A DNA stretch of 64,000 nucleotides, from assembly GCA_003971905.1 (NCBI GenBank), contig RSEE01000102.1, forward strand, positions 124,001 to 188,000. Direction: 5' to 3'. The translations under genes were made by a program, and so were the position numbers. Position 1 is the first letter of the stretch. The number at the start of each line of letters is the position of its first letter. The notes under the pieces were generated by a model. That model made no database searches, was not told where the DNA came from, and saw only the letters and a program-made list of their open reading frames with translations. Shown here one piece after another: positions 1 through 64,000 of this stretch. The stretch comes from Moniliella sp. 'wahieum' (Eukaryota).

Positions 1-1032
1 TGAAGATGGCCTGTTGACGAGATGGGGGTCGGACTCGCCACCCCTTCTCGGCAACAGCGTCCGGCACTGGCCCCCAGCCAGCATCCCCAGGGCAGCACAG
101 GGGCAGCACAGCGGCCGGCCACGTCGCTGTGTGCTGTTACGTAATACCCCGAGGACAGGCCCGATGCGCTGACTGTGCGTGGTCTGGGTGACCGGTGAGC
201 GGTGGGCTCCCTGCCGAAGACAGGCGCAGTGCCTGCACGCTCCGTTCGCGCGCCAGCAGTGGCCTAGTGGCCAGGGAGAGCGACCGGTGAGCGCCAGGGC
301 GGGCGAGGCAAGCAACGCACGGCTGCGGGCCAGCCTGCTCTTCCACCACCACCGCTGTCTGTGCTGTGCGCGTCTCTGCCTCTCCAAGCATCGCAAATGG
401 TCAGCATCCATCCGTCCATCCATCTGTCCATCCATCCCACCCGCTCCTCCCTTTCTCCTGAGCTCTGCTGCGCGTGGCCCGCGTCCATCGCCCGCTCGGC
501 GCGTCGCGTGTGGCCTCCTGCGCCCCGCATGCAGCAGCCGTGGCCCCGCATCTGCCGGACGTGTGCTTGTGCTCGTCCGGCAGAGACACAACCCTCGCCC
601 CCCCTGCTCTCACGCATGGACGTGGCCCAAGCGGTGTGTTGAGGTTGAGCGGCTGTCGGGGTCACAAGCGGTCCGTGTGCAGCCGGCCTTGCCGTCTCTC
701 TCCTTTGAGTCCCGGCCCCGGGTGCTTGTGCTGCGTTTGGGACGTGAACTGCACGAGACTCCATGCGTGTCTGCTTGGTCGAGGGCAGCGGTCGACCAGG
801 ACGCTGTCGGTCGACCGAAGCTGGACTGGGAAGCGCTGGTCTCACGCTAGCTAGACTAGGCGTGATAAAGCGGCGTCTCTCTTCTCAGCCTCCCCCTCAC
901 TCCTCCCTTCCCAACCCTTTTCTCCTCCACTCCCCACCTCGACTTGAACTAACTCATCGTCTTGATGTCTGCTCGCTGTTTCCACTTGCTGTTTGATCCG
1001 CCCTGTCTACCGTTCCACCGCCTCAGTCCTCC

Positions 1033-1828
1033 ATGAACATTGACAAGCGTACGCTATTTTCTCCATTTTCTCCTCACGTGCACTTGGCAGGCAACTGACA
1101 CGGGTATCCCAGCTCTCGACGAGCTGATCAAGGCCAACCCGTCCGCACCCAGGCGTCGCTCGTCCCGTGATGGGGGACGAAAACGGTCGTCGGCCTCACG
1201 TGCGCCTGTACCGGCTAGCCGAAACGCTCTCCCGCCGCGCCGCGCGTGCCGTTCCTCCGCGTGTGCCTATTGGCACCACGAGTGCTCCGGCTCCCCCCCG
1301 CCCCCGCTCCTCGTACGGCTCCTCGATCGGAAGCAAGATCATCCTCTCCAACCTGCCCACCGATGTGACCGAGGCGCAGGTACGGGAACTGTTTACCACG
1401 TCGGTAGGACCAGTGAAGAAAGTGGTGATGAGCTATCAGCAGAACGGAGTGTCGACGGGAACGTGCACGGTGATTTTTGACCAGGCGGCCGATGGCCAAA
1501 AGGCATATGATCAATTCAACAGTCGTCTCATTGACGGTACGCGTCCGCTTCGTGTGGAGGTGGTGGTGGTGGATTTCGCACAGGTACCGGTAACTACACC
1601 GTACGCGCCTCCCATTGTGCTTGGAGGCCCTCCGCGCGGCAGCCGTGGTGGTGCCCCTCGTGGTTCCCGCGGTGGCGCGCGGGAAAGTGGTCGTGACGGA
1701 CCGCGTGGGGGACCGCGCGGCGGACCCCGTGGCGGCTCAGCTCCCCGCCCGCACAAGACGCTCGAAGACCTGGATGCCGAGATGGACGACTACCTCAAAG
1801 CCGGTGCGGATGCATCCCGGAGGCCTAA
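1033..1828 (+). CDS. YRA1: mRNA export adaptor Yra1/ALYREF (RRM protein)
   Basis: ATG at 1033. Intron 1049-1112 (GTACGC..CTGAC..CAG) joins MNIDKPLDELIK (N-terminal REF box). RRM reads SKIILSNLPTDVTEAQVRELF..VGPVKKV; an RGG tract and the C-terminal box KTLEDLDAEMDDY follow. One frameshift; stop position approximate. Confidence 0.9.
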
Positions 1829-2506
1829 GTCATCGTCGACCAACCGGATCCCCAGGCGACGTACGTTGCCCCCCCTAACCCCCCCCATTGGATCTGATCC
1901 ACGTTGGTCTCCAAACATAATTTGGCGTTGCTGCAGTGGGGGCTGCCTTCGACGTTGAGCCCGTTGTCCGGCCTTGGGCGACGGGACAAATGGTATCGTA
2001 TCCACAGTTCAAGTATCATCGACATCTATCATGCTTTCCGCCATAGGCGAGGTAACGGGGAAGCACAGCATCTACCCGGTACCCCCAACTAGTAGGCTTA
2101 TGTGTAGCCCATTCAAGCTCTCCCCATTCCCTCGTCCACCTCTTCCCGTCTTCCCGGCCGGTTCCTGCCTCACCGGTCACCTGGATCGCCAAGCCTGCTT
2201 CCGAGCCCTAGTTCTCGTCTTGCGTTCTAACCGAGACCTCGTTCAATCTCCACTCGTCGAATCGTTTTATGGTGCGCATGCTACCTCGGTATTCCAATGC
2301 AGCCTGGGAGGGGGGGGTGAGAAAGCGAGCTAGGGCAACAGCGGCAACATCGGTTCCAAACGAGACAGAATGGGGTAGGTGGCGTGACGTTGATAGACAG
2401 TAGACAGAGCTGGGAAGGGACGGGGTACAGGGTAGGGTAAGTATACGTGTGGCAAGCTTGCGAATCGGATCGGATCGGATCGAATTGGATCGAATTGGTT
2501 CGGATG

Positions 2507-5501
2507 CTAGCGCCGCATAAAGCGAAGTGTCAGAATAAATCCGCCCACGCCAATGGCAACCATCACGGCCACAATGCCGCCAAACCAATGCAGGTTGTCA
2601 TTCTCATCCACTTGGCCCGGTACCTGCACGCACAGTCAGTCGTCAGCCAAGGTGAGAAAGGAGCAAACGCAAACGCAAATGCAAAAGCAAACGCAAATAC
2701 AAATACAAATGCAAACGCAAACGCACCTTTACGTTCATCCCCCACAGACCGGTCACAATGTTGAGCGGTACAATCACCGTACCAAGCGCGGTAAGCTTGG
2801 ACAGCACATCGTTGATCTGGTTGTTGGCGTCGGTCATTTCGATCGAAATTTGGGCAAGGTAATTGGAATGGGAGCGGGACAGAATTTTTTCGTAGTGGTT
2901 CAAGTTCTGGGTCATGGTGATCAAGTGGTCTTGAATGTCGGAGAGGTACAGACCGATGTCCGACTTGGGCGCCACGGACCAATTCTCGTTACACCGCTTG
3001 GCCAGGCCCTTCACCACATCCGCCTTGCTTCCCATCAAGCGCAACAGCCCCATCACCTTTTTACGACACGACCCGATCCGCCGCAACATATCACTCTGCT
3101 CGGCCTCTTTTAAAATCAAGACGAGCTCGTCAATCGAGTCGACCTCGTACTCGATGCTTTGGATCAACGGGCCAAACGCATCGGTAATATCGTCAATCAA
3201 AGCATACGAGATCCAGTCCGAGGTGACCTGAATGTAATCCTTGAGCTGCTTGATGCGTCGCCGCACATTGTGCGGGTGCGGGGTGCTGCGGAAGTGGAAG
3301 GAAAGCGTTCCTTCGCGGAAGACGATAATGTACATGTTGAGCGGTTGGAGGTAGGTGGGGCTGTAAGGGTCTTGGTCAAACGAACGGAAACAGACCAGGT
3401 AGTAGTTGCGGAACAATTCAATCTTCTCCCGCGTCTCTTCCATAAGAATGTCCTCGGTCGTCAAAGGATGAATCCCAAACGCACGACTGATCACCTTCAT
3501 CTCCTCCACAGTGGGACTCTGGACATCGAGCCACCAAGTATTGGGTTCCTCATCAGCCGCCGTGGTAAGCATTCCCCCTGCTGGCAAACCTCTGCCCAAC
3601 GGTTCGGGCGGGGCGCGACCAGGCCCAGTGGGAGCGTGCCAGGCGCCCGCCCGGTCGTACCACGTGAAGCATCGCGCCGCCCTGGGGGAGCATCCGCTCG
3701 CAGGGAGCCATGTTTCGCACCACCGCCAAGGGTGTCCGTGTCGACCTCTGTCTGCTCTGGCACGGCATCCATTTCAGGTTTGGACACCGGCCGTCCCTTG
3801 AGCAAGTCCTCAAACGTTTGTCCTGGCGCAGGCAGCTCATACAGCTGGCGCGCATGGATGGTGCTGTTGAGCGCATTGCTATAGAACGCAAACCGGAACG
3901 GTTTCTGTTTCTCGCCTGCGGCATTGTAGCGTGCCTCGGCGCCCACCCGCCCGCGGCCACCTGTAGCCGAATGACGTACTTTTGCGCCGCAGGAAGGAAA
4001 CCGGACCGCGTGGGGGAGAAGAAGGCGCTTCGGGCATCTCCTCGTCTTCCCTTACTCCGTAGGTTGGTTGAGCCTTGACCTCCTTGCGATCCAAAAGAGA
4101 GGTATAGGGAGTAGCTTGGCCCGTGCCTCGCGGCTCCGCCGCATGCTCATCCCCATTGGGAATTGCCGTTGGCTCATCCCACTGGCCAGGAGGAGGTGGG
4201 GGGGGCGTTCCTACCTGGTCCTCAAACAAGGCGAGCTTACGTTGGTACCGTCCCGCCACGCTCGACGGCTCCACAGACGGAGCCGACGCAGGCTGGGAAA
4301 AGCGCGAGGAAGCATGGGTCGCGCCGGCATCTTCCTCCTGCCCCGTGTACTTGCGCCGACGACGAGCATAGAAGGAACTGTCATTGGCAGTGTAGCTGCT
4401 TAGCGGCTGACTCTTCCCTCCGGCCTCGGAGCCCCGCTGCCCCGTCACGACGCGCGACTGGATCGGAATCGCATCCGCCTGCTCGCGCTGTTGTCGGACA
4501 AAGTCATCGAGCGAGTCGAGATCAAACGTGTACGGGTAGCCGGGGGGCAATTCGGGCTCGGCACGCGGCGTCTGTGTACCGCCACCATAGTGTGCCGTTG
4601 CGTCCCCAGCCCGGTCCGCGTCCGGGTTGAGGTTGTCGGGCAGATCGGGGGGGGAGCGAGGGAAACACACGTCGTCTTCCGCATTGGCCTCACTGGGTGG
4701 CTGCGATAAGCCAGGGGAGAGTTGAGTGGGGTCGAGGGAGCTTGGGCCAACTGGGGGCGAGCGGGCAGAATGGAACGCCATGCTGCGCGCTGTCGAGGGC
4801 GACTGTCCAGAAACCATCTCGACAGGCGAGTAGCTGCTGCGGAACAGACCAGGCGATCGGGCGGAAGAAGCAATGTCCAGCCGAGAGGGAACGGCTTGCG
4901 AAGGTCGGTGATCGATCCAAGTCGATCCATGCTCCGCGTGGTCCCGGTCCGAATCAAAGCTACCTGTGCGCAGCCGGTGGCTCATCCGGAACCGATCGGC
5001 AATCCCTTGCGTGTTACCAAATTCAAGGGCCGAAGAGGCTGGCCACGCCGAGTTGCGCTGCGTCAGGAGCGCCGAATTGCCTTCGACAGTGGCAGGCGCC
5101 ACAGAGGCGTGGACGCGCATGTCCTCGTCCTCAGCGTCGTCGCGAGGATGAGAGGGGCGCATCATAGCGGGCAGCACAAGGGAACCTGAAAAGGTGCGTC
5201 AGTCTCGGATCGTTTTTTAGAGGCCAGGGGACCAAGAAAAAATGGATGAGAACCAGCTCAGCAACTGCGGGAGGGGGAGCGCGCCAGCTTGTTACAGGCG
5301 TTGCAGGGTGAAGGAGAGATGGGGGGGGGGGGAGAAGGGAGCAGAAGCCGGGAGCACAGTGGCGCACGGCAAGGGACAAGTTGGGGGAAGAACACATACT
5401 GTTGCGACGAGCACGCTGAATCTCGCGCGCCGACTCGAGATCTTGTTGCAGCTGTGCGTCCTCGACGGCGAGGGAGGGCGGGTGGCGTCGGGGCTAGACA
5501 T
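2507..5501 (-). CDS. CorA-family Mg2+ transporter (Alr1/Mnr2 type)
   Basis: WWLDVQSPT..FGIHPLTTEDI..ETREKIELF and the GMN motif (TGLWGMNVK). Intron 2726-2624, then VPG..WFGGIVAVMVAIGVGGFILTLRFMRR* (TAG at 2507-2509). Probable first exon from ATG 5501 with a GTATGT donor near 5399. Several frameshifts. Confidence 0.92.
2663..2723. repeat. Hexamer microsatellite (CAAAYR-type) inside the CorA intron
   Basis: gcaaacgcaaacgcaaatgcaaaagcaaacgcaaatacaaatac... read directly. Confidence 0.85.
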
Positions 5502-6399
5502 GGGAGAGCGCGCGCAAAGAGGAGAAAAGTGGCCAGCGCAGAGAGAAGGGGAGGAAAGGCAGACGCCCCAATGGGCAGCAGAACGTGGCAGGCGGGTGCG
5601 GGCGGTGCGTGTGGATGGTGCGGATGCACACAAGCGAGGTCGGCGCGAGGCGAGGCAATCGACCGACGCAGAACGAAACGGAGGGCGCACCGACCGGGGA
5701 AGGGCAAGGAGGAGGGGCAGAAGAAGGGGAGGTGGCGGTCACCGCTCCCTACGGCTTGACTGGCCCTCCGACTACGAGCGTACTCGGACTCAGTAGGCTG
5801 TCCACACTGACCTTTCCATAAGCGTGCTGGTCACTAGTCCTCGTCAAGCTTCAAGCTTCAAGGCCCCATCGCCCTCTGGCCAGCCACGGGTGAGGCTCAC
5901 CGGTGAGGTCACCTGTCACCCGTCGCCGGGCGCTCCCCAGCAGGCTGCCTCTCATCGATCTCATCCATCATCCATCCCACCGTGCGCAGAGCCGCGCCCA
6001 CTGCCCCCGTGCCTTCCCCTAATCGCACCTCAAAATTTCGCCTCCCGGCACAGCCACAGTGTCTAGGACAGGGTGACGTCAGCAGTCCCCAGCCTCCGCG
6101 CCCCCAGCTTCAACTTGCAACTTCCATCATTCCATCTTCAAGCTGCAATAAGCTTCAATAGCCTTCATGATTCATTCCTCCTGGGCATCGTTTTTTCTGC
6201 GCCCAGCCTCTCCGCCTTCTATTTCATTGAAAGATCATCGCATCAAGCTCTGCCTAAAGACTGGCTGGGCGACGCAGTCCTATATACTAGCTCACTGACA
6301 GTCCCCGCAGCGACTATTTTATAGTCGACGGATCATACCCTGCCCGATGATGCAGATGATGGCCGAGAGATATGTCTCCATCAACTACAATACCCTTTG

Positions 6400-7400
6400 T
6401 ATGATCTCCGATGGCGAAATTCATCGCCCCATATCATTTTTTCTTTTCTATCCTTGTTAGCACACGCGGTTCTCAACTACAACTAACCCAGATTGCCCAT
6501 TCTTGTTTCCTCTGTTATTGCCCTAATACAGGTGGGAACAGTCAATATCCCCAGTCGATGATCCCCTTGATTTTTCCACAATCCACCGTTATTTTCTCCC
6601 TCTTTCTTCCGCTATTGAGTTGTTGGGTTGCGACCTCCTGTGCGCGCTCGTGAACGCGAGACACCATTTTGGGTTTCCCTCACGGTCCGTCCTTTTTTGC
6701 CCATCTTCTAGTGGTAGCACCCCTTCCCTTCCTGAAACGTGTGTGCACTTTTTGGACTCACCGTGTGTTCCAGGTTCCATACCCATTTTGACGGTGACAG
6801 TGATAAGCAATTGTATACTATAGTGATGAGGGCGGTCGGTACACAGTCAATTTAACGACTCCAAATATACACTGTGGCATATTATGAAAACAAGTCAAGA
6901 GCTGTCTCTGCGCCTGTATAGCTCCAGCCTGAGAGCTCTCGCCTAATGCTGAAGAGATGAGGCTCCAACTACGTATGAGCGCTACGGTATACGGGAAATC
7001 CCAAATAAGGGATACCAGAAAATCGCGTCTCAGACCCCCACTCTTCTTCTCCTTCATCGGCGTTTCCTCTGGTACAGGCCAGGTGGGTTACCAGAAGCAG
7101 GCTTTCTTCTTCACCGCACCCGCATCTCCCCCTATCTCTCACGTTTTCTTATTGAAAGGTCAACGGAAGATATCCCCGCACTTAACCTAAGAAAGCTATA
7201 AGAATGTGGAAAACTGCAAGCTCGCATTAGAGGGATGCTGTGTCTGTCATAGTTTAGCTGATCTCCTCATCGCTCCTATTTCCAATTTTTCTTCGTCGTG
7301 AGCGTATCCCTCTTTCCCTATTCTTCCGCTTGGCACCATCATATCCTCTGTGTTTGCTTCTTCCCCAGAAACGATTGCCACATCCCTTGGACTAGCCCCG
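6400..7400 (-). pseudogene. Decayed aminoglycoside-phosphotransferase-like (APH/choline kinase fold) gene
   Basis: Minus-strand fragments in the expected order: EIGAMR..(T)SIPL, then FTSAHRRSQPNNSI (cf. FTHGDL.P.NI), then GKIKGIIDWG*LFP (6592-6542; cf. GIIDWE.AG.FP). Stops and frameshifts throughout. Confidence 0.4.
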
Positions 7401-9472
7401 AGACTCTATAGTCTCCCTCGCCTCAGTCCCGACTGTGACACTGATGTTTGCTCCTGCTTGTGGTGCGGTAAACATACCTTGAAGCCGGATTTCCACAATT
7501 CTTTCGCTTCCAGTGCATTTTGATTTTTGACTTTGTGATATTATCAATGGCTCTGCCACAATGTCCGATACGATGACGAACATCTTCCTCATCTCTGTTG
7601 TGTATGTACTACAGTTCACCATTATCTGTAGTGGCAAAGAATCATGCAACCCTCCACTCATCCCACTGTTGACATGTTGACAGAGGAGATAGACTGTTGT
7701 GCTCATGACTGATCCAACCTAAACATAATTGTGGCTGTGGATCTCTCAGAAAATGGGGAAAGAGACGGGGAGAGCTCAAATTGATCACAGGGCGTGAATC
7801 GTTGCATGATAACAGGTTGGTTTGCATATATACGGGGGGGATCACGGGAAACCTAATACTAGCGTATAAAACTCTGTGTTGCTTGTGTGATATCCTAAAG
7901 AGCGCGTTGGTTGGGAGGGTGGTAATACACGTAACGACAGGCTCGCGGATAGGGCCTGGGCCACTGAGAAAACCCAACTCTTTATATTCACAGAAGGTCG
8001 CACACGCAGTGGAACGGAACATTCTCGATCCGCTTTTTGACACAAAACAGAGTATGTACATGTGGGTTTTGTTTAGCGTTCAGACGAACTGGCCTAACAG
8101 TCATTACGCAGATGCAACCCAGGCAAGAGAGGCAAGAATCGTTTGAATGCTCTCGGCCCGGAGGGTCACCGCCCCCCAAAAGCCTTCGCTCATGACGACC
8201 TCTCATCGGATCTGCAGAATCCTTCTCCACATTAATACTTTAACGGTGCTTTCTTATAGATCACGCCGAGTAGAAAGCTGTCGGGCCTACCGCCAGGGCT
8301 GCGAACAACGTACTGTATTGATGCTGGTTTAACTTCGGTGGTCTGCATTGTATACCTATAATAGGGCTTCGTCTCAGCCTGTCCCCGGGTAGGCGGCGAC
8401 GGTCAATTCTCATCACATCTTCTTTCCGCCGTCATTCAGTATAGGTTCCATAGTCCACATACCGTTCTTTATAGTTGACCATATGACATTCCACGGCTCC
8501 ATCGTCCACACGCAGTTCACCGTACCATGAGGCATCATTTCGGCTAACGTTCCATCGTAATATTCTCACGGTATCCATACTAACACACTGTTCCAAAGTC
8601 AGACGTTGCAAACAAGCATCACACCTTACATACTACTGAGAACACTCTCACTTTTCATCCATGTCATTGTACATACTCCTCCACATATACCGACGTTTTC
8701 AATCCTCTCGCTATTTCAGCATGGATCACGCCGACCATGGTGTCTTCTCTTCTTTTCGATGGCGTTCTGGTATACTGTTGCCGCGCTAATGCGTGATCCA
8801 TGGAATGGGGAACAGTGCACGGAAGGGCAAGCTAATATATCAGAAATGGCGTGGCCTCTCTCATAGAGGCGGTAGTCAAACTACACAGTTACATTATGGA
8901 ACGGTAAACTATATCTCGGTGCACCAGTGTGCCCATCTATATACGGCAGGTGGGGTCCCACGGGTCGCGGGGGGCACGAGAAGGGAGAGGTGGGAAGGTA
9001 GTGTATTCTCTGTACTGTCGTGATGACAGTGTACTACGTGGCCTGTATATACTCCAAAACCATATGTTCACCAGGCATCCCCGTTCAAAAGAGCGACCAA
9101 ATATTTCCGGAGATCCGTCTGAACTGCAGCACCACACCATGTCGACGAACTTTTATAGAGAGTCCGCGTAGTAAACGCATATGCGACGGCGTTTTGAGGC
9201 TATAGGGGGCATTTTCTGGGCAACCCCGGTAACCTGGGTGACCGCCGGTGGCCCGTCCACTGCGACTGGGAAACAGTCCTGCCAGTGTGCAGGCCATGGA
9301 TAAAATACAGCGACTGTTAAATATGTTACAGGCACAACAGCACTGGAATAAGTACTCAGTCTCTGGTAATCGCAATGGTAATCGATAGCTCTCTCGCTTG
9401 CATAATGTGACAACGCCAATAAAAAGGTACAACACACCTGTTCGTTTAGACGTTTACTGACCTCTTCAAAAA

Positions 9473-9585
9473 CTCTTGAACCTCTTGAACCTCTTGAACC
9501 TCTTGAACCTCTTAAAAAGCTTGAAGAGCTTGAAGCTTGAAGCTTGAACAGCTTGAACGTTGAACCTCTTGAAGCTTAAAGCTTT
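9473..9585. repeat. TTGAA-anchored tandem array (CTCTTGAAC x4 grading into AGCTTGA units)
   Basis: Read directly. Confidence 0.85.
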
Positions 9586-11909
9586 ACTACATGGGCTTAG
9601 CGCTTACTCGATTACTTTATTACTAGACTTCCCGTCGTGACAACAGCAATGTGACGCTGTGATGCGTGAATATCGTGAATATTCATGAATGCTTTTCGAC
9701 CACAGCGAAATGGGAATGTGACTTGCTGATTGGACGGACGCCGGACAGGCGAGATAGAGGGATGTCTATGATGCTTCCCCTCTTGCGTCTTTGCTTTGCA
9801 GAGATGTGTTGGGAGGGTTTGGCACAAGCATAGAATGCGCGTAATGCGTAATGCCAAATCAGGACATAAAAGTGAGACTAGTGACAGCCACATATAGCAC
9901 AGGAACGTAAGAAGGAAATGTGTTGAGATCTCAATTGAGATCTGAGATCGACTGAAATCTGAGAGCTCATCTCTGAGAGATGGGAATGAGAGAGGCGATG
10001 ATCGATGACCAGATGACCGGGACAAGGCCAAGGGTCTAAATCAAAACATTATGAGAGCTTGTGAGAGATGCGCTGACGGCTGGGCCTATGGGGAAGTGGC
10101 GAAGACGTGACGACGGACACGGTCACTATATATCATTCAATATTGATTATCCTTTGTGTGCACGGAAAGCTCATCTCGATCATCCTCGATCTGTCCAAGA
10201 CGTTTCACCGGCAACTTTTCAAAAAGTAACCAGTGCACGTTCCAGAGGTTGAATTCATCCCCCTGCCTCCGAATATATTCTCCCGTCGTCTGTTCATCCC
10301 CTCCTCTTGCCTCACGGATTCGACATCTACGACGCACTTTTCTTGTAACATGTAACATCCCATAGGCACTATGCATCAGTACTCAGTCCGCTTAGGTTTT
10401 TATAAATGTGAGAAAACGACACCGAGTACTGAATGGCGGAGACTAATACCACTACTACACCATGTCGATATCAATATCAATATATCAATGGAAATAATAA
10501 TATAGTCATTGCTTGTTGCATTACTAGTTACTAGTTACTATAGCTTACTGGACATGTACAGCCGACGCGGGCCACACTCTGCTCTCTCTCTCGGCCCAAT
10601 ATAGAATTGTTTGTTGATTACGTTGATTGGATGCATTTTGGATACAGGCACTTGATGGAGATGATGGAGATGATCGAGATTCCCGGTCATGCTCATGCAT
10701 CACCTGTTCCTGGAGTCCCCACACAGTCACTATACTTACTATACTCGTACTCAGTACTCACTAGTAGCCACTAGTCATTAGTCAAACGATCGACACATTT
10801 CATCGATTGGATCGATCATCGACGACAGAGATTTCATTCATTCCGAAGGTACATGTCACAGTCTACTGTCACAGTACTTTGAAAGAGAGTGGGGGTTACC
10901 GGTTACGTTAACGCGTTAGCGCGTTAGCGTTTAACGTTTAACCTTTAACTGAGAAGTAGCTACGCTACCAGGCTAAGTGACGAATGCACTGTGCGGGTCG
11001 AATGAAACAGTCAGAGATAGCTTCTTGCAAGCTCCGGACGCGTGACGCTAGTCGGACTTTGAATGCAATAACAGGGAGAAGAGAAGGAGGGGAACGATGC
11101 TAATCCGAAGCGCGCGAGTCGCGAAACTCTGTAACCAGTTATTAAGTTATTGCGTTTGCCAGCGGTATGGCCGATCAAGCCATCCCGCCCAGTGGTGTCA
11201 CATGCCACATGATTATATGATACTCCAAAACATACTTTTGTCTATCATATGCACCCGCAATGCACTGTGTGCCTATGTCCGCTTCTCAGGTCCCAGATCT
11301 CATCGATCTCATATCTCACTATTCCTACAGAGACATAACATGCACCATGCACATCATTATGGACGACCATCGACTACTCTATGCTCTCTCTCAGCTCTGC
11401 AATAAAAAGGTCCATTAAAATCCCCTCATCGTCTCACTGTGATCCGTCGTATACCATTTAGTGTTTTAGTATAATTAGTAAGATGGCCAATAATATAGTG
11501 ACCGAGGAACGTTGCTAGGCGACGTGGTTTGTTTGTGCTTTATATTGATTGCTTGTTCTGATGCATGAGGCCTCAGCCCTCAGCCTGAGGGCTCAGCCTG
11601 AGGGCTGAGCGCATGAGCTCTGTAACCTCAACGTCTCTCAATATTCAATAGTCAATACCCTTCAAAAAATGCTTGGCCGTATGAGAAGAAAAGAGGGTGG
11701 TGCAGCGGATCCAAAAGCAAAAAACCCAAGTCATGCCTGTGCATGGAGGGAGCGATGCAGAGCCAGCCGTATTGGTTAACGGGGGAACAGAGGTGGTGAC
11801 CACCCATTGTTTCGAGAGTTTCCGTGGTAAAATTAGTAATTCTTCTATTGATGTTAATCACCTCAGAGGGGGCACGCTGGGGTTAGGGGTTACCGGTTAC
11901 GGTATATAT

Positions 11910-12300
11910 GACAAGAACGCCAAGTACCACAGGGACGCGCTCAAGAGCCGTTTTCCCCCCTGGTTTTTGACGATGCGAGGATACTGCGGCACCAAAACAG
12001 CGGACAAGATGCTCGGGCACAGGAAGGACTTGACTACTGACTCTCAATGGAAAAGGTTCCTCGCTCGGATGTCTACCATCACGTTTATCCGTGTCCACAC
12101 GCGCTACCGCGGGTATGGGAACGGATGGCGGTCACACCAGAGGGTCTTTTCATCTCCTGGCGATTCCCTTGGTTCCTTAAGCGGGGTTGGCACTACCAAG
12201 CACATCACACGCAAGACGAACGGATCGGTTTACAGGCGTAGCGTTTCCCTGTTCCACAGCCTTAATAAAGCTCTGTCGATGATCGATGATATGAATCCAG
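11910..12300 (+). mobile_element. 3' fragment (copy A) of CRE-like non-LTR retrotransposon: RLE C-terminus plus 3' UTR
   Basis: Aligns by eye to the reverse complement of 42480-43028 once the solo LTR is removed. DKNAKY..FPPWFLTMRG..KMLGHRK..QWKRFLARMST..IRVHTRY versus DKNVKH..KMLGHWK..EWKWLLARMSTTSIRIHTRY. Confidence 0.8.
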
Positions 12301-12921
12301 TATATGTATATAGTAAACAAAGAAGAGAATATATGTTCAGAGTACCTGTTTACGGGGAGATTCTACAAGGAAGAGAGCGCAGTTGCCCGATTTGTTATTG
12401 TTTTTTTTTTATTGAGTTGTAACCCTCCTTGAGTTGGTTTCTTTTCAAATGCTAATATAGCACGTCTCAACGCTCTCGTATCCTTTGTGCCGCTCCAATC
12501 GACCATCGGCCACCGGCCATTTAAGCTGATTAATGGGGAATTACTAGCTTTATTATTGGACTGTTAAAGACTGCTAGTCTGCTACTGACTGTCTTCCCTC
12601 TCTCGATCAGCATTTTCTCTTCTATACAAACCTCAATTGCACCCGCAGGGGGCTTCCCTTCCTTTTTACGAGCTTTCAAGCACATACCAATATCAATGTG
12701 TTCATCAATCTTTTCCAGACGATGTGCCACAACAATGTATCTCAGCCATCAAAACCTAACAGATTTCCTGCGTGTTATACCTGCGTTACCACGCCAGTCC
12801 TCTCAGAGACCACCCCGTTTGGGGAGGAGTTACTAGTTACTATTAGTTATTGTGATGTACATATTATATTAGTGGAGCCAAGTAATCAACAATATATGAA
12901 ATCTCGCACACACTGTTCCTT

Positions 12922-12981
12922 CCTCGTCCATTTCATTGACAGAGCTTAAGGCTGGGACAGGGGGAACGCTACGTCTAAACC
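12922..12981 (-). mobile_element. Short 3'-UTR fragment (copy B) of the same non-LTR family
   Basis: ttgacagagcttaaggctgggacag..aacgctacgtctaaacc matches 42494-42537 ttggcagagcttaagtctgggacaa..aacgctacgcctaaacc and, inverted, 12227-12282. Confidence 0.75.
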
Positions 12982-14949
12982 TAAATATATTTTTACTGGT
13001 TCAACGGTGGAGAGGTGAGAGTATACACTGAGTACTGAGATAACACACAATTACAGGCACTATACATCATCAACTCCACAGGTTCACTGATGCCACACCC
13101 GACGCCAAGTGTGGCAAAAATGCCAAAAGTTCTCAGGGACACGCAACACAGTTCTGCATTTGCTCCCTATAATATACGACCACACTTTGGCGGCTGCTGA
13201 TGCTCTTGCTATGTACACTCGCTCTGTCCGTCGGTCTCTCACGTATCGATCAGATCTCAGATCTCTGGTCTCAACACGATGGGCCCTCTCTCACGCGCTC
13301 ATGCACTCAGTACTCATGCACCATGCACATTTTTTTGCTCATGCTCTCGAGCTCCGAACCATATCAAACGCCCTTCGCGCCGACAATTCGCTGTCACAAT
13401 AACATGCAACACCGGCATTTTGCTACTGTACTGAGCAAATGAGAGTCTCCTGCCTGAGGCTGAGCGGCTGAGCGCGCTGAGTACTGAGTACTCAGACTGA
13501 GTTCTGACCGGTGACCGGTGACCCCTGACCCGGTGACGTCAGGACTAAGTACACAGATATATATTGAGTACGAGTGCCCTGTGATTCATGATTGTGAGTT
13601 AGTCCCTGAAAGTGTAGTACAAGTGCTTAACTATTAGCGCTTTGCTGTGGCGACGGTCAAAAACCCTCATGCCGGCCTCTGGTCTCTGAAGGAGAATTCA
13701 AGACTCAGAACTCAGGGAGTCCCACTCAGGCCCTCAGGCCTCAGGGGCCTCAGGCCTTAATATTCAATCTTCAATACTTCTCATCGGGTTTAATGTGTAC
13801 GCGCCTAACGTCGAACGCCATGGCACGCGAGTGCGGCGCTCGCGCCCTCTCTCGTTGTCTTCGACGAGCCCATGTCACCTACTGAAATTAATGAAAGGAA
13901 GTATACCCAAGCTAAAAACACCCACCCCTCTCGTTTTTGTGCTTGAGAAGCGGGAGCTGCTCCTGTGGGCTTCAAGCTTGCTTCTTCAAGCTTCAAGCAC
14001 CGCCTATATCATAGGCCCCACATTTAACCGTCGCACTTGTGTCACTGCCTGCACACAAGATCAATCCATTATGTGAGGATGATCAATGAGATTCTGAGTT
14101 CTAAGACCAGCTTACATATAGGCGATGGTACTACATTTTGATGGAGCTTATTACTTGCATCGGATGACCTGTGTGATCACATGCACACAGAACACTCCTG
14201 GCCCTACTAGCTACTACACACTGCATTCATCTGAATCATCCACTCCTGCTACGTTCAATTTGAACACCCAGTCGTGCGGGGGAGTCAGCAGGACCTGCTG
14301 TTGGCGATGTATTTGGGGTCCTTTTGTGCTGGGAGTGAGCAGCAAATGCATTGATTGTTGAGGGAAGAGCCTCATTAATTGAATGTACCGAATTCTGTTT
14401 GTCCACGACCGTTGCTTGATATGCTGCGCAAAGGATACGGTTTTGTATATTCAGGCAGTAGTTTATGAGTTAGAAGAGGTATTAGATCTTAGAGGAGGAT
14501 CATGCATCATGGTTCAGGAGACATTCATATCCCCCGCATCTGATGCATGATTTGCATGGTGCCTCCTGCAGAATTGAACGAAAAGGCCAAGGCGAACGAG
14601 AGGAGTGCTTCGCTGCTTATATCCGTAAGAGGTGAGGCGCGTTAGGGGTGCAAAGCTTGTTAAGTGTGAACCATTGGCCACCAGGGTCAAAACCGGGAAC
14701 GTCGAGGAAGGGAAAGAGCGTATACATCGGAGAACAGATAGAACTGGGCAACCGAGAGGGGAGCCAGACCTTAGGGACTCCAGGCCGCAGCGAGTTTCAG
14801 GGCAAGCTTCTTCGCTCCAACAGCACGGCCGGCCGCAGTCCACTCCCACCACAATCAAGTCAGAGGGTCCGAACGATGCGGATTTACGTGCTAAGTTACG
14901 TTGGCTTCGTACGGTTCGATGGGCCCGTCGGGCATCGTGCGCGATCGGC

Positions 14950-17181
14950 TATGATATATGATGGTTATCGGACAGTGCGGCGGCAATCTGAGGGACAGAG
15001 GGTAATAGTTGGAGTGGAATACGGGGAGGAATCGATGAATGGATATTGAATCGCTGTGCTAGTGTACAAGAGGCGGGTTGGCCAAGCCCGCCGGATGAAA
15101 ATGTTGAAGCAGGAGTAGGAGTAATAGGCCAATGTCCAAGAGATGGAACCCAGAGAAGGGTCAAGGGTAAAGGAGGAATCTGGAGAGGCTTGCATAGGGA
15201 AGTGGGTGAAAGGCAAGCTCGATCGGGACAGGCAAAGAGGCTAACAAGCGGCCGCGAGTATGTCAAGGGGAAACATAACCATCGCGGATCAGAATGGACG
15301 GCTTGGAGAGGTGCGCAGCGACGCCGAAAAACGCCGGCCAGGAATCAGGCTGACCAGCATTGTTGAATGGTTGGACGTGCCACCCAGGAGGCATGCCCGC
15401 CACCATGCTCGCTCCCTCCTTGGAGGTCGTCTCGGCCCAGTGTGGCGGAGTGTACGGTGTCGCAACGGTGGATACGTGGGCGTGAGGTACGCCGGGGCCG
15501 ACACCGTAGAAGGAATGCCAAACAGCGATCCACTTGCCAGTTGGTAATATGTTAGTGCATTGGGCTTGGGCGCCACACCTGCCCCCTCCCATACGAGAAA
15601 GGAGCTACCAGCGTCTGTGGGGCGCCAAGTGGGGTGCCCATCATCGTAAAGTACCCATTCTCTTGCGAAGCAAGCACGTTGGAAGGGCATGCTTGGGTTC
15701 CATCCCCACTCGTTGCACAACGCAGGCCCAGCAGAGGGGGCACCGGCCTAACCGTTCGTGCCACCGTGCCGCTGCGGCCGGATGAGCCGGGGAAAACACA
15801 GGGTGGAGCAGTCGAAGAGGGCGGAAGGGAGTAGGCAGGGGACACCATGCGTGCTCTTCGTCCCACGGTACCGTAGACGGGGCGGTGCTGATGGTGCTAA
15901 GGGAGGCACTGTCCAATAGAGATGTTGGTGAACCGGTAGAGGGGTAGCCCTGTGGGCTGGAGGCGCTAGGTGTGGTGCGCTGAGTGCCTGTGGGTGGAAA
16001 AGATGACGCTGGAATTGGCAAAGCGGGCGGGAGGGTTGGTAGGTGGTCCACTGCCGCGGCGGAGAGATAGAGGGTAAGTGCGACCAATGGACCGGCTACG
16101 GAGGGGGCGATAGACGGTCTTGAAGTCCACGGGCCCGTGAGCAGACCGATGGATGCGGGTCGGCTTGGACGGGGCTGATCCGACGGACGCTCCTCGTCCT
16201 GGATCGCGGGAAGCAGCTACGCGGCGCACACGCTTCCCTCGCTCAGCGGTAATGGCTTGGATGCGATGGGACCAGCGGTCAAACTGGTCCGCTGGTACGT
16301 GTACCGTCATCCCCAGTCCGCGCCACAACTCCACCTCGGCACGGTGAGGGAAGCAAGCGGAATATTGCTCAACTCGGACCATGTTTTGGTCGTATAAGTG
16401 TTATCGTCCAAGTACTTGTTGGCCAGCATCAGGGACACGATGGCGGCGCGGAATTCGGAGCCAGGAGAGCAACTCAAGTGTGGTTGGGACTCCTTGAAAC
16501 GGTGGAGATAGTACAGCGCCAACAGCACAATGGAGGTAGAGAGTTGTGTGGTGCGCAGACTTATGCACAAAGCTGGTGAATTCGGCAGTGGGTGCAGACG
16601 CATTTGTCGAGACTCGCCAGCCAGCGGAGGGGAAGGAGACCTAGGCGAGCTCACCGTTCCCAATGAGGATGGCCTGCTGGGCTCGGGGGAATGTGCAGCG
16701 GAACAAGGAGAAGTGGGGGGGCATACCAGATGTAGCAGGTTAGACTCAAACCACTCCGCACGGGAGAGGAGAGCGGCATCATGGGTATGGCGTCGGCGCT
16801 TGTGAGGGTTGGGGAGTATCGGACGATGTCGGACGGAGGTAGCGACGGGGGGAGGGAGGGGGAGCGGCGCTCGTCGTGGCCGTCACTGTCGGTGCGGTGG
16901 GAAGAGCCGTGGAGGGAGCGACGACGGCGGGGGCAGCCAATGCAGGCAGCTGGGCAGCAGCCAGAGACGAATGGTGGTGCCGCGGCTTCTGCAGCTCGGG
17001 AGTGGTGGGAGCGGGAGCTGTGGTAGGGTGTGGGGGTGGGGAAGCGGGAGGAGCGAAGAGAGCGGGGGCGGGGTGAGGGTGAACGACAGCTTGCGCTTCA
17101 ACGGAGCGGCGTCCACATAGGGCGCAGCGACGGGCGACATGGGGGAGGCAAGGGCGAGAGGTGGTGGGGGGCGAAGGCCAT
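14950..17181 (-). CDS. Pho85-type (Pcl/Clg1-like) cyclin with long Pro/Ser-rich tail
   Basis: Cyclin box LRTTQLSTSIVLLALYYLHRF..GSEFRAAIVSLMLANKYLDDNTYTTKTWSELS, continuing after a frameshift as RAEVELWRGLGMTVHV. Start and stop uncertain. Confidence 0.8.
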
Positions 17182-20100
17182 GAATGATATGGACGAGGGG
17201 GTGGGGGGCGAGAAGTGGGAGTAGCAGCGGTGGTATGTGGTTGTGCAAAGAGTAGTATTTTTGGAGGGTGTCACGCGTTGGTGCGGTCTGCGTGTGTGCG
17301 AGTGACGAGTGCTAGCAGCGTTGCCAGTTAGCAGCTAGTAGCTACTAGTTGCGGGTGCTAGGGACTAGGTACCGGCCCTGGCCCATGCATCCATTAGAGT
17401 ACGGGGTCTGCGCACCCGCACTTCAAAGGAGCTGTCACGTGAAGATGAATGAGATGATTGATATGCGACGCATGATGCACGATGCGTGACGGGCGTGTGT
17501 GATGGGATGATAATACACGATGGATGATACAATGTGAGACCCAGATCGGAGAGGAACGCGAAGGCCCTACCAAGTGTGTGTGATGCCTCTGGAAAGTCGA
17601 TGTTAAATGACATGCGACACTATGTACGGTCCACGTTCCTCCCATCTTGTCCGCAGCTGTGGCACATGACCCCTGTCACACGTCTGTCACACATTGCCGC
17701 TCCCCGCTGCCCGATCACTAACGTTTAGTACGTTTAACGTTTTTAACATCAACCATTAATCATACATCATTGGTCACAAGCACACATGACATTTCGCGCC
17801 TCCCAATGGCACCGCCGGGTGGGACACAGTGGGACCTAGGGCCTGGTGGGACTGGTAGGTGGGACATGGAGCAGGTGGCAGGCAAGCCGGGATTGAATAT
17901 TGGGTGGTGCATGATGTATGACGCATACCATGCATTATGCATGACACATGGTTCAATCCTCGGGTTTCGTTTGCAAGGCGGGGACGGGGTGCACCAGGTG
18001 CAGTTGGTGCAGTTGGTTAAGCGGGCCATGGCTGCGCCATACGACGCGGTGGGATATGCGATGCCGCCACGCATCATGTTCCGAATGCACATACCATCCA
18101 TGCAGTCAATTCTTCACTGATTCACATCTCCGCAGCGAACCCAGTGCTTTTTGCAGCGTTTTTTTGTTGGCAAAATAGAGAGCAACTGGTGTGACTAGTG
18201 ACGTAATAGTACTTCCAAATACTGGCAGCACGGACGAGAACTGCAATGTTGGGCATCTCATGTACGTAGAAGACACCCTCGCCGCTTTTGAATAGATCAT
18301 TCTTCCTTCTACGTAGTCGCTTTCATGGCCACGATGCCGGTGGAAACGGAGGATTCTTGTTTTGCTGGTCCTGCGCCACCCAGGTTACCCAGCCTCGGAC
18401 CCAGGGTGCTCCTTGGCGCCCCTGTATGGGTTCACAGGCCTCGTGCCGTTACCAATCATTAACCAATTAATCACGAGTGACCGGTGACTCGCCTAGTGGC
18501 CAACACAGCCCCTCTGCCCTGCCACGCAGGTTGCATCTCTGCCTTCTCATCAATACTCCACACCTTCACCTCTTTTTCGGTCGGTCGGTCGCGTTCGCGT
18601 TTAGCGTTTACGTTCACAACTTAGTGCTTGCCAGTTACCCGAGCCTAGGTGAGCCGGTGACATGTGACACTAGTGGCGCGGACGTTGGCCTTCGATGCCC
18701 AATTAGAAATGGAAATGGAAATGGAATCAGCGAAATAGGGAGCAGTCTTCAAGCTTCACTATAGTCACTAGTCACCAACATCTAGTCACTAGTCACTATA
18801 GTCACTTAGTATTCAAGCTCAGTTCGTTGCGGCGCCAGTGTTTGCTTTGCTCGCGCTCCAGGAACTCAGTGAGAAACACCTACCACAGCCAAAGGGCCAG
18901 CGAGACTGCGAGAGAGAGAGACGTCTATTTTTAGATTCCTTCCCGAGGGTCGACGCTCCACCCGCGCTCAGCACAGCTGCAAAACCGCACCCACACCCGC
19001 CCACACTGCGAGCGTCGGTGACCAACATCCAAAGTCCAATATCCAATTCGCCCCTACCCTATCCTTTGGCCGCAGGGCCTTAGATGCGTTGGCCGTTGCC
19101 GGCAAAACGCGGTGTAGCACACTGCAACCAATATCCCCATCACAAGCCCATTATGTACGCCGGTGCATCACAGCAGGTTGCGTTCGATGCATGGGGAGGG
19201 TGTTACATGTTACCGGTTACTGGGTACATTCGCATACTGGGCCACAGGCCTCAGGCCCTCAAGCTCCAAGGATCTCAAAAGCTTCAAGCCTTCCCGGGTC
19301 ACCGACCGGGTCACCGCGGTCAGCCGCTCACCGGCTCACCTCTCAGGGTTAAGGCTTCAAGCTTCAGGGCCTCATGCACCAGGAATGATGAACGTAGGAC
19401 AGCAAGCCGCAGCAGGCCGCAGTCCCTTGGCTTGGAGCGCATGAGTTAAGCGTTAAGCACAAAAGGGATGTGCAATGCGTTTGGGAGCGCGCAACCACCT
19501 CTCCTATTCTTGTCGTATCGATCGTATCATGCATGATGCATGACGTTCAACAGTCACTAGTCAGACATCTCGGATGCCACAGACTACCCACGCTTTAGTT
19601 CTAAACGACCAAAGCCGTCCCCTGAGCCTTAGGGCCATGAGCCTGAGGCCTGAGGGCGTAACCACGCCTCCCTCAAGGGCTCGGCCTAAAGTCTCCTTCA
19701 GATCTGAGTCTCAACTCACAACGTCAACCGTTCACGTGCAACGTCAACTGCCTCACGCCGCAACGTCTCAGAGTTGGTTTTCACCTGCCCCCTGGGCAGC
19801 GATTAATAAATGGCTTCAAGCTTCACCAGTCACTGAAGAGTGAGGTGGTTGGATCGAGATCTGAGATGCTTATTCATGGTGAACCTGACGCAGCGTAGTT
19901 CTCTGGGCTTAGTCGTTCTTGGAGCTCGAGCAGTAAAGACGTTAAACGTTAAGGCTGCTTAATTTGGCTGAAGCGCGATATGGCAGGCAGGAACGTGAAC
20001 GGACAGGGAAAGAGCGTCCAGGATCCGATCACATGATCACTAGGCCACTTGTTCCCAGGTCCCATGTCACATGTCGCGTTACATGTCATAAACAATGATT

Positions 20101-22852
20101 GGATTGGGCGTCGAACGTTGAACACTATTGGTACCGAAGTTCACTTCAGCAACTCAGGTGGAAGTTGAACCTCAGCTCAGCTGAGCACGGTCAGCTGTTC
20201 CGTTTCAGGCTGAGCATCCCAGCGCCCAGCTTTATTGGGTGCCAGTGATAGTGACGCGTGACGCGGAGACGGAGCGGAAAGCGTCGGAGAAGTGTAACGC
20301 ATGACGCATGACGCGTGAAATGACCTGTGATTCCCTGGACACCGATCATCGAGATCACCGGCACCGATCATCCTAGTACTTAAATTGGCAAAAGTAGGCT
20401 TGTAGGTAGAGAGAGTAGTAGAAGCTGAATGTGTGAACGTAGCGTAATGTTCAGGTGACCGGTGACCGGTGACCGTGTAGTGCCACAAAGGACAGGAGAA
20501 AATATCTAACAGCCTCTTTCTCAATTGTCAACATGTCAACGTCTATGCACTGTGCCAGCTCTGATCTGCACGCTTTGGACCAGTGCCAGCGGATAAGAGG
20601 CACGCCAGGGGTACGATGTACCAAGAAAGACGATGTACCATGGTCGATGGCCGGTGGCCACGGCGCACCTCGGCTCGGTGCTCGGCGGCCAGTTGAACGT
20701 TGAATGGAACATTGGGCCGAGCAGGCACAGGAACGGCCGGCTTCGATTGTTAAACGTTAAACGTTAAGGGCGTTCCGCGCGTTACGCGTTAGGCCTTAGG
20801 CGGTAACGCGGGTAACATTAACACCTAAGGCCTAAGGCGTTCAATAAAGGCCAGGCGCGAATAAGGCCTAAGGGGGCGTTCGCATTGTGAAACAAGAAAA
20901 TTAATCAGCAAAAAAGTTTCGCATCATACGCGTGCCCTCGAAGCTTAGCTTGAAGCTTGACCGGTGGAGTGGCTGGTTCGTGGCTGGGCCGAAAGCAAGG
21001 TCGGCAACGCATTGCTGTGCGCGTGGGGTGCAATAGCAGCGGTGCCTACCGCAGCCCCAGTCCAAATTGGCCGAGCAAGGGGCGCAAGCAGGCGCAAGCC
21101 CTTTCCGCCAAGCACCCCGGTCCTGAGTGCCCTATAGGTTTCCCATGCGGCCACAACGTCGATACTCGGTTGCCCAAGCTCAGTGTGGCTCTCAGCAAGC
21201 GCTGAATCTTCATTGCCACCATTGTCGGTAACCGGTAGCTACTGGCATATTAGCTCGCGTTAATTTAACTCGAGTGGAACCCCTGCCGCGTGAAGTAATA
21301 GTAAAACTGCAGTACTAATTAGTTATCTATAGTAACTAGTAACGCGTAACGCGTAACGTATACCCAACCAAAGGAACAGTTGCACGCCAGAGTTCCACTG
21401 AAGTACGGAACCTACAAAGAGTCCACTGCATTGCAATGCGGTGCGTGAGCTGTGCACAGCGTGTGTAGACGCGATGAGTTTTCCGTTTCGGCCACTCGTG
21501 CAGGTGACGGACCCTGGCGGACTAATATAGAATGCCTACGTGGCGTACTGACTTGCGCGTGGTGCACACGACCCTGGTCGAGGCGCTGAGGCGCTGAGGG
21601 CCTGCGGCCTGAAGCCCTGAGACGCGCTGACGCCTGACGGGCCTGACGCCCCCTGGCGCCTCAGCCGGAGGCCTGATGGCGCTGGGCGCTGTATGATGTA
21701 GGACGAGCAGTCTAATGGTGTGCCCGCGATGAGATCGATGAGCCGCCCCACGAAGACTCATTATTCCGGTTGAAGAGATGTAAGATCTGTAAGAGTTGCG
21801 CTAGCCAGTAGCACGCGTCGAGAATATACTCGCTCCATCAGTAATAGGGTTTGGCGGGGATAGTCGATAGCATGAAACCGCCGCCACGCCGACAGGTACT
21901 GATGGCAACATGTAAAACAGAATGCCTGTCCTGGTGCCCTGGAGCTGAGCCTCAGCGCTCAGGCTGAGCTTTGACCGGTGACCGGGACAGGCCTGAGGCT
22001 CAGATGCCTGGGACTCATGCACTCATGAGTGCATGAGCTCAGGCCGGCTCAGGCGCTCAAGCCTCGGGCTGCGTTATTTATCGGTGCCAATTAAACCTGC
22101 GCGACCCGTCCAAAACACAATAAGAGCAAAACCGATCATCGATGCTCGTAGATAGCCGGATAATCGATAACCGGCCAAACCCGGTAACGCGGTAACGGCC
22201 GGTAACCGTGAATCAAGAGCCGACAACCCGCGCTCAAGCGTGCGAACGCCCCCAAACGCCCTCAAAGGCAGAACGTGCGTACCACCGCAACGTAAGGAAG
22301 AGTGTACAAGGACCAAAGAGCAGACAGTTCATGACGTTGATGTGCGTTGGGCGTACGTTGAAATTGAATATTGAACGTTGATGCATGATTTATGATGGTA
22401 CGTTGATGGTGCATTGCACATATGAGCTACAGACAGAAAATTCCTACCCTCCAAAACATTGGAAGGGATGTACCAGATGGACCCGGACTTGGGCTACCCG
22501 CGCCACTGGGCCAGTGGGCGCCACAATGTGTACTCGGATGAGTACGATGAGTGTACGGAGGTACTCAAAACTCTGAACGCAGAACATAGAACTCAGACTG
22601 ATCCTTAGATCGATCCGAACTCAGATCCAGATCCAGACTGAGTAAGTCCTGAGTGTACTTAACTGAGTACTCAACTGAGTGTGCAACGAAGTATGCGCGT
22701 TACGCGTCACGCGTCACGCGACATGCCTCGGTGCCCCGGCATCCCATGTCCATATCCACATCCCCGCGCTCCTGCTGCTCCCCGCTGCTCCAACTCGGCC
22801 AAGCTCGACAAAACCGCGCCGACCAGCAACCACGTGATAAGCCCAGTAACGG

Positions 22853-22883
22853 TGACATGTGACATGTGACATGTGACATGTGA
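22853..22883. repeat. (TGACATG)x4, example of the TNA+palindrome heptamer arrays
   Basis: Read directly. Confidence 0.95.
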
Positions 22884-24039
22884 ACTCCTCGGCCAGTAGA
22901 TATGAATCTTTGATTCGATCAACATCCGTGACGCATGTGTGATTGGGACGGATCACATGTATCGCAACCTACAATTGCATGTATTATTTGGTGCTCTGTT
23001 TGGGTTGAACGTTGACGCGTTGACGCGGTGACGTGGTGACGGTGATATACATGCTTGACGCCCGTTTGAGCCGCCTGTTCCCATTTCATCTTGGCACGCA
23101 TGGGAAAACGCGTAACGCGTAACGCACAACTGGCCGGGAAACGTAAGTGTCACAATAGGATCGATAGTCGATTGACCACGAATCCCCTGCTCAATACTCC
23201 AGAACTCTGTGTCCTGAAACTCTTCCTTGTTCATTGTTCCATGTTCCTCCTTCGTTCGTGATTAAAGTGTGACACGTGAAGAAGAGGTGAATATGAATGC
23301 GATTGCGGCGGGTGACCCGGTGACCGGTGACCTAGGTGGCACAGGCATGTTACGCGTTACGTACGTTCCTTTCATTCGCTTCGTTGTGATGCTGTGCTCC
23401 TTGGGGGCCGGAGATCTCTGAGAATCCGAGCGCCTGGGCGTCTCAGGCGTCCGCTTCAGGCTTCAAGCTTCAAGCTTCAGGCGTATCAATATCACTCGTC
23501 AGGGACGTCACCCGTCACGCGCCGACGAAATGCCGATGTGACAGCCAACTCGGCTGCGGCTATGAGAATTCACAACGATTAATTACGTGTGTGGGGCAAG
23601 AGGGGGCAAGCCAACAGCGTCTCGAATTCCGTAAGCGTCGGGCGCCCGCTGTGGGACCTTGGGCCGCCAGCTGCCCTCGGCGCCCCGGCCTTCTCCCCCA
23701 ACGTTACGCGTGACCTCACGTAACGCGTAAAGCCTAAGGCCTGAGACGGAGGCCCGAAGCTTGCTTGAAAGGGGGGATTCGGCCCTGTTCTGCCGGGCAG
23801 CCGGCCGGGCGCTTATGCCCATTTGGGCATGTAGCGAAACTAGAATGTGCACTGGGTTGTCGCCTGGTGTCGCTCCAGAAAAAAGACGCTGGGCTACCCG
23901 AAGCACCGGCCAATGGCGAGGGTTGCAGAGGGGACAGTCCCATCAGGTGCGAAACCTTTTTACGCGTTACGCGTTCAAGACGTTGTTCAAGCGTGACCCG
24001 TGACCCGTGAAGCTCGTGAAGCTTGAAGGTCTAGTAAAG

Positions 24040-24161
24040 CTAGTAACTAGTAACTAGTAACTAGTAACTAGCTACTTGTGCTGGTATATAGCAACTAGGA
24101 ACTAGGAACTTGTAACTTGTAACGCGTGTAACGAGTAACGAGTAACGCGTAACGCGTAACG
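24040..24161. repeat. (CTAGTAA)x4 grading into (GTAACGC)n, heptamer array cluster
   Basis: Read directly. Confidence 0.95.
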
Positions 24162-27100
24162 ATTCATCGATATTATATTCAAGCTTCAAGTGTTCTAAGA
24201 TCTGGATCTGAATCTGAGGCCGGAGGCAGGCCCTGAGGACCCCGACTCAGATCTGAGTTTAGATATCAGGCAGTGGGCTTTGATATATTGACGACGGCTT
24301 GCTTGTGAGCGCATAAGCAGGTGACATTGTGGGCCCCATGTGACATGTGTGCGCTAGCGCTGAGCACGGGACATGATGCACGTGATTGGTGATATGTGAT
24401 GTGCATGGCATGTGACATGTGAGCTGTGAGTTGCGTGCGCGCCGAGCTCACGCGCTCACGCAGCCAAAATTTTGGGAGCTGAGACCACCGAGACTTGACA
24501 TGTGACACTAGCTTGAAGCTTCAAGTTGAAGAGCTCTTGATGTAAAGCATCAGTGCATCAGTGCCATGATGCATGCGAGTGCATGAGTGCCCATGGCGCT
24601 CCGTCTCAGCTTGTCCATTGCCAATATGCCAATTCGAAACGAGTAGAATTTGCCTGAGAACGTCGTGCGGGTCTGCGCTGCGTTCAGCCTGAACAGTGCG
24701 GCTCAGTCGCTCAGGCGCTCAGGCGCTCAACGTTGAATCGTTCAATACGTTCCATGTACTGCCGTATACTCACGTACTCGGAAGTCAGAACGTACTCAGA
24801 ACTCAGAGTACTAGAACTCAGTGCTCAGTGTACTCAGTACACTTGAGTACTCAGATTCAGGCCCAATAATGCTAAGCGCTAAAGCCCAGTACGTTGAACG
24901 CTGAACGTTGAACGTTGAACAACACCTCCCATTCAGAGGGTTTACTACGTACTCCCGGGTGGCGCGGGCTCTGGGTACGATTGTTCCGGGTGTTCCCTGT
25001 TGTTCCTGGGCTTTGCGCCCATTTGTCTAGCCGGCCCAGGCCAGCCCTATATTATCCTCCCCGCGCCGACACGCGTAATGTCACACATCACGTCTCACGA
25101 TGATCAGGCCGTTGCTTCCGTCCCATACCGTCCCATACCGTCCCATACCGTCCCATGCCGTAAGCGCGAAATCCGTACCTTGGGCGTTACGCGTTACGCA
25201 CCAACTCTTCCTGCCTTTTCCGGCCCCAGCGTTCAACGTTCAACGTTCAACGTTCACCAGAACCCGCGACCGTGGGCGTGCCAGGCCCTGCCGCGTGACG
25301 CACCGGGCGACGGAGTCGGCAGTACTAGTACTAGCGGCTAGTGGCTGAGGTGCCGCCTGGTGCCGCATGGTGCAGCGTTTGCGATCATCGATCATCGATC
25401 ATCATTTATGTGTCACATGCCATGGTACAGCTCCCCTGCGACGGGCAGTGTGGGCGATGGTGCCGCTCTGTGCCGCGGCAGCCTATGGCATTCCCTGCGC
25501 ACTCTCAGATCTCAGCCACAAGGAACGGCAGACATGCTCTACCCCGCAAAGCCACACGCGCCACGTTGTTCCTGCATAGAAGTGTATGTCGATATTCGAT
25601 AGAGCGGCCCGGACGCCACCGGTGGTTGTGCCCCCCCCTAAGACAGGTCGCCGGCAAGGTGTCGAAGTGGGGACTTTTTCTGAGAGGCTCTGATGCATGA
25701 TGAGTGATCAGCTTGTGTTGCATATGGTGGAATCGAGCGTCTAAGGCCGTAGGCCCATTGAATGTTTTGAGTCTGAACCATTAATCAGGTCCAATGAGTA
25801 CTGAGTGAGCAGTGACTAGTGATGTAGTGACGCGAGTGTGGCGTGGGGACATCTTCTGGTTTGACGTAGTAGCGTGGAAGGGTGGAGCGCGTGGGCGTTG
25901 CAGGCCTATCTGGCTTGTGGTGCAAAGGGGGCGGGATATCGAGCTCGGAACCCCCGGGAGCGTGCCCACAAAAGCCCGCAGCCATCATGCTCAAGCTTAC
26001 TTCTAATTAATTAATGCTTGACTTCCATAGAACGTGACGGTATACTGACTCAGACTAGGGAAAGAGCTTCAAGCTTCAAGCTTCAAGCTTTACGAGCTTC
26101 ACGTTTCAAGTGTGCGCCACCGCGCCCACGCTTGCCGAGATCGGACCAGCTGAACCAAAGAACCAAACAAAAGAGAACAGGCAGAAGGTCTGAGGATGAC
26201 TTCTGGTAACCGGTGACCGGTGGTCAACGATCACTTTGATCATTTGTACTTCGTACGTAGTACAGGCACTGGGCGTTAGGCTGTCATACACATGTGTGTC
26301 ACTTCTGCTACAGAAGCAACTCTGCTCGCCAGGAGACAGAAGGTCTGGCAGCTTGACCAGTGCCAACAGGCCCCCGTGGCGTTGTTCAGGCCTGAGCCTC
26401 AGGGGCCTGAGCGCCTGAGCTGAGGCGCTGAGGCCTCACCGCACCGGTCACCGCCTTCATCGTTGAAGTTCAACGCCAAAGGTGAGGCCGATGAAGCCGA
26501 GGTGCGGCAGGCCAGGCCTTTAAATTTAACAAGCCTACGGCCTAAAAGCCTCACATGTCACAGCCGCTGAGCATCGAAGTAAGCGCCCTATTTTAGGCAC
26601 TGTGGAATTTGGAAGCGGCAAGCGGCATACCAGGCCCACCAGTACGCCCCTCTGTGGTGCCGGTGATATATGATACGGGTCCGGGTAATTATTAAATGCC
26701 GGGCTGAAATGCAAATGATTAATCGATGATGAATGTACTCGAAAGACTCCCGAGACTGTGGGTTCTGATATCTGACAGATCTGACCCTAATATCGACTAC
26801 CTGTCAAGCTTCCCTCGAATCGATCGGTACAACGACTGGGGGCGGCGGCTGGATCAGCTGACGGCGGGCGGGAGGCTTTCGGCTTTCCCCGGTTATCGAT
26901 ATCTTAAGGGTCCTGTGGCCATTTCGCGTTTTGTTGCCTCCACCGGTTCCGGCTTGTGCTTCTCGTCCTGTCTGAGATCTGACTTCTGAAGCCCTCAATC
27001 GAATGTGCGAGCTCTGTAACGGAGTACTGAGTACTGTGTGGCTGAGAGCGGCTCAAGTGGCTTAAAACTCTCATGAGACTCTTCTTTGTAAGCCAACGGC

Positions 27101-30100
27101 CAAGAACTAACTGTCTGTCCGATGCCCCACCACTGAATTTGAAGCGAAGGATGTCAGCCTCTTTTTTGCTCCGGGATCCAGATTCAGTTGCTCCGCCTTT
27201 TAAATTGTGGGAGGACCATCGTTCTTTTCTTCAAAGGTTGTCAGTACTCAAAACAGCCTGAGTATACTGTCCGTACTGAGACTCCGTTGGATATATTCAG
27301 TTACTGAGCAGTGTAATACTCATAGACACTCCTACAGGTGCTCACCGTTGATCAAGAATGTCATACTTTTGCCATTCATTTTACTCAAGCGGCGAACTCA
27401 CAACACAGTAAGCCTCTTTTTTTGCGCAATGGTACTCTGTTCCATGTTGGCTCTGCCTGGACTCTGCCCGTGACACGTTACAACCGCGTCTCGTGAAATA
27501 GCCGACTCAGGGTACTCTGGCCTCGCCTCACCGCCTCAACTGTGGCCGCCCAGATGTCACAGCGTGTGAGAGTCAGCCTGTGAGCCACAGAGCTCAGCCT
27601 GAGCGGCTCATTAGTTTCGATATTTTCCGTTGACATTCATCACATCAAAAAATGCCCACCTGAAAAAGGGTGCTGCGAGCTTTTGGTCGCGGCAAACGAT
27701 AATGTGTGCTCGCCATTGATTCTTTCCATCGGCTTTCACACAAGGCTACGATCCTGAGGCCTGAGGCACGAGGGTGTCTCATCAAATGTGTCCCTCTCCG
27801 TCCACACAAAACCCGTCCATGTTGAGTAGCAGGGTTCCACACCACGGTGAATGAGAAACGTCAACGTCTGTATAACACACACACACCCTGAGCAGTCTGC
27901 ATAAAAAAACTGTCTCTCTTTTATCAAGTTTTGGAAACGTATAGAGACAAGCCATACCACGGAGACACAGGGACAAGGCTCTCGTTGTCGTCAGTGTGGC
28001 GGACGTCGGCCTGGGGCCCGACCTACAGTTAGAGGTGCTTTCCCTTGGAGAAGGGCTGGCCACACTCAGTATGTAATCAGTACTCAGTACCCACGGTGGA
28101 CCAAGCCTGAACCCTGAACCTTGAGCAACATTTTTAGCGGATCTAAACTCTGAATGGGGCTAGAGAAGACGAGGCAAGAGGACTATTAATTGGGGCGTCG
28201 GCTCGCGTGATGTGTGTAATATGTGCCAGAACGAGCAAGACTAGCGGGCCTGTAGCCCGTGGGCCTCTAAAGGGTTGGCCAGAAGGTTGACGCAGGCAAA
28301 CCGGAGAGGATGAGACAGGTAATGCGCACTGTCGAACAACTCTACTCTTGTAGTGTAGGATAGCCCCGGTGGGACCCCTACAGAGTTGACTGATTGTTAG
28401 AGATCGACGGCAACTGAAGCCCGTTCGAAAGGATACTGGAAAGCCAAGGTAAGATAACTTTATCTTAGGGGCTCAAACCGCCAACACACGGGTGATTCAC
28501 CTCGATTATCTGTGCAGCGCGAAAGGGACTCGATCCTATAGTTCATACATATATCGATGTATAAATAACTTGCTCTGTTTAGACACAACGAGTGCATGGG
28601 TTTGCTCAACGTTCAGACAAGCCACCAGCCCAAACTTGGCGTAGACCGAAAACCCAGGCAAGGGAGACAAGGGGAGCGTATGAATTTGGTCGGGCTGTGG
28701 GCCGCCAGCTCCGTCGTCCCGCGACCCTCGTCTTCTCCCCGGGGTCTTTCCACAGCGGTCAAAAATTATATAGCCACACGGCAATGTTTTGATATCTCAA
28801 GGCACTCTCGAGGTTCTCCCTTCGTCATCTGCATCCTACCAGTGGACTATCTCACGGACAGTTCTTTAAATCGGCTCGCCTCTCATCGTCGTGAACACGG
28901 TTTTGAGTGCATCTGAAGTGATTCCATCATCCATTTGACAAGAAGAAACGTCACATTTGTCGATATACTGTGCATATCGTTAGTGTTTGTAAACATAATA
29001 TACTTCAGCGCATCTCATGTGAAGATCGCTATAACAGAATCTTCTTATATAAGCGTCAACGAACGGCCTCTCCACCCCAACTAAGGCTGAGGAAGTGTTA
29101 TCGCAGAGATATGCTTGCGCTGAGTAGCATGCGTGCACCCTCATACTTCAGTCCGGGTGTGTGATTCGGCGTCGGATGTGAGTTTGTCCAATTCCCAGGC
29201 TTTGGCCTATCTGTTTCCTATTGTGACATGATCCTTTCCCATCTGCATTCACCTCTCTGTATTTGGTTTTCTTTATTACGCTCCGTCCTTCCTCTCTCGT
29301 GCTTGTCTTCGGCACTTTTTGTTCCTTTTAAAGTAACCCGACCGCATTGAATTCATCACTTTTGACGACAGTGGGGATGAAAATCAGAATAGCTGAGGAC
29401 CAACCACGAGATTCACGATATGAGAGACGAGGCGAGTATCAAGGACAAAGCGGACCCCATATGAGAAACGAGACGAGAAAAAGAGTCGAAACCATGTGTA
29501 GTGTTGTAGATTTTGGACAAGCGAGTGTAGGGGAGAGACAATTGTTGTGGTTTTGGTAAATAGGCCGAAGAAAATCCGAGCCACAATAGCGAGCGATAGC
29601 GAAAGATAGAGAAAACTGAAGTTGTGACAGGGAGAGAAGTCGAGAAGCGAGAGCGACAGTAAGGGATGAGTGGAGGTGGCTGTGCAAAGCGACTTTTGAT
29701 CGATACCTTGATCGTCGCCCGTGATATACGATACCCGGAGGCTAACAACTACCTTAAATTTGTTGTTATGGTCCGGTGGCTGATCAGCCACCACTACTAT
29801 TTATTAGGTTACTCTCTGTAACTATTTTTACTAGTACCCCTTGCCAACATCGAACCTGTCGTCTCTGCCCTTGTTCGGGTTCCTCATACCTTCGTTATCG
29901 GCGTTATCCTTGCTGTGGGTCCAGCCCTATTCGGTTGGGCCCATACATCCATGGGCAGCACCTGTCACGGTGACAACTGTCACCGATATGAGAGATGCGT
30001 CTTACGCCAATGTCTCCTGGTTAGTGCTGACCTATTACTGTCATCAGTGGGTCTGCACTTATACACTTGCTGGGAAGAACCTACGTGTCCGTGAGTGGGG

Positions 30101-30267
30101 GGTATCCGACGTTCTGATGCTATGCAAAAAACGGAAGACGGTCACGACGAGCGAAGGCTGGCACATGCATGGCGGATGGATGCAGGGATGGAGGGTACAG
30201 AGGAGACAAGAGAGGCGATAGGCATCGAGGGTAGGCTAGGCGATAGATTGTGGGCCTAGGTAGAGAG

Positions 30268-33200
30268 CTACTGGGGTGCGGTCCAGTCAAACTGAGCAAA
30301 CGCTTGGTCTTCCGCCGGGGTAGGGGAAGAAACAACGGACAAGGTGGGCTCGGCGTGGTTGTGGAGTTGTTCAAAGTGGTGCGTGTCCAGGGCGGTAAGA
30401 ATTTGCGGCAGAAACGGAGGTGGAAGTTGCTTGGCCAAGAGCAGGTCCCAGTCCACCGTACGAAAGAAGGGATGCGCTTTGACTTCGGCCGCATCGGCTT
30501 GTCCGCCGCCCAAGCGGCAGCGCGGGTCGTGCGTTAGTAGACGGTCAATCAAATCTTCACTGTATTCGGGCCATTGCGCAGCGTTCTCCTTGTAGTACTT
30601 GCCTTCTTGCACCTGCCCTGCAATTTCCGCAATGTCTTCCCCAACAAACGGCGCGACATTGAACAGCAGCTCGTACAGCAGCACCCCAAACGCCCACCAC
30701 TCGGCCGCACGCGTGTAGCAGCAGGGATAATCATAGATCTGATCCACATATGTCATGTCAGTGCCATGGTCCAGAACAGGGAGGAAACTGGAACAGTCAG
30801 TTGTCCCTAAAAGCACACAGCGTACCTCGGGGGCCATAAATTCCGGCGTGCCAGCAAACGTATCAGTTGTTATGTTGTGGAACATGTTGGATTTGCACAT
30901 GCCATAGTCGACCAACTTGATGTGACCATCGGCGGCCATCATGATATTCTGCAATTTTAAGTCGCGATACACGATCCCAAGGCGATGCAGAAACTCGAGC
31001 GCCAACACCACCTCGGCCGCATAGAACCTGCCAGCCCACCAGGGCAGCGTACCACGCTGATACAACGTGAAAAAGTCACCCCCAGGGCAATACTCCATGG
31101 CAAAAAAGCATCGGTCCGCCGTTTGGAAAATGGCATACAAATCGATCAGGAACGGGTGCCCTTTGGGGTTGGCGCTGACAATATCAATAAACGTGTCACG
31201 CTCGCGGTACAGCAACTCCAATTGCCTCTCTGTTTCAGCCAACAACTGGGTCTTGACCAACGCCTTGAGCGCCACCAGCCGCCCTCCCCCGCGTGCTAAG
31301 AACACCTTTCCAAATGCTCCGCGACCCAAGATACGTAGAAGAGTGTAGTCCTCCAACTTGGTTGGCATGCGAGGCAGCACCGTCCCTTCTTCGGGCTCTC
31401 TCACCGGCGACTCTTGCTCGGCAGGCACCTGGGAAGCATCGCCCGCCACACCGCCCGCCACACCGCTTCTGCAGGCGCCTGGGAAGCAGCCCGCCACACC
31501 GTTTTCTTCGGCAAGTGAAGGCGTGGGATGAGGGAGACTGTGGATGCAGGCGTACGCGCACGTATAACTACCTCCTCCCCATCGTACGGCCGCACCCAGG
31601 AAAACGATTCCCCTTCTGTGTGGGAAACAGTGGCGACGGGCTGGTCCATCTCGAGCGGGAGACGGCGGGGGTGCGTCCCAGGGGTCGGAGATGGGCATTC
31701 GTAACTTGACTAGGTAAGTAGGGGTGGTAGAAGAAAGCGGAGGTAGGGGGGACGGTTGAGTTGGCACTGGGTATCTGGATCTCAGTAACAGGGGAAGTGG
31801 CGATGGCTGAGCGGGGGGGGTCGGTGGCCGTCTCAGAAGGGGGCTGGGGTGGGTCCGAGGCGTAGAGATCGGTGTGAGTACAGCGGTGGATGGGGGACCG
31901 ACGGTGGGTTGGGGACCGACGGTGGGTTGGGGACCGACGGTGGGTTGGGGTTGATGCTGGCCACTGGCGTAATATGGGTGGGCGCGGCGGTGACGGTCCG
32001 CCTGGAAACGACCGATGGGGGTGGGGCCGGGGTTTCGGAGGGGAGAATGACAGAGGTAGGAGCAACGGTGGTAGTGGAGGTAGAGGAGGTAGAGGATGGT
32101 GGGGGGGTGGCTGCGACGGCTGCTGCTACGAGGACCGCGGCTGGAAGTCTGGGAGAGCTCGAGCAGTTTCTCTGGGCTTTCTCCACAGGTCAAAGGCAGG
32201 CGGGGTGCACAGGCTTCGTGGGCCTGGTAGAGCTCGAGCAGTTTCTTGGGCTTACTCCAAGGTCAAAGGCAGGCGGGGCACACAGGCTCGTGGGCCCAGA
32301 CCGAACAGCGAGAGCACTTGCTCCCCTTGAGGACGCTTTGGCACACTCCGCTTGCCACAGTGGGCGCACCAGTCCTGCCGAGCATCACCATTTGGTGGTT
32401 CAAAGTCGTGAGGGGACTTGAAGCGACTGACAAACCGCTTTTCCTCTTCGGTCACCGTCGAAGCAAAGCAAGGGACCCAGACCTGCTCTACACACGTTTC
32501 GTGGCACCCGTACGAGCAGCGAGAACATTGCACTTGAGCGTCCTTGTTCTTTTGTCCACAGAGCGCGCAGACAATGCGAGCGAAACTGGTGCTAGCCACA
32601 AACTGTGCCCGTGTCGGCCCTGAATCAGCCCGACCGGGGCAGGTTTTTTAAACAACACGGCGTTGCGGCCCAAGCGCCTCTCTGCTTAATGTAGAGGCTG
32701 ATCTGAATTCGTGCGCCCACCGGTTCGAGCAGGAAACAGGATGGTAGGCTCGGGCTTCTCCATTCTTGCCCGAGTTGACGCCCACCACATAGTCCATCGA
32801 TCGCTTCCGCTGTATTTCTAGCACATCCGCCAAATAGATCCATCCGATTGCAACCGCCGTGGGGGACGGGGGGGCGCTGTCGGATCCCACGAGTTGGTCG
32901 TACACGATCACTTCGACGTACTGCACGCTCTCCAACGTGACCTGCAGTTGACTGAGCGGATCCGACGGGCTTACACCTCCACCCCGACCCCCATCTCGTC
33001 CAAGGCAGGGCTCGGTCTTGTGGCTTGGGCCCTTGTTGGCCCGCATCTCAAAAAACGTCGACGCTTCTCGGGACCGACACTGGGGCCAACATGCTCAATC
33101 CCACTCACCGTATACACTTTGCAGTAAGCGTGCCCGATACCTTGGGCACCTCTTGTCGCTTCAATTCGGGGACTTGCATCTTGTCAGCAAGGTGCACGCC

Positions 33201-33754
33201 CTTCCGATCGTGAGGGGGGGATGGGGCTTACCAGTGGGCGGGAAAGAGCCAGGAGGGGGATCGTACCGCTCCAACGCCTTGTCCAGGAGGGGTAGCTTCT
33301 CCTGTGCCTGGGCGGCGGGTATCTCTGGCGAGATGGATCTGTCTCGAGTTGGGCATGGAGGCGTCGGACAAGTGGTGCAGGATCTCTTCAGTGGCAGTAA
33401 TGGTTTCTTCTCGGTGTGGATGCGCTCGACGACGCGTTGGCGTGTCCGTGCGTGTTGCTCGACGGGCAACTGCCGCTGCCCATCGGCTTGAATCGCGGAC
33501 AGGCGGGACAAACGCTGCTCGATCTGCTGCTGGTGCTGATCGAAGCTGAACTGGGCCTGGGCATACTCGACTTCCCGGCGCCGGAGGCGCTCCTCATTGC
33601 GGTCACGCTTGACTTCGAGGCGCGGGAAGCGCTCCTCATCGCGGTCACGCTTGACTTCGAGGCGCCGGAGGCACTCCTCATCGTGGCCACGCAGCTGGCG
33701 CAGCTGGTACAGCTGGCGCAGCAGGTTCAGTTCCTCCTCTAGCGTGCCTTGCAT
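30268..33754 (-). CDS. Diverged fungal protein kinase C (Pkc1)-like AGC kinase
   Basis: Domain order: coiled coil/HR1 remnant (KLPLLDKALERY), C2 (VEVIVYDQ..AIGWIYLADV), LGRNAVLFKK, C1A (CALC..CSRCSYGCHETC), C1B (PHDFEP..WCAHCG), then kinase (LGRGAFGKV, VALK, YRDLK, DYGMCK, TFAGTPEFMAPE). An 87-bp in-frame intron lies at 30825-30739. Confidence 0.88.
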
Positions 33755-33967
33755 CAAGAGGAGGGAAAAGTGGTGGTGGAGGAAGAGGGGGAGGAGGAGA
33801 CAGACATGCTGGACACTTTTTGTGCTGTCGTCGAGCGGGGCGGCGTGGGCCGGCGGCAGGTGTAGCAAGGGGCTATGTACTAATGTACTATGTACATATG
33901 GGCGTGTGGTGGGTGCATTCTCAGGCGGCAGGCGATTATAGGCGCAGCTCGCGCCCCAGCCTAGCAG

Positions 33968-34840
33968 TGTCACGGGCGGGCGCCGCCAGGGGGCCCGTCC
34001 TGGGGCTTTGGGGTATAGTACAATCCCTTAGGCGACGGTAGGTCGACTCACGACAGTAGTTTCTTCATCGGGCTTGGGCTGGTTGGTGTATCCGAGCGGA
34101 GCTAGGGACGAGGAGATGCCTTTGGTGGGGCGGCTGCTCGTATGGCAAGACTGCGTCTGCACCGGCTTGGGCCCGTAGTAACGTGTCTGAAGCCTCCGGG
34201 ACTTAGGGACGGGAGGAGGCAGAGGGGGACAAACACTGCCTCAACTGAGACTGGGATCGCCGCGAACCAAAAGAGGGCTCGCGCGACTGAACTGACGAAG
34301 GGCTGGAAGACGAGGTCGGAGGGGATGTCGGACGCTAACAAGAGGAGCTGCCTGTACTGGATCAATTGGCTGGAAAAGGGCAGGAGTCGGACAGGGTAGG
34401 TGGGAACGACGGACGAGAATGGAAAGTGGGGGAAAGGATCCCATGGACCAGGGGTACAGGCAAGATCAAAAGGGAAACGGATACAAGAGGGGGGTGTGTG
34501 GTAGAAAGGAAGACATGCCGTCAAAAGCGGGGTTGGTCGCCGCAGGCGCGACCGAGAAAGGAAAAGGAAACGGGGACGGGCCGACAGACGTCGCCACGGC
34601 ACTGGAAGCTCAGCGGCCTAGTTATTTGGGCCAGCCGACTTGGGCTTTTGGGTGGGGAGGCGACTATTGTCGCACGGAGCATGGCCCTTCGGCCACGATA
34701 CCTATAATTTAGCCACAACCATCATGCTCATGCAGGCATCACACTCGGTTGGCCTGCGGAGCATGCTCTACTGGGCATGTGTGGAGCAGGCGGGCCTTAG
34801 CTTGGGTCGGACCATCTGGTGTCCGCCGCAGCCCGTGACA
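33968..34840. mobile_element. Solo LTR (873 bp)
   Basis: Termini TGTCACGGGC...GCCCGTGACA form a perfect 10-bp inverted repeat, flanked by a perfect 5-bp TSD AGCAG (33963-33967 and 34841-34845). Confidence 0.85.
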
Positions 34841-35238
34841 AGCAGCGAGTATTGAGTACGAGGAAGTGCTATCGGACTCATGATATTCTTAATTGTGTCT
34901 TCGCAGCCTCCGCTTGCTTCTGTTGGGGGGGCAGCACTAGGCTTCCCCTGCACCCCTCGGTGGATTGGTGACGGCGCTCTCGCTTAGCCGGTCGAAAGAG
35001 TTCCTCTCGCAGGCCGCGCGCACGCCTTGCTCGCTCCATCTCCCTTCTCTCTCTCTCTCGTCTCCTTTCCTTCATGCAAGTGTTGCTTGAAAACTTGTGG
35101 CTCACCCCTTTGCCTTCACGCCTGTCTGATATCGAGCCTGCCACCTCTGGACCACCGATCATCGATCGACCACTCCGCCTTGTGCCACGGTTACTCTTTG
35201 CACCACCGCTCGATATAGAAAGTAGAGATCGAGTACTC

Positions 35239-36466
35239 TCAGGCAGTACTCCTACGTCCTACGTACAACGCCAACACTGATGCCCGCTGCGTCTGCTGGC
35301 GCCACCGTGCATTGCGCTCACGTGACCTGCGCCCGCTCCAGCAGCCACACACACTCCAGTGCGCCCGCTCGTCGTACTCGGGCTCGAGCGCTGGCCGCGC
35401 CGTCTGGGCGGGCGGGAGGCGCAGCCTGCTGCCGTCCCACTGCGGCAGGTCCGGGTCGCCGCGCCAGCCCACGGAGCGCACCTCACCCCCCGGCGCCAGG
35501 TACCGTTCCCACACGCCCTGCGCAGGCGCCTCCCGGTCCGGCACGAGCCCCGCCTGCGCGGCCAGCGCGACAAACGTAGCCAGCGGTCGTCGTCCCGTGT
35601 GCAAGCCCGAGATGATCAGGACCTTGCCTCGGGGCGCGCAGCGCGAGCAGCGTAGTCAGCAGCGCTTCGTGCGCCGATGTCATCCACAGCACGTCCGAGC
35701 ATAGAATTAGGTCGTACCCCCGCCCTTGGGTCCAGCCGCGCGCGGCTTGCATCTGCTCCTCGTTGCCCCACAGCAGCGCTTGCGCCTCGGCGCGGGTCCC
35801 GCTTGGTCGGTTGCGGTCCACGTTCGCCTTCAAGCACGCAAGAAGCTTCTCATCCGGGTAGTCTGTTGCCAGGCTCTGTCCCACACACACACATCCCACA
35901 AAAACAGATGGTTAGTGAGGGAGTGCCATCGGTATCGGGCAGGAGATGGATCGGGGGGGGCATCCCGCGTTCCAACCCCGGCTACGCGCAACAGCGAGCA
36001 AAGATCAATGCAGGGCGCGGAGACGTACGAGAGAAGCTCCGAGCTGGGCGGCTACCAGGCTGGGCAGGCCGGTGCCCGAGCCTAGTTCCAGCACGGCTTT
36101 GGAGCGCACGTCGAGGGCGGTGCGGATGTGGGCGTGGGGCGGGGGAAGCGATGTGAGTTCGCGGCCGCGGCCAAGGTGCACGTCGGCCAAGAGCTGGGCC
36201 ATGGTCCGCCCACTGGCCCATTGGTACTGCGCCGCAATCTTGGTGTTGGCAGCATCGACGTCGGGGACGGAAAAGTGCAGGTCGTGGGCGAGGGCAGGAT
36301 GGGAAAAGGCGAGATGAGCATGGGCGCTGCCCTCGGCAGGCTGGGACAGACCAAAGATGCTGCCCAAGGCATCCTCAAACACGTCGCTGGCGTCGAGCTC
36401 GGCAGGAGATGGAGACGGAGAGGGAGATGGAGATGGGATGGACAGCGGCGCGGTGGTGACAGCCAT
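35239..36466 (-). CDS. Methyltransferase family 16 protein (Nnt1/Efm7-like)
   Basis: QYQWASG, VLELGSGTGLPSL (motif I), intron near 36028-35876, TDYPD..LKANVDRN, LLWG, YDLILCSDVLW, HTGR. Confidence 0.85.
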
Positions 36467-37096
36467 GGGTGGGGCGGAGCTGATGGCCACGGCTGCGGCT
36501 GGGTGGCAGCGGCCGAAGACAGGAAGGAGCAGACCTAAGGCCTAAAGCCAAGACTGGCGAGGTGGTCTCGGTGTGTTACTCGGTGGCGCCTCTAGCTCTG
36601 GGATTCTGAGATCGGAAATTGAAGCCGAAAGCGGAAGTGTGGCAGTGTGGCAGCGTGTCACATGTCAGGGTGTACGTAGCATCATGATGCATGAGCATGA
36701 TCATGCACCAGCGCCGCCGCGTTTTGTCTTTGTCTCGCGCACCACCACAGCGCCAGTGCGTGGGCGTGCGTGCAGCTTGCAGGCTAGGTGGGGGAGGACA
36801 CAGTTCCAATGCCCGGCACCCTCGCACTGCAACAGGCGGCGTGTGGAGACATGCGGCGATGCGAGCCTCTCGGCTGTCTGTCGCACAGCAACGTTATGCG
36901 TTATGCGGTACGCAGTGCCTGGTGCGTCCTGCGTCTCACACACTCCTCCCTGGTGGCCGTCACGCGTCACCTTCTTCCTTCCGGCCCACTTGAGCCGCAA
37001 TCCTCCGCCGCCGTCCGCCCCCGCTCCTCGCCTGCAAACAGCCCCGCTCGCCCATGCCCTACCCACTTGCCCCCTCCCACCGCCCCCCGGCGCCCC

Positions 37097-37179
37097 CATG
37101 TCCATGTCCATGTCCATGTCCACGCCCATGCCCATGCCCATGGCCCTGCAGACGCACATGTCCATGCCCCTGGGCGCCC

Positions 37180-37214
<35 letters not shown>

Positions 37215-37215
37215 C
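37097..37215. repeat. (CCCATG)n/(TCCATG)n coding microsatellite (MP/MS dipeptides)
   Basis: Read directly. Confidence 0.9.
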
Positions 37216-38792
37216 GCCCCGCCCCCCCACCCAGTCCTGCCCGCCCGCCCTCGGCGTCGAGCCACGTGGCCCGGCTGACCCAGCAGCTGACGCGCGCCAA
37301 CGTCGATACCTGGCTGGCGATTGCCTCGGCCATTGTCGCTGTTGGCGGAGAGGGCGCGCCGAAAGATGCGCTGGCGTCAGTGCAGCATGCGCTGCGCCAC
37401 GACCCACAGTCTGCAGCGGCCTACCGTGTGTTGGGACGCGTGTACCTCGACCTGGGCCAGCAGCCAGACGACGCCATCACCGCCCTTCACACCTCCCTCT
37501 CCCTCGCGCCGGACGAAGGCGCAACGTATCAAATCTTAGGCGACGCGTACCTTACCTTGGACCAGCTCAAGCCCGCGTACGAAGCGTACCAACAAGCTCT
37601 GCGTCTGCTGCCGGACCCCGACGTACCCGAACTGTGGTACCCGATCGGCATGCTGTACGAGCGCTATGGCTCGCTCGAGTACGCCCAACAGGCACTGGAG
37701 CACGTCGTGGCCCTTGTCACCCAGTCGCAAGACAGGGAGGACGAGAGGATACGTCACGTGCTCGCGAGCCCCGCACGCTTCCCTCACCTTCCCGAGGTGT
37801 TGTATCGTCTCGGCTTACTCTATCGCCAACAAGGCATGTACCCCGAGAGTGTCCGCGCCTTTCTCTCTCGTCGACGCGCCGCCGGCCCAGCTAACCAGGG
37901 GCGACGTGTACTTGGAACTGGGACAAGTGTATGCGCTGGCGGAGGAGTGTAGTTCGGCGCGGGACGCGTTGGAGCGCGCGTTGACCGCCTCGCCCGCGAC
38001 CCAGCTGCAAGCTCATCAAGCTCTGGCCTCGCTCTACCTGTCCCGCTACACGGGCCTGCTGGACCTGGACCAGGCCAGGACGCACATCCTTGCTGCGCAG
38101 CAAGGTGCGCCCATCGACCCTGATCCCGTCCTGGCCGCCCGCACAGCCTACCTCTCTGGCCGCTTGCACGCCGAGCACGACCAGGTAACCGAAGCGTTTT
38201 CAGCGTACCAACAAGCCATTCGGCTTGCGCCACAAGACGCGCGGATCTGGACCGCGATCGGCGTACTGTACTACCACACCAACCAAGCTGAAGACAGCTT
38301 ATTTGCCCTGGCCCAGGCGGCCCAACTGGCACCCACGTTGCCCGAACCGTGGTTCAACCTCGGATGCTTGTACCTCCACACCCCGGACCGCTCCGACGAC
38401 GCCCACCAGGCACTCCGGCGCGCCCAATCCGCTGCCGCGGGCCCAGGCGCTCGCATGGACCACTTACGCGCTTGCTTGCCGACTGGGACCGCGCAGAACC
38501 CGTGGACATTGATACCCTCGTCCCGCTTCCTCCCACGGACGAGACGGCGCATGGTGCGACGCCCAAAGGAGCCGATGCGGACACGGAAGCGGACGCGCAA
38601 GCGCCAGTGGAAGCGCCAGTGGAAGCGCGAGCGCCAGCAGGCGCAGGCGCAGGCGCAGGCGCAGGTACAGGTACAGGTCCCGGCGACAGGGACGGTGCGG
38701 CGGTGGATGCGTTGCTGGGCTTGGCCTCGGCGCGCTTCTCGCCCAAAAAGAAGCTCGTGTCGCCGCGGCGGGGCGGAGGTAGGTGGGCCTAG
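37098..38792 (+). CDS. Diverged Ssn6/Cyc8-like TPR co-repressor
   Basis: ANVDTWLAI, ALRHDP, AYEAYQQALRLLPDPDVPELWYPIGMLYERYGSL, EVLYRLGLLYRQQG, PPAQLTRGDVYLELGQVY, AYQQAI..IWTAIGVLYY, EPWFNLGCLY, all colinear with the Ssn6 TPR array. Frameshifts present. Confidence 0.8.
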
Positions 38793-38877
38793 GCGGTGGG
38801 CCTAGGCGGTGGTCCTAGGCGGTGGGCCTAGGCGGTGGTCCTAGGCGGTGGGCCTAGGCGGTGGTCCTAGGCGGTGG
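38782..38877. repeat. 13-bp minisatellite GGTGG(G/T)CCTAGGC, about 7 copies
   Basis: Read directly. Largely alternating G/T variants suggest a 26-bp higher-order unit. Confidence 0.9.
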
Positions 38878-39709
38878 CGGTTGGTTTGTTCGCTGTCGTC
38901 GGCCCCGCGGCGAACGCGGCTGATGCGGGGCGCCAAAAGGCCCTTGGCTGGGCTTGCTTGTAGCATACATATGCCAGTGTACACCTACATGAGGGCTGTG
39001 CTGGGTAGCGGGGCGGGGGTAGATAGAGTAGATGCCACATGGGACGTGGGAGATAGGTGGAGAGAGGGACAGCGGCTGGGGAAAGCTGAAAGGTTCCACA
39101 TTCGCCGGAAGAAATGGCAAGCTGCAAGCGGGATGGCTGAAATTGCACCTTGCACCTGTGTCATGATGGCATGGAAATGGTGGTTCTGACAGAAAGGAAC
39201 GTCTCGAGCAGCCAGTAGCTAGCAAAGAGAACCAGTAGCAGGCGCTGCGCTGGCTAGTGACGCTAGTGATAGTGACGCGTGGCTGGCGGCTGGGCCGGGG
39301 AGTGTCGCATGTCGCAGTGGCCCAAGCCAGGCGGAAAAAGGGCGCAGGGCGTGGTGTGGTGGGCTGACCGGTGACTAGTGACTAGTGCCTGCCGGGTTGC
39401 AGGGTAGCGCCCCCAGGCCCCCACTGCCCCAGCCGCTGGACAGCGCAGCGCAGCGCCAGTGTCAGCACGGGCCCTGCACCCGCACGCCTCACGCCTCACG
39501 CGTGGGGCGCTGGGCTGGCCAAGTATGAATATGAATATGACGTGGGACGCGTGATGCAGATGGACACCTGCCAATATCCAACGCATCTTTGCTGTGCGCT
39601 GCTACGCCGTAGCCCCGAGCCCAGCCTCTATAATCTCTCGCCGCGCCCAGCCCAGTCCGTTTCCTGTGGCCAGCTTGCCACCCGTCCTGCTGCCTCTGCC
39701 TCGGTCCTT

Positions 39710-39768
39710 GCCCTCGCCCTCGCCCTCGCCCTCGCCCTCGCCCTCGCCCTCGCCCTCGCCCTCGCCCT
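39710..39768. repeat. (CCCTCG)n microsatellite
   Basis: Read directly. Confidence 0.9.
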
Positions 39769-39844
39769 CTCCTCTGCTCTGCCTCCCCCCCATCAAGCCC
39801 ACGCCGCCGTTGGCCCTGCCCCCGCTTGCCCCTTCCCTTCATCC

Positions 39845-40430
39845 ATGGCTGTACGTCTCCCTACCTCCTCCCTCTCGCCCCCTCGGCCCGCCGCTTACCT
39901 CCCCCCTCTCTCCATCCCAGACCCCCTTCGCAGCGCAAGAAGCCCAGCTGGCGGCGCGCTACGGCGGCAAGCTACCCGGTAAGAAACCGTGGCTGCAACA
40001 GCGCCTCAAGGAGCGCAAGTACTTTGACTCGGGCGATTACGCGCTGAAGCAAGCAGGCAAGTCGACGGACAGTGAGGTGGGACAGCAGATTGCCACCCCG
40101 CAAGTCCTCGGCGCAGGAACGGTCGATGTGTCGGACGCTGTTACGATGCCCTCTTCCCCGCACGACGTCCAAGCAGCAGGGTTTAGCTTTGCGAAGGCTA
40201 CCAAGCCGGACTTGACTGCCGCCAAAGATGAGTTGCCCCCCGACGAGATGGCTCCGTTGTGCCCCCGCCTCGGCCGACATGTTCGGCCCCAACCGCAACC
40301 TCCACCTCGGCCACGGCCACGGCCACGGCCACGGCCTCCGACCCAACCTCCGTTCCCGCCCCAACCTCCACCCCAGCGCCTACCTCAAACCCCGTCTCTC
40401 TTGACCCTCCTTCGTTCCTCTCGTCGTCCC
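39845..40430 (+). CDS. IGO1: Endosulfine/ARPP-19 family protein (Igo1-like)
   Basis: YGGKLP..LQQRLKERKYFDSGDYALKQAGK signature. Probable intron 39851-39933. Start and stop uncertain. Confidence 0.8.
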
Positions 40431-42479
40431 CCACTGCCGAGCTGCTACGGCGTTGCTTCCCTCTTCGTCCTCTCCCTTTGCGCATGCGTACGATCCGCTG
40501 TCCTGTGCCCATGCCCATGCCCAGACCCAGACCCAGACCCACGTGTCCACCATCCCCATTCACCATGCCGGTCTGCCCCATGGCCGATCGAGCGTCGCGG
40601 GCTCCTTCTCCCTCCCTGGTCAGCCGCCGTGGCAGGCAGCCGTGCCCAGCGGCGAACCGATCGAAGAGGACGCCCAGGGTCAGGCTCGTACTTCCTCCCA
40701 CCTCTCCAGGGAAAGTTTCTCCGCGGACGAGCTGGAGGACGCCACATTGGACTGATGACAATGGACGGACGGATGGACGGATGGATGGACGGACAGACGG
40801 ACGGGATCGATGGACTTTTTGTTTGTTTGGGCCTTGTTGGCTCCGTTTGCCAGTTGCTCTTGCCGGTTGCTGCTTGGACTCCTACGCGCGCACACTTTCA
40901 TCCATGCTGTCTCTTTTAGCTCTCGGCTCTCGCGCGACGAGGGGGGGAGGTAAGCGCCACCTCGTCCGTAGCTCGCTAGCGGGTTTGACTTGGCTTGGCT
41001 TGGTAGACCTCAGCAGCCACAAGCGGTCGGAAAGGCGAGGTAAGATAGGCCAGACCAGGTGCCAAGGTATACTTACGGCTGTGCAGAGGCAGACTGCCCT
41101 GCGTATCGCACGGTCGTGCACCTGACACAACGGTGTTACCCAATGCCCCTCTCGGCTGTGGTTAATGATTATGCATCATGGGATTGCGGGCCAAGGGGAG
41201 GAGCTAAGAACACCAGTGGTACTGGGCTTAACTTCTGTCATACTGCTGTACGCCCTACGGAGAGAGAGACAGTCAGATGGGGAGGACGGGGTAAGGCCCA
41301 AGGTAGGGCAAGGTAGGGGGGAAAGCGAGTAGGACAGTGGGATCCGGGACACCGGGGAGGACTGTGCCTGACCTCAGAGGTCAGGGCCTCAGTAGGGGTC
41401 GGTTTGGGTTAGGGCGGTGAGGTGAACCGTTAAACGAGGTTAAACGTTAACGTATTATGAACACGGTGAATGTTGAATGCACATGTCACATGTCACATGC
41501 CATATTCATAGTGGGACAAGTGACGTCACTTGTGACAGAGGGGCGTGGGACAGGTGCCCGGTGCAACGTGCACCCCGCGGCGGAGCCAATAAGACAACGA
41601 TTAAACGTTAAACACAGCGCAGTTGGCTGATCCTGCCGTCGGCACTGCCCCTGTCTGCTCCTGCCTCACACGCTCACACTGTGCACTACACCCTACTCAA
41701 GCCCTCAGGCCTCACTCCGTCCTCGTACTATTCACTATAGTCACTAGTCACTAGTCATGGTCACTTGCCCCTGTCTGTGACCTTCATGGGGGAGGCAACG
41801 GCACCAAAAGAAGGAGAGAGAACAGAGAGGGATATCCACAGCGTACCCCAAACACAGCGTCACGACCTTACAAAAACCAAAACAGACTGTTGTGTATAGA
41901 GCTGCTGGAACTAACAGCTCTGGCATCAATATCAATAGACATTGCTCACGCTCATCCCATAGCGCGCAAAGCCAGCTGTAATAACCTGCTAGAACCCCAT
42001 CATCGACATCATCATTTCCATGCCACAGGTGGACGGAGGATGGGCCCTGCGCCCTGGTAGCCACCCTACGGCACTGTGATAGTAAGGATACTCAGCGCTC
42101 AGTCTGAGCGCTCAGCCTCAGCGCTCAGCAAACTGGCTAAGATGCAAGTGCTGTCAAGAAGCACTAAAATGCATAACGCGTAGTGGCCATGGTGGCTGGA
42201 GACCGATCATCGTCAGCCTTGCGGGCAGAGCCACCAGAGTGTTTAATGAGACCAAGTTAGTGAACATTGAACGTGTTGAACCCAGACTAGTAGTAAATGT
42301 AGTGAAGACCGCCTCCGCCAGCCCCCACCTCTCCCCTCTAAATCCCTACCACCGAAAACAATAGGCGGAGAATAGGGCAATCCGAGGAGGGGGTGGCGAC
42401 TAACAGCAGCTCTATGGGGCCGGACCCACACGCCCCGCCAGGCATAAGCTTCGCATCCCCTTGAGTCTAGCTCTCTTCT

Positions 42480-44550
42480 GCATCCATATATCGTTGGCAG
42501 AGCTTAAGTCTGGGACAAAAAACGCTACGCCTAAACCGACCCGTTCGTCTTTGCGTGTACTGCTTGGTAGCGCCAACCCCGCTTAAAGAACCGGGGGAAT
42601 CGCCAGGAGATCAGGACCCTCCGGTGCCCGCCATCCGTTCCCATACCCGAGGTAGCGCGTGTGGATACGGATGGACGTGGTAGACATCCGAGCGAGGAGC
42701 CACTTCCATTCAGAGTCAGTATTAGCCAAATGTCACCGAATGACTAAGCTCGCTCCAATTTCCAATTCTGCATCCGTGTCTCTTCGCTCTTCCCTTCCCT
42801 TTTGCTTCTGTTCTCTGCCTGATGCCTTCTGTTTCCTCCCCGAACGATCTCTGCCTTTCCCCCGCCTCTGACAAGACCTTGGTCTCCCTCGTTTAGCCCC
42901 GACTGTTACACCAAAGACTTCCAGTGCCCAAGCATCTTTTGCCCGCTGTCTTGGAGCAGTAGTATCCTCGCGTCGTCAAGACCAGGAAACGGCGCTTGAG
43001 TGCGTCCTTGGTGCTTGACGTTCTTGTCGCATTCTGCTTGCTCCAGCAGCCGAATCAGCTCCTTCTCCCGGAGTTCCGAAGGCGGCGCGGTGCTCTCATG
43101 TACCACCCTCCGGTTCGCGCTCTGCGCCTCCTGCGATCCCGTGTCGCGCAGCGTGTGGTCTACCTGCATTCCTGATCCTCCGAGTGCTCCGGGCCCCATC
43201 ACGCGGTAGTCGGTGAACAGTGCCCTCCTCCCGCGCCTCGTCCCCTCCTCTTCCTCCACCATAGGTTCGTTGCGGACGTGGGTGTCGGGGATGGAGCGTA
43301 TGAGCTGGAGAATGGGCTTCCGCACTGCCTCATGCAACGCACCAAACTTGCTAGGTTGATGTTGAGGCCTGTGACGCGTCGTTTTCCAAAATCTCCGCAG
43401 CTAGGCCGGTAATGCCTGGCTCTGGTCCGAACATCGTAATGTCGTCCAGGTACGCCATCACCACTTGCCCCGGCGGCAGATCCCTTTCCAACTTCTCCAG
43501 CGCGGGCCGCACTGCAATGGAGAAGAAAAAAGGCGGCGAGGGGATCGCCCTGCCGAACGCCCTCTTCCGACAGAAGGCCTGTCTCATTTCCGCCCGACGC
43601 AACCCAAAGCTGGGTGGGGGTACATACCATAGATCCTTCGACCCAACGAGAGGAGATGGGGGCGAAGCTGTGGAGCACCTTGGCGGATGTGCGACGGCGC
43701 ACAGTGTTGAAGGCATTGGTAAAGTCGAGCATGGCGACGTGGTTGAAGTCGCCCACAGTTCCACATCGATCTCCCTGCCTGTCGTTGTCATGCTCTCGAC
43801 CATCCGTACGATAGACTCCACCCCGTTGGGCGATGATATTCCCAGCTGAGTGGGGAGAAGCCAGCTATTCGGGGCGATCGTTGGAGCGATGCCTTTGGCC
43901 CACAGACGAGAGAGTTATAGTATACACCTCATCCTACCCACCCAGTGGTACCGCCGGGCGCTACCCTCACCGACGTGACGGACAGTAACCGCACCGTGGT
44001 GGACTTGGACAAAATTGCTGCTTTGATTGGCACATTCAGACAGGAGTTGGGGCAGGTCTATCCGGGTGGACCCAGCCCTTCCTACGTGCGGTCCTCGAAT
44101 GCGACCGCTTCTCGTTGATTTTCTCACCGCCCTCACCAAGAGTATATTTACCACGACACTGCCCCAGGCCGTGAGCTCCTGTTGGCCTCCCGTCTTGCCC
44201 CGCTGGAGAAGGCATCGGGAGGTATCCACCCCATCGCCTGTGGGGAGCTGATCTATCTCGACGAGGACGGTCTTGGAGAGGATACATGATGGTAACCCTT
44301 CAAATATATTTGAACCGCCTTTGGCCTTGCTGTCTTTCTGGTTGTTTGGTGTGCCGGGCAGGCAGTGGGGGTAGGCGCGGTTAGTAGATACGAGATCAGC
44401 TCGATCAGCTTGACGGATGGCGCAGGCGCTCAGGCCGGCGGGTATAAGTTTCTTGTGTACCTCGCTCGGTAGTACATGGCAACCATGGTTCATGCATGTT
44501 TTGCTCCGTTCAAATAATCGAAACAAATAAACGTCGGTGGTAGTCAAGCC
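42480..44550 (-). mobile_element. Decayed CRE-like (RLE-type) non-LTR retrotransposon (copy C), internally deleted and partly inverted
   Basis: RT motifs LLPTQLG, LDFTNAFN, GVRQGDPL, AYLDDI, GLNIN. RLE region HEAVR..EP..TDYRV..DK.VKH. ORF stop at 42583. RT domain 0-2 motifs (AGLSGWT, LLASRLAPLEKASGGIHPIACGELIY) lie on the + strand at about 43912-44257. Confidence 0.85.
42731..42910. mobile_element. Short solo LTR (180 bp) nested in the CRE-like element
   Basis: TGTCAC...GTTACA termini and a perfect TSD CCAAA (42726-42730, 42911-42915). Removing it restores the reading WKSLANTDSEW, colinear with copy A. Confidence 0.85.
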
Positions 44551-45033
44551 GTGATGCGATGCGTGACGTGATGGTTTGCTGTGGGCAATGTGATAAGTAA
44601 CTGAGCACGCGGGGAGTGTACTGGTGCCTGAGGATTCCTGCGGTGATCGATGATCTGATCGATGATCGACATCCCGGTACCAGCACGTCATGGCCCGCGT
44701 AACACACTGCCCCCCAGCCCGAGCACGCATGCTTGTTTGTCCTGTCTGGCTGGCAGTGCTGCAGTGCCTGGGCTGCAGGGCTCCGCCTGCTCCAGCTCGC
44801 CCGCGGCACGCAACGGCAGCAGACGATACGCGGCCGTTAGCGCCTTTTAGCCCCGGCATGCTGTATCTCCGTTGTGGGCTTTTTTCTTCTTCCCGACTCC
44901 TGCTGTCTCTTCCACCATATTGTAAAGACAGCTCCTCGCGCCTCCTTGAGCGTTCACCTCCTCTCCCGCCCCTTGGTCCCTGTTCCTTTCCCCCTACGCA
45001 TCCTCTCTGTCCCCCTTGTGTACCACCACGGCC

Positions 45034-45682
45034 ATGTCTGCATCTGCCGCCCCTTCGACCCCGCCGCCCACCACGGAAGTCGCCACCATCTCGGCCGGCT
45101 GCTACTGGGGGCTGCCACCTATCTTTGAACAGCACTTTGGCAAGGGCCGCGGCTGGTGAGTGGCGAGGTGGGCTTTATTGGCGGCAGTGCCTCCCACCCC
45201 ACCCCCACGTACGAGGAAGTGTGCACGGGCCGAACGGGCCACGCGGAAGCGTACCAATTGGTCTACGACCCCTCGCTGGTTTCCTACGCCCAGTTGATTG
45301 AGCATTTTACCGCACACATGACCCTACCACTGTCGACAGACAGGGCGAGGACCGCGGGACCCAGTACCGCTCCGCCATCTGGGCTCACTCCCCGGAACAG
45401 CTCACCATTGCGCGCCAAGTGACGGCTGAAGTTCAGAAGAAGGTACGTTGTGCCCCCTCCCTTTCCTCCCCCTCCCCTCTTGTTCGCCACCACGCGGTGT
45501 TGGCGACTGACAAACTCGTTTGCTTTGCCTCCTAGCACTTTGACCCCAAGGGCGAGAAGATTGTTACGCTCATTGAAGAGCGTCGGCCCCAAGACTTTTT
45601 CCCCGCCGACGAGTACCACCAGGACTACCTCTTCAAGCATCCTTCCGGCTACCACTGTTCCACCCACGTGCTCCACTGGTGA
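45034..45682 (+). CDS. MXR1: Peptide methionine sulfoxide reductase MsrA
   Basis: [49 protein letters not shown], intron near 45442-45536, [23 protein letters not shown]. Confidence 0.92.
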
Positions 45683-46459
45683 TCGTATTGGCGATGTCAC
45701 GATGTGACCTGCTCTGCCAAGGTGGACCGCCTGCTACATGTTAGCCTTGTACTTCCCCCCCCTATCGCTCCCTTTCCTACATCCTGCCGACGTCTGGAGC
45801 TTGCATCCAACCGCTGCCCAGCACCCTGCGCCCCCCGCTCCGATTCCGATCTCTACCTCATCGCCTCTTCCCTGCCGCCTTGTGGCTGTTGTGTGCATCC
45901 TCTGCCTACCCATGTACCCTGCCCTGTGCATCCAACACTGCATGCGTATTCCCCATTGGTAACCGTCTGCGTTGGCTCTGCGCAGCCACGCGACGACAGG
46001 CGTAGAGACGTGTATGACGGGATTGTTTCGCTGTAGGGGGCGGGGATGGATGAGGAGGAGGCGAGTGCGCGTGCGGCTGCGGCGTGAGATGGAGGAGGGG
46101 GGATGGATGCGCGGTGCTAAAAGCTAAAAGCGCCCGTGGGCGAAGCAAAGAGGCGCCTGTCGTGCCGCATGCGGGTCCTGCGTCTGAGTGCTGCGGTGTG
46201 CGGTGTGCGGCGTGTGCGGCGGGGTGCTGGGCGGTGCGCAGCGGTGGATGGGCGGCGCGGGGCCAGTGTGGGCGGCGGCGGGCGCTGTGGCGGCGGCTGC
46301 GGATGCGTGCCTGCATGCCGCCTGCATGCCGCCCGCAGCTGCCCAGGCGATCGGCGGCCAGGCGTCTTGCGTCTTGCGTCACACAGGCACACCACTTGTA
46401 GAAAAGCCCAGCACATCCTCGTTTTTTCCTCGCCTCTCTGCCCCCCCCCCCCCACCGCC

Positions 46460-48789
46460 ATGGCCACGCCCCCCGTCCCCTCCTTTGCGCGCCTCAGCCT
46501 CTCCTCCGGCCCTCCGCCCCCTCGGGCCCCGCCAACCCGCCCCTGCGCCCCGGCCAGTACGCATCCCACCGGTACGCATCCACGTCCTTGCACCCCGGCC
46601 ACCTCGCCGCCCCGCCCCCCCCACCACAGCCCATGCCGCGCACAGTCAGCGACGGCAGCATCGCCCACCACGCCTACGCTCGCTACGCTCCCCCCCCGCC
46701 GCCGCCGCCCGCGCCCGCGCTTGCCTACTGCTCTTCCCCTCCGCCGCTGCCTACACCCCGCAGCCCACCCCCCCGTGCCCGCCGCCGCTTCCGCCCCTGC
46801 CCTGGCCAACCCCTATCCCGAAGAAGCTCCTTCTGCCGAACCCGACTCGTCCAACGCCCAGCTCACTGCCCCTTGCCCGATCTCCCCGCCCTCGTGACGG
46901 AGCGGGAGAAAGCGCTGGCGCTGGCTGAACCGGCACGCGTCTTGCGCTGGATCACCTCCCTGATCCGCTTCCTCGAGCGCGACGTTGATGGCTCGCGCCG
47001 AGCCGACCGCACCGTGGAGCGCATGATTGATGATGCGGCTGCTTGGGTACGTGTTGTTTGTTCATGATTCCCGCCTTGTCACCCTAGTGGATTCAGCGCA
47101 TTCAGTGGGGACATTGTGCTGACCTATGGATTCCCCCCCGCCTGCCTTGCTCCTTTCAGGTCTTGCGTCTTACCGACGGCCAGGGCATCCCGCCTGCCGT
47201 CCAGGCCGAAGCGTTTCTGGTCCGCGGCGACCTGCGCGCGAGTGGAACCATGTTCCCGCGCCAGTTCGCCGAAGTCTGCGTCAGGCCTTTGCCGACTACG
47301 AGCTTGCGGCGCGGAACAGGTGTGCGACGGGGTGGGCGCGGATTGGGCGCGACTACGAAGGATTGAAAGATTATGCGCTTGCCAAGGTGGCTTATGAGAA
47401 GGGCATTTCCGAGGCCGACGTGGGATGTCAATACCGCATTGCCATGGCTTGCTTGATGGGGCAGCTGGATATGGTACCGGATCACCGTCGTGCCCTGTCA
47501 TTGCTTCGTCAGGCCGCATTGCAAGCTACCCTCGACGTTCCCCAACCAGCCTATATTTACGGCATGCTTCTCGCGCAAGAGTTTACGGCGCTGGCCATTG
47601 CGCCTGAACTGTTGCAGGCGTCGGTGGCGCAGGGTGGGAGTGGTCGGACGCTCGAGATGGAAGCAGCCCAGTTCATTGAACGCGCCGCGTACCTCCACTA
47701 CGCCCAGGCACAGTACAAGATGGGATGGGCGTACGAAAATGCTCGGTTGGACTTACCGTATGAGCCGCTGTTGTCGGTGCAGTGGTACAGCCTAGCGTCG
47801 CAGGGTGGTGTGGCCGAGGCGGAATGGCGCTGAGCAAGTGGTTCCTCTGTGGCGCGGACAAGTGCTTTGACATTAACGAATCGCTAGCCTATTCGTTTGC
47901 CGAGAAGGCTGCTGCGGCAAACCTGAGCTCGGCGCAGTTTGCCCTGGGCTACACGAAATCGGGGTGGGATGCACAAAAGATGTAGTGACCGCTACGCGCT
48001 GGTACACCCAAGCTGCAGCCCAGGAATCCCGATGCCAAAGAACGCTTGCGCGCATTGCAAGCTCCCACCCAGCCCACCCTTGCCCCTGGCGCAGCGTCCC
48101 CGCAACCCTCTCGCGCCACGAACACCAACAAAATGTCAATGCGACCATCCAGCGATCCCGTACCCTCGCCGCCCAACGCACCATTGCCCGCCGCACCAAG
48201 GCCGCGGGCCAGCGTCGCGACCAAACTCCTGCCTACGACCAAGCCGCACAGGAACAGGCCCGTGCCCATCCTCTACCCCCGCAGTCCAACCCGGAATCTC
48301 AAGCACGCTACTCTTCCGCTACTCACGCGCCCGCACCCGAACCCGCATCCGCACCGGCGCCCGGGCCGGCGCTCCCGTCGGCTCCCACCCCCGTTCCGGC
48401 CGGCGGGGTCGCCGGCACGCACCTCCCCCCGTGCGACCCGGTGCGGGCAGCACGGGGTGGCAACAAGAACCGTTGCGACGCAAACAGACCTTGTCCATGG
48501 CCCAGGCCGCGGGGGGGGAAGACGGTACGGTCGTGGAGCGGGAGCCGGAGCCGGACGCGCGCGCCCGTCGGTCGGCCCAGGTGCGAGTGCAGCTAACGCC
48601 GGACGGACCGTTTCGATGGGCGCTGCCCCCCCGCGTCTGGGTCTGGGTCTGGGTCTGGGTCTGGGTCTGGGTCTGGGTCGGACCAGGACCTGACTGGCAC
48701 CTCCCAGCACCGGCGTCAGGTACAACACGTTTTCCGAAATGGGCTTCCAGCCCAAGAAGCAGAAGCAGGAGGATTGCGTGGTGATGTGA
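46460..48789 (+). CDS. Sel1-repeat chitin synthase regulator (Chs4/Skt5-like) with C-terminal CAAX box
   Basis: Sel1 repeats (AYIYGMLL, AQYKMGWAYE, SVQWYSLASQGG..LSKWFLCGA, AQFALGY) and the C-terminus TFSEMGFQPKKQKQEDCVVM* (TGA 48787-48789). Confidence 0.85.
48635..48678. repeat. (GTCTGG)n microsatellite in coding sequence
   Basis: Read directly. Confidence 0.9.
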
Positions 48790-49877
48790 TGTGATGTGGT
48801 GTGTGGTATGTGGTGTGGTGGGAGCGTGCCAAGGATACTCGATACCGGCCACGAAGGTCACCGGCCACGGTCCAGCCCCTCCGCCAAGTCCAACCTGCTG
48901 CCAAGAAAGGGGGCACGGGAAAACGAATTGGAAATGGGAAAATTGGAAATGACAGAAACGGAAAACGAAGAGGGGGAAGGAGGAGAAGGAGAAGAAGAAG
49001 AAGGTGTACGACGTCTCTATCAGAAAATACCATTTGCATCCGAACGAAAGAAACGAGAAGCCCGGTCCGGTAGGGTAGGTATTCCATAGCACGGGGTTGG
49101 CTTGGTCCATGTAGTACAGTACATGTACATGCTACTTACCCAGTCTGCCGCAATCTGCCGTCGTCATTGAGGTAATAGGTACGACGTACGACGTGAGAGC
49201 TGCGGAGTGTGGAGTGTGGGTTGACTAGTCAACGGCGCTCCAGGTACGCGTTACGACGGCTTGCTTTCCTACGGCCTAGACACCGCCCTACCGGGCCCAG
49301 GGGACCGGGGGAGCGGGGGACGGCACACCGGGGGTGGGGGGGGATGCATGATGCGCAACCTCTTCCCTCTGCCAAAATCCAACCTCTACCTCGGCGTGGG
49401 CCTTGCCCGTGCTCGTCTGAAAAAAAGTCTGGGCTGCGTCGCGCTCACGCCTTTCCCACATCCCACATATGAGTTCCCACGAGGCCGACCAGGCCGCGTC
49501 ACTCGTCACTCGTCACGCGTCACTTGTCACTAGGCACGCACAAGGCCGGGACGTGGCTTCTACATCCGTAAACGTGGGTGCATTAAGAAACGGGCAACGC
49601 GTACGAGCGAAAGGAATGCGCAGGGTAAGGAAAAAGGAGGAAGGGAGCGGGGGGAAGACGTGCGCAGAGGGGAGGGGGGAGGATTATCAGTAAGAGGGGC
49701 CAGGGGGGGAGGGGGGGGGCGGATGGCGGATGGGGGCGGTGAGCCAGTACAGCCCAGCACAGCCAACCGGGGGGGGTGATGAGGCCTGAGGAAACGAGGC
49801 GCGGGGGGGGGGAGGAGTGAGTAGTGAGGAGGTATATCGGTGGTGGGAACAGTGTTGAAATACCCAATGCTTAGGTC

Positions 49878-51624
49878 TTAGGTATCGCAAGCCACGTCGT
49901 GTCCCGGGGGATGAGGGCAAGGGAAGATGCAAGAGGAGGGCAGGGCGGGACGCAACGTGCAACGTGCAACGCGCAACGCGCAACGGTTCCAGGCGCCTCC
50001 CAAGAGAAAAGGGCGCAGGGCAGGTGCAGGGGGAGGCCCAGTCTGCAAAGTACAACGTACAACGTAACGTACAGGGGGAGGCGGGGTGGGGGGGTGGGGG
50101 CAGGGGTAGGCCAAACGGAGGCGGCCGACACATGCATGCTGTATCATTCTCATCACCCAACGTCCTTCCTGAAGAATCGGAGCTGCTGCGTACCGAGGCA
50201 GGGTCGAGGGCCGAGCTGGGAGCAGGGTAGGGCGCCGACCGTCCTGCTCCTTGGCTCGTGGGTCCACAGGCTCCATGCGGACCAAGGACGAGTCGGACGC
50301 CGCGGACACAGGTACCACCGCGGCCATAGGAATGTCCGACGGGATGGGCTGCCATGCGTGCTGTCGCTCGCTCAAGCCGAGGCAGGGTAAGGGAAGAGAG
50401 GAGGAGGGGGGCAAGGTGCTGGACCGGTCCGCATGGCTCAGCGATACGGCCGACGCGGTGGTGGTCCCGAAGTAGGAGACGGTCAATGCCGCGCGTGCTG
50501 AGGTGGGCCGTATGCTGGTGCTCAATTCTTCGTAGTGGGCCCAAGACAGCGCCGGAAAAGAAGAGCAGCGTCAAGGCACTCCCAGCGGCCAAATCAATCG
50601 CCCAGTGATGGTGAAAGTACATCGTCGAGTAAAACATCATGGCCGTTATAGAGGGCCATCAAGCCCGTGCCACTCGGGCACAGTAGCGCGCTACAAACAA
50701 GGACGAGCACACGGCCGTCGCCGCATGCAGCGACGGGATCGCTCCAAACACAACGGGGCCTTTCGGAACCCATCGGTGTAGAGGTGCGTGCTAGCACTTG
50801 GTCCACCCGTACCAACCCGGCCGCGTTGCCGGGAAGGAATAGTCAGGCACCGTGCCGGGTGGGTACGTGTCGTAGTACCACGGCGCCGCATGTGGGTTGA
50901 GCAAATGCAGTGCCAAGCCTGTCAAGTTCTGCAGACCAAGGCACCAGCCAAACACGTTGGCCGCACTGGGCGGCGCGAAGAACCAGAGCCACCAGCCTAC
51001 CAGGAACGGCGAGGCGAAATGCAACACGCCATAAAACAGCCACGCCACCACGTCCAGCACTGGGCCGGGTCCAGACCCAACGCCAGCTCATTCAGCACGC
51101 GCAAGCCCACGGGAAACACAGCACGGCCGCGGGCCAGGCTAGCGCACCGGCGCCACCGCCATTGGCTTGGCGAGCGCGGATGTGCAGCACAAGCGCCAAG
51201 GGAACGAGCAGCAGCGTGCTCACCACACGCCGGCCGTCGAGAGCATCTTGGCCTCGAGCACGGCAGCACGTCGGTGTGGATCTGGTAAGGGAAGGGGGGG
51301 GAAGGGAGGGGGGGGCAGGGGTCAGGCGAGGCCAGGGAGGGGGGGGGGGGAGAAAACAAAACGCACAGTGGGGCGGATGTGGTCGGGGATGTGGCGGGCC
51401 TGCTTGAAGGCAAAGGTCCAGACGAGGGGCGGGGCCATGCCGAAGAGCAGGCCGGCGAGCCAGCGGAGGGGGTGCTTGCCGTTGAGCAGGACGCGGGTGC
51501 AGTGCACGACGAGGCGGCGGACAGGGCGGCAGAAGAGGGCGAGGGCAAGGATGCAGGCGAGGAGGGCGAGGATGGGGCCGACAATCTTGGCCCAGACGGG
51601 CCAGAGGGCGTAGGCGAGGGCCAT
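49878..51624 (-). CDS. Inositol-phosphorylceramide synthase family protein (Aur1/Ipt1, PAP2-like)
   Basis: LDVVAWLFYGVLHFASPF, PHAAPWY, AAGLVRVD, VFGAIPSLHAA, STMYFHHHWAIDL. 3' end approximate. Confidence 0.88.
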
Positions 51625-54518
51625 GCTGCGGGTGGCGGGTGGGGAGAGAGGAGAGGAGGAGCCGAGGAGCAGCAGGCGAGGACGAGGAGCCCAACGCGGG
51701 CGAGCGTGGCGGAGTGGCTAGTGCTAGTGAGGGGGGAGCAGCAGACGGGGGGAGCAGACAGCGTCGGAGCGAAGCGGCTGCGAGTGGGTGCGGGGCTTAG
51801 CCTGGGCTTCGCTTAGTGCTTAGTGCCAAGGCAAGTGCTTAACCAGGCGGGCGGTCGTGCGATGCGCCATCTGCATCTGCATCTGCAGGCTGGGCAAGCG
51901 CAGCGCAGCACAGCCCGCACGCCCAACCCCATCAGTGCATCCGCTGCGCCCAGCACTCTGCCCGCGTCCGAGCCGCCGCACCCACCGCTCGCGCCATCGC
52001 CTGCCGTCCTGTGCCGTCCCCCGTCACGCCCCCACACCCACACACGCGCCGTGCCACCCCCGGGTGGCTTGCCGCTTGGCACCCGCCGGGCGGCACCGCA
52101 GCCCTGCGCAGGACTGCGCAGCACGGCGCAGCCCCGGCGCCCGGGCAGTGTGCTTGGCACACGACCGGGGCCCCTCGGCCGTCGCCTCCACGGCGCCCAT
52201 GCATGATGCAGTGCATGATGCTTGCGCCTCGTGTGGGACAGGGGATGCTGCGGGCGCCCCATGCATGATGCCTGCGCAGAGGCAGTGTCCAGTCTTTGCG
52301 GCTGCCACCGCTGTCCGTACTGTCGTACTAGTCCGCCCAGCCTGAAGGCCCAGTGCGAGGGAGACTGAACGTTGAACGTTCAACGGCGCTGGCCTGGAGG
52401 GCTTGGCACTGCGCCGCTGGGCAGCCGACAGTGAACGTGATGCGTGACGCGTGAACGTTGAACATGTTGAACTCAACCAGTGAGATACTGAGATCCAAGA
52501 TGGAGCGGTGCATTCGTTCAGTCCCATGGAGGCTGCCTCGGACTGGCGCGGTGCGCAGCTGCGCCCCCTGCGACCCGGGCGGTGAACGTGGACCGAGGCT
52601 TCCGAGGAGCCTCCACTCTGTGGGCTTCCATCGTGCCTGAGGCCTGAGGCTTACGTTTGGGCCATAGGTAGCCACTAGTCACTGGCTAGTCACCAGTCCT
52701 GGTCTGTCTCGAGATGGCTCAGGCGCTGAGTTGAGCCTCAGCTGAGGGCTCTGCCTGCGCACTCATGCCGAGGCCGATGCTGGCCGATGCTCGATGCGGC
52801 CGATGGATGGACTGAGTAACGACTCATGCATATGCTTGCCCGACCTGACCGGCCGGATGGGTGGACTGATCGATCGGATGACCCAGGTTCGACTGCTGGC
52901 CAATAGATATCGTAGATGCCATCGAGGCCAGTCGCTCGGCCGCGGCACTGGCGCTGCGCTGCCCTGCGCTCGGTCGCGCTCGGCGGGGGGGGGGGCGTAC
53001 ACTGCTCCCCTGCCTTGCCTGCCTGCTCTGCTTCGCTCGCTCTCCATCATGCATCATGCATCACATTTCAGGCGCCAGCAGGCCAGCGTGCCTCCATCCG
53101 TTTTCTTCGGTACGTGCCTCGAACTTACTTCCCTTCGTTACGCGTTACGCGGTACCCGGTACGCTCGCAGAGCCACCTGACCTAGCATGTAGCACCCCGC
53201 CAGCAGCCACTAGCCAATAGCCATCCAATATCCACCATCGACCATTCCATATTCCATGTCGCCCCCCGTGCCAGCCGCTCGGGCAGAGGCGAGAGGGATG
53301 GAGCTTGGGAGGGGTGTTCAAGCTTCAAGCACCCTGGAGTGGCCTGAGAACCCCCAGGTGACCGGTGATCATGACCGATGGTCGCTGCAAGCTACACAAC
53401 CGCTCCACCACTCTTGTCCAAACATGATTGATTGCGACAAGTTGGCCACGTACATGTGCAGACGATCCACCCACGCAGCAGCCCCCACCGTCCGCCACCG
53501 CCACCGCCACCTCCCACCGCCCACCTCCCTATCTCCCCATCTCAGGTCCCACACCTCCCTGGGCTTTCTAACGCGCCAAGCCTTCAGCCAGCCGCACTGC
53601 ATCACACCAAGCTTGAAGCTTTATGCACGTTGCACAAAGCTGCTCGAAAAGCACATACTCCCGCTCCATGATCCACACTCCACGCTCCACGCTCCATGCT
53701 CCACACGCTCTCCCGCCACGCTCCCCCGTCACGCGCCACGCTCCCCCGTCACGCGCCACGCGCCACCACCCCCCTTGTTTGGTCGCCAGGGGTCGCCTTG
53801 GGCCCCTTGAAGCTTGAAGCTTGGAGCTTGGAGCTTCAATTTGAAGCTAGATGCAATCAATGCTTTATCGACTGGATTTGCCCGCTTTTTCCTGCCGGCC
53901 TAGTAGTACTTAGTCCATGCTGCATGCTGCATGCTACCAGCCCAAATCTTGATAAGGCCCACAATGAGTACGTACGGCTGCCGCCGCCGAGAACCATTTT
54001 GCCGCCACCGAGAATCATTTCCTAGCACGAGCCACGAGTTACTAGGCAGCCTAGCGGTAACTAACGAGTAGCCAGTCACCAGTGAGGTTACCTGACCATC
54101 ATCCACATGGCCTCGCGTATCGAGTCTGCATCTGCATACCTGGGAAGCGCAACGCGCAATGGTTAATGGGGGGTGCAGAAACGCATAACCGGTAGCCGCT
54201 AACCTTACCGGTAACCTTACCTCCCTTGCCGCTGCGGCTGTGTCACATGTCAGCGTCATCACTTGGACCACATCACGCATAGTCACGTGACTGACCCACG
54301 TGCGCCCTCTCGTGTCTGCGTCTCTGCATTAACCATTGCTGCACCTACCAGTCCCCCCAGCGCCCTCAGCTGACGACTCTTTGGAAGCTCACCCACCATC
54401 TCATTCTCTCCTTTGCTTTAGCAGCTTGAGCCCACACTTGACTTGTCGACAGACGTGTGGGCCACTCGCCTGCTGCCGCGCCACCCTAGCACGGACCGCC
54501 TACCGTACCTTGGGCCAT

Positions 54519-54965
54519 GATGGCGCCCGCCCCAGCGGACAAACCGTGGAAGCTCATTGACCGTATCATCTCCTCCCAGGTGTTCCCCGCCTGGCTTGCT
54601 CGCCCTGCCATGGGCTAGAGCAAGTGGTACATGCTCATGCAGAAGGGGTTGCTGCAGCGTGGTCTGTGGCACATTCTCGAGAACCGTCCTGCGACAGCCG
54701 ACGAGGTGGCACTCGATTATCAACTGCCCCGCCTGCCTTGCCGTGGGCATGGATGACGAGACCAGGTACATGGTACAGGTCCGATCGGGACACGTGCTGC
54801 GTGTTCCTACGCAACCTGCACCGCCAGTACGGCGACGGGCACGACCCAGCCATGGGAGAAGTGTACCTGCGGCAGTTACTAGTTATACCTAGTTACTGCA
54901 GCTCCAGCCCAAGCGCGGAGAGACGGCGCAGGAAATTTGTTGGTGCACTGAGGCCTGAGGTGCTC
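54519..54965 (+). mobile_element. Ty1/copia Gag-like relic
   Basis: *SKWYMLMQKGLLQRGLWHILE..ACLAVGMDDETRYMV..FLRNLHRQYG..RKFVGALRPE matches the copia Gag pattern W..W...M...L...GLW. Stop codon and frameshifts present. Confidence 0.5.
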
Positions 54966-57499
54966 GCCCGCGATGCGCTCTTGCTCGTCGAGAGCGATTC
55001 GGTGGCTTGTATGACCCTCCCCGCACCGCTCAGCTCTCTCGCCCACCACCGACCAACCTCGCCTCGCGCACCGCACACACACACGCATCCAAGCTGTGCA
55101 CCTCAGTGGCCTCTCGCGCTCGAGCTCCAGCCAACTAGCGTTCCAGCCAGGCGGGATCGCGCCTGCCGCCGTATGGCCAGCGGTCCGGCCAGGCCCGCGC
55201 AAGCGACCACCGTCCAACGGGGGACCGCCTGTCCATCCACCGCTAGCTACGCCTCCCCCAGCCTCGGCGGCACGCGCATCCTCCCCGCCCTTTCTCCCTC
55301 CTGCACCTCCAGAGTCCCTGTCCCCGCCACGGCCGCGGGAGACCGAGGTACACGATGATCGTCCTTGATGACTGTACGCAGTACGCCTGGACGCAGCCGT
55401 TGGTGCGGCAGGACGATGCAACGGTGGCGGTGCAGGTGCTGACGGCGGGACCTTGCTCGTCCTGACGGGCGCCTTGAGACCGTGCGGTGCGAGCATGTCC
55501 CCCCGCTCTACGGCTTTGGAGACGTTTTGTGCTGAGCTAGGCGTGGTGCGGCAGCGTGCGGATGCGCATGCGCGTTCGGACCAAACGCCGTCCGGGGGGA
55601 ATTACACGGCCGGCGCATCACACCGTGCCATGATCCAATCTACCTTGCACTTTGCACCGTGCCTGGAGCATGGTACGGTCCAACGGCTTTGGTCTGGGAC
55701 CAGTGGTCCCACCACAACTTGCTGGCCGCCACGTACGCCGTACGCTGCCAACCAGGCCCCGGCCCCGGTCCCGTCCACGGCCCCAACCCGGGCACCGGGA
55801 ACGGCACCGGGAGCCGGTGGGACAGACAGCCGGTGGCGTACCATGGGGGTTCCACCCCTTGGCTCGGCATGCCAGTGGCCCAGTTGGGTACACTCTCACG
55901 TACCTCCCCGTGCGCCCGCGCTTCAGCCCCACAAGCAAGACCGACACGCGTCCCCCTCCGCGTGCCAAGTCGAAATCGAATCCCGATCCGAATCTGAGCT
56001 CCAAGCCGAACGGCGGGGCCATGCTGGTCTGGGTACGGCCCGGTCGGGGCGGGTCCCAGCGCTGGATATTTGTCGCCCCCTTGACGCAGGGCCAGGGGCG
56101 GGACCAGGTTGGGTCCCGTGGCACCGGCCGTCGCACGCCAGCTTGACCCGTCTCCGGTACACCGAAAAGTACCCTGCTCACTTTTGGCTCTGCCCCGCCT
56201 CGCCTGGTGGTAACTGCGGCATGGGAGCAATGCGCGGGAGGCGAAGAGCTTGCCTGTGGTGTGATATGTGGCGGGTTGCTTGTTGCTTGTTGCTTGTTAT
56301 ATGGCTACACACGCACACTCTGTCCCCTGGTTGTGATCTTATATGAAAAAACTTATATGACCCTGTTTTTCTCTTTCTTCAAACTTGAAGCTTGAACAGC
56401 TTGTCACCGCGAGTTGTGGTAGACGTCGCATGTGTTGTTGCTTCTCCTTCTCTCAGGTTACTAGATGGTTTCAGGAGCTAACAACAACCTTACCTTATAG
56501 TATATCTCTGACAGCTGGATCTTCCTCGTTATGCATAGACAAGGATGGTAGATATATCATTGATCTTTCGACTATTTGTACTCCTCTGTTGTGCTTTTTC
56601 AGTATATTTTTTCCTTCCTCACTTCCCTCTTCCGCCTCTCTGATGCTTTCTGATTGCTTTTTTTGTTACGCGGCGCTCCATTTATCTCCGGACCGCATGT
56701 CGTAAACATTTTCTCATCCGAATACGCTTCAGCCTCGTTAGACTAGCGAGAGAGAGAGCAGAAGGAACCTTAACCATGCTGCGGATACTTTCAGTATAGC
56801 GCTTGCTCTTCTTTAGGACTCCGTCTGATCCCGCCTATAGAGCGCGTCGAGTATGGAGGGAACAGCGTTACCGGTAAGGTTACCCGGAGCTCTGGACCCT
56901 TCAACTGGTCCGACAGTCTACGTACGCGGCTCTTACCTCAGAGGGTCTGTCTGAGTTGCGGCCTTTGCACGCACAGGTGGGTCTCTCCCTCGCTCTACAC
57001 TCGCTCGGGTCAACCAGGATCTGAGGCAGGACCTGACGTACGAGACTCCGATTGGCCTGTCCAGGGTTTAACGTTTCTACCCCCAAACTACAGGGGCAGT
57101 GGGCCCCACCTCGCCCCCCGTCATTGACGCTTTTGTCCCTTTGCATTCCGCCAACTTCCAAAAGCATCTCCACAGATATATGTGGGGTTTTGGGGCCAGA
57201 AGCGTACAAGAATCCATGTCAGACTCTTCTCTCGTGTCGCAGTGCACAACTCTTCTCTGCTGATCCCTTATCTGGCAGGAAGCGGGGGGCATCTTGGGGA
57301 TGGCGCCGTGGCAAGCGGGCATTGTGGGAGAGGGTGTATAAGATGAGGGTACGAAGACGGTTCTCCGCGCCTTGTGATGAGGATGCTGCGCTGAAATCGG
57401 TGCAATTGCGATGTGGCTCTCACGCTGCAGGCGGGATTGGACCAGCGACCCTAACGCACCCAACCACCCCACCCGTCCGCTCCTCCACCCCACCCCGCC

Positions 57500-60134
57500 A
57501 TGTCTGCGCCCCCCATCCCGCCCCCCCCACCGCACCCGCAGCAGCAGCACCGCCACCACCACCACCACCACCGCGCCTCCTCCGCCTCCCAAACCACCAC
57601 CACCACACCCCCGCCCGCCGGGGCACTGCCCTTGCCGTACCAGCCGCGCCAGCGCCCCCGCGTCCTCCGCGTCCTCCGCCCCCGCCCCGTCCGCCGACCC
57701 ACATCCCCCCGCCCAGTCCCCCTCCGTCCCGCCCCCCCACGCCCTTCCTCCGCCACACGCGCGCCCCTCTCCCTCCCGGCCACCCCAGCCGGCCGCGAGG
57801 AGGCGGTGCCCTGCGCGAGCGCACAGGCCGCCTGCTCGCACGCGGCGAGAATACCTCGCCACCCGCGACTGGCGTGGCCTCGGCTCCAGTGCCAAGTCGC
57901 GTCTTGGAGGCCTCCTCCATGGCGATGGCGCGCGCGATGCCAGCCCCCCGCCGGGGATGCGGCCATGGCGGACGGTGACGCCAATTTTACTCCCTGGCTT
58001 TGCGCTGGCCCACCCAGACGCCGCGGCTACCGACACTGCGCTCAGCATCTATTGCCATGGCATCGTCTTCGCCTGCCTCAGACACCCGGTACCAGGCAGA
58101 AGCTCTTCAACACTATGGCTCGCCAGGTATGCCCCCCCCCCCCCCCCCCCAGAACCCGCAGAACCCGTTCGCCTCGCTTCTCTTCGCTTGGCACCTCGCT
58201 GACCCCGTCGCCTTTCTTCGCAGCTCGCCGGTATTCCCAAGACCCCACAGCCTACTCGTTCCGTCACCCTTTCTACCCCTGCCTCCCCAATCGAGCCGGA
58301 GTAGCCTGGCGCAATCCCGTGACCTCTTCGATGCGCCATTAGCTGACGAACCCGAGTCGGAGCTCGACGCCGACTGGGACGAGGGCGTGCCAGACGCTGC
58401 GTCCGCCCATCCCGGCCTGCCCACTTCCAACGGTGTATCTGCTGCCCCATCTCCACCCCAGCCGCGAGGGACGCCATCCAAGCGCCTCTCCACACTCCAA
58501 CGACTCTCCACCTTACCCGCCAAAGCGGAAGCAGCGTGGCTCGGCGGCGGCGCCGGTACCCACACTGGTCTTGTCCCGGGCCCCGCTACCGGCCCCCATT
58601 CTCCTGGCTCAGGCTCCATCTGGGCCGGCCGTTCGGCCGAAGAGTTGGAGGTGCTGCGGTTCAACCTCGAATCCCGCTTGCACGAGTTTTGGTCGTACCG
58701 AGTGGAATGGTGTCCCATGACCATGAGGTGCAACCTCTCCTGCGCCGGCCTCCTCGCCCCCGGGCGCCCCCATCCTCCCGCCACCTCGCCCGCACGGGTC
58801 CCCCTTGTTGGCCGTAACTTCGACCCGGGCCGGCACGGGAGGCGTGTTTGATGTGACGCTTTCGGTTTCGCGCACCAAACGGGACGAGTTTATGACCAAG
58901 GTTTACCCGGGCCACAGCTGGGACGAGGTGGAGACACTCCAGGTGCGTGCGGTGCTTGGATCGGTCGAAGGGGCTGGGGTACCCAGCCCTCGTTTGCTGG
59001 CAAGGCGACAGGCTGGATGCGCGTGGGCATCACGCATGACGGGCCGGGCCAGGTACGGGTCGTGTCGGACATTGACGATACGCTCAAGGTGACCGAAGTG
59101 ACTGCGGGGATGCGAACCGTGTTCCAAAATGTGTTTGTGCGCAACTACACTGAGGTACTGGTGCCTGGGATGTGCGATTGGCTCACCGCCATGGCCAAGG
59201 AAAACGTTGGCATCCATTACCTGTCCAATGCACCCAATGAGCTCCATTCCGTCGTCCAAGACTTTTTGACCGCCAACCAATTCCCATCCGGCCATGTCCA
59301 CTTGAAAGATTACCCCAGCGGGCCGTTTGACCTGCTCAATTCCTGGCTCGAGCCCGCCGGCGAACGCAAACGACCTGCCTTGAACCGCATCCTCTCTGCC
59401 TTCCCCAACAGCCGCTTTGTCTTGCTCGGCGACTCGGGCGAACTGGACCTCGACATTTACACTTCTCTCGCCATGGAACACCCCCATCGCATTTGCGCCA
59501 TCTATATCCGTGACGTGCATTCTCCACGGGCGCTGGACAACCCCGACTCAATCCGTGTGGCACGCTTGTTGGCGCAGCGCAATCGCCGGATCGGCTTTGC
59601 TACCTCGTACGATGCCCAAGCCCTGGCGCAGGACCTGCCCTTTGGCCCGGACCGCCGCCAAGGCCGGGCCACCGAGCCCAAGCACAGCCGCACCCCGACG
59701 ACAACGATGAAGGCTGGCCGCCGTTGGTGGAAGGCTACCCGTTTCCCGGGAGCAAGTTTAGCAACTTACTCTTCACCCTGCCTCCGCCATATGGAAGCGC
59801 GCCTCCGCTTCTGCCTGAAGGCGATGTGCCCGGGGACGACAGTGCCCACACCCCCGTAAACGCTCCCCCCACGAACTATTTTACATCCGTGTCCGCCGCG
59901 CCGTCGAACTTCTCCCTCCCACCACCCTCCTCACCGTCTTTGGCCGTCAAGACCCCACCCCCGTTGCTGAAGCGCTCAGCGTGGTCCACCGTGGCCGGCA
60001 GCATCGCTCTTGACCCGGCAAGAAGAATAGCACTTGAGCAGAGGATTGGTCCGAATCAAGTGGTGCGTGGACGGGGCGTGTGGGGCGAGACAAGGGAGAA
60101 GGGAGAAGGAAGAGGGGAGAGGGGAGAGGGATGA
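57500..60134 (+). CDS. APP1: App1-family phosphatidate phosphatase
   Basis: VRVVSDIDDTLK (DxDxT), VPGMCDW, IHYLSNAP, FPSGHVHLK, RKRP..ILSAFPNSRFVLLGDSGELDLDIY..IYIRDV. Confidence 0.88.
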
Positions 60135-60321
60135 AGGCTATCTGATCTGTATGATCACAGTTGTATGTATGTGAAGGTCCGCTTGGTACGGCACGTGTCT
60201 AGGGTATGCAATGCAGACGGGCTCCGAGGGCAAGGAGAAGAACAATCCTAGGCGGGCTGGATTCAAGCAAGGGGCGGAGCACGGCAGGGGAGAGGTTAGA
60301 GCATCCTTGCCGAGACAGTAT

Positions 60322-63300
60322 CTAGATCCCCCACTTGGCCACTGCGCTCTGGACGATGACTGCGTTCCAATCGGGTTCGCTGCGTGGGTCGTCGATGGAT
60401 CGGCGAAGCAGGCCCTCCTGGGCAGTGCGTTTGCGAGTAAGAATGTGCCGTAGCTGGGCGCGGAACTGGCGGAGACATGCGTCGGGGTGGGCCAGGCCGC
60501 CTTCGGGCGCGGCCGGTGGCCCAGCAGCCACAAGCGCATCCAGGCCGGCCGAGATGAGTTCGACGAGGCTGTTGAGGAAGCGCGCTTGGATCTGCTCGAC
60601 ACCATGCTCAAAGTAGTACAGGTACTGGTCCAGCGCCGAGCAAAAGATCTCGACCGTCGAGCGCTCGTCAATGCAGCTGTTGGCGATCCGCAGTGCCTTT
60701 TGCAGACACTCCAGCACACGCTTCCCATCCCGCAACAAGGGCTGCGGGCCATGCGGCCGCCGGTCCCACGTCCCATTCGACCCGGCCTCCAGCGTGTGCA
60801 GCGCCGCCTCGGCCACCGCCGCTCCCATCCGCTCTCCCGACGGCGCCAGCGTCTTTCCCACCTCGGCACCGCCATACGCTTCGGTCTGCCACCACAGGTG
60901 CGAGGCCATGAGCACGGCCGTGGCCTGGTGCGGCTTTTTGAGTAACTTGGCCCCATGCAGCGTCGCCTTGGTGATCAGCCGATCGTAGTTCTCCTCCCCG
61001 AACCCACGCGCCGTGTGGAGGGTGGAGATGACGAGGCCAATCGCCTGCAACTGCGCACGCGACTCACTGATCGATTCCTCGTACACCGTGAACGCCTGCA
61101 CATAAAACTCATACGCTTGCTCCTCAAACCCACACGCATCCGCACTCTGCGCCACTAGCAGGTACAACCGCAAGCACAGATCCGACACTGAGTTGGACTC
61201 GATCCGCGTGTAGAGCAGACCAATGATTTGGTGCACAAACTTGTACAGCGCCTCCATCTTGCGTGCCCACGCACTCCATCCACTGCCACTGCCACTGCCA
61301 CTGCCACTGTCACTGCCTGCGTGCCGGCCGTCTCGGTCGCCGCCACGTTCTCCCGCAACTTGAACCGGCGCGCCAGTTGGACCGTGGCAAAGACAAGTGT
61401 GGGCAACGTAAAGCGGATCCGGTCGCCGCCCTGGATAAAGTGCGTGCGTGCCGTTTGGAGCAAGACGAATTGTGTTTCCACATCTTCCGCCCGGAAGAGG
61501 TGGACCAAGCGCGCCAGCCAGCCTTGCTCTTCCTTCACCTCTTCCGCCTCGGCGGCCGTGACGGGCGCAGACAGGCGCGTCGTCCCCGTCGCCACAGCTT
61601 GGCTCTCCCGCGGCGGCACCACCAACGTCCCGCACAACGACAAGATCCCTTCCACATCTTCCGCCGTCGCTAGCACCGTCTCGTTCTTGAGGGTGGAGCG
61701 GACAATGGCTTGGGCAATGTGTTTGTGCGTCGCGAACGGCTGGAGAGCCAGGAGCGTAGGGTAGTGCGGCAGCGCAAGCAAGGTGAGGGTGGATGTGTAG
61801 GCTTCGATCGGCAAGGCCAGTACTTGGTCAAGTTCTTCTGCGTCTCATCGGCCAAAAGGAGCGGGTCGTTGGCTTGCGCATGCGCTTCCACATGCGCCGC
61901 AGCAAAGCCCAACACTTGGTCCACATACTCCAATCGGTCCGGATAACACGACAAGCTCAGCTGCAACAGCGATACCAGCAGCGCCGTCACATCGGGCAAG
62001 GATAGGTCCGGCCGGGCCTGGATCAGATTCACCACCTGCGCCCAAAATACCTCGAACAACGGCACGTTCACCGGTACCCCGCGGAACTTTTCCACATTCT
62101 CGTCCAGCTCATCCAGCTCCTCAATCGCAGGTGCCGGTGCTGGCGTTGGTGGTACAGGTCCACCGCCCCGATGGCAGCCCGGACCGCATCTCCTGTCCTC
62201 CCGCCGAGACGGTCGACCCCGATCGCGGACGAGGCGTCTGTCCATTCGCGTTCCCATCCCCTTCCCAGCCACTTGCGTTGTCGGGATGAGAGGGCGGCTG
62301 GGCCGAGGATGGGCTTGCAGCGGCGACGGCGGCGGCAGCACCAGATTGTTCAAACAGGCTCTCCGCGTCCCCTGCCTCTTGCTTGGCATGAGCAGCGAAG
62401 CGGGGTTGGGTCGAGCTCGAGCCATCGGGCACAGCAGTGCCCTTGGTGGCGAAAGCGGCCCCAGGAGATCCTGGCATAGCTCCAGCTTGGCGGGCCGCAA
62501 GGCGCAATTGACGTGTCTTTTCGGCCAAGCGCTGGGTTGCCAGCTGTTCCTGCCTTCGGATCTCGTCTGCATTGTCGTTCTCCGCTTCGCGCTGGGCGTA
62601 GGCAGCGATGCGGTTGATCAGTGCAATCACAATTCCTTTGATGTTGACCTTGGGATGGAGCTTGGAACAGGCCTGGAGGAAAGGACTGAGGGTGCGGATG
62701 TGAAAGTCGTCGGGGAAGACTTGGATCACCACCTCCATCAGGTACTCTTGCGCAATCACATCTTTGCAGTTGACCACCTGCTCCAGAATGGCAGGCAGGA
62801 TGACTTGGCGGTACAGCGGGAGCCCCACGCCTTCCAGCTCGGACAGACGCACAAGGTTGGTCCCGATGAGGATGCGCAGTTCGCGGCGCTCCGACTCGCG
62901 GCGCTCCCGTTCGCGCGACGGGCCCTGGTGCTGCAACCGCACCCAGAGCTTGTTCATCTCAATAAAGTTGGTCAGCACAAACCCGATCGAGTCCTGCAGG
63001 CTGCCCTCGGGCCGAGACTGGTGCCGGTGGGCAAGTGGTCGCGGTCACGCCGGACAGGTAGTTGCGCAAGAACAGGCCCCGGGTCGGGTGCTGCACGCCC
63101 CGCTCATCTCCATCATGTCGCGCATGATCTCCTGCACGGGCGCATCGGGAATCGACATGTACACGCCGCCCACTGTGATCATGAGGTAGAGGCGCGGGAC
63201 GATGCTGCCGCAGTACTGCACCAGCTCGTACAGCTCGGCCAGGTGGTGGCGGCCATCGAGGTGGGCGTCGCGGAGGTAGGCGAGGCGAGGTGGCGCAGCG

Positions 63301-63577
63301 CATCAAACACAGGCACATCTGCAGGCACGCGCACGCGCACGCGCACAGACAGACAGGTCAGCACCGCGCAGCAGCCACTGCGGTGGACGGCAGGGGACAT
63401 ACACAGGTCGTAGTACGCCTTGGGCGACAGGGCCGAGGTGCGCAGCTCGGCGAGCATGGTGCTGGCGGCCTTGAGTGCGTCCATGAGCTGGTCGGCGTCG
63501 AGGCAGTGCACCATCTGGGCCAGCTGGATGCGGATGGAGTGGGTGGCCTCGGCGATGACCTTGGCGGCATCGTCCAT
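60322..63577 (-). CDS. VPS35: Retromer subunit Vps35
   Basis: [28 protein letters not shown], intron 63402-63319, [74 protein letters not shown]. Confidence 0.96.
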
Positions 63578-63779
63578 GGCGGCGGCGGCGGATGGGGGGG
63601 GTGGGGGGAGGCGGCGGTGATCGATGGGATGGGTTGCGTCGGGCGGGTTATCTTGATGTACGCGCTTCACATGGGGCCTGCTAGGGTTGCCCCTCTCTCG
63701 ACCAGTGCGCCGTCGGCCTCATGACGTCGGCGCCCCATCGACCATCCATCCATCCCATCTCGTCGCCACCGCCACCGCC

Positions 63780-64000
63780 ATGAGCGACGCGTCCGCTGCG
63801 CTGCAGCAGCTCCTCGCCATCGTCGACGCCCAGGACGCCGCCTCGGTTGCGCGCGCATCCCACATCCTCGCCGCCCACAACAACAACCTCCCGGCCGCCA
63901 TCGAGGCCTGGTTTGCCCCGGCGGCGGAGCCCGATGTGCCCCTCGCGCGCCCGCCTGCGCCCCAACCGGCGCCTCAGCCCGCGCCCCAACCTGAGCAACC
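63780..64000 (+). CDS. 5' end of a UBA-like-domain protein (possibly UBX family), truncated by the window edge
   Basis: MSDASAALQQLLAIVDAQD...ASHILAAHNNNLPAAIEAWF fits the UBA-like pattern L....NL..AI..F. Confidence 0.55.
   Translation, partial: MSDASAALQQLLAIVDAQDAASVARASHILAAHNNNLPAAIEAWFAPAAEPDVPLARPPAPQPAPQPAPQPEQ

Follow-up and report, generated by a model that had tools for sequence, protein, structure and literature searches.

Palindromic 7-bp insertions at TNA sites in the intergenic DNA of a Moniliella species: candidate excision footprints of a cut-and-paste transposon

The intergenic DNA of Moniliella sp. 'wahieum' carries numerous 7-bp insertions at TNA sites, each of which turns a site abTNAcd into abTNA-b'a'-abTNAcd or its mirror image. 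The inserted 7 bp consist of five directly copied and two inverted bases, whereby a palindrome is made from one flank without there being any repeated unit. The window in which these marks were analysed is the whole stretch of 64,000 nt from 124,001 to 188,000 on the forward strand of contig RSEE01000102.1 (assembly GCA_003971905.1), and all coordinates below are relative to it. On balance, the marks are probably the excision footprints of a putative cut-and-paste transposon, with a 7-bp TNA-centred duplication and with flank hairpins opened 2–3 nt off the tip (i.e., P nucleotides). The original prediction, based on the letters of the window, had described a constant rule of TNA plus a self-complementary 4-mer and proposed an origin for it; its interpretation as a whole is partly supported.

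The rule itself is borne out, and every array given as an example is present in the sequence. Specifically, 10-mers consisting of two TNA copies with the same N and a 4-bp palindromic core (pal4) between them occur 146 times in the window, against 2.8 expected from 30 simulations, on which the expectations for the controls were also based. TNA-pal4-TNA with complementary N (24 vs. 2.5) or with other combinations of N (15 vs. 3.6) is less frequent. Other anchors around a pal4 core with the same N show little or no enrichment (ANT, 5 vs. 1.4; CNG, 13 vs. 7.0; GNC, 8 vs. 6.4), as do palindromic linkers of 2 nt (8 vs. 8.6) or 3 nt (13 vs. 7.2) between TNAs. The longer palindromic linkers of 5 nt (10 vs. 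2.0) and 6 nt (6 vs. 0.6) correspond to +1 and +2 nt variants, a junction-like variability that is counted in favor of excision footprints. When perfect tandem runs of at least two copies were compared with 20 third-order Markov simulations, 107 runs were found at period 7 (3.1 expected), 80 at period 6 (14.1 expected), and 20 at period 8 (1.0 expected). TNA is held by 75 of the period-7 runs (0.5 expected) and by 14 of the period-8 runs, and period-5 repeats holding TNA are barely enriched (18 vs. 8.1). Moreover, 59 of the 107 period-7 runs are rotations of an interrupted palindrome (0.2 expected), with T-N-A central in 56 of these 59. None of the refuting outcomes that the original prediction had named, and that these counts address, was observed.

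Perfect TNA-pal4-TNA series, referred to as chains, number 125 in the window, and 108, 14, 2, and 1 of them contain two, three, four, and five TNA copies (anchors), respectively. All four of the predicted TNA triplets occur (N is G in 53 chains, C in 40, T in 16, and A in 16), and 14 of the 16 possible cores, rather than the 13 first counted, were seen in the window, AATT and TTAA being absent. The polarity flips (24), 6-bp palindromic linkers (6), and core switching (7 neighboring pairs) that had been pointed out are likewise real. The marks constitute neither a satellite nor a single binding site, as had been argued. Perfect loci (108) are about as numerous as loci with one mismatch (101, of which 10.2 would be expected by chance), which fits a long-lasting process.

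The flanks of the 108 two-anchor events reveal where the core comes from. The core follows from the left flank only in 43 events, from the right flank only in 34, from both in 17, and from neither in 14 (chance being 1/16 per side), i.e., at least one flank obeys the rule in 94 events and exactly one in 77, and the split between left and right fits a symmetric process. The proposal that a generative process lies behind the pattern is upheld; the companion proposal of a 7-bp palindromic unit later multiplied by slippage gives way to a one-sided 7-bp insertion. Across the window, the 12-mer x1x2TNA-x2'x1'-x1x2TNA occurs 91 times (0.15 expected) and its mirror image 82 times (0.25 expected). TNA is the central triplet in 173 palindromised 12-mers (0.4 expected), and every other class reaches at most 14. 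As in excision footprints, both copies of the target duplication would be kept in these 12-mers, in which abTNA is directly repeated at 7-bp spacing, and the bases at the junction repeat the adjoining flank, not an element, in inverted orientation. The length of the insertion is fixed, in that neither the +3 product TNATNA (36 vs. 42.8) nor the +11 product TNA-pal4-pal4-TNA (1 vs. 0.17) is enriched in the window. Modest direct support for a 7-bp duplication comes from 13 simple direct doublings of abTNAcd in which ab and cd are not related to each other (0.05 expected), and from a phase test in which TNA was central in 7 of 12 short informative runs (3.43 expected). Outer-flank checks on the seven two-core pairs hold in 9 of 14 cases, and apart from TNA itself, no preferred target emerges from the 64 reconstructed empty sites.

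Selection acts against the marks in coding DNA, where their scarcity had been anticipated: only 3 of the 125 chains lie in Pfam-supported ORFs (10,669 bases), against 20.8 expected if chains were uniformly spread, and each of the three is located upstream of the portion that matches the domain. In non-coding DNA, perfect scars occur about once every 280 bp, with a density that ranges from no chains at 6–8 kb to 56 chains in 18–26 kb (Table 1); since the low-GC block is nearly scar-free, the marks are not uniform across non-coding DNA. In 776 kb of other fungal contigs, the marks are absent.

Table 1. Marks and neighboring features in the window.
Feature	Position	Strand	Remarks
TCA/AGCT, 3 anchors	5844..5862		right flank obeys the rule
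Low-GC block, almost scar-free	6001..9300		0 chains at 118 TNA sites in 6001-8000
Main scar-rich, gene-poor zone	9470..28700		92 of 125 chains; a maximum of 15 in 2 kb, at 18-26 kb
TTA/CTAG, 3 anchors	10521..10540
Core-switching cluster	13455..13540		8-bp variant; 6-bp linker TGA GCGCGC TGA at 13469; polarity flip at 13485
Cyclin-like gene	16310-16882	minus	in a scar-free gap of the 9470..28700 zone
GGTGACC x3.1 (TGA/CCGG, 3 anchors)	20454..20475		both flanks match
Two-core chain TTA-CGCG-TTA-GGCC-TTA	20782..20798		left core from left flank (cg), right core from right flank (gg)
GTGACAT x4.6 (TGA/CATG, 5 anchors)	22852..22883		longest perfect chain
Cluster	23960..24162		TTA/CGCG; non-palindromic direct 7-bp repeat CGTGACC; CTAGTAA x12; GTAACGA/GTAACGC
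Degenerate CTAGTAA array, 12 copies	24040-24123		within cluster 23960..24162
ACTCAGA x2	24794..24807		simple direct doubling of a 7-bp site that is TNA-centred and non-palindromic (class 13 vs. 0.05)
TGA/ACGT array	24891..24920		inverted relative to 25230-25256
TCA/ACGT, 4 anchors	25230..25256
TCA/TCGA, 3 anchors	25382..25403
TCA/AGCT, 3 anchors	26065..26090		further degenerate copies to 26110
Intergenic group, 7 chains	41441..42127		includes TCA/CATG at 41486 and TCA/CTAG x3 at 41741
Intergenic group, 12 chains	52366..54958		TGA/ACGT, TGA/CGCG, TGA/GGCC, TCA/TGCA x3, TTA/CGCG, and others

Excision could write such marks as follows. An element would insert at abTNAcd and duplicate 7 bp, its target NN-TNA-NN being symmetric about a free middle base. 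Like the hAT, Transib/RAG, and MULE enzymes, its transposase would upon excision seal each flanking end covalently into a hairpin, which host nucleases would open 2–3 nt from the tip. The duplex of each end would then stop exactly at TNA and be followed by four overhanging, self-complementary nucleotides, namely c d d' c' at the left end and b' a' a b at the right end. If the ends were joined with fully overlapping overhangs, and one overhang survived replication or repair, the product would be abTNA-cdd'c'-TNAcd or abTNA-b'a'ab-TNAcd, always with +7 bp, the same N, and a core palindromised from one flank. Fresh insertions into the newly made TNA sites would either repeat the existing core, so that the chain grows, or add a second core that derives from the opposite flank, and would in this way create both arrays and core switching; with repeated hits as their source, slippage becomes unnecessary. 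The two-core chain at 20782..20798 has the form expected if a single original site, cgTTAgg, was hit twice, and the distribution of chain lengths is roughly that of independent re-hits at ca. 3% per site and side, according to our own rate estimate.

The hairpins of V(D)J recombination are preferentially opened 2 nt off the tip, and hAT elements duplicate 8 bp of their target. In the passages on hAT footprints (Ac/Ds, Tam3, Hermes) and V(D)J P nucleotides in PMC4561436 and PMC5499845, the empty site retains the duplication, and its junction includes some bases inverted from the flank via hairpins opened off the tip, as would be the case for the marks. These passages attribute flank-hairpin P-nucleotide excision footprints to Ac/Ds (PMC4561436) and flank hairpins to hAT, Transib, RAG1, and Muta1 (MULE) (PMC5499845), and the original statement that no named mechanism was known to produce the pattern consequently falls. 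Its suggestion of hairpin-end repair at transposase-made TNA-centred breaks, in contrast, provides the best fit, although none of the transposases named alongside agrees in full: PIF/Harbinger matches in its TNA target but not in its duplication length, and hAT and Transib match in their hairpin chemistry but not in the 7-bp period. On account of its 8-bp duplication, hAT was rejected (107 runs at period 7, 75 with TNA, vs. 20 at period 8, 14 with TNA); furthermore, hAT and V(D)J junctions are variable, whereas the junctions here are almost invariant. Excision of P-type elements leaves transposon-end sequence and no flank-derived palindromes. Members of the P superfamily (Galileo, 1360) have a 7-bp duplication and a palindromic consensus with a free center, as proposed here, and passages of PMC4168063 give GTANTAC as the Galileo target; their center is A-N-T, however, while that of the marks is T-N-A and the ANT control is not enriched (5 vs. 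1.4), so that only the length would fit. Tc1/mariner footprints also keep the duplication and separate its two copies by a short palindromic filler, but this filler, in the relevant passage of PMC4561436, derives from two inverted transposon ends and would therefore be identical at every site, whereas that of the marks is a copy of the DNA adjoining each site.

Footprints of a PIF/Harbinger-type element (Tourist, mPing/Pong), with a TNA target and a 3-bp duplication, would explain the anchors, since passages of PMC12477816 present TNA with a free middle base as the pattern classically seen in Harbinger targets and duplications, and those of PMC4561436 describe an mPing duplication that shares this free middle base. 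However, because a 3-bp duplication retains a single copy of the two bases adjoining TNA, abTNA-b'a'-abTNA, whose repeat includes two more bases, should be impossible for such an element, and TNATNA, the footprint of its retained duplication, lacks enrichment (36 vs. 42.8). In addition, PIF, Pong, and mPing mostly excise precisely, as far as PMC4561436 covers them in its passages on excision, flank-derived palindromes are foreign to this group, and offset-hairpin variants worked out on paper never yield +7; this origin is improbable. We attach similarly little weight to an expansion of chance quasi-palindromic heptamers by hairpin-assisted replication slippage, in the manner of a microsatellite. 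Short tandem duplications are indeed somewhat enriched at all periods, some repeat units no longer hold TNA (e.g., GCAACGT x2.9 at 49952), and long degenerate arrays exist (12 copies at 24040-24123). Yet slippage copies a pre-existing unit, so that both flanks are expected in register, which was found in only 17 of 108 events against 77 that match one side only; instead of variable copy numbers, 108 of 125 chains have just two anchors, and neither the need for T and A (173 vs. at most 14 for other centers) nor the flank-made palindrome is explained.

A host process may also write the 7-bp insertions directly without a mobile element, either through a domesticated transposase or nuclease that cuts TNA with hairpin ends, or through a polymerase snap-back template switch on a T-N-A loop. 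The extremely regular outcome (only +7), the very high density and steady age spread of the marks, the lack of an element in the 64 kb, and the ability of each new x1x2-TNA-x2'x1' 7-mer to fold into a 2-bp stem with a TNA loop would all suit this process. Nevertheless, it seems unlikely: the double copy of abTNA needs a staggered duplication, which comes free with transposon insertion, a 2-bp stem alone is too weak for priming, nothing would halt copying at exactly 2 nt, and the direct 7-bp TNA-centred duplications (13 vs. 0.05) resemble ordinary target duplications. Selected cis-regulatory or structural elements, such as sites of dimeric proteins, are a highly improbable source, even with arrays that are intergenic and often close to genes, as no single protein's site can come with 14 cores and be fixed at T and A only, and the core is set by the two neighboring bases. 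An assembly artefact is no more credible, given that the marks avoid coding DNA and decay by point mutation.

Excision footprints of a hairpin-forming transposon, the reading we prefer, face difficulties of their own. Within the 64-kb window, no element with terminal inverted repeats (TIRs) flanked by a 7-bp duplication was found, nor any dispersed repeats besides the arrays themselves, and none of the 126 ORFs of at least 75 aa between 5.8 and 30.2 kb has a Pfam match to a transposase family, hAT included. Scar density is very high for a region without a visible transposon, which counts against excision footprints, as does its unevenness. The strict +7 demands special joining, as ordinary end joining of hairpin-derived ends should also yield +3 and +11, and although the model predicts agreement with the flank rule on at least one side, 15 of the 24 palindromes with complementary N show none. 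To our knowledge, and judging from literature searches, no described superfamily pairs a 7-bp TNA-centred duplication with flank hairpins. It is conceivable, if rather doubtful, that the marks, instead of being left over from an ordinary family, stem from an undescribed cut-and-paste element, combining Harbinger-like TNA recognition and a 7-bp duplication with hAT/RAG-like flank hairpins, or from a domesticated hairpin-forming nuclease that still writes 7-bp palindromes at TNA. Either of them would then keep supplying the lineage with new non-coding and promoter DNA on a major scale.

The fungus is smut-related. It is not Ustilago maydis, as the Vps35 encoded in the window is only about 60% identical to the Ustilago and Moesziomyces proteins. 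Small 10-bp repeats of Ustilago maydis, which belongs to the same subphylum, were already suggested in print to be TE footprints (passages of PMC4081816 citing Laurie 2012 and Schirawski 2010). By this description, they resemble the marks in size (TNA + 4 + TNA being 10 bp), intergenic location, abundance, and proposed origin; the citing passages make no mention of the flank rule or the 7-bp event. The marks may account for the U. maydis "10-bp repeats", and possibly for the high tandem-repeat content of some relatives (PMC4824034). If the proposed origin is true, one very regular repair outcome would have scattered small palindromes by the thousand over the intergenic DNA of a compact genome in which transposons otherwise seem almost lacking, and would point to a kind of element, or a nuclease, that unites target, duplication length, and chemistry in a way not reported so far. 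The near-invariant junction would offer a natural read-out of hairpin opening and joining in a basidiomycete, and the signature x1x2TNA-x2'x1'-x1x2TNA could be counted in any genome to date and map past cut-and-paste activity after loss of the element. Finally, the many new palindromic sites upstream of genes would constitute raw material for regulatory change.

Counts of short tandem repeats bore out the predicted rule that 7-bp units in this DNA combine TNA (N being any base) with a 4-bp palindrome. In third-order Markov simulations of the window, perfect tandem runs of at least two copies numbered 107 versus 3.1 (observed versus expected, here and below) at period 7, while the same simulations gave 80 versus 14.1 at period 6 and 20 versus 1.0 at period 8. 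TNA was found in 75 of the 107 period-7 runs, and 59 of the 107 were interrupted palindromes, 56 of these with T-N-A at their centre. Moreover, 10-mers in which a palindromic 4-bp core lies between two TNA anchors with the same N occurred 146 versus 2.8 times, as compared to 24 versus 2.5 for anchors with complementary N and 15 versus 3.6 for other N. Other anchors and linker lengths, which the original prediction had proposed as a check, behaved as clean controls, both for the anchors ANT (5 versus 1.4), CNG (13 versus 7.0) and GNC (8 versus 6.4) around a palindromic core, and for palindromic linkers of 2 nt (8 versus 8.6), 3 nt (13 versus 7.2), 5 nt (10 versus 2.0) and 6 nt (6 versus 0.6) between TNA copies. 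The example arrays all lay where the prediction had placed them, and its four middle bases were all present; its count of 13 of the 16 possible cores rises to 14.

The 146 matches merged into 125 chains (i.e., loci of the same-N type), of which 108 have two anchors, 14 three, 2 four and 1 five. For each two-anchor chain, the 2 bases before the first TNA were compared with the last 2 of the core, and the 2 bases after the second TNA with the first 2 of the core. Only the left side matched in 43 chains, only the right in 34, both in 17 and neither in 14 (chance, 1/16 per side), and this predominance of one-sided matches indicates that a duplicated 7-bp palindrome does not describe most events. 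Instead, the elementary event is a 7-bp insertion, in which an original site abTNAcd becomes abTNA-b'a'-abTNAcd or its mirror abTNAcd-d'c'-TNAcd (primes marking complements), so that 5 bases are copied directly and 2 are inverted. The two corresponding 12-mers occurred 91 and 82 times versus 0.15 and 0.25, and the centre of the palindromised 12-mer was TNA in these 173 cases, with every other class at 14 or fewer.

The size of the insertion is fixed, as neither TNATNA (+3 bp; 36 versus 42.8) nor TNA anchors around two palindromic cores (+11 bp; 1 versus 0.17) were enriched. Plain direct 7-bp duplications of a non-palindromic abTNAcd were found 13 times versus 0.05, whereas the form with only its central 2 bases inverted was rare (3 versus 0.15); variants with 1 or 2 additional nt look like junction additions. 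Reconstruction of the empty sites of 64 isolated one-sided events revealed no preference beyond TNA. In 7 pairs, two different cores have an anchor in common. Each core was compared with the flank on its own side, and 9 of the 14 comparisons matched, which is what events of both kinds at a single original site would produce. Perfect loci (108) and one-mismatch loci (101, with 10.2 expected by chance) were about equally numerous, which argues for activity over a prolonged period rather than a single recent burst.

Slippage, which the original prediction had invoked to build the arrays, is rejected as their generator on the strength of the one-sided flank matches, and proved unnecessary for their extension. 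At an estimated hit rate of about 3% (per site and side) for the roughly 1,500 TNA sites in 24 kb, about one chain in ten should be extended by re-hits that are independent of each other, close to the 17 of 125 seen. Slippage may nevertheless add to long degenerate arrays (e.g., 24040-24123) and to repeats of TNA-less units, and the GCAACGT/GCAACGC units may point to a degree of slippage or to relaxed targeting. The composite TCA-CTATAG-TCA-CTAG-TCA may be a dispersed repeat of small size, or similar sites may have given the same outcome more than once.

Features of the window that accompany the TNA-palindrome marks
Feature	Positions	Strand	Remark
Gene-poor zone	5.8-30.2 kb		G+C 47-55%
Low-GC block (0.48)	6001-9300		118 TNA sites in first 2 kb, without a perfect scar
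Palindromes of scar units	9926-9943; 52370-52385		longer, perfect, polarity flipped
GGGGTTA x2	11879-11892		telomere-like heptamer, interior of gene-poor zone
Scar-free stretch	16-18 kb		around the cyclin-like gene
Cyclin-like gene (Pho80-like domain)	16310-16882	minus	sole Pfam match in the gene-poor zone (~24 kb)
Composite TCA-CTATAG-TCA-CTAG-TCA	18756-18810; 41732-41757		three occurrences
Perfect 24-bp palindrome	22014-22037		arms of 12
Tandem repeat, 73 bp x2	32149-32296		GC-rich, probably coding; unrelated to the TNA lattice
Tandem repeat, 42 bp x3	33569-33692		GC-rich, probably coding; unrelated to the TNA lattice
GCAACGT/GCAACGC, five tandem units	49950-49985		scar-like, T of TNA changed to G, still repeated

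The exons of the window are long, open, eukaryotic and about 60-66% G+C, and encode Vps35, a protein kinase, CorA, an APP1 phosphatase, endosulfine, and TPR and RRM proteins. At the protein level, the Vps35 fragment shares about 60% identity with sequences named from Moesziomyces, Tilletiaria, Ustilago and Violaceomyces, and 88% and 75% with its counterparts in two further assemblies. These values place the organism in the Ustilaginomycotina, among the relatives of the smuts, and distinguish it from Ustilago maydis and Pseudozyma flocculosa. A Pfam scan of the 126 ORFs of the gene-poor zone returned nothing but the one cyclin domain, and Rfam and tRNA scans gave no matches. The scarcity of the marks in coding exons, another element of the original prediction, was confirmed, since only 3 of the 125 chains fell within the 10,669 bases of Pfam-supported ORFs, versus 20.8 if uniformly distributed, and all three sit upstream of the domain-matching portion. 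Density was uneven: the 118 TNA sites of 6-8 kb carried no chain, whereas 18-26 kb held 56. This suits, among other readings, an element preferring certain chromatin. For the low-GC block, in which neither a Pfam match nor a long ORF was found, possible readings are a younger age, transcription as a unit, or a closed chromatin state.

With moderate confidence, the marks are best read as scars of a putative cut-and-paste element that works by a known kind of mechanism, i.e., one leaving hairpin or P-nucleotide footprints. Flank-derived palindromic footprints are given as the hallmark of Ac/Ds excision in a passage of PMC4561436, and flank hairpins have been shown for hAT, Transib, RAG1 and the MULE Muta1 (excerpts of PMC5499845). 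Two copies of abTNA with an inverted ab beside the second suggest one hairpin-closed end starting with ab, plus another end that kept abTNA. In a symmetric route, insertion of the transposon would duplicate the 7-bp target abTNAcd, and excision would then close hairpins on both flanks. Opening of each hairpin 2 nt from its tip would leave a 4-nt self-complementary overhang on both ends (opening at 3 nt would yield the identical product, because T pairs with A), with the duplex terminating exactly at TNA. Joining with fully overlapping overhangs would always give a net gain equal to the duplication length (+7), and replication or repair fixing one or the other overhang would yield left and right types equally often (43 left and 34 right seen). 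The scheme further predicts the plain direct duplications, of which 13 were seen, from opening at the tip; the 1-nt form, which was rare (3 cases); and, from opening at least 4 nt off the tip, complementary-N palindromes. It leaves unexplained that 15 of the 24 complementary-N palindromes match neither flank, and that junctions are less varied than would be expected from ordinary end joining. Random independent trimming of two hairpin ends is rejected by the absence of +3 and +11 products. Perfect palindromes with arms of at least 8 numbered 7 versus about 1.

Among known systems, hAT elements duplicate 8 bp and are rejected on the period of 7. Transib elements duplicate 5 bp, and a Transib-like NNTNA duplication would imply an asymmetric target and leave the direct 7-bp duplications unaccounted for, while period-5 TNA repeats are barely enriched (18 versus 8.1). 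PIF/Harbinger elements share the TNA target with the marks (passages of PMC12477816), but differ in their 3-bp duplication and precise excision (as described in part of PMC4561436); with or without offset hairpins, a 3-bp duplication permits no second ab, and TNATNA is not enriched. Galileo offers a precedent for a 7-bp duplication and a palindromic target whose central base is free (excerpts of PMC4168063), although the centre there is ANT rather than TNA. Finally, Tc1-like filler is taken from the element's own ends and is contradicted by the flank rule, as the core of the marks follows the flank. The 64-kb window yielded neither a transposon nor a transposase nor any dispersed repeat, and a search for occupied sites, run on 46,599 identical 7-mer pairs with spacings of 40-8000 bp, gave no convincing element; the best inverted-end score (12/14) came from a non-TNA pair, and the top TNA pair matched array to array.

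No look-alike stretches to the window were found among the other genomes compared. The diagnostic 12-mers occurred only 6 times in 776,298 bases of 80 metagenome contigs encoding Vps35 relatives (mostly other fungi, at most 59% identical), against 173 times in the 64-kb window, indicating a trait of this lineage rather than of fungal intergenic DNA in general. In one relative, the tandem-repeat share is unusually high, according to a passage of PMC4824034. The literature search returned no description of the TNA-palindrome rule, and its only relevant match was a remark on "10-bp repeats" in U. maydis, as relayed in citing passages. Because TNA + 4 + TNA amounts to 10 bp, these repeats, compared by size, are probably the same phenomenon. 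The TNA-palindrome pattern is genuine, shows high specificity and is restricted to this lineage, and its putative scars are unusual in their density, their near-invariant form and the 7-bp TNA-centred target that we infer for them.
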